NCBI GenBank assembly: GCA_964035575.1
Contig: OZ037836.1
Coordinates: 868,001 to 932,000 of the forward strand
Direction: 5' to 3'
Origin: Rhynchopus sp. YZ270_cl-10
Lineage: Eukaryota
Length of the DNA stretch: 64,000 bases
Part shown: positions 1-64,000 of the stretch, piece after piece
How the letters are laid out: every line of letters starts with the position of its first letter
Position numbering within the stretch: the stretch's first letter is position 1
The notes under the pieces: model-generated
The model's input: only the letters and a program-made list of their open reading frames with translations
Told to the model about the DNA's origin: nothing
Database searches by the model: none
Program-made: the position numbers and the translations under genes

Positions 1-2
1 TG

Positions 3-1628
3 AAGTATTTCCCCCTGCGACTGGGCGGTGACTTCCCGACCATTATCATCACGTGGGATGGGTATTCACCGTACAGTGCCTTCAGGTCCCAACTTGCACG
101 GAAGAGGCTTGCAGTTGCTGCGACGAACGGGCTTGAAGCGACAAACTTTTTGACGGTCGCTGACAAAAAAAAATCCACCTTCCACGACTGGTGGGTTTTT
201 ACCTTTCTGCCACAGCTCTCAAACGTTCAAGAGCGCATCCTCAGGAGGGGAGGCTTCGAATTTTCCCTCCTCTACTACAAAATCGGGGGAGATCATGCCG
301 AGTTGGCAAGTCTCTTCAAAGGTGTCGGCCCCGGGGGACATAGAAGTGCGTTCTGTGCGACCGACCTGGACGACAGATTGTCTGCCCTGCACAACTGCAC
401 CCGCTTGAGCCTTCAAGAAATGGACGCCTGTGGATTCGAGTGCAGCATTGCCGGGCGATTCGAGCAACCTTGTTACACGCTAACTCCGATGCTGCATGAT
501 ACCAAGGGGGTGATGCGTTTGCTCATTAAAACCATACCGGGTGCCCGCGACGTAGAAACAAAGATCCTTGGTAAGCAGGACGGCAATATGACAGGCACGC
601 AGTCACGAACTATCCTACGCAGCCTCATTCAGGAAAATGAGGGGAGCAAACTAATATTGTGCCAGGCCATGCAGGGCCTTTACTACTTTCGGTATAGTGA
701 CATACCAGTGAGGTTCTTCCACACACCAAACCCAAACCCGAACGAGTCGAGGCCATACGCAAAAGATTACTTGTTCGCATTACTGTGTTATCACCTTACC
801 GTGTATTTGCTTGAATGGGCGAATCCAGGGGTTACGAAAAGCACGTACATGCACTCAGTCGAACATTGGTTCGATGAAGAAGACGCACACAGAGTGACCG
901 TGTCGGACGAACTGTTCGAGCATGCCAATGGGGAGAGGAAGCGTTGGACGGCATGCACCTCCCCAAATACAATGGAACGCGATTTCTTGGCATTCGAAAT
1001 TGAAACTAAACATGCAGTGCCGATGTCACCACTGGGTCCCCTAACGGACGCGCTTCCCGCACTTTGGGAGTTTGATACGTTGTGGCTGTGCAAATGCATA
1101 ACAGTAGTAGATGAGACTTGGAAAACCGCGTGCACTAACTTGGTGCAGCGACTGCAACGTGCTGGACTGGGAAAACACATAAAACGCCGAACAGGGTGGG
1201 GGCAAAAATTCTTGTCCAACCCTGATGATGAGGGTAGGGTGAAGAAGATTTGCGTGTGTAAGGAGCCATCATGGAGGGTACCCCCTGTTGTGGAAAGCAA
1301 ATCAGAACCAGAACCAGAATCAGAATCAGAGGATGCGGGCGAAAGCTATATATGCACCATCTGTACCAGACTTGGAAAACAAACAAATTTCAATACCGCG
1401 CACAAGCTCTATTGTCACTACGACGCAAATCACCGCCCTTCAATTACTTGTGCATGCAGGCAGGAATGCCCCATATGCGAACGCAATGTTTCCAAGCGAG
1501 GTTTTAGCCAGCATCTTTTGTGTAATCACTCAGAGGATATTTCCAAGAAACATTGTCCCATTTGTATGGACGTGTTTTCCTCACCGAGAGCCGTAGAAAA
1601 TCATATGTACAACATGCACGGAGAGTAG
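3..1628 (+). CDS. 5'-partial protein with three C-terminal C2H2 zinc fingers; N-terminal part possibly DDD-transposase-like
   Basis: Frame is open from base 3 to TAG at 1626-1628, so it runs off the window start. C-terminus has CTIC..H..H, CPIC..H...H and CPIC..H....H. N-terminus reads IIITWDGYSPY...ATNFLTVAD, with the two Asp separated by 34 aa. Confidence 0.7.
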   Translation, partial: KYFPLRLGGDFPTIIITWDGYSPYSAFRSQLARKRLAVAATNGLEATNFLTVADKKKSTFHDWWVFTFLPQLSNVQERILRRGGFEFSLLYYKIGGDHAELASLFKGVGPGGHRSAFCATDLDDRLSALHNCTRLSLQEMDACGFECSIAGRFEQPCYTLTPMLHDTKGVMRLLIKTIPGARDVETKILGKQDGNMTGTQSRTILRSLIQENEGSKLILCQAMQGLYYFRYSDIPVRFFHTPNPNPNESRPYAKDYLFALLCYHLTVYLLEWANPGVTKSTYMHSVEHWFDEEDAHRVTVSDELFEHANGERKRWTACTSPNTMERDFLAFEIETKHAVPMSPLGPLTDALPALWEFDTLWLCKCITVVDETWKTACTNLVQRLQRAGLGKHIKRRTGWGQKFLSNPDDEGRVKKICVCKEPSWRVPPVVESKSEPEPESESEDAGESYICTICTRLGKQTNFNTAHKLYCHYDANHRPSITCACRQECPICERNVSKRGFSQHLLCNHSEDISKKHCPICMDVFSSPRAVENHMYNMHGE

Positions 1629-1702
1629 TAGCCTGTTTACATTTTGTTGTTGTTGTTGTATTTTTTGTTTGTTCAGTGTTGCCTCTAGAGTGTGCTCCAC
1701 TA

Positions 1703-1821
1703 TTTGTTTGTTTGTTTGTTTGTTTGTTTGTTTGTTTGTTTGTTTGTTTGTTTGTTTGTTTGTTTGTTTGTTTGTTTGTTTGTTTGTTTGTTTGTTTGTT
1801 TGTTTGTTTGTTTGTTTGTTT
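1703..1821. repeat. (TTTG)n microsatellite
   Basis: Perfect 4-bp tandem run of about 30 units. Confidence 0.97.
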
Positions 1822-1942
1822 ACCGCGAATCTATACAAAGGAATGAATCCCCCTCCCCCCCCATAGCACTCGTTTTTGTTCCATCGCAATCCCATTAGTC
1901 ACACCCTCTTTCCAGGATCCAAAAACCACACCACATCATATC

Positions 1943-2875
1943 ATGACAAGCAAGCAGACGACGATTGCAAACGACTTTTGTACTGTTTATGTGTACAAAG
2001 CGAAGAACCCCGCCGGTGCAACCCCCTTAAGCCACCCTGCACTGAGGGCCTTGATTTCGAAATGTTTCAAGGTGGACTTCAAGTCCAATGATGGCTCAGT
2101 GGCAGCTGAACTTGGCAAAAAATTCACCATCACACAGGCGAAGAACAGGGCAGAGGCTGATGCTGCCAAAGGTGTGTACAGCCTCCGCATCTCCGGGAAC
2201 GGAGGGGCAGTGAAGGAGACTGTGTTTGGCGGACTCGTGCTGCGGAAGTTGCCTGGGATATCGGACGCCGCAAAGAAGACGGAGGCGTACAAGCGTCTGG
2301 CGCTTGTAGTTCGGGAAGGGGCGTCGCTGGGGGACATGGACATGGCGTGCTTGTACACGTCCATTGTCAACGAGGGAACAGGGACAGCGGCGGCCAAGGG
2401 GGTCATCAAAAGAGGCCCCCGCGCTTCCGTATGGCCTATCATCACGGTGATGGGGGAAAAGATGACACCGGGTGGAAAAGTGCACCGAATTTTTATTGAA
2501 AACGGTTGCACCGTGTTTTGCACCGACCCGACGCTGCAGGGTCACAAGCTGAGCTTTGCGTTGAAGCGGGAGCGCCTTGCCATCGGGGCCAGCATCGGGG
2601 TGGTCGACGGTACGTATGATGTCCCCAGCACTCTGTCCCTTGATTCGACGAGGGAGACTTCCGTGATGGTGCAGGTGGGAATTACTCGTGTGGACATACC
2701 CGTGGGGGCCCCCAACGCACTCTCTGTGAAAATGGACGGGGCATCATGGATGTCCGTGTTTGGGGAGGACGAAGTTCCTGAGGAGGCTCCTGAGGATCCT
2801 GAGGAGACTCTTGCTGAGGCCAGTGACACAGAGGCAAACAAGGAGGACTCCGAAGAGAGTGTTCAATGGCACTAG
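1943..2875 (+). CDS. hypothetical protein, 310 aa, acidic C-terminal tail
   Basis: ATG-initiated, GC-rich ORF with natural composition and CA-rich upstream sequence. No family recognised. Confidence 0.7.
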   Translation: MTSKQTTIANDFCTVYVYKAKNPAGATPLSHPALRALISKCFKVDFKSNDGSVAAELGKKFTITQAKNRAEADAAKGVYSLRISGNGGAVKETVFGGLVLRKLPGISDAAKKTEAYKRLALVVREGASLGDMDMACLYTSIVNEGTGTAAAKGVIKRGPRASVWPIITVMGEKMTPGGKVHRIFIENGCTVFCTDPTLQGHKLSFALKRERLAIGASIGVVDGTYDVPSTLSLDSTRETSVMVQVGITRVDIPVGAPNALSVKMDGASWMSVFGEDEVPEEAPEDPEETLAEASDTEANKEDSEESVQWH

Positions 2876-3227
2876 TCAGGCACGTCAGTCACTTGACCCC
2901 TGCATATGTGTATGGGCGGGATTTTTACAAAGGGGGTGAGGGACCCAAATCATCATGAAATCAACAAAAACAGAAATCACCCCCCCCATCTCCTTTTTTT
3001 TTAAATAAATTTTTACAGTGCATGGACATTCAACAATCAACAATCAAACAGGTAACCACCAACCTCCCAACCCCCCAACCTCCCACATTTCCAATAAAAA
3101 TGGCTGTTGCAAGGCATTTCACATGCATAAGGTTGTCAAATGACAACCTAGGGGTTGTCATAATTATGACATGTCATTGAGGTTGTCATTTAGGTTGTCA
3201 TTTTGCTGACTACCGCACCGTGTTTGA

Positions 3228-4732
3228 CCCCCCCTAGGCATAGGTGCCGGCCGAGTCGTTTTTGGGCGAGTTGTCCGAACTCCACGATTTTACCAAACAA
3301 CTCGCCCAAAACTCGCACAACTCGCCCACAACTCGCCCTATACTCGCCACAACTCGCCCTATACTCGGCACAACTCGCCCACAACTCGGCCACAACTCGC
3401 CCATTTATACAGGCAAAAACATACAGGGATGGGAGGGGACGTTGTAAGGTTACACACATGTAACGTTGGTACAACACATGATCTCAAGAAAAACAACCAG
3501 GGCTAAGGCCAAACGCCACTCATTACATGCACCTTGTCATATGACTAGGCATAGGTGGTAACTAGGTCGTGGTGGTCCATGGGTCACCGTGCACACTCAC
3601 GGTTTTTGGTAATTGCTGGGGGGAATGGGATATACTCCGTACATGGCTACCCACACAGAACACATGGTTCCCCAGACATCCGTCAGGCAATCACTGATTC
3701 ACTTCACACAGGTCGGGCAGGCGCCGCCTGCTCATCCTCTTTTCCTGTCTGCTATCGATTACAGGTTCACAACGTTCGCACGTTCAGTCAAAATGCTTTG
3801 GGCGACGACTTCCCTTGGGATACAAAGCATACAAAACCACCCAAAGTGCACATTCACAGACCAGCTGTGAAGCGGCAAAGAGTCGTTCAAGCTGAGATGC
3901 ACAAGATAAAATGTGATGTGGTGCACCTGTGCACCTGTGCACCTGTGCACCTGTGCACCTGTGCACCTGTGCACCTGTGTACCTGTGTACCTGTGTACCT
4001 GTGTACCTGTGTACCTGTGTACCTGTGTACCTGTGTACCTGTGTACCTGTGTACCTGTGCACCTGTGTACCTGTGTACCTGTGTACCTGTGCACCTGTGT
4101 ACCTGTGTACCTGTGTACCTGTGTACCTGTGTACCTGTGTACCTGTGTACCTGTGTACCTGTGTACCTGTGTACCTGTGTACCTGTGTACCTGTGTACCT
4201 GTGTACCTGTGTACCTGTGTACCTGTGTACCTGTGTACCTGTGTACCTGTGTACCTGTGTACCTGTGTACCTGTGTACCTGTGTACCTGTGTACCTGTGT
4301 ACCTGTGTACCTGTGTACCTGTGTACCTGTGTACCTGTGTACCTGTGTACCTGTGTACCTGTGTACCTGTGTACCTGTGTACCTGTGTACCTGTGTACCT
4401 GTGTACCTGTGTACCTGTGTACCTGTGTACCTGTGTACCTGTGTACCTGTGTACCTGTGTACCTGTGTACCTGTGTACCTGTGTACCTGTGTACCTGTGT
4501 ACCTGTGTACCTGTGTACCTGTGTACCTGTGTACCTGTGTACCTGTGTACCTGTGTACCTGTGTACCTGTGTACCTGTGTACCTGTGTACCTGTGTTTTT
4601 GTAGCCATAAAAAATCCCGAAAAAAAACAACTCGCCCAAAAAAAATGGGCGAGTTGTTGGCCGAATTTGGGCGAGTTGCCGAGTTGTTTTTAACTCGCCG
4701 GGCACCTATGCCTAGGGGGGGGGGGGGGGGGG
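3228..4732. mobile_element. non-autonomous TIR element carrying an 8-bp satellite
   Basis: Left end C7-TAGGCATAGGTGCCGGCCGAGT is inverted at the right end as ACTCGCCGGGCACCTATGCCTA-Gn. Subterminal AACTCGCCC/GGGCGAGTT repeats occur at both ends. No TSD resolved. Confidence 0.7.
3920..4596. repeat. (GTGTACCT)n octamer satellite with GTGCACCT variants at the left edge
   Basis: About 84 tandem 8-bp units read directly. Confidence 0.97.
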
Positions 4733-4991
4733 ATCTGAGTGCTCCGTATCCGTAAGAGAATAAAGCGGGGCTCGGCAAAAGTGTTCTGATTATCACCCCC
4801 TTTTCTATACTAAAAATACACGCTCTTTTTGGTGCTACTGAAAATCAGTCAGGGACCTGTCAGGGACCTGTCAATATCGGGGGGGGGGTGCCCTTTTTTG
4901 ATAGTACTTTGCCATTTTCAGGTACACAGGTACACAGGTACACAGGTACACCACATCACGTTCTATCTTGTGCATCCTAGCTTGAACGACT

Positions 4992-5051
4992 CTTTGCCGC
5001 TTCACAGCTGGTCTGTGAATATGTTCACAGACCAGCTGTGAAGCGGCAAAG
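4992..5051. repeat. perfect 28-bp inverted repeat with 4-nt loop
   Basis: CTTTGCCGCTTCACAGCTGGTCTGTGAA-TATG-TTCACAGACCAGCTGTGAAGCGGCAAAG. Confidence 0.9.
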
Positions 5052-5074
5052 TAGAAATCACCCCCAGCTTAGAG

Positions 5075-5461
5075 CAGGGATGGGTGCAGACGTGCATACG
5101 TCTGCGTCTGCACGTCTGCACATTTTCAGAAATGACATGCAGACGTCTGCAGTGTATTTTTCGCTTCGGTAAACGCTTTGGTACCCGGGCATTGTGTGGG
5201 GTAATTGTGTTTGCATACAGCTAAACCAAGACAACGTGGTCACCTTTAGTCCGTATTTGGATTGTAGTGACCAATGTCATGCGCTTAGAAACACAAGGGT
5301 TTTAGAGCGGACTTGGCGTAGAACCGCTTATACAGTGTCCCCGACACTTTGCCGCCCTCTCAATGCGTCCCAACGGTGTTGAACCCTCAGGTCCCCTGGC
5401 TTAGCCACTAAGAGAAAACCTGCAGCGTCTGCAGACGCATACACGTCTGCGGCCATCACTG
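5075..5461. mobile_element. hAT-like MITE (387 bp)
   Basis: 8-bp TSD GCTTAGAG at 5067-5074 and 5462-5469. TIR CAGGGATGGGTGCAGACGTG versus CAGTGATGGCCGCAGACGTG (reverse complement). The CAGGGATG terminus resembles Ac/Ds ends. Confidence 0.88.
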
Positions 5462-5710
5462 GCTTAGAGGGGCTCAAGGCCGTGTGACGCACTGATTTCG
5501 ACACGTTGCCGAAGAAGCGCGATAGCGCTTTGTGTGGTTTTGTGTATCCCTGTGAACCTGGAATCGATAGCAGACAGGAAAAAGAGGATGGGCAGGCAGC
5601 GCCTGCCCGACCTGTGTGAAGTGAATCAGTGATTGCCTGACAGATGTCTGGGGAACCGTGTATTCTGTGTGGGTATCCATGTCCGGAGTATACACGACGG
5701 TGAAGTAAAA

Positions 5711-5972
5711 TGACATGACATGACATGACATGACATGACATGACATGACATGACATGACATGACATGACATGACATGACATGACATGACATGACATGACA
5801 TGACATGACATGACATGACATGACATGACATGACATGACATGACATGACATGACATGACATGACATGACATGACATGACATGACATGACATGACATGACA
5901 TGACATGACATGACATGACATGACATGACATGACATGACATGACATGACATGACATGACATGACATGACATG
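5711..5972. repeat. (TGACA)n pentamer microsatellite
   Basis: About 52 perfect units. Confidence 0.97.
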
Positions 5973-6828
5973 CGCTTTTACATGTGCTTTACATGTAACT
6001 TTTTTTACATGTACTCACATGTCATTTTACATGTAAAGTGACATGTGCCATGACAAGACTAACTAACGACAAGACCCCTGATTATAATGAGTGGCGTTAG
6101 GCCTTGTCATTATTTAGTCTTGTCATGTGACTAGTCATACCCCCTTGTGTCATTGCTCACACTCGGTTGTGGTGCAACGGACCCTTTGGGGGGTACCCCA
6201 AATAGGGTCCGCGCGGGGTACCCGGGCTTGGGAGTACCCTGAGGGTCCGTATGGGCCACCGTGTGTGTGTGTGCGTCCCACCAAAAAATTGCTAAGTACC
6301 GTTAAAAAATGGCACCCCCCTATGGCAGGGACCTGTCAGGGACCTGTCAATATCGGCCCCTCCAGGAGCACCATCTTTTCGTAAAATTATTGAATTGTTG
6401 AGGCACACCAAAAGTGTCGCTTCCTGTTGAATCACTGAACCACCCATATCCTGTATCACATCGTTTATTATTCTTTCCCTGCGTTGACTGCAGGAAAGCT
6501 CGCGTAACATCGCGACCAGGGAGTGTTAACCATACTAAAAAATATGAAAAGAAGAAACTGGGTTTGGGCTGGAAAGCAGATCACCCTCAGCGAAATAAAA
6601 AAATGCGAAACACAATGACTGCGTAAAAAAGGGTGGTAAAAAGGGGGAAATGGTTGCTTCTCTCTCAGAGCAACAGTTCCGGGAGACTTGGAAAAGACTC
6701 CCGTCGCCATCATGGGCACCATGTCCAACCCCTGTGTAAATGTGTCTGGTGTGGGCCAAACAGGAAAAAGATTAAGATATAATTTTCAATCTAAAGATGG
6801 AGTAGTACCCACCGCACATCCTGATCAC

Positions 6829-8670
6829 TCAAGCAATTCCGTCCTTTGAAAACCCCCTCCCACCCGCAGCGCGCAAAAGATAAGAATCTGTCAACGTCTC
6901 GCACTCACCCGAAAGGGATGCAAATCGACACACTGTGCCCTCCCGCAACGGCCGTGCCAAGGCCACACTCAGAAGCCCGCCCTTGACTGTCGAGGGATGC
7001 ACGTTCAACGGGCTCCGTTCACAAGGGCAACCCTGTGCAGCCTCTTCAACCGCTGCTGCAGACACATCGCCTTTCAGGTACTTCCGCACTGTGGTGTTGT
7101 ACTGATCCCATTCGCAGTTCTGTTCAATAGCGTACATCCACTCTTCGTCTGGGTTGTCTGCATCCGCAGGTGTGCGCGCAGGCAGAAGCTCGGCAACCAC
7201 TTCAGGTGTGTCAGATGTTGCAGACACTTCCACCTTGCACGGAATCAGGCGCATCTCGTGTTCGCACTCAGCTTCGCTGAAGCACATGCGGTTGCAGAGC
7301 ACGTCGCAGCCGAAGATACGTCCTGCACGTTCCATCCCATGCACGTTACGCACAAGTGTGCCCACCATGCTGAAGCGGCGCATCACCTCACACCCCATGT
7401 CACCACGCAGCACCTTCCCAGTCGCCACACCGAGGTTCACCGAAAGCTTCAACCTCCTGAGCAGCATCGTTGCTGTGTGCAGTGCTGAGGTGGCGTGGTT
7501 TGCACACTGCTTCGACGCGTTGAACGAGCAGTGCACCCTGTCCCCGATGAACACGTCCACCATCCCACGGTGTGTCTCTGTTGCCTTCAACGTCTTCAGA
7601 ACAAGGGTTGTGAAGAAGGAGGAGAACTGCGCACTGTCCTGCTCCACCAGACGCAACGTGTCTTTGATGTTCACCGTCAGCAGAGTCGCCTTCACTGCGG
7701 AGAGACCCAAGGCAACGTGCCGCATACTGAGAGCAGGCAAGCTTCCACTTGTGCGACTCGAAGATGGTGTTTGTTCGATACCGACGTCTTCAGCGCACTC
7801 AACTTCGCTGTCTTCATCCACAAGCAGACACGTCTGTGGCAGGTACGCTTTGTATGACCGCAGGTTCTTCTCCAACGCACGCAGTGCCACCGTCATCCCC
7901 TCAGGCAGCTCGTGTTCATGCTCCTCCAGCAGCTCCGCCACCTTCTCCACGTCGTAGCCAGCCAGGAGCGAGGCAATCTCCTGCACAGTGCTGATCGTCC
8001 GCTCCATTGATGCCTGCTCCTTCAGCACCTCACGCGAGAAACCACGTGTCATGATGAAGTCAATCACAAAGACAGACAGCGCAAGTAATAGTGTAGTTGA
8101 TGGGAACGCAACAGGACAGGGCGGCGTCTCACAAACAAACTTCTCCTTCAAGTAGTACAGCCGCCCGTACTCACCCTCCTGCTCTGCCAACCCTGGCATG
8201 TCGAGCAGACCAAACCTGAAGCTCTCCTCAACACCAAGCAGCACCAGCCATATGACAATAAAACAGACAAGACCCAGACTGTACCGTGTGGGCACCTGCA
8301 TCACAAGCAGCATATCGATGATGAGCACCAGAAGCGGCCACCGTTCATTTGAGACAGCTCGTCCACTCAAATCCCACATCAGTAGTCCACATGTGATCAC
8401 GTACAGCGTGCCCACAACTACCCTTGTCGTCAAGGCAACTCTGCACAGCACTGCACAGATTACACCGCTGCACCCAAGCAGGACCAGCAGTGCGCCTACT
8501 GAGTTGAATGGGTGCTTTACATGTGCTCCCCACTGTACCGACGCGGCAGTTATTACAGTGGCCAACCAACCCACACAGCCAAAGATGAAGTACTGCGTGC
8601 GCAGCTCCTTCTGTTTGGTGCTCAGTGTCCCGTCCAAGGAGAGCACGCCATTGAGACACTGCATCCCCAT
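6829..8670 (-). CDS. multi-TM class III nucleotidyl cyclase-like protein, copy 1 (probable pseudo-cyclase)
   Basis: About 6 hydrophobic segments, a coiled linker, then cyclase-like motifs ATLLTVNIK, VDVFIGDRVHCSFN and LGVATGKVLRGDMG..RRFSMVG. Start placed at the MGMQ shared by all three copies. Confidence 0.85.
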   Translation of the reverse strand: MGMQCLNGVLSLDGTLSTKQKELRTQYFIFGCVGWLATVITAASVQWGAHVKHPFNSVGALLVLLGCSGVICAVLCRVALTTRVVVGTLYVITCGLLMWDLSGRAVSNERWPLLVLIIDMLLVMQVPTRYSLGLVCFIVIWLVLLGVEESFRFGLLDMPGLAEQEGEYGRLYYLKEKFVCETPPCPVAFPSTTLLLALSVFVIDFIMTRGFSREVLKEQASMERTISTVQEIASLLAGYDVEKVAELLEEHEHELPEGMTVALRALEKNLRSYKAYLPQTCLLVDEDSEVECAEDVGIEQTPSSSRTSGSLPALSMRHVALGLSAVKATLLTVNIKDTLRLVEQDSAQFSSFFTTLVLKTLKATETHRGMVDVFIGDRVHCSFNASKQCANHATSALHTATMLLRRLKLSVNLGVATGKVLRGDMGCEVMRRFSMVGTLVRNVHGMERAGRIFGCDVLCNRMCFSEAECEHEMRLIPCKVEVSATSDTPEVVAELLPARTPADADNPDEEWMYAIEQNCEWDQYNTTVRKYLKGDVSAAAVEEAAQGCPCERSPLNVHPSTVKGGLLSVALARPLREGTVCRFASLSGECETLTDSYLLRAAGGRGFSKDGIA

Positions 8671-9079
8671 CTTCCCCCTGATCCTCCCCCTCCCCTCCCC
8701 CGTCCTGTGGTCTTGTGGAGGTGGATGAGGCATGATGGGTCTCATGACATATGTGGATGAGAACCAACCCCCTCACAGTTCCATTTAGCATTGTCTGGTG
8801 ACCAAAATTGGTTTCAATCAAGAACTTGTCTATTTTTCCGAAAATGAACCCACTACAGTGAGGATAAAGATCTGAAAGCCCGAAAAGGGCAAAAAAACCC
8901 CACCCAAAAAAAAGGGAAAAAGTGAAAATAATAAAAACCCCTTTCATCTTTTGTTTAGTTGGTACGCTACCCACGTCATACGCACTATCAGGCAAGGGGT
9001 TTTATAAAGGTTAAATTCGGTTTTTTGTTTCCTTTGACATGCAAATAAAAACAAAACATTTCTTTTCTTCTTTTTTTTT

Positions 9080-9110
<31 letters not shown>

Positions 9111-9270
9111 CTACCCCCAAAACGTCCAGAAAAGGATGTCAAAAGGGGAAAAAACCCTTAGCCTGAAGTACAGAAATGAGGTGAGTGCACAATAATAGGG
9201 GAAAGGAATAAACTACAAGTCTCAGATGTTTTAATCATTTCCCACCACAAAGTATTTGTCCTAATAAAAT
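9111..9270. repeat. ~160-bp direct repeat, second copy at ~10685-10843
   Basis: CTACCCCCAAAACGTCCAGAAAAGG...GTATTTGTCCTAATAAAA is essentially identical at both sites. A ~58-bp block at 8925-8983 is also repeated at 9267-9324. Confidence 0.9.
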
Positions 9271-9399
9271 AATAAAAACCCCTTTCATCTTTTGTTTAGT
9301 TGGTACGCTACCCACGTCATACGCCCAGGACCCTTCGGGACGCGAAGCGCTCAAGTTGTCGGGGCTGGCTCTATCGGGCGCGTAAACGGAAGCTTGAAT

Positions 9400-10670
9400 A
9401 AGTAGGTATTATGCCAGAACAGCGAAGCGTTAACTGCCAAAATTGAAGGTTGAATAAATTGGGTCTCACGGCCCAGAAACAGCGAAGCGTGAACAGCAAA
9501 AAACGGAAGCGTGGAAAAGTAGGACGCCAGTGGCCCAAACAGCGAAGCGTTAATCGTTAAAACGTAATCTTGAAAATGCGGGCCATAATGCCCAAAACAG
9601 CGAAACGTATAACTGCAAAAACGGAAGCTTATACAAAAACGGGTCTTATGCCCGAAACAGCGAGGCGGAGAAAACGAAACGGAAAGCTTGAACAAGCGGG
9701 TCTTATCCAAAACATCGAAAAACGTATAACTGCAGAATACGGCAGCTTGAACAAGCGGGTCTTATGCCCAAGACATCGAAAACGTATAACTGCAAAAACG
9801 GCAGCTCGAACAAGCGGGTCTTGTGCCCAAGACATCGAAAACGTATAACTGCAAAAACTGGAGATTGAACAAACGGGTCTTATGCCCAAAACAGCGAAAA
9901 ACGTATAACTGCAAAAAACGGAAGCTTTACAAAGCGGGTCTTATGCCCAAAAACGGCGAAGCGTTAGCAGCAACAAAAGGTAATCTTGAACAAACGGGTC
10001 TTATGCCCAAAACAGCGAAAAACGTATAACTGCAGAATACGGCAGCTTGAACAAGCGGGTCTTATGCCCAAGACATCGAAAACGTATAACTGCAAAAACG
10101 GCAGCTCGAACAAGCGGGTCTTATGCCCAAGACATCGAAAAACGTATAACTGCAGAATACGGCAGCTTGAACAAGCGGGTCTTATGCCCAAGACATCGAA
10201 AAACGTATAACTGCAGAATACGGCAGCTTGAACAAGCGGGTCTTATGCCCAAGACATCGAAAACGTATAACTGCAAAAACTGGAGATTGAACAAACGGGT
10301 CTTATGCCCAAAACAGCGAAAAACGTATAACTGCAAAAAACGGAAGCTTTACAAAGCGGGTCTTATGCCCAAAAACGGCGAAGCGTTAGCAGCAACAAAA
10401 GGTAATCTTGAACAAACGGGTCTTATGCCCAAAACAGCGAAAAACGTATAACTGCAGAATACGGCAGCTTGAACAAGCGGGTCTTATGCCCAAGACATCG
10501 AAAACGTATAACTGCAAAAACGGCAGCTCGAACAAGCGGGTCTTGTGCCCAAGACATCGAAAACGTATAACTGCAAAAACGGCAGCTCGAACAAGCGGGT
10601 CTTATGCCCAAGACATCGAAAAACGTATAACTGCAGAATACGGCAGCTTGAACAAGCGGGTCTTATGCCC
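9400..10670. repeat. ~60-bp minisatellite with ~422-bp higher-order repeat
   Basis: Monomer approximately AACGTATAACTGCAAAAACGGCAGCTTGAACAAGCGGGTCTTATGCCCAAGACATCGAA. Diagnostic variants recur 422 bp apart (9841/10263, 9961/10383). Monomers are degenerate at the left end. Confidence 0.93.
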
Positions 10671-11538
10671 ACGTTTTTTTTTTTCTACCCCCAAAACGTC
10701 CAGAAAAGGATGTCAAAAGGGGAAAAAACCCTTAGCCTGAAGTACAGAAATGAGGTGAGTGCACAATAATAGGGGAAAGGAATAAACTACAAGTCTCAGA
10801 TGTTTTAATCATTTCCCACCACAAAGTATTTGTCCTAATAAAAAATAAATCTAGAATTTTGCTGTTTTTCCAGAGAACAAGGGACACCCTGGATGGTAAG
10901 AATTCTCGTCTTTACGAAAATGGGTAGAACACGACAAACTTGGCGGCATTGGGCATAGGTGTCACGAAAAGGTACATATTCGGGATGTGGGTGAAAAAAC
11001 GTCATTCTTGGTGAAGGAAGCACCCCAGCCTCACAGCACCGAAAGTAATATATCAGATTCAGAAAAAATTCCGATTTTTGCTTCCTTCGAAAGAGCGGTC
11101 CTGCGGCCTAAAACAGTAGATGTAAAAAGGAAACTAAATGACTTCCCCGAACATGGTTGCTTCTCTCTGAGAGCAACAGTTCCGGGAGACTTGGAAAAGA
11201 GTCCCGTCGCCATCATGAGCACCACGCTCAACCCCTGTGTAAATGTGTCTGGTGTGGGCCAAACAGGAAAAAAAGCCACAAAATTGACCCTGCGTGTACC
11301 TGATAGCACTAAAATAGACCACACCAGTGTTGCGTTGCCCGTGACGTAGCATGGACGTGGGTGGTACACAACCGCTCGTCAGACGGCGGCCCATCTTCCG
11401 CTGAAGAGTTGTGAAGCTTACATGTACCGCAGTTCGCTGCACCCAACGCTTGATGCACGATATTCGCCTCTTGGTCTGACCCAAGGAACAGATGAACAAC
11501 AAAGTACACCATCAGTACCCTCCGCACATCCTAATCAC

Positions 11539-13380
11539 TCAAGCAATTCCGTCCTTTGAAAACCCCCTCCCACCCGCAGCGCGCAAAAGATAAGAATCTG
11601 TCAACGTCTCGCACTCACCCGAAAGGGATGCAAATCGACACACTGTGCCCTCCCGCAACGGCCGTGCCAAGGCCACACTCAGAAGCCCGCCCTTGACTGT
11701 CGAGGGATGCACGTTCAACGGGCTCCGTTCACAAGGGCAACCCTGTGCAGCCTCTTCAACCGCTGCTGCAGACACATCGCCTTTCAGGTACTTCCGCACT
11801 GTGGTGTTGTACTGATCCCATTCGCAGTTCTGTTCAATAGCGTACATCCACTCTTCGTCTGGGTTGTCTGCATCCGCAGGTGTGCGCGCAGGCAGAAGCT
11901 CGGCAACCACTTCAGGTGTGTCAGATGTTGCAGACACTTCCACCTTGCACGGAATCAGGCGCATCTCGTGTTCGCACTCAGCTTCGCTGAAGCACATGCG
12001 GTTGCAGAGCACGTCGCAGCCGAAGATACGTCCTGCACGTTCCATCCCATGCACGTTACGCACAAGTGTGCCCACCATGCTGAAGCGGCGCATCACCTCA
12101 CACCCCATGTCACCACGCAGCACCTTCCCAGTCGCCACACCGAGGTTCACCGAAAGCTTCAACCTCCTGAGCAGCATCGTTGCTGTGTGCAGTGCTGAGG
12201 TGGCGTGGTTTGCACACTGCTTCGACGCGTTGAACGAGCAGTGCACCCTGTCCCCGATGAACACGTCCACCATCCCACGGTGTGTCTCTGTTGCCTTCAA
12301 CGTCTTCAGAACAAGGGTTGTGAAGAAGGAGGAGAACTGCGCACTGTCCTGCTCCACCAGACGCAACGTGTCTTTGATGTTCACCGTCAGCAGAGTCGCC
12401 TTCACTGCGGAGAGACCCAAGGCAACGTGCCGCATACTGAGAGCAGGCAAGCTTCCACTTGTGCGACTCGAAGATGGTGTTTGTTCGATACCGACGTCTT
12501 CAGCGCACTCAACTTCGCTGTCTTCATCCACAAGCAGACACGTCTGTGGCAGGTACGCTTTGTACGACCGCAGGTTCTTCTCCAACGCACGCAGTGCCAC
12601 CGTCATCCCCTCAGGCAGCTCGTGTTCATGCTCCTCCAGCAGCTCCGCCACCTTCTCCACGTCGTAGCCAGCCAGGAGCGAGGCAATCTCCTGCACAGTG
12701 CTGATCGTCCGCTCCATTGATGCCTGCTCCTTCAGCACCTCACGCGAGAAACCACGTGTCATGATGAAGTCAATCACAAAGACAGACAGCGCAAGTAATA
12801 GTGTAGTTGATGGGAACGCAACAGGACAGGGCGGCGTCTCACAAACAAACTTCTCCTTCAAGTAGTACAGCCGCCCGTACTCACCCTCCTGCTCTGCCAA
12901 CCCTGGCATGTCGAGCAGACCAAACCTGAAGCTCTCCTCAACACCAAGCAGCACCAGCCATATGACAATAAAACAGACAAGACCCAGACTGTACCGTGTG
13001 GGCACCTGCATCACAAGCAGCATGTCGATGATGAGCACAAGAAGCGGCCACCGTTCCGTCGAGACAGCTCGTCCGTTTAAATCCCACATCAGCATCCCAG
13101 ATGTGATCACGTACAGCGTGCCCACAACCACCCTTGTCGTCAAGGCAACTCTGCACAACACTGCACAGAGTACACCGCTGAACCCAAGCAGAACCAGCAG
13201 TGTGCCTACTGAGCCGACGGGGTGCTTTTCATGTACTTCGTACTTCGTCAACAACGCGGATATTACAGTGGCCAACCAACCCACACAGCCAAAGATGAAG
13301 TACTGTGTGCGCAGCTCCTTCTGTTTGGCGCTCAGTGTCCCGTCCAAGGAGAGCACGCCATTGAGACACTGCATCCCCAT
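11539..13380 (-). CDS. multi-TM class III nucleotidyl cyclase-like protein, copy 2
   Basis: 613-aa ORF. Cytoplasmic half is identical in protein to copy 1. Confidence 0.85.
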   Translation of the reverse strand: MGMQCLNGVLSLDGTLSAKQKELRTQYFIFGCVGWLATVISALLTKYEVHEKHPVGSVGTLLVLLGFSGVLCAVLCRVALTTRVVVGTLYVITSGMLMWDLNGRAVSTERWPLLVLIIDMLLVMQVPTRYSLGLVCFIVIWLVLLGVEESFRFGLLDMPGLAEQEGEYGRLYYLKEKFVCETPPCPVAFPSTTLLLALSVFVIDFIMTRGFSREVLKEQASMERTISTVQEIASLLAGYDVEKVAELLEEHEHELPEGMTVALRALEKNLRSYKAYLPQTCLLVDEDSEVECAEDVGIEQTPSSSRTSGSLPALSMRHVALGLSAVKATLLTVNIKDTLRLVEQDSAQFSSFFTTLVLKTLKATETHRGMVDVFIGDRVHCSFNASKQCANHATSALHTATMLLRRLKLSVNLGVATGKVLRGDMGCEVMRRFSMVGTLVRNVHGMERAGRIFGCDVLCNRMCFSEAECEHEMRLIPCKVEVSATSDTPEVVAELLPARTPADADNPDEEWMYAIEQNCEWDQYNTTVRKYLKGDVSAAAVEEAAQGCPCERSPLNVHPSTVKGGLLSVALARPLREGTVCRFASLSGECETLTDSYLLRAAGGRGFSKDGIA

Positions 13381-14501
13381 CTTCCCCCTGATCCTCCCCC
13401 TCCCCTCCCCTGTCCTGTGGTCTTGTGGAGGTGGATGAGAAGGGACATATGTGGATGAGAACCAACCCTCTCACAGTTCCATTTAGCATTGTCCCTTAGT
13501 AGTGGTGGTCACCAGAATTGGTATCAATAAAGAACTTGTCAATTTTTCTGAAATGATCCCACTACTGTGAGGGTAGAGCTCGGGCAAAAAAACCACCCTC
13601 AAAAGAGTTTTATAGTCCCCTTTGTAAACCACATTGTTCTGTTCTTCCTTTTTGCTTTCAACCTTTTTTATTCATTTACTTTTTTGTTGTTTGGGAGACA
13701 CGCCCTACGTGTCGGTTCTGTGGAAAGACCAGCACGGAACCACCTGCGTGCTCCCTTTTCATGTCGATCCATGAAAACTGTATCACAAGTGATACCGGGA
13801 AAAAAAAGTTTGTAAATTGCGGAAGACGCAAAACAAACTCGCGAACGAAAAAAGGGTTTTTTCTGCGAAGTGGTGGTAATGGGGAGAATAAAACATTACG
13901 AAAAAACCTCCACTCTCATTTCGCAAGCTTCATTTCCGTTTTGGTTTTCTCCTCACAGGAAAAAACGAGAACATAAATTTAGCTGTCTTTCCCGACAACA
14001 AGGGACAACTGTGGGAGGAAGAAATTCTTGTGTTTGCGAAAATGGGTAGAACCCGTCTAAGCGCTTGGCGGCATTAGGACAATTTAGGTGTCACAAAAAG
14101 GTACATATTCGGGATGTGGGTGAAAAAACGTCATTGTTGGTGAAACTAGCACCCCAGCCTCACAGCACCGAAAGTAATATCACATGCATAAAAGTTTTCA
14201 ATTATATTGCTTCTTTCGAAAGATCGGTCCTGCGGCCTACAACAGTAGATGTAAAACGAATACTTAATGACTTCCCCGAACATGGTTGGTTCTCTCTGAG
14301 AGCAACAGTTCCGGGAGACTTGGAAAAGACTCCCGTCGCCATCATGGGCACCATGCTCAACCCCTGTGTAAATGTGTCTAGTGTGTCCAAAGCGGGAAAA
14401 AAGCCACAAATGGACCCTACGTGTACCTGATATAACTAAAATGGACCACACCAGCGTTGTGTTGCCTGTAACGTAGCATACCCACCGCACATCCTGATCA
14501 C

Positions 14502-16340
14502 TCAAGCAATTCCGTCCTTTGAAAACCCCCTCCCACCCGCAGCGCACAAAAGATAAGAATCTGTCAACGTCTCGCACTCACCCGAAAGGGATGCAAATCG
14601 ACACACTGTGCCCTCCCGCAACGGCCGTGCCAAGGCCACACTCAGAAGCCCGCCCTTGACTGTCGAGGGATGCACGTTCAACGGGCTCCGTTCACAAGGG
14701 CAACCCTGTGCAGCCTCTTCAACCGCTGCTGCAGACACATCGCCTTTCAGGTACTTCCGCACTGTGGTGTTGTACTGATCCCATTCGCAGTTCTGTTCAA
14801 TAGCGTACATCCACTCTTCGTCTGGGTTGTCTGCATCCGCAGGTGTGCGCGCAGGCAGAAGCTCGGCAACCACTTCAGGTGTGTCAGAGGTTGCAGACAC
14901 TTCCACCTTGCACGGAATCAGGCGCATCTCGTGTTCGCACTCAGCTTCGCTGAAGCACATACGGTTGCAGAGCACGTCGCAGCCGAAGATACGTCCTGCA
15001 CGTTCCATCCCATGCACGTTACGCACAAGTGTGCCCACCATGCTGAAGCGGCGCATCACCTCACACCCCATGTCACCACGCAGCACCTTCCCAGTCGCCA
15101 CACCGAGGTTCACCGAAAGCTTCAACCTCCTGAGCAGCATCGTTGCTGTGTGCAGTGCTGAGGTGGCGTGGTTTGCACACTGCTTCGACGCGTTGAACGA
15201 GCAGTGCACCCTGTCCCCGATGAACACGTCCACCATCCCACGGTGTGTCTCTGTTGCCTTCAACGTCTTCAGAACAAGGGTTGTGAAGAAGGAGGAGAAC
15301 TGCGCACTGTCCTGCTCCACCAGACGCAACGTGTCTTTGATGTTCACCGTCAGCAGAGTCGCCTTCACTGCGGAGAGACCCAAGGCAACGTGCCGCATAC
15401 TGAGAGCAGGCAAGCTTCCACTTGTGCGACTCGAAGATGGTGTTTGTTCGATACCGACGTCTTCAGCGCACTCAACTTCGCTGTCTTCATCCACAAGCAG
15501 ACACGTCTGTGGCAGGTACGCTTTGTATGACCGCAGGTTCTTCTCCAACGCACGCAGTGCCACCGTCATCCCCTCAGGCAGCTCGTGTTCATGCTCCTCC
15601 AGCAGCTCCGCCACCTTCTCCACGTCGTAGCCAGCCAGGAGCGAGGCAATCTCCTGCACAGTGCTGATCGTCCGCTCCATTGATGCCTGCTCCTTCAGCA
15701 CCTCACGCGAGAAACCACGTGTCATGATGAAGTCAATCACAAAGACAGACAGCGCAGTGAATAGAGCACCTGACGGGAATGAGACAGGACAGGGCGGCGT
15801 CTCGCAGACAAACATGTCCTTCAAGTAGTACAGCCGCCCGTACTCACCCTCTTGCTCCACTAACCCTGGTATGTCGAGCAGACCAAACCTGAAGCTCTCC
15901 TCAACACCAAGCAGCACCAGCCATATGACAATAAAACAGACAAGACCCAGACTGTACCGTGTGGGCACCTGCATCACAAGCAGCATGTCGATGATGAGCA
16001 CCAGAAGCGGCCAGGAATCCATTGAGATAGCTCTTGAGTTCAAATCCCACATCAGTAGTCCACATGTGATCACGTACAGCGTGCCCACAACTACCCTTGT
16101 CGTCAAAGCAACTCTGCACAACACTGCACAGATTACACCGCTGCACCCAAGCAGGACCAGCAGTGAGCCAACTGAGGGGACAAAATATTTCCCCTGTTCT
16201 TTGTACTTCGCCAACGCGGACATTACAGTGGCCAACCAACCCGCACAGCCAAAGATGAAGTACTGTGTGCGCAGCTCCTTCTGTTTGGTGCTCAGTGTCC
16301 CGTCCAAGGAGAGCACGCCATTGAGACACTGCATCCCCAT
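14502..16340 (-). CDS. multi-TM class III nucleotidyl cyclase-like protein, copy 3
   Basis: 612 aa from the shared MGMQ start. Differs from copies 1 and 2 mainly in inter-TM loops. Confidence 0.85.
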   Translation of the reverse strand: MGMQCLNGVLSLDGTLSTKQKELRTQYFIFGCAGWLATVMSALAKYKEQGKYFVPSVGSLLVLLGCSGVICAVLCRVALTTRVVVGTLYVITCGLLMWDLNSRAISMDSWPLLVLIIDMLLVMQVPTRYSLGLVCFIVIWLVLLGVEESFRFGLLDIPGLVEQEGEYGRLYYLKDMFVCETPPCPVSFPSGALFTALSVFVIDFIMTRGFSREVLKEQASMERTISTVQEIASLLAGYDVEKVAELLEEHEHELPEGMTVALRALEKNLRSYKAYLPQTCLLVDEDSEVECAEDVGIEQTPSSSRTSGSLPALSMRHVALGLSAVKATLLTVNIKDTLRLVEQDSAQFSSFFTTLVLKTLKATETHRGMVDVFIGDRVHCSFNASKQCANHATSALHTATMLLRRLKLSVNLGVATGKVLRGDMGCEVMRRFSMVGTLVRNVHGMERAGRIFGCDVLCNRMCFSEAECEHEMRLIPCKVEVSATSDTPEVVAELLPARTPADADNPDEEWMYAIEQNCEWDQYNTTVRKYLKGDVSAAAVEEAAQGCPCERSPLNVHPSTVKGGLLSVALARPLREGTVCRFASLSGECETLTDSYLLCAAGGRGFSKDGIA

Positions 16341-16622
16341 CTTCCCCCTGATCCTCCCCTTCCCCTCCCCCGTCCTGTGGTCTTGTGGAGGTGGATGAGA
16401 AGGGACATATGTGGATGAGAACCAACCACGTATGCTGGTTGGCAAGAGACAGCACATACGATGCAACAGGGGACACGCACTGTGGTGAATAAAAGGGGTC
16501 GTTCCGCCATGCGAACTACAATGACCCCCACACGACTGGAAACACACATTGCTGCTGCAGTAAATGGGAAGGGATCACGCACAGCAACACACTCCTTACG
16601 GTGGGTCGAGGGGGTTTGTTTA

Positions 16623-17127
16623 CTGGGGGGGGCCGAATAGTGGACCCCCCCTGAATAGTAGACCCCCCTTGAATAGTAGACCCCCCCTGGGAATTCTGGG
16701 TTTTTTTAAATTTTTTTTCCTTTGAATAGTGGACCCCCCCTGAGAAATTCCGGGGAAATTTTTTTTTTCCGTTGAATAGTGGACCCCCCCCCCAGGTTTT
16801 CGTTTTTTTTGACTTTTTGCGGAAGTCACGGAAAAATTTTAGAGGGGATCAACTACAAATTTCAAATTGATTTTTCTTTCTTTGGATAGATTTTGTGACA
16901 AATCTTTCCAAAGAAGCAAAAATCAGTATATTTTGACACACCCTATCAGCCTCATCGACAGGAGGGGTTTAGTAGAAATACAGGAAAAAAATTTTGGGGG
17001 GGTCTACTATTTAGGGGGGGTCTACTATTCAACTTGGGAAAAAATTTTTTTTTTTCTGAGACCCCCGATTTATACCCGTCGGTTCGCCTAATAGTGGACC
17101 CGGGGTCTACTATTCGGCCCCCCCCAG
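16623..17127. mobile_element. Tc1/mariner-type MITE with TA TSD
   Basis: TA|CTGGGGGGGGCCGAATAGT...ACTATTCGGCCCCCCCCAG|TA, with multiple internal GAATAGTRGACCCCC repeats in both orientations. Confidence 0.88.
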
Positions 17128-17509
17128 TAAAGGAAAAGGGAGAGACATTTATTATGTTATGCAAAAAGGAAACAAAAAACAATACTGGCCCTACATATTA
17201 CTGACAGCAACACAAACAAACATCGGGTGGGGGCAAAAGCCCTTTCGAAATTTTTTTTTTTTAAATCTCAAAATCAATATTTTTTACCCCCTCCCCCTCC
17301 GCTGATTTTTTTTTTAGCCCCACCATTTCTACCCCCCTCCCCGATGGTTGTTGTTACTGTAACTTTGCCTTGTAAAAGGACTTGTCCAGAACTTATAGTT
17401 AAATGTCTCTATACCGTTAGCAGTGCGTCACGCTGGAGGCGTCCTCCCTCCCCTCCCTGACCCTCCCTGAGATCCCCCTCACCTACCACCTACCCCTCCA
17501 CTCCCTGCC

Positions 17510-18196
17510 CTATTGCACGATCAGACATGGTGCTGTCGGAAGACTCAAAATGTGCGGGAGCGTTTCGTCCGTCGCGACCACGATGCTTTCGTCGACGTAC
17601 CAGAACACCTCCGCTATCGGGAGGGGCGCAAAGCGGGCGTGGAGGGCCGCTGCGAGCTCACTTCGAGTACAGCTCTGTGGGAGACTTATCACCTTCGTCG
17701 CCCCTGTACAGGTCATATGAACGCGAGCGGGGACGGTTGCACCACTGCCCCCACCCCCACTCCCGCTACCCCTCCTCTCCAACCCTCTCGACCGCTGCAA
17801 CGAGGTGGCACTGCGTCTCCGGACCTCCTCTTCCTCTGCATGCGCGGTTGGCGACGGGCCACGTGCCATGACTGCCATGATCTCTGCATCCATGTCGTCG
17901 TCGTCCCCCTCGAGCAGCGAGGTGTCCTCCTGAGGTGCTGGTGCACAGGGTGGCTTGCGTGCTCTGCCTCGTTTGGGTTTGTTATTACTCTTAGAACGGC
18001 GTCTGGTAGTGTTGCATGGTGCAGGCTCGTTGGTGGTGCTGCTGCACGGTGCCATCTGCATGCGGAGATCACAGCAGGAAGAAGGCGGGCGGCTGTGTTC
18101 AGAGGCATGCGACCGAGCTGTGGGAGTCACATTGCTCCCCTCAGCGTCACTCGAGACGCCTTCGTCATCATCATAAATGGGAGGTCGTCCCCACAT
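17510..18196 (-). CDS. hypothetical protein, disordered N-terminus, C-terminal PB1/beta-grasp-like domain
   Basis: 228-aa ATG ORF. C-terminus RVHMTCTGATKVISLP..TRSELAAALHARF..FWYVDE..VVATDE resembles a PB1 pattern. Confidence 0.6.
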   Translation of the reverse strand: MWGRPPIYDDDEGVSSDAEGSNVTPTARSHASEHSRPPSSCCDLRMQMAPCSSTTNEPAPCNTTRRRSKSNNKPKRGRARKPPCAPAPQEDTSLLEGDDDDMDAEIMAVMARGPSPTAHAEEEEVRRRSATSLQRSRGLERRGSGSGGGGSGATVPARVHMTCTGATKVISLPQSCTRSELAAALHARFAPLPIAEVFWYVDESIVVATDETLPHILSLPTAPCLIVQ

Positions 18197-19380
18197 TGTT
18201 GCAGATGTTAAAAAGAATAAAAAGAATAAAAAGAAAACAGAAAAAACTTGATTGGATTAGAGTGTAGACACCAAGGATGAGCACCACTAAAAGGCCTTAC
18301 GAATTTACCTCGCCGGTCTTGATTAAGGAGAAGGAGGAGGAGGAGGAGGAGGAGCAGTGGGGGGGGAGAGGAAGGTCTTGCTAAATTCTGTAAGGAAATG
18401 AAGTTTTGTTTTTTAAAAAACTTGGTTGTAGTAGTGTAGCCACCCTAGAGTGTGCTCCCCTATATATGTTTTTGTGAATTCGGATTATTTCACAGAAATT
18501 ATGGTGTTTGTGAAGAATAAAAAAAAAAGTACAGTATAGATCTTCTGCAGAGGACACTACGCAAGCTGTGAACATCGTACATTGCATTTGAACGCACTGC
18601 GACCACAGTGAAGATTACCTTAGAAGCGTGTACCCTGGAGAAGAAGATGTGGTCCTATGCACGCATACAGCCTTGTGGTGAGTAGGTTCGAAGAAGCCCC
18701 CCGCAAAAGGTGAAGCAGATTCTTGGTGGCGAGCTGGTTTAGACCAGTGGGGGGTGGCGGTCACCCGGGTGGCCGTGCGACGTCGATCCTGCAACCAGAC
18801 TGCAGGTAAACATAGTGTTACGTACGTCGCATATTCGAGTACATTGTACCATCCACCCGTGCCTCCAGCACAGTCTCAACACAAACTCGCAAGAGTTCTC
18901 TCTACATCCCAAGCACCCCAAGCACAGCAAAGCGCGTCCTCCCCCCTGAGTAACCCAAGTCACACCATGAAGTGAAGGCATACGATCAGTGCATCAGAGC
19001 ACACAACGGAAGCCACTCGCCTCCGTCATCACACCTCACACCTCTTCGTGCAAACTACCCAGAAGACAGTGAAAGACTACGTGGTGTCGGGTTCAGAGTT
19101 ATGACTGACAGAAAAAAAAGGGGGGTTGGGAAGGGAGGTACGTTGTAATGAATAAGACATGGTTTTTTTGTGGGGATTCTTTTGCAGCAAAGAGTAACAT
19201 AACACAATGTGTGGAACGTCTTGCTCAGCACAGCTCTTCTCTCGCACCAAGTAGTAGTCTGTGTCACGGTGAGCAAGACTGTGCCCCTCTTCTTCTCCGA
19301 ACCAGAGGACGCAAGCAGACATACTGTCAGAGACCCTCCACCTCGGGGAGGTGCTGCCCTGCCACCAACACACCACGTCG

Positions 19381-20298
19381 TCATTGTGCGTGTCTCCGTC
19401 GCTTCTGGCTTTGCTCGGGGGATTCGTCTCTGCTTCGTTTCGGACGTGTTTCAACCACAAGCTTACTCAGCTTCTTGTCCTTCCTCACTTCCTTGGACAC
19501 AACACTGCTGCAGCCGGAAAGGTAAATGCTCGTCAACGAAGTGCATCCCTCAGCAAATTGCGCAGCATTCGCCCAATTACACAAATCAATTGACGTCACA
19601 TTGCTGAGTGGTGATAAATATAGGGTTGTTAAGCTGCTGCAGTTCGCAAGGAACCACGTACCAACCTGCATCACATTGACGAGTGGAGATAAATCGATGG
19701 TCGTCAAGCTCGTGCAGCCGTTAAGAAAGCAGGTCTCGATCTGCGTCACATTGCTGAGTGGTGACAAATTCAGGATCGTTAAGCTGCTGCACTCCTCAAG
19801 GAAATATGCACCCACCTGCGTCAAATTGCTCAACCCAGAGAGGTCGATACTTGTCAACGAGGTGCAGTTGATCAGGAAGCTGTGTCCAATGCGAGTCACA
19901 ATGGACTCAGCACTGAGATCAAGTCTCGTCAACGAAGTGCATGCCAAGAAGCTATTCGGAATGACAGTCGCAACCTCCGCCTGCAGAAGCAAACACGCCA
20001 CCTCAGGATCCCTCACACTCTTCAACTTCTCGGCTGTGATGTCGGTCACACCCAACGCATGAAGCTCTGCAATGGCTTCTTGTTTCTGCGTTTTCGTGAG
20101 GATGATTGTGTCACCAGCACTCAGCTGCGTCATGTCCGATCCTGCTCCCATCGCTTCGTCTCCGAAACTCATGCAAAAGCCGTCTTCAGGCAACCCCATT
20201 GCAGACGCCACCTTCCGCCGCAAGCCCTCCACTGTGTCATCTTCACCCACCTCGACTGTGTGCTGATTCGTGTCGAAACCCTTGATGTTCAGGTCCAT
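19381..20298 (-). CDS. UBL-LRR-NLS family protein, copy 1 (305 aa, 4 internal LRRs)
   Basis: MDLNIKGFDTNQHTVEVGEDDTVEGLRRKV..LSAGDTIIL ubiquitin-like pattern, 25-aa LTxIDLSPLxNVTxIxxxFLxxCxx repeats, basic tail RPKRSR..KRRRH. Confidence 0.88.
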   Translation of the reverse strand: MDLNIKGFDTNQHTVEVGEDDTVEGLRRKVASAMGLPEDGFCMSFGDEAMGAGSDMTQLSAGDTIILTKTQKQEAIAELHALGVTDITAEKLKSVRDPEVACLLLQAEVATVIPNSFLACTSLTRLDLSAESIVTRIGHSFLINCTSLTSIDLSGLSNLTQVGAYFLEECSSLTILNLSPLSNVTQIETCFLNGCTSLTTIDLSPLVNVMQVGTWFLANCSSLTTLYLSPLSNVTSIDLCNWANAAQFAEGCTSLTSIYLSGCSSVVSKEVRKDKKLSKLVVETRPKRSRDESPEQSQKRRRHAQ

Positions 20299-22920
20299 GT
20301 CTTTGTTGTGGTTTTGTGTTCTGATCTCTGTGTGTGGTGGTGGGGTGTGGAGGACAACAAGCCTGCAGTCCTTTTCAAGAACCTTGCCAAAAGCTGTTTG
20401 GAGAAGGGCCCTCTCTCTCCCCGACCCACAACCCACAACCCCCGACTTCAGATCTCTCACCTCTCCACCCCCTCTCCCTGAACCAGCGCCCTTCACAGAC
20501 GTTCCCTCCTCACGAAAGCAAACCCACCTTGCAAGGACTGGACGACTTCAGCTCTCTACTGCGGGTGCCACTCTAGCGGTTTATTCTCTTGTCCTATTCT
20601 TCAGCATTCTAAGAATTTTGGTATTTGAAAACAAAAAGAAGGATGGGGAATTGGGACGCTTTCTTTTTAACAAACGATAGACTTCATGTGGGGTGAAGTG
20701 TTGCACCGCTTCGTCGAAGCAGTGCTGTATCGTATCCACAGAACACGGGGGCGGGAGGGGGGGGGAGGGTTTGAGAGTAAACAAAAATAAACTTCTTTTT
20801 ATTGACAACAGATGTGCACTCCGTATCCAAAAACAGAGGGGGGTTGGAGTCATAGGACGACAGTGCAGGGAATGACTTGACTTATGTTTCTTTTTTTTAC
20901 GACTTCACCGTGGTACGGCAAGTCAGGGTTGGGGTTTTGTTCGTTTCGGGGGCAAAAATATGTCAAAAGAAATTATGTAAGATGACCGACAAATCAATTT
21001 CCAAATTTTACTTTTTTCGTGGGTCACGACCCACCCACTAGGGTATCTTGACCTACGCACCCAGGGCAAGCTAGCCCTCTGCGGTGCCTCTGTTTGAACA
21101 CATCTTTTAAAAGCTAGAGTTTATACAGTGCGACACGACTCTGGGGTGGATGGTGTGCTATCTCGTGGTAAGCTGAGTCTGAGCTATTGTTAGGTTAGCC
21201 ACACTATATGTGCAAGAATGTACTGTATTCGTACAAAAAAAGATCGGGTCTTTTGTTTGTGCGCTCAAATCCGGGAAAACAAAAAGGTGAAAAAATGTGT
21301 TAAACTGAAGTACGGTTGTTGTGGTTAATTGCGTACTCAAAGGAAACAAGCAAGCTTCTGTTTTTTTTTCAATTCGTTTGGTTTGCCCTGCAGCGCTGCC
21401 TCCAATCTTTTTAGAATTGACAACAAGTTGTTTTATCAAAAAAAAAAAATTATCGACCATAAAAATGGTCGAACTAATTTGTGTGAATACGGTACCCCTC
21501 ATTAAGTTATCAAAACACACACACCGCGGTATGTGATATTACCCTCATAAGAATTGACCACAAAATGCTATCAACAAACGCAAGGTTTCTTCACAATGCG
21601 TATAAAAGTTATTTTATTTTCGTTCTTTTCTAAATGAAAAGAAGGCAAAGGGTTTGGCCGACGACCCCACAATAGCAAAAAATATTTTCTTTCCTTACTT
21701 CAAAGTTTTTTCTGTCAAGTGTTTTTGTCTGTTGGCAGAGAAGAAAACAGTTTACAATAAAAGACTCCTGCGTCGGTATTCTTTTTCACAGCAGAAAGTA
21801 GCACCACCTTTTAGCCTCACCAAAGGCTGCAAAAAGAAGTGTACCTTTTTTTGGTAAGTTTTGCAAAAACATAACAGAACAGATGTTTCATGCACAAATT
21901 GAAACTTCAAAGCTTCCCCTTCACAATGTGTATAACGTAAACACTTTTTTTTGGAAAAATAAGCCACGAACGCACCCACATTCATAGTGAGGTAATGTTG
22001 GGATCTTAGGAACTGCCCACACAACTGTTTTCAACACACAACACAGGTGGCTTCATTAGAAGCTCTGTGTGATGGGATGGGGTGGGATGGGGATAAAGGG
22101 ATATATGAGTGTGCAGTGATCCAGGACAACATCGCAGGCAGCTGGAGGAGGGGTGAAAATGCTCGGGAGGCTCGTTACTCTTTGCTTGTTGCTCAAAAGA
22201 CTATAAGCGGGGAGGGGAAGAGTAAAGGCCGTTTGTTGTCCGCTTCCACTCCAACCCTGCCATGAAAGGGACGCAGCGCGACGCATGAGGTGCGCACTAC
22301 GGACAGCAGCCTACTTTCCGCGGGGGTGAAGGCGGCGGCCTTCTGTCCCCAGGGGTGCAAAGTGTTTGTCCTAATAAAAAAAACCAGACAATTTTTTTTT
22401 TTGAGAAAAATTTTTTCCCGCCAACTGATCTGTGATAAAAAGGGAAAGAAGACTGGTGTGGCTGACGACCCCAGAATAGCAGAAAATAGCACAAAAAATA
22501 GCACCTCCGCAATTAGACTTAACATGGGTGGTGCTCCAGGAGGGGTCGAGATTGACAGGCCGCACAGGGACTCTATACACACACCCCCTGATATTGACAG
22601 GTCACCGACAGGTCGTTGACCGACTTCCGAAAGCACCAGTTAGAATTGTTGACATTAGACTTATTTCCGTTGAACGCAGCCCACAAGGTGAAACAAGATG
22701 TGTCGCAAAAGTAAAAATGATGTGAAAGGAAATGGAAAATTCGTAAACAAGTCAAATGTTGGCTTTCTCGTTTGGTTTCTAAACGCACCCTGTGTGAAAA
22801 AGCGAATAAAAACGAAAAAACAATGTTTTTTTTCTGAATGTGATGCTGTTGGGGTGGGCAGAATAATCCAAAAAGCTCCTGCATCGGTTTTCTTCAAAAA
22901 CAAACACCCACCCCCCCCTC

Positions 22921-24354
22921 TAGGGGGCGCAGTGAGACCCTTTTTTCTGTCACACCCCCCAAAAAATCATAAAAAAATGCAAAAAAATCATTCCAAAACA
23001 CAGAACCACCCCAGAAAACACATTTCTGGGGCTATTCCTTACTATTTGATGCCTTTTTGGCACTTTTTGGCACTTTTGGGAACTTTTTTTGACACTTTTT
23101 GTAGCGTTTTCACCCCATTTTCACCGTTTTCTAAGGGGGTTTGATACAGGGCGATTTATCAAAAAATTCAATTTTTTTCACTAGTCCAAAACAAGAGGAA
23201 AAGAGGTTTTTTCCACTCAGATGTGTCCACAGAGCGATTTCTGGGGGGTTTTGGGGCCAAAAGTCTATTTTTTTGTACACCTTTGCTGAAAATTTTGAAT
23301 TTTTTTTTTTGCCGTAAAAACCACATTTTAGCCGGGATGAGGAAGTGTGACATAAGTGTGACATTGGAGGGGGGCATCTCATAGCCCAGAAAAAAGCGTT
23401 TTTTTAACTTGGAAGTAGGGTTTTCTGCCTATTTGGGTGTCCCCGCATCCATTCCGAGCCGAATTCTGGCCTTCTGTGACTTTTTCGGCGGCCCTTTTGG
23501 GGTCGGCATTTGGGAATCATCCCAAGAACACCCCAAAGAACAGGTATTTTTAGGGTAAAATGAGTATTTTTTTTGAAAAAAAAAATATTTCTGGGGCCGA
23601 AAATGAGTGCCAAAACCATGTTTTCCCACCCCCGGACCTCACCCAAATATGATGGGAGTGGTTTTCGGGGCTTTACAGGTGCTCCGTGGAACCAGAAATA
23701 GTGATTTAGGAAGTGTGACAGAAGTGTGACAAGAAGTGTGACAGAAGTGTGACATCGGAGAAATTTGGATCTGGGGTCACCAAAATGGGCAAAAACCAGC
23801 TGAAAACAGTCTATTCCACCCCCAGTGGGGTCCGGCAATCATTTTCGAGTGGTTTTGGGGACTGATGTGGACCTGTGGACAATTTTTTTGGGGTTTTAAT
23901 GTGTGTAAACATGCTAAGAAGTGAGGGAAATGCTGCTTTTTTAGGCGTTTCAGACACTGCAGAATACATCTGGGGCCCACACAGGACCCCTAAAAGCTGC
24001 AAAAACCATACATTTCCACCCTGGGACCCCACCGGATGTGGACCGAGGTGTTTTTCGGGTGTTTAGAAGGCATAATGTCTCCTTAGAATTTTTTTTTGAA
24101 AAGTGTTGAAAATTGACCCAAAAGCGTTACACAAGCGTTACACATTTTTGGCCATTTTTTCACAAAAAACCAATTTTTTTTAATCAGGAAAGTATCTATA
24201 GAGGTCGTCAGGTGGTTTAATGGGATCTTTGGGTGATCCCCAGGGCGATTTGCGGCCAGGTACGACCTTTTTAGTGGGTTTCTTCACCTAAATTTCAAAA
24301 AAATGGGTTTGTGACAGTATTTGTACAGGGATTTAGACACCACTGCTCCCCCTA
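22921..24354. mobile_element. non-autonomous TIR element (hAT-like TAGGG ends)
   Basis: TIR TAGGGGGCGCAGTG versus TAGGGGGAGCAGTG (reverse complement). Flanked by A(C)8TC and A(C)9TC, a TSD-like repeat with homopolymer slippage. Internal AAGTGTGACA repeats. Confidence 0.7.
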
Positions 24355-24521
24355 ACCCCCCCCCTCCCAAGACCCCTACTCCAGTTCTACTATAAACCCC
24401 GCTAATTTAGTAAACAAAAAAAACACCCCCTCCCCAATCAAAAACACACAATATAAGACATCAACGTCCCCCCCTCCCCACTACCCCTTCCTGCATGCCC
24501 CCCCCTCCCTCCCTCCCTCCC

Positions 24522-25310
24522 TCACGCAGAGGATGTACGAACCTCTGGGCCCGCACTCTTCCCATCCCCAGAACCTTCGCGCACCTGTCGCCATTGTGCT
24601 ATGAGGAAGGGGTGATGCTCCTTTGTGGTGTCGGAGAGCAGCGTGCGCACATGGTCACGCACAGCAGCTTCTGCCTCGGAAGGCGTTGGTGCGGCGAAGG
24701 AGCCACACACGACAACCCGATGCCTTCCTGCGTATCCTTCCAGCGAATCCGTTGCAAACACCCCGACGACGAAATCCTCGTGATTTACCTCTGACACAAG
24801 AAGCTTGTTGTGCCCCTCAGGGGGGACCAACACTTCTGGACGGTGTGCATACGTTAGCCTCTCTATCCTTCGTCGTAAATGCGCGATCTCAGCTGCTTTC
24901 ATCTCACCTTCGAGTCTACCACGTGGCTTCAGTGTAAAGGAGTTTTTAGGGTATGTCCGGTCGTGGTGTTTCGCTATGGTGGTCACGATGTAGTCACCGG
25001 AAATGTCATACAGATCCATGACGAAGTGGTCCGTATCCACCCGTGTGACTTCTTCATCGAGTCGGTTGCGGACCGGATGGCCAGCTTTGGATAATTTCTT
25101 AATATGATGCATGAGTTCTGTTCGCAGCTCCGACGCCGGCCCGCTGTAGCCACCCCATCGTCGGACCTTCTCGTCAGGCAGAAGCCCGCCCTTCTGCAAT
25201 GCCAGCCTCACCGCGGCGTTCTTGTCGTCCGCAGTGCACACGAAGACCACCTGGTTCGCAGCATTCGTGACCTCGTACACAGAGGTTGTGATTTGCTTAA
25301 AGCGGTGCAT
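24522..25310 (-). CDS. hypothetical protein (~262 aa)
   Basis: Long GC-rich ORF from the first ATG (MHRFKQ), co-directional with its neighbours. No family recognised. Confidence 0.65.
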   Translation of the reverse strand: MHRFKQITTSVYEVTNAANQVVFVCTADDKNAAVRLALQKGGLLPDEKVRRWGGYSGPASELRTELMHHIKKLSKAGHPVRNRLDEEVTRVDTDHFVMDLYDISGDYIVTTIAKHHDRTYPKNSFTLKPRGRLEGEMKAAEIAHLRRRIERLTYAHRPEVLVPPEGHNKLLVSEVNHEDFVVGVFATDSLEGYAGRHRVVVCGSFAAPTPSEAEAAVRDHVRTLLSDTTKEHHPFLIAQWRQVREGSGDGKSAGPEVRTSSA

Positions 25311-25481
25311 AAGATCGAGAAAACAAATCAATGTGTGTGAGTTGTCCTGTGGTTTACGTAGCGGGTAGAGGAGGGGAGAGGGAGGGTGTGGAGGAGGTGC
25401 GACAAAAAATTGAAACCGCTGCTTTTCCGTCTACCAAGAAAACAGTGAAAGACTACGTGGTGTCAGTTTCAGAGTCATGAA

Positions 25482-26256
25482 CAAGCATGTTCCCAGATCA
25501 CGTGATTTTGACCAAAATTTTGGGGTCCAGATCACGAAAAAAAAAAGGGGTATGGGGTGCGTTTTTGGGCGTTTTTGTCGATCGCATCGTCCGATTCGGT
25601 GCGATTGCAGAAAGTGATGGGGTCATTTTGGAAAAATGGACAAAATTTTATTGACTTAAATTTTTGCAAAATATGAACCCATACTCGTAAACAAGGGTCA
25701 TTTTCAGGTTTGAAAACCCAACTTCAGATGAAATTGTGGTGTTTTGAGTGGGAACACAGTAGCGCCGCAGGCGCACGGTACCCAACTTTTGTCTTTTTTC
25801 TTTTTCCCTTTTCTCTGCTTTCTTTTGATTGTGCGAGCCGATTGCTCTCCACGGTGGGGTCACATGTGTGTGCAAAAACACTCTGAAGTACCCTTACTAT
25901 GAAATATGAGATTCTCTGGTTTTAGTAAGGAAAAACCCAAGCAAAATCGTCAAAAATCTACGATAGTCGGTAGGCGCGTAGCGCGACCCCCGTGCGCACC
26001 CCACTTTTTTTTTTTTTGTTTTTCCCGGAAAAGTACCGCAATTGACGGATCGCGATCCGTGCGAACCGTGGTGGTGACTCATCTGAAAAAATATTGAGTA
26101 GAACAGCTGCAGATCGTGTGCGAGCACTTCTTTTTTTTTTTTTTTTTTTGAAAACTTGGTTGTATTAGTGTAGCCACCCTAGAGTGTGCTCCACTATTTT
26201 TTTTTTTCCAAAATTCCTGAAAACCAGATCATGATCACGATCTGGGAAAAAGCTTG
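25482..26256. mobile_element. hAT-like MITE (775 bp) in the 3' flank of UBL-LRR copy 2
   Basis: 8-bp TSD GTCATGAA at 25474-25481 and 26257-26264. TIR CAAGC..TTCCCAGATC..GTGAT. Paralogous flanks (e.g. ~30910 GAGTCATGACTCACAG) show the empty site. Confidence 0.9.
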
Positions 26257-26549
26257 GTCATGAATCAGAGAAAAAAAAAGGGGGGTTGGGCGGGAGGGGA
26301 GGGGAGGTACGTTGTAATGAATAAGACAATAGGTTTTTGTGGGGATTCTTTTGCAGCAAAGAGTAAAATAACACAATGTGTGGAACGTCTTGCTCAGCAC
26401 AGCTCTTCTCTCGCACCAAGTAGTAGTCTGTGCCACGGTGAGCAAGACTGTGCCCCTCTTCTTCTCCGAACCAGAGGACGCAAGCAGACATACTGCCAGA
26501 GACCCTCCACCTCGGGGAGGTGCTGCCCTCCCACCAACACACCACGTCG

Positions 26550-27539
26550 TCATTGTGCGTGTCTCTGTCGCTTCTGGCTTTGCTCGGGGGATTCGTCTCT
26601 GCTTCGTTTCGGACGTGCTTCAACCACAAGCTTACTCAGCTTGCCGTTCCTCACTTCGTTGGACACAACACTGCTGCAGCCGGAAAGGTAAATGCTCGTC
26701 AACGAAGTGCAGCTTCCAGCAAATTCCGTAGTACAAGTAAAAGGATACACACGAATAAACGTCACGTTCCTGAGTGCTGATAAATCGATGATGGTTAAGC
26801 TGCTGCAGTTCGCAAGGAAGCCCGCACCCACCTGCGTCACGTTGCTGAGTGGCGACAAATCAAAGGTTGTTAAGTTCTTGCAGCTCGCAAGGAAATACGC
26901 ACCAACCTGCGTCACATTGCTGAGTGGTGATAACCCGATGGTAGTTAAGCTCGTGCAGCCGCAAAGAAAGTAGTCATTAATCTGCGTCACGTTCCTGAGA
27001 GGAGATAAATCAAGTGTCGCTAAGTTGCTGCACTTCACAAGGAAGGCCTCACCAACCTGCGTCACATTGCTCAACCCAGAGATGTCGATACTTGTCACCG
27101 AGGTGCAGCCTGCCAGGAACCAGTCTCCAATGTGAGTCACAATGGACTCAGCACTGAGATCAAGTCTCGTCAACGAAGTGCGTGACAAGAAGTAATTCGG
27201 AATGACAGTCGCAACCTCCGCCTGCAGAAGCAAACACGCCACCTCAGGATCCTTCACACTCTCCAACTTCTCGGCTGTGATGTCGGTCTCACCCAACGCA
27301 TGGAGCTCTGCAATGGCTTCTTGCTTCTGCGTTTTCGTGAGGATGATTGTGTCACCAGCACTCAGCTGCGTCATGTCCGCTCCTTCTCCCATCGCTTCGT
27401 CTCCGAAACTCATGCAAAAGCCGTCTTCAGGCAACCCCATTGCAGACGCCACCTTCCGCCGCAAGTCCTCCACTGTGTCATCTTCACCCACCTCGACTGT
27501 GTGCTGATTCGTGTCGAAACCCTTGATGTTCAGGTCCAT
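26550..27539 (-). CDS. UBL-LRR-NLS family protein, copy 2 (329 aa, 5 internal LRRs)
   Basis: Intact ORF with the same architecture as copy 1. Confidence 0.9.
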   Translation of the reverse strand: MDLNIKGFDTNQHTVEVGEDDTVEDLRRKVASAMGLPEDGFCMSFGDEAMGEGADMTQLSAGDTIILTKTQKQEAIAELHALGETDITAEKLESVKDPEVACLLLQAEVATVIPNYFLSRTSLTRLDLSAESIVTHIGDWFLAGCTSVTSIDISGLSNVTQVGEAFLVKCSNLATLDLSPLRNVTQINDYFLCGCTSLTTIGLSPLSNVTQVGAYFLASCKNLTTFDLSPLSNVTQVGAGFLANCSSLTIIDLSALRNVTFIRVYPFTCTTEFAGSCTSLTSIYLSGCSSVVSNEVRNGKLSKLVVEARPKRSRDESPEQSQKRQRHAQ

Positions 27540-28594
27540 GTCTTTGTTGTGGTTTTGTGTTCTGATCTCTGTGTGTGGTGGTGGGGTGTGGAGGACAAGC
27601 CTGCAGTCCTTTCAAGAACCTTTCCAAAAAACTGTCTGGAGAAGGGCCCTCTCTCTCCCCGACCCACAACCCACAACCCCCGACTTCAGATCTCTCTCCT
27701 CTCCACCCCCTCTCCCTGAACCAGCGCCCTTCACAGACGTTCCCTCCTCACGAAAGCAAACCCACCTTCCCCCACGCACCGTCACCAGCCCCGTTCTGCA
27801 CATCAAAATCCGCGCAGTCTCCGGGATTGAACAGGACATGCACTTCAAAAGCACATTGCCCTGAACACCCAGGAGAGGCACTACTAACTCAACCCCAAGA
27901 CTCCCGAAGCAGACAGTTTGACCGTACCTTAGAGTCCCCGTCTACCAGAGCCGTTGAGGTTCAAGAGGACCCACCCAAGCAGTCCGTAAAGACCCGCAGG
28001 ACAAAGGAGGGGATTGTTGGGGAACGTCATGTTCCCGAATCTGCGTTTTCGCAATTTGTTTTTAGGAACGTACGATGTAGTGTTCGAGAGTGGCAGTGAA
28101 AAAGAGGATTGCACGACGGTAGCGACACCGGACCGGGGCCACGTGAGGAGGAGATGGCAGATGGGAAGCAGGGTCTTTGCGTTTATTGGTTAGAAATGGG
28201 GTGGGGGAGAGTAAGAGGGCGGTGGCTTTAAGTAAGCACGTTGGCAGAGGAGGTATACAGAGCTCGTCGCGATACGCCAGCATGCGTGCAGGTGCCGTGT
28301 CCTGTGGGGAAGCCGACAAAGCTCTCAGCAATATGTGATGCAAGCCCACCCAATCCGTACCGTCACGCTGCCGAAGTCGAGCTGTGCGTTTGAATCATGA
28401 AAATGAAAGTGAAAGCACGTGATCAGTGCATCAGAGCACACAACGGAGCCCACTACACCTCACACCTCTTCGTGCAAGCTACCAAGAAGACACGTGGTGT
28501 CGGTTTCAGAGTTATGACTCACAGAAAAAAAAGGGGGGTTGGGAAGGGAAGGGAGGTACGTTGTGTGCTGCCCTGCCACCAACACACCACGTCG

Positions 28595-29529
28595 TCATTG
28601 TGCGTGTCTCTGTCGCTTCTGGCTTTGCTCGGGGTATTCGTCTCTGCTTCGTTTCGGACGTGCTTCAACCACAAGCTTACTCAGCTTCTTGCCGTTCCTC
28701 ACTTCGTTGGACACAACACTGCTGCAGCCGGAAAGGTAAATACTCGACAACAAAGTGCAGCGCGTAGCAAAATGCGTACTACGAGTATAAGTATTCAAAC
28801 CAATCGACGTCACGTTGCTGAGTGATGATAAAACTAGGGTTGTTAAGCTGCTGCAGTTCTGAAGGAAGCCTGCACCAACCTGCGTCACATTGCTGAGTGG
28901 CGACAAATCCAAGGTCGTTAAGTTCTTGCAGTTCGCAAGGAAATACGCACCAACCTGCGTCACATTGCTGTGTGGAGATAACTCGATGGTGCTTAAGCTC
29001 TTGCAGCCGTAAAGAAAGTTGTCATTAATCTGCGTCACGTTCCTGAGCGGTGAATACAGTGTCGCTAAGTTGCTGCACTCCTCAAGGAAGCACGAACCAA
29101 CCTTCGTCAAATTGCTCAAGTCACAATGGACTCAGCACTGAGATCAAGTCTCGTCAACGAAGTGTGTGCCAAGAACCAATGCGGAATGACAGTCGCAACC
29201 TCCGCCTGCAGAAGCAAACGCGCCACCTCGGGATCCTTCACACTCTCCAACTTCTCGGCTGTGATGTCGGTCACACCCAACGCATGAAGCTCTGCAATGG
29301 CTTCGTACTTCTGCGACTTCGTCTTCGTGAGGATGATTGTGTCACCAGCACTCAGCTGCGTCATGTCCGCTCCTTCTCCCATCGCTTCGTCTCCGAAACT
29401 CATGCAAAAGCCGTCTTCAGGCAACCCCATTGCAGTCGCCACCTTCCGCCGCAAGTCCTCCACTGTGTCATCTTCACCCACCTCGACTGCGTGCTGATTC
29501 GTGTCGAAACCCTTGATGTTCAGGTCCAT
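28595..29529 (-). pseudogene. UBL-LRR copy 3, frameshifted
   Basis: Compared with copy 6 it lacks 61 bp at ~29119 (ATTGCTCAA joined directly to GTCACAATGG) plus 3 bp, which splits it into ORFs 29116-29529 and 28595-29119. Confidence 0.88.
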
Positions 29530-29654
29530 GTCTTTGTTGTGGTTTTGTGTTCTGATCTCTGTGTGTGGTGGTGGGGTGTGGAGGACAACAAGCCTGCAGT
29601 CCTTTTCAAGAACCTTCCCAAACTAAACTGTAGGAAGAAGGGCCCCTCTCCCCG

Positions 29655-29894
29655 ACCCACAACCCACAACCCACAACCCACAACCCACAACCCACAACCC
29701 ACAACCCACAACCCACAACCCACAACCCACAACCCACAACCCACAACCCACAACCCACAACCCACAACCCACAACCCACAACCCACAACCCACAACCCAC
29801 AACCCACAACCCACAACCCACAACCCACAACCCACAACCCACAACCCACAACCCACAACCCACAACCCACAACCCACAACCCACAACCCACAAC
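29655..29894. repeat. (ACCCACA)n / (GGGTTGT)n heptamer tract, ~34 units
   Basis: Perfect tandem about 125 bp upstream of the copy 3 ATG. Confidence 0.95.
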
Positions 29895-30182
29895 TTCAGA
29901 TCTCTCTCCTCTCCACCCCGTCTACCAGATCACGGTTGAGGTTCCAGAGGACCCACCCAAGCCGTCTGTAAAGACCCGCAGGACGAAGGAGGGCGCTGTT
30001 GGGGAACGTCACGTTCCCGAACCTGCGTTTTCGCAATTTGTTTTTAGGAACGCACGATGTAGTGTTCGAGAGTGACAGTGAAAAAGAGGATTGCACGACG
30101 GTAGCGTTGTCGGGGGTGCGACACCGGACCGGGGACACGTGAGGAGGAGATGGCAGATGGGAGCAGGGTCTTTGCGTTTAAT

Positions 30183-30580
30183 TAGGGGAGCCTATGCACC
30201 GGCTATTCCTTCATTTGGCTCGGAAAATTTGGCGCCTTTCGGCAAAAAAACCCAAAAATAGATGAAACTACCCTATATACCTCACCAAAAATCACTTTCC
30301 GCCGGGTTTCAGGCACTTTTGAGCCTTTTTTCTTCAAATTTTTTTTTGAAAAAAATCTGCAAAAAAACTGAAAATGGCAAAGACAAATCCAGTGTAAAAT
30401 GACAATTTTCAACAAAATGTGCGTTTAAATGAGTCAACGGGCAGCATTTTGTTTAAATTTTTGCTCATTTGAGTCCACAGAGTCCCAAAAAATGCATTGC
30501 CGGGGTCGTAGGTCAAAAAAGACTTAGAAATTTTAATTTAAAATCAAAAGGAGCCAAAATTACCGGTATAGGCTCCCCTA
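30183..30580. mobile_element. 398-bp MITE with 7-bp TSD
   Basis: GTTTAAT|TAGGGGAGCCTAT...ATAGGCTCCCCTA|GTTTAAT. The empty site CTTTGCGTTTAATGGTTAGAAAT is at ~37434. Confidence 0.92.
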
Positions 30581-31115
30581 GTTTAATGGTTAGAAATGGG
30601 GTGGGGGAGAGTAAGAGAGCGGTGGCTTTAAGTAAGCACGTTGGCAGAGGAGGTATACAGAGCTCGTCGCGATACGCCAGCATGCGTGCAGGTGCCGTGT
30701 CCTGTGGGGAAGCCGACAAAGCTCTCAGAAATATGCGATGTAAGCCCACCCAATCCGTACCGCCAGGCTGCCGAAGTCGAGCTGTGCGTTTGAATCATGA
30801 AAATGAAAGTGAAAGCACATCAGAGCACACAACGGAGCCCACTCGCCTCCGTCATTACACCTCACACCTCTTCGTGCAAGCTACCAAGAAGACAAGTGGT
30901 GTCGGTTTCAGAGTCATGACTCACAGAAAAAAGGGGGGTTGGGAAGGGAGGTACGTTGTAATGAATAAGACATGGGCTTTTGTGGGGATTCTTTTGCAGG
31001 ACAGAGTAAAATAACACAATGTGTGGACGTCTTGCTCAGCACAGCTCTCCTCTCGCACCAAGTAGTAGTCTGTGCCTCCGTCGCTTCTGGCTTTGCTCGG
31101 GGGATTCGTCTCTCT

Positions 31116-32057
31116 TCAGTTCGAACGTGCTTCAACCACAAGCTTCTTCAGCTTGCCGTGCCTCACTTCGTTGGACACAACACTGCTGCAGCCAGAAAGG
31201 TAAATGCTCGTCAACGAAGTGCAGTTCTCAGCAAATTGCGTACTGATAGAAGAAGCATGCGGATTCAAACGAATATGCGTCACCTTGCTGAGTGGTGATA
31301 AATCTAGGGTAGTTAATCTCCTGCAGTTCGCAAGGAAATATGCACCCACGTGCGTCACGTTGCTGAGTGGCGACAAATCTAAGGTTGTTAAGTTCTTGCA
31401 GCTCGCAAGGAAGCCCGCACCAACCTGCGTCACGTTGCTGAGTGGAGATAAATCGATGGTGGTTAAGCTCGTGCAGCCGTAAAGAAAGCTGGCATCAATC
31501 GACGTAACATTCCTGAGAGGAGATAAATCGAGGGTCGTTAAGCTGCTGCACTCTTGAAGGAAAAATGCACCCACCTGCGTCAAATTGCTCAACCCAGAGA
31601 TGTCGATACTTGTCAACGAGGTGCAGTGCATCAGGAAGCTGGGTCCAATGTGAGTCACAATGGACTCAGCACTGAGATCAAGTCTCGTCAACGAAGAGCT
31701 TGACAAGAACCCATTCGGAATGACAGTCGCAACCTCCGCCTGCAGAAGCAAACACGCCACCTCAGGATCCTTCACACTCTCCAACTTCTCGGCTGTGATG
31801 TCGGTCTCACCCAACGCATGAAGCTCTGCAATGGCTTCTTGCTTCTGCGTTTTCGTGAGGATGATTGTGTCACCAGCACTCAGCTGCGTCATGTCCGCTC
31901 CTTCTCCCATCGCTTCGTCTCCGAAACTCATGCAAAAGCCGTCTTCAGGCAACCCCATTGCAGACGCCACCTTCCGCCGCAAGTCCTCCACTGTGTCATC
32001 TTCACCCACCTCGACTGTGTGCTGATTCGTGTCGAAACCCTTGATGTTCAGGTCCAT
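31116..32057 (-). CDS. UBL-LRR copy 4 (313 aa, NLS tail lost)
   Basis: Intact through the LRRs and ends EARSN* at a TGA replacing the CGA codon of RPKR. Confidence 0.85.
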   Translation of the reverse strand: MDLNIKGFDTNQHTVEVGEDDTVEDLRRKVASAMGLPEDGFCMSFGDEAMGEGADMTQLSAGDTIILTKTQKQEAIAELHALGETDITAEKLESVKDPEVACLLLQAEVATVIPNGFLSSSSLTRLDLSAESIVTHIGPSFLMHCTSLTSIDISGLSNLTQVGAFFLQECSSLTTLDLSPLRNVTSIDASFLYGCTSLTTIDLSPLSNVTQVGAGFLASCKNLTTLDLSPLSNVTHVGAYFLANCRRLTTLDLSPLSKVTHIRLNPHASSISTQFAENCTSLTSIYLSGCSSVVSNEVRHGKLKKLVVEARSN

Positions 32058-33339
32058 GTCTTTGTTGTGGTTTTGTGTTCTGATCTCTGTGTGTGGTGGT
32101 GGGGTGTGGAGGACAACAAGCCTGCGGTCCTTTTCAAGAACCTTTCCAAAAAACTGTCTGGAGAAGGGCCCCTCTCCCCGACCCACAACCCACAACCCCC
32201 GACTTCAGATCTCTCACCTCTCCACCCCCTCTCCCTGAACCCGCGCCCTTCACAGACGTTCCCTCCTCACGAAAGCAAACCCACCTTCCCCTGACCCATG
32301 CACCGTCACCTGCCCCATTCTGCACATCAAAACCCGCACAGCCTCCACGATTGAACAGGACATGCACTTCAAAAGCACATTGCCCTGAACACCCATAGGA
32401 GAGGCACTACTAACTCAACCCCAAGACTCCCGAAGCAGACAGTTTGACCGTACCTTGGAGTACCCGTCTACCAGATCACGGTTGAGGTTCCAGAGGACCC
32501 ACCCAAGCCGTCCGTAAAGACCCGCAGGACAAAGGAGGGGATTGTTGGGGAACGTCACGTTCCCGAACCTGCGTTTTCGCAATTTGTTTTTAGGAACGCA
32601 CGATGTAGTGTTCGAGAGTGACAGTGAAAATGAGGATTGCACGACGGTAGTTTAGTCGGGAGTGCGACACCGGACCGGGGACACGTGAGGAGGAGATGGC
32701 AGATGGGAAGCAGGGTCTTTGCGTTTAATGGATAGAAATGGGGTGGGGGAGAGTAAGAGAGCGGTGGCTTTTAGTAAGCACGTTGGCAGAGGAGGTATAC
32801 AGAGCTCGTCGCGATACGCCAGCATGCGTGCAGGTGCCGTGTCCTGTGGGGAAGCCGCCAAAGCTCTCAGCAATATGTGATGCAAGCCCACCCAATCCGT
32901 ACCGTCACGCTGCCGAGTCGAGCTGTGCGTTTGAATCATGAAAACGAAAGTGAAAGCACGTGATCAGTGCATCAGAGCACACAACGGAGCCCACTCTCCT
33001 CCGTCATTACACCTCACACCTCTTCGTGCAAAGCTACCGAGAAGACACGTGGTGTCGGTTTCAGAGTTATGACTCAAAAAAGGGGGGTTGGGCGGGGAGG
33101 TACGTTGTGATGAATAAGACAATAGGTTTTTGTGGGGATTCTTTTGCAGGACAGAGTAACATAACACAATGTGTGGAACGTCTTGCTCAGCACAGCTCTC
33201 CTCTCGCACCAAGTAGTAGTCTGTGCCACGGTGAGCAAGACTGTGGCCCTCTTCTTCTCCGAACCAGAGGACGCAAGCAGACATACTGCCAGAGACCCTC
33301 CACCTCGGGGAGCTGCCCTGCCACCAACACACCACGTCG

Positions 33340-34338
33340 TCATTGTGCGTGTCTCTGTCGCTTCTGGCTTTTCTCGGGGGATTCGTCTCTGCTTCGTTTC
33401 GGACGTGCTTCAACCACAAGCTTACTCAGCTTCTTGTCCTTCCTCACTTCGTTGGACACAACACTGCTGCAGCCGGAAAGGTAAATGCTCGTCAACGACG
33501 TGCACCTTACAACAAATTCCGGAGTGATAGTAAAAGGATGCACACGAATAGACGTCACATTGCTGAGTGGTGATAAAACTAGGGTGGTTAAGCTGCTGCA
33601 GTTCTGAAGGAAGCCTGCACCAACCTGCGTCACCTTGCTGAGTGGCGACAAATCTAAGGTTGTTAAGTTCTTGCAGCTCGCAAGGAAATACGCACCAACC
33701 TGCGTCACATTGCTGAGTGGTGATAACCCGATGGTGGTTAAGCTCGTGCAGCCGGCAAGAAAGTAGTCATTAATCTGCGTCACGTTCCTGAGAGGAGATA
33801 AATCAAGTGTCGCTAAGTGGCTGCACTCCACAAGGAAGGCCTCACCAACCTGCGTCACATTGCTCAACCCAGAGATGTCGATACTTGTCACCGAGGTGCA
33901 GTTGTGCAGGAACCAGTCTCCAATGTGAGTCACAATGGACTCAGCACTGAGATCAAGTCTCGTCAACGAAGTGCGTGACAAGAAGTAATTCGGAATGACA
34001 GTCGCAACCTCCGCCTGCAGAAGCAAACACGCCACCTCAGGATCCTTCACACTCTTCAACTTCTCGGCTGTGATGTCGGTCACACCCAACGCATGAAGCT
34101 TTGCAATGGCTTCGTACTTCTGCGACTTCGTCTTCGTGAGGATGATTGTGTCACCAGCACTCAGCTGCGTCATGTCCGATCCTGCTCCCATCGCTTCGTC
34201 TCCGAAACTCATGCAAAAGCCGTCTTCAGGCAACCCCATTGCAGTCGTCACCTTCCGCCGCAAGCCCTCCACTGTGTCATCTTCACCCACCTCGACTGTG
34301 TGCTGATTCGTGTCGAAACCCTTGATGTTCAGGTCCAT
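33340..34338 (-). CDS. UBL-LRR-NLS copy 5 (332 aa)
   Basis: Intact from MDLNIK. The upstream ORF extension in the track is heptamer repeat. Confidence 0.88.
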   Translation of the reverse strand: MDLNIKGFDTNQHTVEVGEDDTVEGLRRKVTTAMGLPEDGFCMSFGDEAMGAGSDMTQLSAGDTIILTKTKSQKYEAIAKLHALGVTDITAEKLKSVKDPEVACLLLQAEVATVIPNYFLSRTSLTRLDLSAESIVTHIGDWFLHNCTSVTSIDISGLSNVTQVGEAFLVECSHLATLDLSPLRNVTQINDYFLAGCTSLTTIGLSPLSNVTQVGAYFLASCKNLTTLDLSPLSKVTQVGAGFLQNCSSLTTLVLSPLSNVTSIRVHPFTITPEFVVRCTSLTSIYLSGCSSVVSNEVRKDKKLSKLVVEARPKRSRDESPEKSQKRQRHAQ

Positions 34339-34461
34339 GTCTTTGTTGTGGTTTTGTGTTCTGATCTCTGTGTGTGGTGGTGGGGTGTGGAGGACAACAA
34401 GCCTGCGGTCCTTTTCAAGAACCTTTCCAAAAAACTGTCTGGAGAAGGGCCCCTCTCCCCG

Positions 34462-34722
34462 ACCCACAACCCACAACCCACAACCCACAACCCACAACCC
34501 ACAACCCACAACCCACAACCCACAACCCACAACCCACAACCCACAACCCACAACCCACAACCCACAACCCACAACCCACAACCCACAACCCACAACCCAC
34601 AACCCACAACCCACAACCCACAACCCACAACCCACAACCCACAACCCACAACCCACAACCCACAACCCACAACCCACAACCCACAACCCACAACCCACAA
34701 CCCACAACCCACAACCCACAAC
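34462..34722. repeat. (GGGTTGT)n heptamer tract, ~37 units
   Basis: Perfect tandem upstream of copy 5. Confidence 0.95.
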
Positions 34723-35010
34723 TTCAGATCTCTCTCCTCTCCACCCCGTCTACCAGATCACGGTTGAGGTTCCAGAGGACCCACCCAAGCCGTCCGTAAA
34801 GACCCGCAGGACGAAGGAGGGCGCTGTTGGGGAACGTCACGTTCCGGAACCTGCGTTTTCGCAATTTGTTTTTAGGAACGCACGATGTAGTGTTCGAGAG
34901 TGACAGTGAAAAAGAGGATTGCACGACGGTAGCGTTGTCGGGGGTGCGACACCGGACCGGGGACACGTGAGGAGGAGATGGCAGATGGGAGCAGGGTCTT
35001 TGCGTTTAAT

Positions 35011-35408
35011 TAGGGGAGCCTATGCACCGGCTATTCCTTCATTTGGCTCGGAAAATTTGGCGCCTTTCGGCAAAAAAACCCAAAAATAGATGAAACTACC
35101 CTATATACCTCACCAAAAATCACTTTCCGCCGGGTTTCAGGCACTTTTGAGCCTTTTTTCTTCAAATTTTTTTTTGAAAAAAATCTGCAAAAAAACTGAA
35201 AATGGCAAAGACAAATCCAGTGTAAAATGACAATTTTCAACAAAATGTGCGTTTAAATGAGTCAACGGGCAGCATTTTGTTTAAATTTTTGCTCATTTGA
35301 GTCCACAGAGTCCCAAAAAATGCATTGCCGGGGTCGTAGGTCAAAAAAGACTTAGAAATTTTAATTTAAAATCAAAAGGAGCCAAAATTACCGGTATAGG
35401 CTCCCCTA
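35011..35408. mobile_element. second copy of the 398-bp MITE at the paralogous site
   Basis: Same TIR, same GTTTAAT TSD and same flanks as 30183-30580. Confidence 0.92.
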
Positions 35409-35824
35409 GTTTAATGGTTAGAAATGGGGTGGGGGAGAGTAAGAGAGCGGTGGCTTTAAGTAAGCACGTTGGCAGAGGAGGTATACAGAGCTCGTCGCGA
35501 TACGCCAGCATGCGTGCAGGTGCCGTGTCCTGTGGGGAAGCCGCCAAAGCTCTCAGCAATATGCGATGTAAGCCCACCCAATCCGCACCGTCACGCTGCC
35601 GAAGTCGAGCTGTGCGTTTGAATCATGAAAATGAAAGTGAAAGCACGTGATCAGTGCATCAGAGCACACAACGGAGCCCACTCTCCTCCGTCATTACACC
35701 TCACACCTCTTCGTGCAAGCTACCAAGAAGACACGTGGTGTCGGTTTCAGAGTTATGACTCAAAAAAGGGGGGTTGGGAAGGGAGGTACGTTGTGTGCTG
35801 CCCTGCCACCAACACACCACGTCG

Positions 35825-36823
35825 TCATTGTGCGTGTCTCTGTCGCTTCTGGCTTTGCTCGGGGGATTCGTCTCTGCTTCGTTTCGGACGTGCTTCAACC
35901 ACAAGCTTACTCAGCTTCTTGCCGTTCCTCACTTCGTTGGACACAACACTGCTGCAGCCGGAATGGTAAATACTCGACAACGAAGTGCAGCGCGTAGCAA
36001 AATGCGTACTACGAGTATAAGTATTCAAAGCAATCGACGTCACGTTGCTGAGTGATGATAAAACTAGGGTTGTTAAGCTGCTGCAGTTCTGAAGGAAGCC
36101 TGCACCAACCTGCGTCACATTGCTGAGTGGCGACAAATCCAAGGTCGTTAAGTTCTTGCAGTTCGCAAGGAAATACGCACCAACCTGCGTCACATTGCTG
36201 TGTGGAGATAACTCGATGGTGCTTAAGCTCTTGCAGCCGTAAAGAAAGTTGTCATTAATCTGCGTCACGTTCCTGAGAGGAGATAAATAGAGTGTCGCTA
36301 AGTTGCTGCACTCCTCAAGGAAGCACGAACCAACCTGCGTCAAATTGCTCAACCCAGAGATGTCGATACTTGTCAACGAGGTGCAGTTGTACAGGAACCA
36401 GTCTCCAATGTGAGTCACAATGGACTCAGCACTGAGATCAAGTCTCGTCAACGAAGTGTGTGCCAAGAACCAATGCGGAATGACAGTCGCAACCTCCGCC
36501 TGCAGAAGCAAACACGCCACCTCAGGATCCTTCACACTCTTCAACTTCTCGGCTGTGATGTCGGTCTCACCCAACGCATGAAGCTCTGCAATGGCTTCGT
36601 ACTTCTGCGACTTCGTCTTCGTGAGGATGATTGTGTCACCAGCACTCAGCTGCGTCATGTCCGATCCTGCTCCCATCGCTTCGTCTCCGAAACTCATGCA
36701 AAAGCCGTCTTCAGGCAACCCCATTGCAGTCGCCACCTTCCGCCGCAAGCCCTCCACTGTGTCATCTTCACCCACCTCGACTGTGTGCTGATTCGTGTCG
36801 AAACCCTTGATGTTCAGGTCCAT
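35825..36823 (-). CDS. UBL-LRR-NLS copy 6 (332 aa)
   Basis: Intact. Closest to pseudogene copy 3. Confidence 0.88.
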   Translation of the reverse strand: MDLNIKGFDTNQHTVEVGEDDTVEGLRRKVATAMGLPEDGFCMSFGDEAMGAGSDMTQLSAGDTIILTKTKSQKYEAIAELHALGETDITAEKLKSVKDPEVACLLLQAEVATVIPHWFLAHTSLTRLDLSAESIVTHIGDWFLYNCTSLTSIDISGLSNLTQVGSCFLEECSNLATLYLSPLRNVTQINDNFLYGCKSLSTIELSPHSNVTQVGAYFLANCKNLTTLDLSPLSNVTQVGAGFLQNCSSLTTLVLSSLSNVTSIALNTYTRSTHFATRCTSLSSIYHSGCSSVVSNEVRNGKKLSKLVVEARPKRSRDESPEQSQKRQRHAQ

Positions 36824-36945
36824 ATCTTTGTTGTGGTTTTGTGTTCTGATCTCTGTGTGTGGTGGTGGGGTGTGGAGGACAACAAGCCTGCGGTCCTTTT
36901 CAAGAACCTTTCCAAAAACTGTCTGGAGAAGGGCCCCTCTCCCCG

Positions 36946-37157
36946 ACCCACAACCCACAACCCACAACCCACAACCCACAACCCACAACCCACAACCCAC
37001 AACCCACAACCCACAACCCACAACCCACAACCCACAACCCACAACCCACAACCCACAACCCACAACCCACAACCCACAACCCACAACCCACAACCCACAA
37101 CCCACAACCCACAACCCACAACCCACAACCCACAACCCACAACCCACAACCCACAAC
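36946..37157. repeat. (GGGTTGT)n heptamer tract, ~30 units
   Basis: Perfect tandem upstream of copy 6. Confidence 0.95.
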
Positions 37158-38123
37158 TTCAGATCTCTCTCCTCTCCACCCCGTCTACCAGATCACGGTT
37201 GAGGTTCCAGAGGACCCACCCAAGCCGTCCGTAAAGACCCGCAGGACAAAGGAGGGGATTGTTGGGGATCGTCATGTTCCCGAATCTGCGTTTTCGCAAT
37301 TTGTTTTTAGGAACGCACGATGTAGTGTTCGAGAGTGACAGTGAAAAAGAGGATTGCACGACGGTAGCGTTGTCGGGGGTGCGACACCGGACCGGGGACA
37401 CGTGAGGAGGAGATGGCAGATGGGAAGCAGGGTCTTTGCGTTTAATGGTTAGAAATGGGGTGGGGGAGAGTAAGAGGGCGGTGGCTTTTAGTAAGCACGT
37501 TGGCAGAGGAGGTATACAGAGCTCGTCGCGATACGCCAGCATGCGTGCAGGTGCCGTGTCCTGTGGGGAAGCCGCCAAAGCTCTCAGCAATATGTGATGT
37601 AAGCCCACCCAATCCGTACCGTCACGCTGCCGAAGTCGAGCTGTGCGTTTGAATCATGAAAGTGAAAGTGAAAGCACGTGATCAGTGCATCAGAGCACAC
37701 AACGGAGCCCACTCTCCTCCGTCATTACACCTCACACCTCTTCGTGCAAGCTACCAAGAAGACACGTGGTGTCGGTTTCAGAGTTATGACTCACAGAAAA
37801 AAAAGGGGGGTTGGGAAGGGAAGGGAGGTACGTTGTAATGAATAAGACATGGGTTTTTGTGGGGATTCTTTTGCAGCACAGAGTAAAATAACACAATGTG
37901 TGGAACGTCTTGCTCAGCACAGCTCTCCTCTCGCACCAAGTAGTAGTCTGTGCCACGGTGAGCAAGACTGTGCCCCTCTTCTTCTCCGAACCAGAGGACG
38001 CAAGCAGACATACTGCCAGAGACCCTCCACCTCGGGGAGGTGCTGCCCTGCCACCAACACACCACGTCGTCATTGTGCGTGCCTCCGTCGCTTCTGGCTT
38101 TGCTCGGGAGATTCGTCTCTGCT

Positions 38124-39290
38124 TCATTTCGGACGTGCTTCAACCACAAGCTTCTTCAGCTTGCTGTACCTCACTTCGGTGGACACAACACTGCTGCAGC
38201 CGGAAAGGTAAATGCTCGTCAACGAAGTGCAGTTCTCAGCAAATTGCGTAGTGATAGAAGAAGCATGCGGATTCAAACGAATATGCGTCACCTTGCTGAG
38301 TGGTGATAAATCTAGAGTAGTTAATCTCCTGCAGTTCGCAAGGAAATATGCACCCACATGCGTCACCTTGCTGAGTGGCGACAAATCCAGGGTCGTTAAG
38401 TTCTTGCAGTTCGCAAGGAAGCCCGCACCAACCTGCGTCACGTTGCTGAGTGGAGATAAATCGATGGTGGTTAAGCTCGTGCAGCCGTAAAGAAAGCTGG
38501 CATCAATCGACGTAACATTCCTGAGAGGAGACAAATCGAGGGTCGTTAAGCTGCTGCACTCCTCAAGGAAATATGCACCCACCTGCGTCAAATTTCTGAG
38601 TGGCGACAAATCCAAGGTCGTTAAGTTCTTGCAGTTCGCAAGGAAATACGCACCAACCTGCGTCACGTTGACGAGTGGAGATAAATCGATGGTGGTTAAG
38701 CTCGTGCAGCCGTTAAGAAAGCTGGCATCAATCGACGTAACATTCCTGAGAGGAGACAAATCGAGGGTCGTTAAGCTGCTGCACTCCTCAAGGAAATATG
38801 CACCCACCTGCGTCACATTGCTCAACCCAGAGAGGTCGATACTTGTCAACGAGGTGCAGTGGTGTAGGAACCTGTCTCCAATGTGAGTCACAATGGACTC
38901 AGCACTGAGATCAAGTCTTGTCAACGAAGTGCCTGACAAGAACCAATCCGGAATGACAGTCGCAACCTCCGCCTGCAGAAGCAAACACGCCACCTCAGGA
39001 TCCTTCACAGTCTTCAACTTATTGGCTGTGATGTCGGTCACACCCAACGCATGAAGCTCTGCAATTGCTTCTTGTTTCTGCGTTTTTGTGAGGATGATTG
39101 TGTCACCAGCACTCAGCTGCGTCATGTCCGATCCTTCTCCCATCGCTTCGCCTCCGAAACTCATGCAAAAGCCGTCTTCAGGCAACCCCATTGCAGACGC
39201 CACCTTCCGCCGCAAGTCCTCCACTGTGTCATCCTCACCCACCTCGACTGTGTGCTGATTCGTGTCGAAACCCTTGATGTTCAGGTCCAT
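38124..39290 (-). CDS. UBL-LRR copy 7 (388 aa, 8 internal LRRs, NLS tail lost)
   Basis: Internal 3-repeat duplication. Ends EARPK* (CGA>TGA). Confidence 0.88.
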   Translation of the reverse strand: MDLNIKGFDTNQHTVEVGEDDTVEDLRRKVASAMGLPEDGFCMSFGGEAMGEGSDMTQLSAGDTIILTKTQKQEAIAELHALGVTDITANKLKTVKDPEVACLLLQAEVATVIPDWFLSGTSLTRLDLSAESIVTHIGDRFLHHCTSLTSIDLSGLSNVTQVGAYFLEECSSLTTLDLSPLRNVTSIDASFLNGCTSLTTIDLSPLVNVTQVGAYFLANCKNLTTLDLSPLRNLTQVGAYFLEECSSLTTLDLSPLRNVTSIDASFLYGCTSLTTIDLSPLSNVTQVGAGFLANCKNLTTLDLSPLSKVTHVGAYFLANCRRLTTLDLSPLSKVTHIRLNPHASSITTQFAENCTSLTSIYLSGCSSVVSTEVRYSKLKKLVVEARPK

Positions 39291-39415
39291 GTCTTTGTTG
39301 TGGTTTTGTGTTCTGATCTCTGTGTGTGGTGGTGGGGTGTGGAGGACAACAAGCCTGCAGTCCTTTTCAAGAACCTTGCCAAACTAAACTGTAGGAAGAA
39401 AGGCCCCCTCTCCCG

Positions 39416-39727
39416 ACCCACAACCCACAACCCACAACCCACAACCCACAACCCACAACCCACAACCCACAACCCACAACCCACAACCCACAACCCACAA
39501 CCCACAACCCACAACCCACAACCCACAACCCACAACCCACAACCCACAACCCACAACCCACAACCCACAACCCACAACCCACAACCCACAACCCACAACC
39601 CACAACCCACAACCCACAACCCACAACCCACAACCCACAACCCACAACCCACAACCCACAACCCACAACCCACAACCCACAACCCACAACCCACAACCCA
39701 CAACCCACAACCCACAACCCACAACCC
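39416..39727. repeat. (GGGTTGT)n heptamer tract, ~44 units
   Basis: Perfect tandem upstream of copy 7. Confidence 0.95.
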
Positions 39728-40341
39728 CCGACTTCAGATCTCTCACCTCTCCACCCCCTCTCCCTGAACCAGCGCCCTTCACAGACGTTCCCTCCTCACG
39801 AAAGCAAACCCACCTTCCCCTGCCCCTCTCACGCACCTTTACCTGCCCCGTTCTGCACAAGAAACCCGCAGGACCTGGTCTGATGCGCTCAGTGTTTGCT
39901 GGAGGCACCCTGAAGAGCATCTTGTGAAGCAGGATGCCCAGGACCAATAATAAGGACCCTGAGGGACGTTTAGCATCAAGGAGTATGACACTGGACCGAG
40001 CCCACATGAGAAGGTGGCAGAAGGGGGAAATGGGTCCTCACTCTGAAAAAGTTTAGCTGGTATGGGAGGGGGGGGGGGAAATGGGGTTGGAGAGTGGCAG
40101 TGGCTCTTAGTTGGCACGTTGTGCATGTTTGGGTTCGCTTGCTCAAAAGGCTAAAAAGGGGAAGGGGAAAAATTAAAGGTTGTCTGTGTTGTTCGCTTCC
40201 TCTCGCACGAAGTAGTAGTCTGTGCCACGGTGAGCAAGACTGTGCCCCTCTTCTTCTCCGAACCAGAGGACGCAAGCAGACATATTGCCAGAGACCCTCC
40301 ACCTCGGGGAGGTGCTGCCCTGCCACCAACACACCAGGTCG

Positions 40342-41334
40342 TCATTGTGCGTGTCTCCGTCGCTTCTGGCTTTGCTCGGGGGATTCGTCTCTGCTGCGTT
40401 TCGGACGTGCTTCAACCACAAGCTCACTCAGCTTCTCACGCTTCCTCACTTCGTTGGACACAACACTGCTGCAGCCGGAAAGGTAAATGCTCGTCAACGA
40501 AACGCAGTTCTCAGCAAAATGCGCAGTAGAAGTAAAACGATTCAAACCAATCGACGTCACGTTCCTGAGTGGTGATAAACCTAGGGTGGTTAAGCTGCTG
40601 CAGTTCGCAAGGAAGCCCGTACCCACCTGCGTCACATTGCTGAGTGGCGACAAATCTAAGGTTGTTAAGTTCTTGCAGCTCGCAAGGAAGCCCGCACCAA
40701 CCTGCGTCACGTTGCTGAGTAGTGATAACTCGATGGTGGTTAAGCTCTTGCAGCCGTAAAGAAAGTCGTCATTAATCTGCGTCACGTTGCTGAGTGGTGA
40801 CAAATCCAGGGTAGTTAAGCTTCTGCAGCTCCAAAGGAAGGCCTTACCCACCTGCGTCACATTGCTCAACCCAGAGAGATCGATACTTGTCAACGAGGTG
40901 CAGTCTGCCAGGAACCTGTCTCCAATGTGAGTCACAATGGACTCAGCACTGAGATCAAGTCTCGTCAACGAAGTACGTGCCAAGAACCAATTCGGAATGA
41001 CAGTCGCAACCTCCGCCTGCAGAAGCAAACACGCCACCTCAGGATCCTTCACACTCTTCAACTTCTCGGCTGTGATGTCTGTCTCACCCAACGCATGAAG
41101 CTCTGCAATGGCTTCTTGCTTCTGCGTTTTCGTGAGGATGATTGTGTCACCAGCACTCAGCTGCGTCATGTCCGCTCCTGCTCCCATCGCTTCGTCTCCG
41201 AAACTCATGCAAAAGCCGTCTTCAGGCAACCCCATTGCAGACGCCACCTTCCGCCGCAAGTCCTCCACTGTGTCATCTTCACCCACCTCGACTGTGTGCT
41301 GATTCGTGTCGAAACCCTTGATGTTCAGGTCCAT
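40342..41334 (-). CDS. UBL-LRR-NLS copy 8 (330 aa)
   Basis: Intact ORF with the same architecture. Confidence 0.9.
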   Translation of the reverse strand: MDLNIKGFDTNQHTVEVGEDDTVEDLRRKVASAMGLPEDGFCMSFGDEAMGAGADMTQLSAGDTIILTKTQKQEAIAELHALGETDITAEKLKSVKDPEVACLLLQAEVATVIPNWFLARTSLTRLDLSAESIVTHIGDRFLADCTSLTSIDLSGLSNVTQVGKAFLWSCRSLTTLDLSPLSNVTQINDDFLYGCKSLTTIELSLLSNVTQVGAGFLASCKNLTTLDLSPLSNVTQVGTGFLANCSSLTTLGLSPLRNVTSIGLNRFTSTAHFAENCVSLTSIYLSGCSSVVSNEVRKREKLSELVVEARPKRSRDESPEQSQKRRRHAQ

Positions 41335-41459
41335 GTCTTTGTTGTGGTTTTGTGTTCTGATCTCTGTGTGTGGTGGTGGGGTGTGGAGGACAACAAACCT
41401 GCAGTCCTTTTCAAGAACCTTGCCAAACTAAACTGTAGGAAGAAAGGCCCCCTCTCCCG

Positions 41460-41680
41460 ACCCACAACCCACAACCCACAACCCACAACCCACAACCCAC
41501 AACCCACAACCCACAACCCACAACCCACAACCCACAACCCACAACCCACAACCCACAACCCACAACCCACAACCCACAACCCACAACCCACAACCCACAA
41601 CCCACAACCCACAACCCACAACCCACAACCCACAACCCACAACCCACAACCCACAACCCACAACCCACAACCCACAACCC
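41460..41680. repeat. (GGGTTGT)n heptamer tract, ~31 units
   Basis: Perfect tandem upstream of copy 8. Confidence 0.95.
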
Positions 41681-42320
41681 CCGACTTCAGATCTCTCTCC
41701 TCTCCACCCCCTCTCCCTGAACCAGCGCCCTTCACAGACGTTCCCTCCTCACGAAAGCAAACCCACCTTCCCCTGCCCCATACACCTTTACCTGCCCCGT
41801 TCTGCACAAGAAACCCGCAGGACCTGGTCTGATGCGCTCAGTCTTTGCTGGAGGTACCCTGAAGAGCATCTTGTGAAGGAGGATGCCCAGGACCAATAAT
41901 AAGGACCCTTAGGGACGTTTAGCATCAAGGAGTATGACACTGGACCGAGCCCACATGAGAAGGTGGCAGAAGGGGGAACATGGGTCCTCACTCTGAAAGA
42001 GTTTAGCTGGTATGGGAGGAGGGGGGAAATGGGGTTGGAGAGTGGCAGTGGCTCTTAGTTGGCACGTTGTGCATGTTTGGGTTCGTTATATAGGAAGAAG
42101 AAAAAAGATAGTAACTCTGATAGGAAAAAAGTATTTTCATCTGCAATCAATAAATTGATAGCATGTGAGGAGGGATCAAAAAATGTTCCCATCTTTCTTT
42201 GTAGGGCGTATGTTGTGCTTCGTTATAGGGGAAAAATTGTTTGCTTATAGACTACTATCACTAGATAGCAGCCCACGGTTTTTCTTCACAGGATCTTTAA
42301 AAGAGAGACAACCTAAACTG

Positions 42321-42990
42321 AAATTATTACGCATCCACTCGACGTTTGGATAAAGAAAACTAGAGATGAAAAAGGGGGTTTGGGGGGGAAAGAGTATAAT
42401 TCTTGAACGCATCCCCACACTCAGTCACACACTCGTTGTTGTCAACCTATACTGAAAAAAAAATTATCTTTTCCTTCCTTCAAAACTTCACACACAACGC
42501 TTTTTGGTTTTTGGGAGACACACAAGGTGCCAGGTTCTATGATAATTACTATGCACGGAACCACCCTGCACCTGTTTGTCATATTGTTTCCCGTGCAATA
42601 CATGGGGAACCGTTTCGCACTCGAAACTCTGGAAACTAGAACCCGAACTCCAACTTTCCCTTTTGGTTGGTTCCCCCACCCCCACAAACAATAAAGACAA
42701 AAGGGAGAGGTTGTGGTGAAACGCACACACCTCGACCTCTCTGGTGAAGTGTGCCTCTACTCCAACCCGCCCCAGAATAGAAAAAGGAAGGTAGGGGGAC
42801 GGTGCTCAATTTCCTTTTTAGCATTGCATGGAATCATAGAAAAAAGGGGGGAAATCAGCCAGAGTTTGTGAAAAATGTCAAAATTATTACTCATCCACTC
42901 GAAGTTTGGATAAGGAAAACTAAAGACGAAAGGGGGTTTGGGGGAGAGGTGTTTAATTCTTGAACGCAGCCCTACACTCAGTCACACACA
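42321..42990. repeat. diverged ~110-bp direct repeat pair (42321-42432, 42881-42990)
   Basis: AAATTATTACxCATCCACTCGAxGTTTGGATAA...CACTCAGTCACACAC occurs at both sites. Confidence 0.8.
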
Positions 42991-44319
42991 CAAAAAAAAT
43001 ACACGACTGGAACAGTATTGCGCTAGCCCATACGGGGGAAGAAAGACTTATGAAGTTAAAATGCTCGAGAGACTCGTTACGCTTTGCTTGTTTCTCAAAA
43101 GGCTAAAAACGGGATGGGGAAAAATTAAAGGTCGTTTGTTGTTCGCTTCCACCAACTGAAAAAATAGTACGCAAGCCCATACGGGGGGAAGAAATTTACG
43201 ATGGTAAAGTAAATTTTCAAGTTAAGTTCATATGCTGTAAGCGATTCTCCATGCTCGCACAGAGGCTTTCAACGGTGCAACCACAAAAGTAAAACTACAA
43301 GACAAGACATGTACGTCCTTGTTAGCCATACATTGGAAGGTACATAACGCCTCGCCATAGGCGGACGCAGGGCCCCGAAAAAAGGAAAAAAAAAAAGTGA
43401 AGCAGATAGTGCAAACAAGTGGGCACGGAGGGTATGTTTATTAGCCTATGGATCGTGCCAAGGACGGTCTGTCTAAGGCAAGATCCATGGAAAGAACATA
43501 TAGGATTTATCGTGTAGCTTTTTTTGAGTCACTTAAAACCCAACAATCCACACCTGGGGGATCGAGTCTCGGAGTGGAAGGGGCTTGTAAGACACACTTT
43601 AAAACCTCTTTATTTGTCCGTTCCCCTCACATGGTGACCATGTGACTCTTTACCATGTTTAAACGGCATTATGCAGAGGTAGTGCTGTGCATGCAATGCA
43701 TGTAATGCCATGCAAAAGAACGTTACAGATCTCATACATTGCGAAGAAACAAAAGAAACAATGTGTGTTTTTTTCTATTCGAAAACCTTTTACACCATTC
43801 CTTTTGAGGAGCATGTACGGTCCTGGAAGCTCCAAGAAAATGGAGTCGGCAGGTCGGCAGCTTAATAAAGGAAGTTGCCTTTCCTAAACGTGCACACACA
43901 ACTGACAAAAGGGAGAGGTGTCGTCACTCACCTATATCATCATTGAAATACCATTGCTTAGCAATGATACAATATTGTTGCCCAGTTCTTTTCGTTTCCC
44001 CCTCCCCTTTTTTTAGCAAGTTACTTGAGCGGTACAGGCCATGCCATGCATGGTCATTGTGCCCAAAAACCACCCCCACAAAAAAAAAATAGACGACAGG
44101 TGAAAAATCTGTCGCATTGACTAGCTCCCCACCTCATCATCTTTTTCACCTCGCGTCCACTTGGTCGTTTTTTTCACATACATGACCCACTGTCGTCAAT
44201 TATCATTTCTCCCCCCCTCCCTTCCCCCCTCACACTTCTTCACCCCCTCTCAGCGCTTACCTCAAAATGACCAAGCCCCCCCTTGGTCATTACCAAGGGG
44301 GGCCTGGTCATTTTGACCA

Positions 44320-44486
44320 CACGACGGGACCCAGTGACAAGTGACAAGTGACAAGTGAAATCACATGTGATTTCACTTGTCACAATATGACAAAAAAGTC
44401 ACTTGTCATGACAAGTGACTTTCTATGGGGATATAGGCTATTTACTTGTCATTTTCACTTGTCACTTGTCACTGGGTCCCGTCGTG
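44320..44486. mobile_element. 167-bp MITE with CACGA ends and 2-bp TSD (CACTA/CMC-like)
   Basis: Perfect 32-bp TIR CACGACGGGACCCAGTGACAAGTGACAAGTGA, CA on both flanks, internal GTGACAA repeats. Confidence 0.82.
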
Positions 44487-44536
44487 CAGGCTAAAAGCCT
44501 GGTCAGTCACCTGACCAAGCCACCGCGCACACTTCT

Positions 44537-45954
44537 TCACCCCCTATCGGCGCTTGGCCCACGCACTTCTGTCCGATTCTTATGAACATGTGAAGGGTAC
44601 ACCGCCTCGCAGTGCACCACCGTGCACCCATCCGTCCCACACCCTTCCTTCAGCGCGCACCCTTTCACCCTATCGCCTTCGCGGCAGACTTTAGTCCGCG
44701 GGAAGCTGTACTCCCGCACTGCGTTCTTCGCCTGGAAGAGGGCCTCTCTGAACGCTGGCCGGTCATTTTTATATAGTGTGCACGCTGTACCGGCCATTTG
44801 CCTCAGATATATTGCGAGCCACGAATCGAGAAGGGTGCGCACTGCGTCTGTGGAGCGGAGAACGATGAGTCCGTGTGTGTTCCGTTCTGGAAAGTGGGGG
44901 TACGTCCAACCCAGGTACGTGGAGCCGAAGGTGGTGGTGGTGTTCAGTGTGCGGTCGCCTGAGGTTCCGCCCCAACGTGAGAAGGTGTTGGGCGCGATGC
45001 CAATGTCATAGTCAACGGCACGACGCGGGAGGAGCGAAGCGATGGAGTTGCAAAAGTGGACGTCAGGGCTGAGCACGAGAGTAGTGTTGTACTCCAGGGA
45101 GGCTGCAATGATGCCAAGGATGCGTTCGAAGAAGCGGCGTGGAGTGCCTTTGGCGCAGCTGGGGGCACTGTGGAGTAGGAGGGTGGGGGGAAGAGGAGGA
45201 GATGGTGTGTTTGAATGGTGTGGCAAAAATCTTAATGTACACACTTTGTTGATTCTAAAAACGGGGTGGGGGAAAAAATCGCGAATAGAAAAAATGGGTG
45301 AGATATTGAAAAGTTGGAACGCTTCCTCACCCAGATCACACGGATGGCCATTTTTGGGCCATCCAAAACCGCAAAATGCCCACCTTACACTACATACATC
45401 ACACCACGTCGCTTTGCATCTTCAACGAGGTCCTCGAACCACAGAGTTTTGATAAACGGCTTAGCCCTAGCCACAGCATCGAGCGTACGACGGTGCTTCC
45501 GCGGTGCGACCAAGGTGACTCGCCGTACGGACGTTGTGCCAAGCATGTTGCGCACCAGGGACACACCACGCTCCGCTAAGCTATTACTTCCCTGTAACAA
45601 CACCACCGCACCAACACGCCCTAGACGGGTATAACCGCGCTGCACACCCCCGCTACCAAGTCTCTTGCCTAACCCCTCTCCGGCACGTCTGGTGGCGAGG
45701 GCCTCCTTTTTGGCGTCATCTAGCTGGCGTTGGGTGGGGCGGTGTGATTTGCCGGAGGAGGAGGAGGGCAGAATACCCTCGGCCTTGCCCCTCCTGCTCT
45801 GCGCACCCCTCAGCAGCATGGTGTGGGATCGGAGGCTCGAGGCAGGTGAGTGTCCATCCGAGGCTGATGTGCTGCTTGCACTATCGGAGACAACACCACG
45901 ATGCACAGCAACAATACATAGGACGGTAACGAGAAGTAGGGTCTTTTGCCACAT
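44537..45954 (-). CDS. type II membrane nucleotide-diphospho-sugar transferase-like (GT-A) protein, two exons (45954-45398, 45167-44537)
   Basis: N-terminal hydrophobic anchor. Predicted phase-2 intron 45397-45168 (GTATGT...pyrimidine tract CAG) joins the two ORFs in frame. Motifs TLVLSPDVHFC, ERNTHGLIVLR and NDRPAFREAL. Confidence 0.75.
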
Positions 45955-46565
45955 GCAGTGGGGGTGGGGTGGTTAATTGGAAAGACAGAAAAAAATGGGG
46001 GGAGAGATGTGTACTTGTGTATGCTGAGAGAGGGTATTGGTAATGCATAAGGAACAACACAACAACAAATAAACAGAGAGTGGGCAGCACCGTTCAATGA
46101 AGCTCCAAAGGTGACCATAGAAAGGTAGAAAGTGTGCGGGAAACGGAAAAAAAAAGGTTCTGTTTTCCCGTTTGTCAAAATCTCTTTGTTTTTTTCTCTT
46201 TTGTCTATTTTTCCTGAATTTCTGATTCTCTTCTTTTGTACTTCTTGTTTTGGTTGTTGTTAGATACGCTCAATCGTCTATCGAGTTCTAAAAAAGGGGG
46301 GGTTGGTCAGGAAGACGTTGTAATGAATAAGACAATGGGTTGTGGGGATTCTTTTGCAGAGTAAAATAACACAATGTGTGGAAGGTCTTGCTCAGCACAG
46401 CTCTCCTCTCGCACCAAGTAGTAGTCTGTGCCACGGTGAGCAAGACTGTGCCCCTCTTCTTCTCCGAACCAGAGGACGCAAGCAGACACACTGCCAGAGA
46501 CCCTCCACCTCGGGGAGGTGCTGCCCTGCCACCAACACACCACGTCGTCATTGTGCGTGTCTCTG

Positions 46566-47462
46566 TCACTTCTGGCTTTGCTCGGGGGATTCGTCTCTGC
46601 TGCGTTTCGGACGTGCTTCAACCACAAGCTTACTCAGCTCACCGTTCCTCACTTCGTTGGACACAACACTGCTGCAGCCGGAAAGGTAAATGCTCGTCAA
46701 CGAAGTGCATCCCTCAGCAAATTGCGCAGCATTCGACCAATCATTCAAATCAATTGACGTCACATTGCTGAGTGGAGATAAATCTAGGGTTGTTAAGCTG
46801 CTGCAGCTCGCAAGGAACCACGTACCAACCTGCGTCACTTTGACGAGTGGAGATAAATCGATGGTCGTTAAGCTCTTGCAGCCGTCAAGAAAGCAGGTCT
46901 CGATCTGCGTCACATTGCTGAGTGGTGACAAATTCAGGATCGTTAAGCTCCTGCAGTTCTGAAGGAACCTCGCACCAACCTCCGTCACATTGCTCAACCC
47001 AGAGAGGTCGATACTTGTCAACGAGGAGCAGTTGTACAGGAACCTGTCTCCAATGTGAGTCACAATGGACTCAGCACTGAGATCAAGTCTTGTCAACGAA
47101 GTTTCTGCCAAGAACCAATTCGGAATGACAGTCGCAACCTCCGCCTGCAGAAGCAAACACGCCACCTCAGGATCCTCCACCTCCTCCAACTTCTCGGCTG
47201 TGATGTCGGTCACACCCAACGCATGAAGCTCTGCAATGGCTTCGTACTTCTGCGTTTTTGTGAGGATGATTGTGTCACGAGCACTCAGCTGCGTCATGTC
47301 CGCTCCTTCTCCCATCGCTTCGTCTCCGAAACTCATACAAAAGCCGTCTTCAGGCAACCCCATTGCAGACGCCACCTTCCGCCGCAAGTCCTCCACTGTG
47401 TCATCTTCACCCACCTCGACTGTGTGCTGATTCGTGTCGAAACCCTTGATGTTCAGGTCCAT
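46566..47462 (-). CDS. UBL-LRR copy 9 (298 aa, second basic cluster lost)
   Basis: 4 internal LRRs. Ends QSQK* (CGA>TGA). Confidence 0.87.
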   Translation of the reverse strand: MDLNIKGFDTNQHTVEVGEDDTVEDLRRKVASAMGLPEDGFCMSFGDEAMGEGADMTQLSARDTIILTKTQKYEAIAELHALGVTDITAEKLEEVEDPEVACLLLQAEVATVIPNWFLAETSLTRLDLSAESIVTHIGDRFLYNCSSLTSIDLSGLSNVTEVGARFLQNCRSLTILNLSPLSNVTQIETCFLDGCKSLTTIDLSPLVKVTQVGTWFLASCSSLTTLDLSPLSNVTSIDLNDWSNAAQFAEGCTSLTSIYLSGCSSVVSNEVRNGELSKLVVEARPKRSRDESPEQSQK

Positions 47463-47648
47463 GTCTTTGTTGTGGTTTTGTGTTCTGATCTCTGTGTGTG
47501 GTGGTGGGGTGTGGAGGACAACAATCCTGCAGTCCTTTTCAAGAACCTTTCCAAAAACTGTCTGGAGAAGGGCCCCTCTCTCCCGACCCACAACCCACAA
47601 CCCCCGACTTCAGATCTCTCACCTCTCCACCCCCTCTCCCTGAACCCG

Positions 47649-47823
47649 CGAGAAGTAGGGCCTTTTGTCACATGCAGTGGGGTGGCTATGGTTAAGAGAA
47701 GTACGTCAAGAAACATGGAGGGAGAGAGAGATGTGCATTTGGACTGTATTTGCGTATGCTGAGAGAGGGTATTGGAAACGCATAAGGAACAACACAACAA
47801 CGAATACACAGAGAGTGGGCAGC
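47649..47823 (-). pseudogene. duplicated 5' flank and start fragment of the glycosyltransferase gene
   Basis: Homologous to ~45930-46090 (GAGAAGTAGGG..CACATGCAGTGGGGTGG..GAGAGAGGGTATTGG..GAGAGTGGGCAGC). Confidence 0.7.
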
Positions 47824-48571
47824 GAGAAAAGGTACCAACAAACAGCGACGGATCGTACAATATCTTTGACCACTTAAACTTTGGAAAATATGAGCCCCGG
47901 TGACCTGATAGGTGGGGCCCATTTTCGGTAAAAAAAATCCCCCAAAATCCGATGTTGTAAGCATCTATAGTAGCATGGGGTAGCCACGGCCCAGCATTTA
48001 TATACCCTGCCAGGGTGTAACTTTGCATAGGGAAGGGGCAGGGACATTGAGCACCCTGAGGACCAGGGGGAGAGTCCCGCATACCCAAAACAAAGACAAC
48101 AGCTCTGCATGGTAGTGTGAAAAAGGGGCAGGGTTGCTGAATCATAAAGATCCTGAAGGCAAAACACCCCGCATACCCCTCCTCGCCTCCTGTTTTGTAA
48201 TCTCTCAGGTAGGAGACATCGGTTCGAGCGGTCAACACCTTCATAGAGTTTCTGGAGGAACGGACCCACGGATGCAATTTAAGGTCCAGCCCAGGACCAA
48301 TCAGAAAAAAAAAAGGGGGTTGGGAAGGGAGGTACGTTGTACTGAATAAGACAATGGGTTGTGGGGATTCTTTTGCAGCACAGAATGAAATAACACAATG
48401 TGTGAACGTCTTGCTCAGCACAGCTGTCCTCTCGCACCAAGTAGTAGTCTGTGCCAGGTGAGCAAGACTGTGCCCCTCTTCTTCTCCGAACCAGAGGACG
48501 CAAGCAGACATACTGCCAGAGACCCTCCACCTCGGGGAGGTGCTGCCCTCCCACCAGCACACCACGTCGTG

Positions 48572-49561
48572 TCATTGTGCGTGTCTCCGTCGCTTCTGGC
48601 TTTGCTCGGGGGATTCGTCTCTGCTTCGTTTCGGACGTGCTTCAACCACAAGCTTACTCAGCTCGCCGTTCCTCACTTCGTCGGACACAACACTGCTGCA
48701 GCCGGAAAGGTAAATGCTCGTCAACGAAGTGCAGTTCTCAGCAAAACCCGTAGTAGAAGTAAAAGGATTCAAACGAATGGACATCACGTTCCTGAGTGGT
48801 GATAAATCGAGGGTTGTTAAACTGCTGCAGTTCTGAAGGAAGCCTATATCAACCTGCGTCACGTTGCTGAGTGGAGATAAATCGATGTTGGTTAATCTCC
48901 TGCAGTCGTACAGAAAGCTGCCATCAATCTGCGTCACGTTGTTGAGTGGTGATAAATCTAGGGTTGTTAAGCTCGTGCAGGCGACAAGAAAGTCGTCATT
49001 AATCTGCGTCACGTTGCTGAATGGTGGTAACTCCAGGGTCGTTAAGTTGCTGCAGCCCGAAAGAAAATATCCACCCACCTTCATAACATTGCTCAACCCA
49101 GAGAGGTCGACACTTGTCAACGAGGTGCACTCTGCCAGAAAGTTGAGTCCAATGTGAGTCACAATGGACGCAGCACTGAGATCAAGTCTCGTCAACGAAG
49201 TGCGTGACAAGAAGCTATTCGGAATGAAAGTCGCAACCTCCGCCTGCAGAAGCAAACACGCCACCTCAGGATCCATCACACTCTCCAACTTCTCGGCTGT
49301 GATGTCGGTCACACCCAACGCATGAAGCTCTGCAATGGCTTCTTGTTTCTGCGTTTTCGTGAGGATGATTGTGTCACCAGCACTCAGCTGCGTCATGTCC
49401 GCTCCTTCTCCCATCGCTTCGTCTCCGAAACTCATGCAAAAGCCGTCTTCAGGCAACCCCATTGCAGACGCCACCTTCCGCCGCAAGCCCTCCACTGTGT
49501 CATCTTCACCCACCTCGACTGTGTGCTGATTCGTGTCGAAACCCTTGATGTTCAGGTCCAT
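48572..49561 (-). CDS. UBL-LRR-NLS copy 10 (329 aa)
   Basis: Intact ORF. Confidence 0.9.
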   Translation of the reverse strand: MDLNIKGFDTNQHTVEVGEDDTVEGLRRKVASAMGLPEDGFCMSFGDEAMGEGADMTQLSAGDTIILTKTQKQEAIAELHALGVTDITAEKLESVMDPEVACLLLQAEVATFIPNSFLSRTSLTRLDLSAASIVTHIGLNFLAECTSLTSVDLSGLSNVMKVGGYFLSGCSNLTTLELPPFSNVTQINDDFLVACTSLTTLDLSPLNNVTQIDGSFLYDCRRLTNIDLSPLSNVTQVDIGFLQNCSSLTTLDLSPLRNVMSIRLNPFTSTTGFAENCTSLTSIYLSGCSSVVSDEVRNGELSKLVVEARPKRSRDESPEQSQKRRRHAQ

Positions 49562-50676
49562 GTCTTTGTTGTGGTTTTGTGTTCTGATCTCTGTGTGTGG
49601 TGGTGGGGTGTGGAGGACAACAAGCCTGCAGTCCTTTTCAAGAACCTTGCCAAACTAAACTGTCTGGAGAAGGGTCCCTCTCCCCAACCCACAACCCCCG
49701 ACTTCAGATCTCTCTCCTCTCCACCCCCTCTCCCTGAACCAGCGCCCTTCACAGACGTTCCCTCCTCACGAAAGCAAACCCACCTTCCCCTGCCCCTCTC
49801 ACGCACCTTTACCTGCCCCGTTCTGCACAAGAAACCCGCACAGCCTCTACGCGAAGTCCAGGCATGACCGTTTGTCGCTTAATGCTCCGGGTGCGAGCAC
49901 CCTTCATAGCATGGGGAAGCCACGCACTAGCATTTATATACCCTGACAGGGGTTAACTTTGCATAGGGAAGGGGCAGGGACATTGAGCACCCTGAGGACT
50001 AGGGGGAGAGCCCCGCATAGCCAAAACAAAGACAACAGCTCTGCATGGTAGTGTGAAAAAGGGGCAGGGTTGCTGAAACATAAAAAGACCCTGAAGGCAA
50101 AACACCCCGCATACCCCTCCTCGCCTCCTGTTTTGTAATCTCTCAGGTAGGAGACATCGGTTCGAGCGGTCAACACCTTCATAGAGTTTCTGGAGGAATA
50201 GATACCCGGATGCAATTTAAGGTCCAGCCCAGGACCATTTTTTTATTGTTCACTTTGTAAAAATCTCTTTGTTTTTCTCCTTGTCTGTTTTTCCTGCATT
50301 TTTTATTCTCTTCTTCGTACTTTCTTTTGTTTTGGTTGTTGTTAGATAAGCTCAATCGCCTATGGAGTTCTGTGAATAGCACGGAACTCCTTTTCATGTG
50401 TATCCATGGAAAACAGTATCATATGTGATACCGGGTCACCGCACGGACAGCGACAAGTCAAACCACACACAGTCTCTGTTCATGTTGTACATGACTTTGT
50501 TCTTTGTCAGCGTGCACGGCTCGACATAGTTAGAGAAAAAATAGACTGAGAGAAAAATTGGAGGTAAATTTTTTTGAAAAAGGGTGTCGTTTGAGAAAAA
50601 CAAACAAACGGACGCGCTGTGTGAAAAACGAGTGTTTCTCTGCGCGTGATATTTTGTGGGGAAGAATAAAACATTA

Positions 50677-52477
50677 TTGGTGTGGCACGCCCCAAAAAAA
50701 AAGTCATATTTGTGTAGTTCTTATGTAGTGCTTATGTATTGTAAAAAGGGGGGGTAAAAAAATTTTTCCCACCCATTGTGTTAGAGCAGGCCTGACGCTA
50801 AACAGCTACAAAAGTCGCACTTTTCGGGCTTGGAATTCCGGTTTTTTTACGAGTTTTTCTACACAGGAATCAGACATTTTTTGACCTTGGTCCATGGCTG
50901 GTGGTGAAAATCATGATTTTTTTTTGCCCACGATACGTTTCGAACATACGCGCTGCGCGCGAAAAAGGTCCTCATAAGCTCAATTCCGGAAACAAATACG
51001 GGGGAAGCGAAGTCTTCCAACTCCTCCGCCCTCCGTTTTCTCTTGAACCTGTGACGCTTGTCGCTGAGAAACAGGGCAACAGAGTGTTCAAGAATATTCC
51101 CCATCTCTTCGGTATTAAACTCGGGTGCCTGTTCATGAAGAATCGTCAGCTTCTCAATAGTGCTGTGAGAAAGGCGGTGGCGTCTCTTTGCGTAGATGTA
51201 GTCAGGAGAGAGAATCCTCGTTCAACAACAACGGAAGACGGGGAGTGCAACGACCGCAGCCTCCAAAACCCGTGCGAGAGTATCCCATTTTCCGACTTGC
51301 AATGATCAAGAGCAAGAAGACTTCGAGAAAACTGCGTTCTGGCGAAGCCACGGTACGCAACATTTCAAAAAATTGCGCTTAAAAATGCACTTTTTTTTAC
51401 AGCCAAGCTATGTCATGGGGAGGGTGGTATGCAAGCTTGCGCCGCAGGCGCACGGTACGCTACTTTTATTTGACCATGTCCTTCTTTCTCACTCCTCATT
51501 GGGTTCTACGAGCTCCGTCCGTCAAATGGTGGGGTCACAACATGCAGCAAAGTTCGCAGCTATGCTAACTGCTCCCACGTTCACTTTGCATTTTTCCTTC
51601 AAAGTCAAGTACTGACCATATTTTACACACAAAACCTGAAAATGGCCTGTATAAAACTGACACATGCATTTTAGGTCAAAAATACTCATTTCTCAGCGCA
51701 AAGTGACCCCATCACAGCACGCACAGACTCGGAAGAACCGAAAACAAAAAAAAAATTTTCCTGATTTTTTGTAGGCAAAAATTGGTGAAAAAATTTTCCG
51801 GCCCCCCCGGACCCCCCCAAAAAAGGTCACTTCTAAAAAATATTTTTTCCCTTACTGGGGGGGGGGCTAATAAAGTATACGGTGCTAATAAAGTATACGG
51901 GGGTAATAAAGTATACGGCGCGGAAACCCATTTTGAGCGTGGAAATCTGTGAAATAAAGTATACGGTTTTTGTGTACATTTTTCTTACTAAAAATTTTTT
52001 ACAGCATTTTTTGCACAAAAAATCGAAAAAAAAATTTTTTGATTTCGGTGGCCCGGATTCTGTGCGTGCTGTGATGAGGTCACTTCGAGCTGAGAAATGA
52101 GTATTTTTGACCTAAAACGCGTGTATCAGTTTTTACACGATTGGTGCTGATAGGGTTCAGATTTGTGAAAATTTAAGTCACCAAAAAATTGTTCATTTTT
52201 CCACATTGACCCCACCACTGGCTGGGATTGGCCCAAAAATGTCAATGGTGGTGTTTTCGCGAGGTTTCGGCCACTAGAAACCCCAAAATAACAGTGATTT
52301 TTTTTTTTTTTTTTCCTTTTTCGTTTTTTGGCCATTTAAGCAGTAATTCCCGCCGAATAAAGTATACGTATACTTTAATAGCTCCCCCCCAGTAAACACC
52401 CCCAAAAAAAAGTCATTTTTGTGTAGTTCTTATGTAGTGTGTATGTACTTGAAAAGTAGGGTAACGTGCCACACCAA
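50677..52477. mobile_element. 1.8-kb non-autonomous TIR element with TTA TSD (PIF/Harbinger-like)
   Basis: TTA|TTGGTGTGGCACG...CGTGCCACACCAA|TTA. The homologous empty site GAGAATAAAACATTACGAAAAAA is at ~13884-13906. Confidence 0.8.
51855..52392. mobile_element. Tc1/mariner-type MITE with TA TSD, nested in the TTA element
   Basis: TA|CTG(10)CTAATAAAGTATACG...CGTATACTTTAATAGCTCCCCCCCAG|TA, with repeated AATAAAGTATACG motifs. Confidence 0.87.
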
Positions 52478-52846
52478 TTATGAAAAAAAGCTCGTTGCGT
52501 TCCCACTATCGTTTCCGCTGCGCTCTCACTAACGTTCCCACTCCATTCGGTTTTCTCTTACTTTAAAATAAAACTCTTCCTTTTTTAGATAGATATTCAG
52601 TAAAAAGAAACGAAAACAAGGAAAAAAAAGAGAGAAAGTTTTTTCGTTGATCGCCCCAAATCCCGAACGAAGGGAGGGACTGCGTAGCAGGCAGAACCCG
52701 CAGCTGTTTTTAACGTCCTTGACGCACCTGTGGAGGGGATCTTTGTGCATAAATAAATTCATGCCCTGAACAGGCGGATCATCTCAGCGACAGATCAACC
52801 CTCTCACAGCCTATAGAGCCATCATGCCCAAAGTTAAAAACAGCCA

Positions 52847-53533
52847 TACCCGTGAGGGCGGATATTGTTACGCGTACCCGTGAGGGCGGAAGATCACTCG
52901 TACCGTGAGGGCGGAAGGTGCATTCATACCCGTGAGGGCGGATCGGTACACGTACCCGTGAGGGCGGATGGCTCACTCATACCCGTGAGGGCGAATAGGT
53001 TCACTCGTACCCGTGAGGGCGGAAGATCGGTCTACACCGTGATGGCGGTACCCGTGAGGGCGGAAGATCACTCGTACCCGTGAGGGCGGAAGGTGCATTC
53101 ATACCCGTGAGGGCGGATCGGTACACGTACCCGTGAGGGCGGATGGCTCACTCATACCCGTGAGGGCGAATAGGTTCACTCGTACCCGTGAGGGCGGAAG
53201 ATCAGTCCAAATCGTGATGGCGGAAGGTACACTCATACCCGTGAGGGCGGATAGGTTCACTCGTGCCCGTGAGGGCGGAAGATCAGTCTAAACCGTGATG
53301 GCGGTACCCGTGAGGGCGGATAGGTTCACGTACCCGTGAGGGCGGATGGCTCACTCATGCCTGTGAGGGCGGATAGGTTCACACGAACCGTGAGGGCAGA
53401 GAATCAGTCAATCGTGATGGCGGAAGGCACACTCATACCCGTGAGGGTGGATGGCTCATTCATACCCGTGAGGGCGGATCGGTTCACTCGTGCCATTGTA
53501 GGCGGGAGGTTAGCTCATACCCGTGAGGGCGGA
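52847..53533. repeat. array of ~25 TACCCGTGAGGGCGGA 16-mers with short linkers
   Basis: Conserved 16-mer every ~25-28 bp. Linkers recur in a ~175-bp higher-order unit (52875/53049). Confidence 0.92.
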
Positions 53534-53582
53534 TTCGTCTGTTTGTACCCAGTAACCCTCCTGTTAGAGACGGCGGTCGAAT

Positions 53583-53619
<37 letters not shown>

Positions 53620-54520
53620 CGTGTCCAGCCTTGTCGCCATCTTTTTGGTGAGACGGTTGAGTATTCGGGTGAGCGGTGCCGCGGGTGTCGGCCTTCTCAA
53701 AATCTGAAGGGACCCATTCCGAAAAGATGTGCATCCCTCGATTGTCCCCAAGTGCGAACAGCAAACACAGAATCTCATTCCCGAGGTAGTACGACGAATG
53801 GCCCGAATTGATTGTCGACACCACTGCAGCGTTATCCACAAAAATGCAAAGGTCCTTTACCCCGGTTCCTTCGCTGCCATCGCCATACACTGTAGGGCCG
53901 CCAGCATTACCTTCAAAAAAATATGTCGACTCGAAACCACGAAAGTACCCATCTTCTCTGCTTCTTCGCACCACGGAAAAAGTGTCTCAAGGATTGCCTC
54001 CCATGCTGTAGACGAAGCGTCCGACCATCCTCTGTACAAAGGCGCGTTCTTTGGGTGTGTACCACTCGTTCCGGATCAGGATCCCCCACGCCTCATGCAG
54101 TTCTTTGCGAACCGATGCGGGCACCTCGAAGGGATCACCCCAGCGAGCCACATCGCCTGCTCCGTGACGACCAACTCTGCTGAGGTAAGACAGAGTGGCC
54201 TACGGAAAGCACAGCTTCCTCTGCTTGCAGGAAGCTCCCCAGCCCGTGACTCGAAAGAATTGCCTGGGAGCACATCTCCGAACGACACCAAACTCGGCTC
54301 CCTCACCTCCTCCGGCCTGCGAATCCATTTCGTACTCATTCGAAAATATTTCCTCAGGAAGTCGAACTCCAAACCCAGGGTGGTGACCTGCTGGGACGGC
54401 CCCTCCATGTCGTCCTATCTTCCACTCCACTCCTGACTTCCTCGACAGAAAGCGGTGGAGGAAGTCAGCACATTGCAGTTTGGACTCCCGAAACCCCTCG
54501 TCTTCTGGTATCAGCATCTG
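53620..54520 (-). mobile_element. degenerate DIRS/YR-retrotransposon-type RT-thumb/RNase H relic
   Basis: Broken frames give QVTTLGLEFDF, VYGDGSEG, IFVDNAAVVSTINSGHS and FSEWVPSD..KAD, resembling the D, DN and WVP..AD motifs of DIRS1-type RNase HI. Confidence 0.68.
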
Positions 54521-54753
54521 CGACTTCTCTAAGCAATGTACGGGGCCAGCTTCCGTCCTAAAGGCATACGGCGCATGACATCAGGGTGTAGTTCCCTGCT
54601 TTCCCCAATGTTCATCCCAAAAAAATATTTTTGAATATCGGCTGTGAGGGGAAATTGGAAAAAGGCGAAGCGGATATCGGCGGTTATCTTGCCCAGCTAC
54701 GACCACCCACAACGCATCCACCAACTCCGTGAACGCGGCACGTCCAAGCCCCC

Positions 54754-55615
54754 CTACTTCGTTGTATCAAAAAGCTGAAAGCAAAACTGCACCTTCTCCT
54801 CCTGATCACCATGAAGACACGGCCACAGCAGAGAGCAGGTCTTCAACAGAAGCACACTCTGTGTGGATAAACACACGGAACAGCTCTTGACAGAGAGACT
54901 GTGGGAGGGATGATAAGGCGTCTGAAAAAACCTTTCAGTCGAGCGTTCCTGTAGCAGAGCCTTCTTGGAGTTTTTGTGAATTTTCAAGATTTTGTCCACT
55001 TTGTCTTGCGGGAGGCCGGTCATGGAGGCGAGAGAGCGTGCCTTCTCTTCTTCGTACGATGCCATCGCGCCTTCAGAAGAGGTTAACAACTGAACATGGT
55101 GTGGACGCGGCCTTTCTTGGCATAGCATATCTTCAAATTCGTACATCCAGACAAAAAGCGAAAGTGGTTATGTTGGGTGTTCGGATACCATCCGCAGGGC
55201 CAGGCGTTGAAGGTCTCTGGGGTGGTAAAGGCGGCGTTTTCTTCTAAGGCAGAGAGCAGCGGTTTGCCTTCGTCAGGGAAGAGGACGACGAGGCGTCGGA
55301 GGTGTGCGTAGGGTATTGTGTGCGCATCGGTGCAGTATGCACAGAAAACGAATTTGACCCGTTCTGCCGCAGTTCCGGCACGGAGAACCGCCAACCCCCG
55401 AATAAACTCTTCAAGGTAAGTCCAACAGTTTTTGTTGATGTGCTCGGAAGAGAGGCGGAACAGCGTTTAAAGACGCAGTATACGCATCGTGTTAACTGCT
55501 CAGGGCAGTGCGGGAGAATGGACTGGAACATAGCGTACCCCATGCGTGCCTCCCCGCGAGTCCGCAGACGGAAGTCACTTTCCACAAGTGCAATGTGGAT
55601 CGAATCCTTTCGCAT
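54754..55615 (-). pseudogene. frameshifted EF-hand (recoverin/USP32 N-terminal-like) gene fragment
   Basis: MGYAMF..LPHCPEQLTRCVYCVF..GLTLKSLFGG/LAVLRAGTAAERVKFVFCAY and CLHGDQEEKVQFCFQLFD are spread over three frames and stop next to the retroelement relic. Confidence 0.6.
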
Positions 55616-56239
55616 GCAGTCGCGTAGTCGATGATCCCCTCTGTGATGCCTGAGGCGCGGTGTATTCGAGCGATTCGAGTGGTTCGCGGTGTATTCGTGT
55701 CGGCTTAGTTAGTGTCGCCACTCATTTTGTGCCAATGAATTACAAAAAGGTTGTTGAGCCCTCGTTAGTTGCCCGTGTGCGTTTGTTTTTCGTGATTATT
55801 CCATTGTGTATGTGTAGTGAGGGAGAGAAAGTTTTTTCGCTGATCGCTCGAATTAGTGTCCCTGAGTGAATGAATCTGGGGAGTAATTCGGCAAGCACTA
55901 TCTAAAAACAGAGTTTTATTTTTATATGACGATTCTCGTATATTCAAAAAAAAAGGGGGGGGGGGGGGGTTGGGCGGGGAGGTACGTTGTAATGAATAAG
56001 ACATGGGTTTTTGTGGGGATTCTTTTGCAGGACAGAGTAAAATAACACAATGTGTGAACGTCTTGCTCAGCACAGCTCTCCTCTCGCACCAAGTAGTAGT
56101 CTGTGCCAGGTGAGCAAGACTGTGCCCCTCTTCTTCTCCGAACCAGAGGACGCAAGCAGACATACTGCCAGAGACCCTCCACCTCGGGGAGGTGCTGCCC
56201 TGCCACCAACACACCACGTCGTCATTGTGCGTGTCTCCA

Positions 56240-57139
56240 TCACTTCTGGCTTTGCTCGGGGGATTCGTCTCTGCTTCGTTTCGGACGTGCTTCAACCACA
56301 AGTTTACTCAGCTTCTCACGCTTCCTCACTTCGTCGGACACAACACTGCTGCAGCCGGAAAGGTAAATGCTCGTCAACGAAGTGCATCCCTCAGCAAATT
56401 GCGCAGCATTCGTCCAATTACACAAATCAATTGACATCACATTGCTGAGCGGAGATAAATCTAGGGTTGTTAAGCTGCTGCAGCTCGCAAGGAACCACGT
56501 ACCAACCTGCGTCACATTGACGAGTGGAGATAAATCGATGGTCGTTAAGATCTTGCAGCCGGAAAGAAAGCTGGCATCAATCGACGTAACATTGCTAAGT
56601 GGTGACAAATCCAGGGTTGTTAAGCTGATGCAGCTCGAAAGGAAGCTCGCACCCACCTGCGTCACTTTGCTCAACCCAGAGATGTCGATACTTGTCAACG
56701 AGGTGCACTGCATCAGGAAGCAGTCTCCAATGTGAGTCACAATGGACTCAGCACTGAGATCAAGTCTCGTCAACGAAGTGCGTGCCAAGAACCAATTCGG
56801 AATGACAGTCGCAACCTCCGCCTGCAGAAGCAAACACGCCACCTCAGGATCCTCCACCTCCTCCAACTTCTCGGCTGTGATGTCGGTCACACCCAACGCA
56901 TGAAGCTCTGCAATGGCTTCGTCCTTCTGCGTTTTTGTGAGGATGATTGTGTCACCAGCACTCAGCTGCGTCATGTCCGCTCCTTCTCCCATCGCTTCGT
57001 CTCCGAAACTCATGCAAAAGCCGTCTTCAGGCAACCCCATTGCAGTCGCCACCTTCCGCCGCAAGCCCTCCACTGCGTCATCTTCACCCACCTCGACTGT
57101 GTGCTGATTCGTGTCGAAACCCTTGATGTTCAGGTCCAT
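56240..57139 (-). CDS. UBL-LRR copy 11 (299 aa, second basic cluster lost)
   Basis: 4 internal LRRs. Ends QSQK*. Confidence 0.87.
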   Translation of the reverse strand: MDLNIKGFDTNQHTVEVGEDDAVEGLRRKVATAMGLPEDGFCMSFGDEAMGEGADMTQLSAGDTIILTKTQKDEAIAELHALGVTDITAEKLEEVEDPEVACLLLQAEVATVIPNWFLARTSLTRLDLSAESIVTHIGDCFLMQCTSLTSIDISGLSKVTQVGASFLSSCISLTTLDLSPLSNVTSIDASFLSGCKILTTIDLSPLVNVTQVGTWFLASCSSLTTLDLSPLSNVMSIDLCNWTNAAQFAEGCTSLTSIYLSGCSSVVSDEVRKREKLSKLVVEARPKRSRDESPEQSQK

Positions 57140-57854
57140 GTCTTTGTTGTGGTTTGTGTTCTGATCTCTGTGTGTGGTGGTGGGGTGTGGAGGACAACAA
57201 GCCTGCAGTCCTTTTCAAGAACCTTGCCAAAAACTGTCTGGAGAAGGGCCCCTCTCTCCCCGACCCACAACCCACAACCCCCGACTTCAGATCTCTCACC
57301 TCTCCATCCCCTCTCCCTGAACCAGCGCCCTTCACAGACGTTCCCTCCTCACGAAAAAGCAAACCCACCTTTCCCCACCCCACGCAAGGAAGCATGCCAA
57401 AGGTGCCAAAAGCACCCCACCGCCAGACACAGCTTCCCCTCTGCAGCTCACCCCTTCTGCACAAGAAACCGGTGGTACGGGTTGCAGGGGCGGTGCGGGT
57501 GCAAACGTTGGAAGACAGATAGATCGAGATGTCTGTGGACGTGACGGAGGACATGGCTGAGGAGAAGTGGACGGGAAGGGGTGTTCGTACACCACCTCTG
57601 CCAGGCGACGTAGTACAGGGACATGCGTGTGGAACGCAGAGCTGCTGGCACGGCTGGATCTGGCGGAGGAAAACCTGGCAGACAGCGTGCAGACTCGCCG
57701 TAGGGGAAAGTGGATACGATGTATACGTGGGGGAATAGCGTCGTGTATACCTGGCAGTGGCCAAGTAGTGTAGTATACATATACGTGGAGGAATAGCCCC
57801 GTGGAGGACAACAAGACTGACAACGATTTCAGGGGTGATGAAGTACAGATAAAA

Positions 57855-57967
57855 GGGCGGGGAGGTACGTTTGTCATTGAATAAGACATTTTTGTGGGGT
57901 ATTCTTTTGCAGCACAGAGTAAAAATAACACAATGTGTGGAACGTCTTGCTCAGCACAGCTCTCCTC
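57855..57967 (-). other. solo 3'-flank remnant of a deleted UBL-LRR copy
   Basis: GGGAGGTACGTT..GAATAAGACA..CTTGCTCAGCACAGCTCTCCTC is present without the adjoining CDS. Confidence 0.75.
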
Positions 57968-58951
57968 ATGCCCAGACACCATCAAAAGAGAAGGCTGTGG
58001 GGAAAAGAAAAGGGGACGTTTATAAGATGATCCTAAGCCTCTCGTGCTTAGTCACCTTGAAAGAAAATATATGCACACATGCCACAGTGTTGGTATTGTG
58101 CGAAAAACTTCGCCAGGAGGCTAAGGAGAATGAGATCCGTAACCTCAGCGTAGGGCAAGAAGAATGGTCCTTCACAATACACAGCAGGCAATTTGAAATA
58201 CAAAGCCCGTCACAGTGCACAAGAACAGAAGGAGCCTCACACACACACACAGCAAATCATAAAAAGGAGGAATAAAAATGCGACATGCTATACAACGTCC
58301 TCTTCCGACAGTACACTTTTGGTGCGTGAAAAAATGAAGTGTTGTACAGACGCACAACCATCATGGCATTGATCCGCACCACGGTTAGGTCAGGCATCAT
58401 GCCGAAGCTCGTGCACCTTTGGTAGGTGACTACCTTAGCAAGGACTGACGCACTCTCACACCAAACATATCAAACAACAGGGTAGACAGGGTTAGGATAG
58501 GCCCTATAGGGGTACATGGCCATCTGACAGTCGTGGTAGTTTGTGTGGCAGAGACGAGGACATTTACCACCTGATCTTACCCCCCCCAAAAAATACGGGA
58601 TTCAGCCCAACATGTCCTATACGCAACCTGTACGGTCCTATCCGCGCCTATACGCGGGGCAAAAATCAGGTGGATTTAGAGAAGCAAAACAAAACAAAAA
58701 GACAAGTGCCTGCGCCTCTAGCGTTTAGACACTTCAAAAGAATAATACACAACAGTTGTGCAAAAGGCCTCCGTAAATCTTTTAACACACACAACATTTC
58801 GCCAAAAGACACGAGAATGGAGTCCATGGAGTTGAGACCATCAATACCCAACTTTCTGCATAAGTATTGTTCAGAGCTTTTCCACTAAAGGGGTACGTCT
58901 GTGTCCAATAGCACAAACGCACTGGAACTACTTGCCACTCAAAACGCGTAC

Positions 58952-60958
58952 TCAGTATTGACGACCGCAAAGACTGATCTCCTCTGTGCACTCTTCATTC
59001 CGAGCCACGATGTAGCTTCTGCGCGCCTCCATGAGCCTCTCCCTGTTCCCCTTCGCCTTCTCAAGAGTGATGACGTCCTGCTGGCGCGGCACAGACGCAG
59101 AAGACGTGGTCGGCTTCGCAGGGTCCACCACAAAGAAGACAAGCATCTTCCACACTCCAGGCTTCGTGTCGTCCACAAGCTGAAAGGGAGCCGCACGGTG
59201 CTGCAGGTCGTTTGGGAAGACAATGCATCTGCCCTCTGGCGTCGACACCTCGCCACGCCACTTGTTCTTCTCGTCCCCGTTCTCCACACGGTAGCGCAGA
59301 AAGATGTGCTGGTGCTCACCATCTGGGTAGTCCAACTCTGCGTCGTCCACTTCCTCACGGAACTCAAGGTGGCTCGACGTCACGTTCTCCTGCTTGTAGT
59401 AGTAGATGCACGTCGCCACAATGTTCTCGTGCATGCCCTCCGGGTGCCACGTCCCTCCAGGGTACACAGGGTTATCGGGTGTCAGCACAATGTCTGCTGC
59501 TTTCACAATCACCTGCAGGTTGCTCCCCACCTCAAGAGGGAACGTTCCTTCCACCTCACGTCTGCGCATGGCCATCTCCTCTGCCTTCCGCTTCACTGCC
59601 TGCGTCTTTAAGTCGTACACTTCGCGTCTCATCCAAGTGGCAGGTTGTTTCTCAAAGGCTTTGTTCACCAACGTGCACACACGTGCTCTGTGTGCAGTCG
59701 CATCCTCGTGCTTCGAGCATGCAATCACAAAGGCAGCCACTTTCCTGAGCAACTCATCACCGTCACCTTCGATCGTCGTGTCGGTCAAGATTCCGTACCC
59801 AAGCTCTGTGGCAACTTCCTGCACACTCCCGTCTTTGTTGTCAAACTTGTACTCTTTGAGCAACGCAAACAGCGTGTCCTCAAAGACACTGCAGCTTGGT
59901 GCAGCCATGCCCTTCGTCACAACGTCCACCTTTCCGACCAGCTCGTGTCTCTCATAGAAGTCATAAAGGGGGTACTCTCCATGCCACCACCCCCCGTCCA
60001 CGAGTTCGGCCATCATGGACGCAGACACCTCATCCACTTCCTTCTGCTCCAGGTCGTCCAGCTCAGGTTCGTCCTCAATGACAATCTCTGTCGTGTTCGT
60101 GGGGTCACGGCAGGTGCGCAACAAAGGAAGGAAACACCCCAGTGCGTCAGTGACGACTGCCTCCACCTCTGGGCCGTGCTTCGCAGGGTCGACGTTGTTG
60201 ATGTATGACAGCTGCCTTGCCTCAGCGTCCCCCGACACCTTGAACTCAGCAGGGAGCCACTGCAGCTGCGACCTGAGGAAGGCGGGGTACCCAAACTCGT
60301 CTGCGGGCACAGACTCAGGCGCGTAGCAGTACAGCGATGGGTCCACGAGGTCCATCACTTGGTTGTTGCTGCCAGGGTGCCAGTCAGGCACCGTGCGGAA
60401 GGGGGTAAGGGCTGTGTCCAGGCGTGTGGCCATGCCCTCAGGCATCAGGTCGTCCTGCGCACGTAGGAAGAAAGGCGGTGGTGTGGCCTTCGGCTCGCAC
60501 GACCTGATCAGTGCTGCCTCGCTGCTGAGCTCAGCAAGCAGAGACAGCGCCGCACTCTCCGTGTCAAAGGGGGTGGGGTTCTCGATGTGTTCGTTCTTGC
60601 TCTCAAAGGCGAGGAGAAGCTCTTTGTGCCATTTGGCGCTGATGTTGTCATCCAAGATCTTCTCGAACCAGCGTGGCTTCTTGCGCAGCTCAAAACGCGC
60701 CTCAGACGCGGCACGGTCGAGCCTCTCGATCTTGACCTGCAGACGCACCTGGCGCAGGGCCACAGTATCACCCTGGAGCGTGCTGCGCATCTCCGCATCT
60801 TCATCCTCGCACGGCACCCCTTCCACCACAAGCTGCATCAGCTGTGGGTCCACACGCAGTGCAGTTGCTGCACGTACCTTCACTGCACGCACCACATCGT
60901 CTGTGTTCACCTCCACAGACACGGTGGGGAATGGCGGCAGTTCTACGTAGATCAACAT
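58952..60958 (-). CDS. N-terminal ubiquitin-like domain fused to DUF4246-like (2OG-Fe(II) oxygenase-type) domain
   Basis: MLIYVE..TVSVEVNTDDVVRAVKVR..QLVVEG..GDTVAL is UBL-like. DWHPGSNNQVMDLVDPSLY, QWLPAEF, SYINN, LQVIVKAADIVLTPDNPVYPGGTWHPEGM.ENIVAT and FPNDLQHR..PF.LVD.TKPG..K.LVFF.VDP match DUF4246 motifs as I recall them. Confidence 0.85.
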   Translation of the reverse strand: MLIYVELPPFPTVSVEVNTDDVVRAVKVRAATALRVDPQLMQLVVEGVPCEDEDAEMRSTLQGDTVALRQVRLQVKIERLDRAASEARFELRKKPRWFEKILDDNISAKWHKELLLAFESKNEHIENPTPFDTESAALSLLAELSSEAALIRSCEPKATPPPFFLRAQDDLMPEGMATRLDTALTPFRTVPDWHPGSNNQVMDLVDPSLYCYAPESVPADEFGYPAFLRSQLQWLPAEFKVSGDAEARQLSYINNVDPAKHGPEVEAVVTDALGCFLPLLRTCRDPTNTTEIVIEDEPELDDLEQKEVDEVSASMMAELVDGGWWHGEYPLYDFYERHELVGKVDVVTKGMAAPSCSVFEDTLFALLKEYKFDNKDGSVQEVATELGYGILTDTTIEGDGDELLRKVAAFVIACSKHEDATAHRARVCTLVNKAFEKQPATWMRREVYDLKTQAVKRKAEEMAMRRREVEGTFPLEVGSNLQVIVKAADIVLTPDNPVYPGGTWHPEGMHENIVATCIYYYKQENVTSSHLEFREEVDDAELDYPDGEHQHIFLRYRVENGDEKNKWRGEVSTPEGRCIVFPNDLQHRAAPFQLVDDTKPGVWKMLVFFVVDPAKPTTSSASVPRQQDVITLEKAKGNRERLMEARRSYIVARNEECTEEISLCGRQY

Positions 60959-61262
60959 GATTGCGTGTGACGGAAAACAAGAGACCTGAGTGCAGGTGAG
61001 ATGTGGTGTGGTGGTTAGGACAGAGAACAGAATAGGCAAAGAAAACTGAACAGGGTAGAGGAGTGGGGAGGTTCATGTTCACATCACATTCGCAAGGGAC
61101 ACCCACCCAAAAGGCAGGTTCTCTCGCACCAAGTAGTAGTCTGTGCCACGGTGAGCAAGACTGTGCCCCTCTTCTTCTCCGAACCAGAGGACGCAAGCAG
61201 ACATACTGCCAGAGACCCTCCACCTCGGGGAGGTGCTGCCCTGCCACCAACACACCACGTCG

Positions 61263-62327
61263 TCATTGTGCGTGTCTCCGTCGCTTCTGGCTTTGCTCGG
61301 GGGATTCGTCTCTGCTTCGTTTCGGACGTGCTTCAACCACAAGCTTACTCAGCTCGCCGTTCCTCACTTCGTTGGACACAACACTGCTGCAGCCGGAAAG
61401 ATAAATGCTCGTCAACGAAGTGCAGTACGCAGCAAATTGCGTAGTATTAGTCAAAATAAACAAACTAATTGACGTCACATTGCTAAGTGGTGATAAATCG
61501 ATGGTAGTTAAGCTCTGGCAGCCGTTAAGAAAGTTGTGATCAATCTGCGTCACGTTGTTGAGGGGTGATAAATCCAGGCTCGATAAGTTCTTGCAGTGCG
61601 CAAGGAACCACGCACCGACCTGCGTCACGTTGGTGAGTGGAGATAAATCGATGCTCGTTAAGCTCGTGCACATGGAAAGAAAGCTGTCATCAATCCGTGT
61701 CACGTTGCTGAGTGCTGATAAATCGATGGTGGTTAAGCTGATACAGCAGAAAAGAAACCTGTCCTCAACCTTCGTCACGTTGCTGAGTGGCGATAAATCC
61801 AGGGCCGTTAAGCTTTTGCAGTTCGCAAGGAAGCTCACACCAACCTGCATAACATTGCTCAACCCAGAGAGGTTGATACTTGTCAACGAGGTGCAGTCTG
61901 CCAGGAACCAGTCTCCAATGTGAGTCACAATGGACTCAGCACTGAGATCAAGTCTCGTCAACGAAGTGCCTGACAAGAAGTCATCAGGAATGACAGTCGC
62001 AACCTCCGCCTGCAGAAGCAAACACGCCACCTCAGGATCCCTCACACTCGCCAACTTCTCGGCTGTGATGTCTGTCTCACCCAACGCATGAAGCTCTGCA
62101 ATGGCTTCTTGCTTCTGCGTTTTCGTGAGGATGATTGTGTCACCAGCACTCAGCTGCGTCATGTCCGATCCTGCTCCCATCGCTTCGTCTCTGAAACTCA
62201 TGCAAAAGCCGTCTTCAGGCAACCCCATTGCAGTCGCCACCTTCTGCCGCATCGTCTCCGTTGTGTCATCCTTACCAACCTCGATCACGTGCGAGTTGTC
62301 GGCAAAATCCTTAATAGTTACGTCCAT
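61263..62327 (-). CDS. UBL-LRR-NLS copy 12 (354 aa, 6 internal LRRs, divergent UBL start)
   Basis: Starts MDVTIKDFADNSHVIEVGKDDTTETMRQKV, then matches the family sequence. Confidence 0.87.
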   Translation of the reverse strand: MDVTIKDFADNSHVIEVGKDDTTETMRQKVATAMGLPEDGFCMSFRDEAMGAGSDMTQLSAGDTIILTKTQKQEAIAELHALGETDITAEKLASVRDPEVACLLLQAEVATVIPDDFLSGTSLTRLDLSAESIVTHIGDWFLADCTSLTSINLSGLSNVMQVGVSFLANCKSLTALDLSPLSNVTKVEDRFLFCCISLTTIDLSALSNVTRIDDSFLSMCTSLTSIDLSPLTNVTQVGAWFLAHCKNLSSLDLSPLNNVTQIDHNFLNGCQSLTTIDLSPLSNVTSISLFILTNTTQFAAYCTSLTSIYLSGCSSVVSNEVRNGELSKLVVEARPKRSRDESPEQSQKRRRHAQ

Positions 62328-63499
62328 TTGTCTGCTTTTGTGTCGCTCTGTTGTGTGGGGTTGTAGTTGGGGCTGGAGTGGGTCGACATGGTGAAGGAAA
62401 AACAACACCTCACCAAAGCCCTTCCTTTGCAGGCAGACGTACAAATTGAATCATGCAGACAACCCTTGAAGGACGTCATATTGATGTTGCTTTTACGACT
62501 TTACGTCTTTTCCTTCTGTAGCATGAAAAGGATTCTGCCAACATTGAGTACAGACCTCTTCTGGGTACTCAGGCCATTGTCGAAGCATCCACAGTCCGCG
62601 AGGTTGCTACGAAATGCAAGACCAAGACACCTTGCAGATGCTCCAAGCACCAACGGGAAACACGCCTTCGCAAAAAATGGTGTATCAATTCTCCTTCTCA
62701 GCAGAACACCGTTCTATGAGAAAAGAAGCGTGACGGGAGGGGGTGAGAAAAGGTGGAGGTGGGGGCCAGCCTTTTGTTGGCAAAATATTGTCGTTGCACT
62801 TCGAGAAGAGGGACACTCCGAAGTGTTTATAGCCTTTTGTGGGAAATTCCAGCCTCTCCACCCCAGCAGAGACACAAAGACCCAGCTCCAGCAGGGAACC
62901 CCCCCGCATGCACATCCACTTCGTGCGCTGTGGCGAGCATCGCCTTCAGGAGCTCACGCCCGAATAAAGGCCTAAAAAAATCTGGCACCGAAGATGACTG
63001 AACAGCAGCAGAAGACGAAGGAGACCCTGCAGCTGAAGGTGGACGTTAAGAGCGCCGCCGATCACGAAAAAGAAAGAAATGTTTATAAGATGATCCTAAG
63101 CCTCTCGTGCTTAGTCACCTTAAGAAACAGGCAAAATAAATGCCTGCTCACGGCTAAGGAGCACCTCACGAAGATACCAAGAAGACAGTGAAAGACCACT
63201 TGGTCTCGGTTTCAGAGTCATTACTCAAAAAAAAAGGGGGTAGGTAAGGGAGGGGAGGTACGTTGTAATGAATAAGACATGGGCTTTTGTGGGGATTCTT
63301 TTGCAGCACTGAGTAAAATAACACAATGTGTGGAACATCTTGCTCAGCACAGCTCTCCTCTCGCACCAAGTAGTAGTCTGTGCCACGGTGAGCAAGACTG
63401 TGCCCCTCTTCTTCTCCGAACCAGAGGACGCAAGCAGACATACTGCCAGAGACCCTCCACCTCGGGGAGGTGCTGCCCTGCCACCAACACACCACGTCG

Positions 63500-64000
63500 T
63501 CATTGTGCGTGTCTCTGTCGCTTCTGGCTTTGCTCGGGGGATTCGTCTCTGCTGCGTTTCGGACGTGCTTCAACCACAAGCTTACTCAGCTCGCCGTTCC
63601 TCACTTCGTTCGACACAACACTGCTGCAGCCGGAAAGGTAAATGCTCCTCAACGAAGCGCAGTTCTCAACAAATTCCTTAGTACCAGACCAAGTATTCAA
63701 ACCAATCGACGTCACGTTCCTGAGTGGTGATAAATCGAGGGTCGTTAAGCTGCTACAGTTCTGAAGGAACCCTGCCTCAACCTGCGTCACATTGCTGAGT
63801 GGAGATAAATCGATGTTGGTTAAGTTGCTGCAGTCGTACAGAAAGCTGCCATCAATCTGCGTCACGTTGTTGAGTGGTGATAAATCGAGGGCGGTTAAGC
63901 TCGTGCAGCCGGCAAGAAAGGCGGGATCAATCTGCGTCAGGTTGCTGAGTGGAGATAACTCCAGTGTCGTTAAGCTGCTGCAGCTCCAAAGAAAATATGC
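63500..64000 (-). CDS. UBL-LRR-NLS copy 13, 5'-partial (runs off the window)
   Basis: LRRs, last-repeat loop and basic tail are present. Confidence 0.85.
   Translation of the reverse strand, partial: AYFLWSCSSLTTLELSPLSNLTQIDPAFLAGCTSLTALDLSPLNNVTQIDGSFLYDCSNLTNIDLSPLSNVTQVEAGFLQNCSSLTTLDLSPLRNVTSIGLNTWSGTKEFVENCASLRSIYLSGCSSVVSNEVRNGELSKLVVEARPKRSRDESPEQSQKRQRHAQ

What the first reader, a model, noticed from the sequence alone, without database searches (positions are those of the whole stretch)
19381..64000. Expanded UBL + variable-LRR + NLS gene family: candidate diversified intracellular recognition-and-degradation (immune-like) system
Seen: 13 co-oriented copies with a near-invariant ubiquitin-like N-terminus (no C-terminal GG, so probably not cleaved or conjugated) and a near-invariant helical linker (EAIAELHALG.TDITAEKL..V.DPEVACLLLQ). 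Each has 4-8 internal 25-aa LRRs, a constant cap and an RPKRSR-x8-KR(R/Q)RH tail. There is no signal peptide or TM segment. Known: integral UBL domains dock Rad23/Dsk2-type shuttles on the proteasome, while BspA/TpLRR proteins are usually surface ligand binders. Inference: a constant effector with a variable sensor, nuclear or cytosolic, fits a repertoire that binds diverse foreign proteins (virus, endosymbiont, transposon) and routes them to the proteasome. The linker could be UBA-like or an ankyrin half-repeat. I do not recognise this architecture from a named family.
Basis: partly seen in the sequence, partly recalled or inferred. Interest (0 to 1): 0.9.

Follow-up and report, generated by a model that had tools for sequence, protein, structure and literature searches.

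The report
Protist intracellular LRR sensor repertoire
Thirteen neighbouring genes, part of a family of at least 200 apparently from one eukaryotic genome, join a ubiquitin-like domain to leucine-rich repeats whose variable positions are under positive selection, and they likely form an inside-the-cell repertoire for recognising invaders, though probably not one that docks on the proteasome in the usual way.

Summary
The array is real: 13 minus-strand copies, 12 with the ubiquitin-like (UBL) start, each with 4-8 regular 25-aa repeats. Only 8 of 13 translate the full basic tail; one is frameshifted early, four lose the tail. The family is far larger than the window: 203 retrieved proteins carry UBL + helical cap + BspA/TpLRR repeats, on about 38 contigs, apparently one assembly, none named. 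Six positions per repeat are under positive selection (ratio 2.2, CI 1.6-3.1; 0 of 360 neutral simulations), and repeats are shuffled and duplicated. Relatives swap the address: bipartite NLS (96), CaaX-like ends (16), or N-terminal B-box pairs (17). The Ile44-equivalent is Ile in 2 of 208 and every UBL is acidic, against Rad23/Dsk2-type proteasome docking. The linker aligns with LRR N-caps, not UBA or ankyrin. The near-invariant header reflects recent duplication and conversion, not shown constraint. Best reading: an intracellular, compartment-addressed binder repertoire in a biological conflict, with the UBL as a constant handle for an unknown partner. Ligand, expression and degradation are untested. 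New variant of a known kind.

The parts
19381..20298 (-). copy 1, intact, 305 aa, 4 regular repeats, full tail
26550..27539 (-). copy 2, intact, 329 aa, 5 regular repeats, full tail (reference copy, P0001)
27333..27539 (-). copy 2 residues 1-69: ubiquitin-like domain, acidic, Ser at the Ile44 position, no C-terminal GG
27201..27332 (-). copy 2 residues 70-113: three-helix linker, best read as N-terminal cap of the solenoid
26622..27200 (-). copy 2 residues 114-306: BspA/TpLRR-type solenoid (one irregular, five regular 25-aa units, capping unit); positions 3,4,6,21,24,25 of each unit hypervariable
26553..26615 (-). copy 2 residues 309-329: two basic clusters 8 residues apart, predicted bipartite NLS
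   Evidence: sequence; (spacer 8 in 91 of 92 scored)
27569..27570 (-). AG 31 nt upstream of the ATG, same place in copies 1-10; candidate trans-splice acceptor
   Evidence: one contig of run X1 stops here with 23 unaligned letters; weak
28595..29529 (-). copy 3, pseudogene: 61-nt deletion after the first repeat strand, frame stops at 29116
31116..32057 (-). copy 4, 313 aa, 5 repeats, tail lost by frame change
33340..34338 (-). copy 5, intact, 332 aa, 5 repeats, full tail
35825..36823 (-). copy 6, intact, 332 aa, 5 repeats, full tail
38124..39290 (-). copy 7, 388 aa, 8 repeats (internal 225-nt duplication), stops after RPK
40342..41334 (-). copy 8, intact, 330 aa, 5 repeats, full tail
46566..47462 (-). 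copy 9, 298 aa, 4 repeats, stops before second basic cluster
48572..49561 (-). copy 10, intact, 329 aa, 5 repeats, full tail
56240..57139 (-). copy 11, 299 aa, 4 repeats, stops before second basic cluster
61263..62327 (-). copy 12, intact, 354 aa, 6 repeats, full tail; divergent 5' flank and first third of UBL (chimeric)
63500..64000 (-). copy 13, 3' part only (cut by window end), at least 4 repeats, full tail
29655..41680 (.). five (ACCCACA)n arrays of 30-45 units just upstream of copies 3, 5, 6, 7, 8 (29655-29894, 34462-34722, 36946-37157, 39416-39727, 41460-41680), part of the duplicated unit

Best explanation
These genes are a tandem sample of a family of at least 200 paralogs whose repeat positions are under positive selection, and they likely act as intracellular binders of changing foreign targets, each predicted to be sent to the nucleus or to membranes by its tail and likely to hand the bound target to a common, still unknown partner through the ubiquitin-like domain. 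Shown: architecture, family size, repeat shuffling, selection on six positions per repeat, alternative tails. Predicted: fold, N-cap role of the linker, NLS and CaaX function. The likely outcome is sequestration or signalling; disposal by the proteasome is possible but not indicated. New specificities arise by tandem duplication, conversion between copies and gain or loss of whole repeats, with frequent gene death.
For: Family size: 203 stored proteins with header plus at least two repeats; 543 clusters matched the header at E<=1e-8, an upper guide only. Selection: 77 amino-acid-changing steps on 51 sites at the six positions against 52 silent steps on 76 sites, ratio 2.19 (CI 1.60-3.08); core 0.19, canonical strand 0.64; 0 of 360 neutral simulations with frequent genealogy change reached it, maximum 1.73; pairwise estimate 1.94 (CI 1.43-2.75). 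The positions were picked on protein entropy and hold on 524 units of 126 proteins not encoded in the window; 17-20 residue types occur at each, with 29-31% aromatics at positions 3 and 25. Mosaic copies and an exact internal duplication in copy 7. Tails: 96 bipartite basic, 26 first cluster only, 16 CaaX-like against 2.1 expected among 64, 17 with N-terminal B-box pair, 48 other. All three address types point to the inside of the cell. Comparable fast-evolving intracellular LRR families are proposed as pathogen receptors in Ectocarpus (PMC3341825, abstract).
Against: No ligand, partner, localisation or phenotype is known. Transcription is not shown: no holder is on record as RNA, and the one guessed-RNA run gives only a weak hint. 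5 of 13 copies are damaged. Hypervariable positions are a general habit of this repeat class, also in bacterial surface proteins (PMC10392669, passages) and FNIP proteins (PMC9525666, passages), so they show an arms race but not who is recognised. Entamoeba BspA proteins without signal peptide still reach the cell surface (PMC5349171, passages). The header shows no significant purifying selection inside the window. Many 'other' tails may be frameshift products of automatic gene calls, and 8 of the 16 CaaX-like ends are one related group.
Confidence: 0.55

Rival explanations
1. Proteasome adaptors: the LRR catches a target and the protein delivers it for degradation, either as a Rad23/Dsk2-type shuttle or, more plausibly, midnolin-style with the UBL on Rpn11 and the basic C-terminal helix on Rpn1.
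For: Same order of parts as midnolin: UBL, substrate-binding domain, C-terminal helix holding the NLS, which also binds Rpn1 (PMC12088389 and 10.1101/2025.02.22.639686, passages). The model has a helix at 318-328. B-box forms recall TRIM proteins. F-box plus FNIP-repeat fusions are thought to select proteins for degradation (PMC9525666).
Against: Ile44 position is Ile in 2 of 208; positions 42, 47, 66 are about 50% conserved; all UBLs are acidic. Midnolin needs a Gly-containing extension after the UBL in the Rpn11 groove; here the last strand runs straight into the cap helix with no Gly. The full tail is present in only 96 of 203. No RING, F-box or UBA found.
Confidence: 0.18
2. Exported effectors of Crinkler type: the UBL is a translocation header and the NLS works in the nucleus of a prey, host or competitor cell.
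For: Crinklers have a Ubl header without a true signal peptide, a variable payload and nuclear targeting (PMC5289972, passages). The same header is fused to other payloads: a P-loop NTPase-like domain in P0291/P0330 (Pfam AAA_16 E 0.01-0.09, weak), a different repeat in P0246 and P0309.
Against: 201 of 243 header-bearing proteins carry LRRs and no enzyme; no LXLFLAK or HVLVxxP motif in the header; CaaX and B-box forms fit resident proteins; most non-LRR fusions look like truncations or retroelement insertions.
Confidence: 0.14
3. Surface or feeding adhesins like other eukaryotic BspA families, exported without a signal peptide.
For: PF13306 in 84 of 84 members; best fold match is T. pallidum TpLRR (Z 17.2, rmsd 2.9, 191 aligned); Trichomonas has 911 BspA-like genes (PMC2843621, passages); Entamoeba members lack signal peptides yet are on the surface.
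Against: A conserved bipartite basic tail with fixed 8-residue spacing, a UBL and zinc-binding B-boxes are intracellular features; only 1 of 201 has a hydrophobic tail by my scan.
Confidence: 0.08
4. Neutral or selfish amplification of a gene in a duplication-prone region, with no repertoire function.
For: 5 of 13 copies damaged; header ratio not distinguishable from 1; microsatellites in the duplicated unit; retroelement insertions in relatives.
Against: Core positions are under strong purifying selection (0.19) and six positions under positive selection (2.19) in the same repeats; header core residues are 95-100% conserved over 208 proteins.
Confidence: 0.05

Closest known systems
Eukaryotic BspA-like (TpLRR) families of Trichomonas and Entamoeba (PMC2843621, PMC5349171; passages)
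   Same: Same repeat class, hundreds of paralogs, many without signal peptide, some with CaaX.
   Different: Here a fixed UBL plus cap header, an NLS-type tail in about half and B-box forms; 'ubiquitin' does not occur in the main text of the Trichomonas paper.
Midnolin (PMC12088389; 10.1101/2025.02.22.639686; passages)
   Same: UBL, binding domain, C-terminal basic helix with NLS.
   Different: Described as a single adaptor with a Catch domain; needs a Gly extension after the UBL; no sequence relation seen here.
Rad23/Dsk2 UBL-UBA shuttles
   Same: Integral N-terminal UBL without GG.
   Different: Ile44 patch lost, UBL acidic, no UBA, no flexible linker.
Crinkler/CR effectors (PMC5289972, passages; the original 2016 paper was not held)
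   Same: Ubl header, no signal peptide, nuclear address, large recombining family.
   Different: Payload is a binding solenoid, not an NTPase/nuclease toxin; Crinkler motifs absent.
Ectocarpus LRR-ROCO and NB-ARC-TPR candidate receptors (PMC3341825, abstract)
   Same: Intracellular repeat family with birth-and-death, repeat shuffling and diversifying selection.
   Different: No GTPase or NB-ARC switch; repeats are not exons here.
FNIP/FGxxFN and other hypervariable LRR arrays: CroV, Megavirus, Dictyostelium, Flavobacterium psychrophilum (PMC9525666, PMC10392669; passages)
   Same: Variable pair in a Gxx-F motif at the edge of the solenoid; tandem arrays; variable repeat number.
   Different: Those carry F-box, kinase or secretion signals, not a UBL-cap header.
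Unnamed Atlas clusters of ubiquitin + DUF285 (BspA-family) repeat proteins
   Same: UBL joined to a BspA-family repeat; clusters of 50-76 members.
   Different: Scores 0.82-0.85 (leads only), DUF285 repeat type, uncharacterised; shows that the domain pairing is not unique.

Membership tests
Rad23/Dsk2 UBL-UBA shuttle | N-terminal ubiquitin-like fold | tested here: met
   (Dsk2 UBL 2bwe Z 11.2, rmsd 1.6, 70 aligned)
Rad23/Dsk2 UBL-UBA shuttle | L8/I44/V70-type hydrophobic patch | tested here: not met
   gap-free alignment to ubiquitin 1-58; Ser/Gly/Cys in 190 of 208, Ile in 2; position 8 stays hydrophobic
Rad23/Dsk2 UBL-UBA shuttle | UBA domain | tested here: inconclusive
   no Pfam or PDB sequence hit for the linker; no UBA among 25 of 34 families shown for 84 members; the linker was not fold-searched alone
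Rad23/Dsk2 UBL-UBA shuttle | binds Rpn1/Rpn10/Rpn13 | not testable with these tools
   host receptors not available
Midnolin-like adaptor | Gly-containing extension after the UBL that enters the Rpn11 groove | tested here: not met
   last strand 64-68 followed at once by helix 71-81, no Gly; requirement
Midnolin-like adaptor | C-terminal NLS-bearing helix that binds Rpn1 | tested here: inconclusive
   helix 318-328 predicted, pLDDT 72-84; binding not testable; tail complete in 96 of 203
BspA/TpLRR proteins | TpLRR-type repeats and solenoid fold | tested here: met
   PF13306 in 84 of 84; 6mlx Z 17.2; the unit is 25 aa and also resembles PARCEL repeats (TIGR02167 30.6 bits against cut-off 30 in P0125)
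BspA/TpLRR proteins | surface export signal (signal peptide or TM) | tested here: not met
   starts with the UBL; hydropathy scan and model; no dedicated predictor run
Crinkler/CR effectors | Ubl header with LXLFLAK and HVLVxxP motifs | tested here: not met
   fold present, motifs absent in the 14 aligned headers
Crinkler/CR effectors | enzymatic toxin payload (NTPase, REase, kinase) | tested here: not met
   LRR only in 201 of 243; a weak NTPase match in 2 relatives
Crinkler/CR effectors | translocation into another cell | not testable with these tools
   needs an experiment
TRIM/RBCC | B-boxes and coiled coil | tested here: inconclusive
   absent from window copies; B-box pattern in 17 of 203 relatives, Pfam zf-B_box E 3e-5 to 0.02, mostly below cut-off; coiled coil judged by eye only
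TRIM/RBCC | RING domain | tested here: not met
   no RING hit in the 11 B-box proteins scanned
F-box/LRR (FBXL, F-box-FNIP) | F-box | tested here: inconclusive
   no Pfam hit; linker not fold-searched alone

The most novel reading that the evidence does not exclude
A protist has built a several-hundred-gene innate immune repertoire from a bacterial-type adhesin repeat: TRIM-like B-box forms, nuclear forms and membrane-anchored forms share one UBL header that couples any recognised viral, bacterial or transposon protein directly, without ubiquitination, to a common disposal or alarm machine through a non-canonical UBL surface.
Probability: 0.2. Interest if true: 0.88.

Novelty: new variant of a known kind. 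Interest (0 to 1): 0.62.

Why it matters
Almost nothing is established about intracellular non-self recognition in free-living protists. A single-exon, soluble, 300-aa family with six selected positions per repeat, swappable addresses and one shared header makes the question testable: pull down with the header to find the effector, with single paralogs to find the ligands. It would extend the constant-adaptor, variable-sensor logic of NLR, TRIM and F-box families to a new chassis, and the solenoid is a natural binder scaffold.

Tried and rejected
Tree-based M8 against M8a was significant for the repeats (2dL 48.2; 13% of sites, omega 4.6) but also for the header (2dL 31.5), where conversion is evident, so I do not rely on it. 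Expression: no RNA holder listed. Run X1 (RNA by guess) has no cover on the flanks of copy 2 where X2 and X4 do, but it also covers high-copy non-coding repeats and 18 of its 27 contigs are under 90% alike; the letters of the loose end at 27569 were not shown, so a spliced leader is not demonstrated. Summed depth over the UBL in X2 and X4 is over a thousand times that of a neighbouring unique ORF, but the tool states this is no copy number. Header searches of viral and prokaryotic contigs found 0 of 99 and 0 of 384 pattern matches; the one metagenome hit of 346 (L001) is an unrelated bacterial peptidase-like ORF. BFVD and phage searches gave only generic LRR or ubiquitin matches. Rfam: none. 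A B-box clade at the root was seen with 12 proteins but not recovered with 17, so no order of events is claimed. The wide fold search of the header model and the complex prediction (UBL against cap plus LRR) were not available. The lower linker pLDDT in the header-only model (59-65 against 93-96) is confounded by a shallower alignment (14 against 84). Literature: ten searches listed no paper on this architecture; the library lacks most subscription papers, and one preprint's supplements were closed.


Full report
Observation. ORF listing and tblastn with each part of copy 2 find 13 copies on the minus strand between 19381 and 64000, 12 with UBL and linker, the last cut by the window. The in-frame copies have 4-8 regular 25-aa units plus an irregular first unit and a capping unit. 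The duplicated unit is about 1.3-2.2 kb at 88-94% identity, and unrelated sequence interrupts the array. The tail is translated whole in 8 of 13; copy 3 is frameshifted by a 61-nt deletion, copy 4 loses the tail, and copies 7, 9 and 11 have TGA where others have CGA.

Anatomy. The AlphaFold model of copy 2 (84-sequence alignment) has pLDDT 93.3 and pTM 0.82. Residues 1-70 match ubiquitin at about 1.5 A. The best whole-library match is T. pallidum TpLRR (Z 17.2, rmsd 2.9, 191 aligned) over model residues 71-301; internalin and YopM matches also start at 70-71. The three-helix linker therefore sits where those proteins have their N-terminal cap. It has no Pfam or PDB sequence match, and no UBA, ankyrin or F-box family appears among the 25 of 34 families shown for 84 members. 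A UBA-like fold is not excluded because the linker was not fold-searched alone.

The UBL. It aligns to ubiquitin 1-58 without gaps. The Ile44 position is Ser 147, Gly 33, Cys 10, Ile 2, other 16 of 208; positions 42, 47 and 66 are about half conserved, Lys48 is mostly Glu, and net charge is -3 to -13 in all 208. Rpn1 binds ubiquitin through L8/I44/V70 (PMC8405992, passages). The conserved residues lie in the core and around helix 1. So the face that shuttle factors use is the one that drifts.

Family. A search with copy 2 gave 672 hits among 3084 candidates; the 120 listed all carry PF13306, 112 from ENA without names and 8 from the window. A header profile gave 543 clusters at E<=1e-8 among 7994 scored; polyubiquitins can score in this range, so this is an upper guide. 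A full HMMER scan of 1.84 billion representatives returned, in its best 150, either multi-ubiquitin proteins or this family. All 26 family or header-bearing relatives looked up are ENA-only and unnamed. By eye they lie on about 38 contigs, 49 of the first 120 on the window's own 2.16-Mb contig. A multicopy ORF of the window has close copies on four of the same contigs, which points to one assembly. Of 243 stored header-bearing proteins, 201 carry LRRs. Of 203 classified, 96 have the two basic clusters, 26 the first only, 16 a CaaX-like end (2.1 expected among 64; 5 fit a strict pattern against 0.0 expected), 17 an N-terminal B-box pair, 48 other. Labels cluster on the tree more than shuffles, but the root is not settled.

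Selection. Entropy across 469 units singles out positions 3, 4, 6, 21, 24 and 25, confirmed on 524 units from proteins not encoded in the window. These flank the IGxxFLxxC segment, not the canonical LxxLxL strand, which is conserved. Pairwise pN/pS at these positions is 1.94 (CI 1.43-2.75). A count that takes each distinct codon once per column, and so ignores homoplasy from conversion, gives 2.19 (CI 1.60-3.08), against 0.19 for the core, 0.64 for the canonical strand and 0.78 (CI 0.44-1.48) for the header. None of 360 neutral simulations reached 2.19; omega 3-5 reproduced it. Copies are mosaics, and copy 7 has an internal duplication in which units 2 and 5 are identical. The header's sameness is matched by low silent divergence and 37 of 91 incompatible site pairs, so it reflects recent exchange; long-term constraint is seen only in the wider family.

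Organism and expression. The sequence is eukaryotic. Single-exon co-oriented genes and a possible trans-splice junction suggest a euglenozoan, perhaps a diplonemid; this is my inference (about 0.7), helped by the description of unidirectional clusters and spliced leaders in PMC10161547 (passages). One contig of a run guessed to be RNA aligns up to the G of the AG 31 nt before the ATG and carries 23 further letters that were not shown: a weak hint only.

Mechanism. The best-supported reading is an intracellular repertoire of binders in a biological conflict: variable stripe, constant header, swappable address (0.55). Crinkler-like export (0.14), surface adhesin (0.08) and neutral amplification (0.05) follow.

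Novelty. Each element has precedent: BspA expansions, hypervariable LRR arrays, candidate algal receptors, and unnamed ubiquitin + DUF285 clusters in the Atlas. The main text of the Diplonema genome paper has no occurrence of 'leucine-rich', 'LRR' or 'ubiquitin', and the supplement rows shown list only small LRR groups (first two places per term seen); a 2026 diplonemid preprint has none either (main text only). Ten searches listed no description of this architecture. That TRIM proteins are restriction factors with B-boxes and a variable domain is partly recalled and partly from search listings. I rate it a new variant of a known kind, interest 0.62.

Noticed in passing
window 58952-60958 (-): 668-aa gene inside the array with a weak ubiquitin-like N-terminus (PF00240 E 0.05) and DUF4246 (E 1e-71, 2OG-Fe(II) oxygenase-like hint); a different UBL, not the family header.
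   Followed up: partly
window 6829-8745, 11539-13380, 14502-16457 (-): Three tandem multi-TM genes, variable at the N-terminus and near-identical after it; no Pfam hit, only weak class III adenylate cyclase matches (E 0.28-0.37).
   Followed up: partly
window 1943-2875 (+): 310-aa ORF without family hit; 14 cluster members, the identical protein on 8 contigs: probably part of an active mobile element.
   Followed up: partly
P0122, P0298, P0307: Family headers interrupted right after the UBL by retroelement-like sequence (RVT_1 in P0298, OTU in P0307; P0122 and P0298 end alike); 12 of 29 truncated headers stop at profile position 72-73, a possible insertion or frameshift hot spot.
   Followed up: partly
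P0291, P0330: Family UBL fused to a P-loop NTPase-like domain (AAA_16 E 0.01-0.09), a Crinkler- or STAND-like layout.
   Followed up: partly
P0121: Three ubiquitin-like stretches, a B-box, then the standard header and LRRs in one 932-aa ORF.
   Followed up: no
window 38124-38126, 46566-46568, 56240-56242: Three tail-truncating stops are all TGA where other copies have CGA; 9 of 162 family proteins end at the same QSQK. CpG decay or a spreading half-NLS allele.
   Followed up: partly
window 25469-26269, 44311-44495, 51653-52133: Segments bounded by inverted repeats of 31-117 nt, the first at very high depth in runs X2 and X4: likely small non-autonomous transposons.
   Followed up: no
window 9559-10671, 52845-53534: Minisatellites of about 59-nt and 27-nt units.
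   Followed up: no
window 3-1628 (+), 24522-25310 (-): A 5'-open ORF ending in C2H2 zinc fingers, and a 262-aa orphan ORF with low even depth.
   Followed up: no
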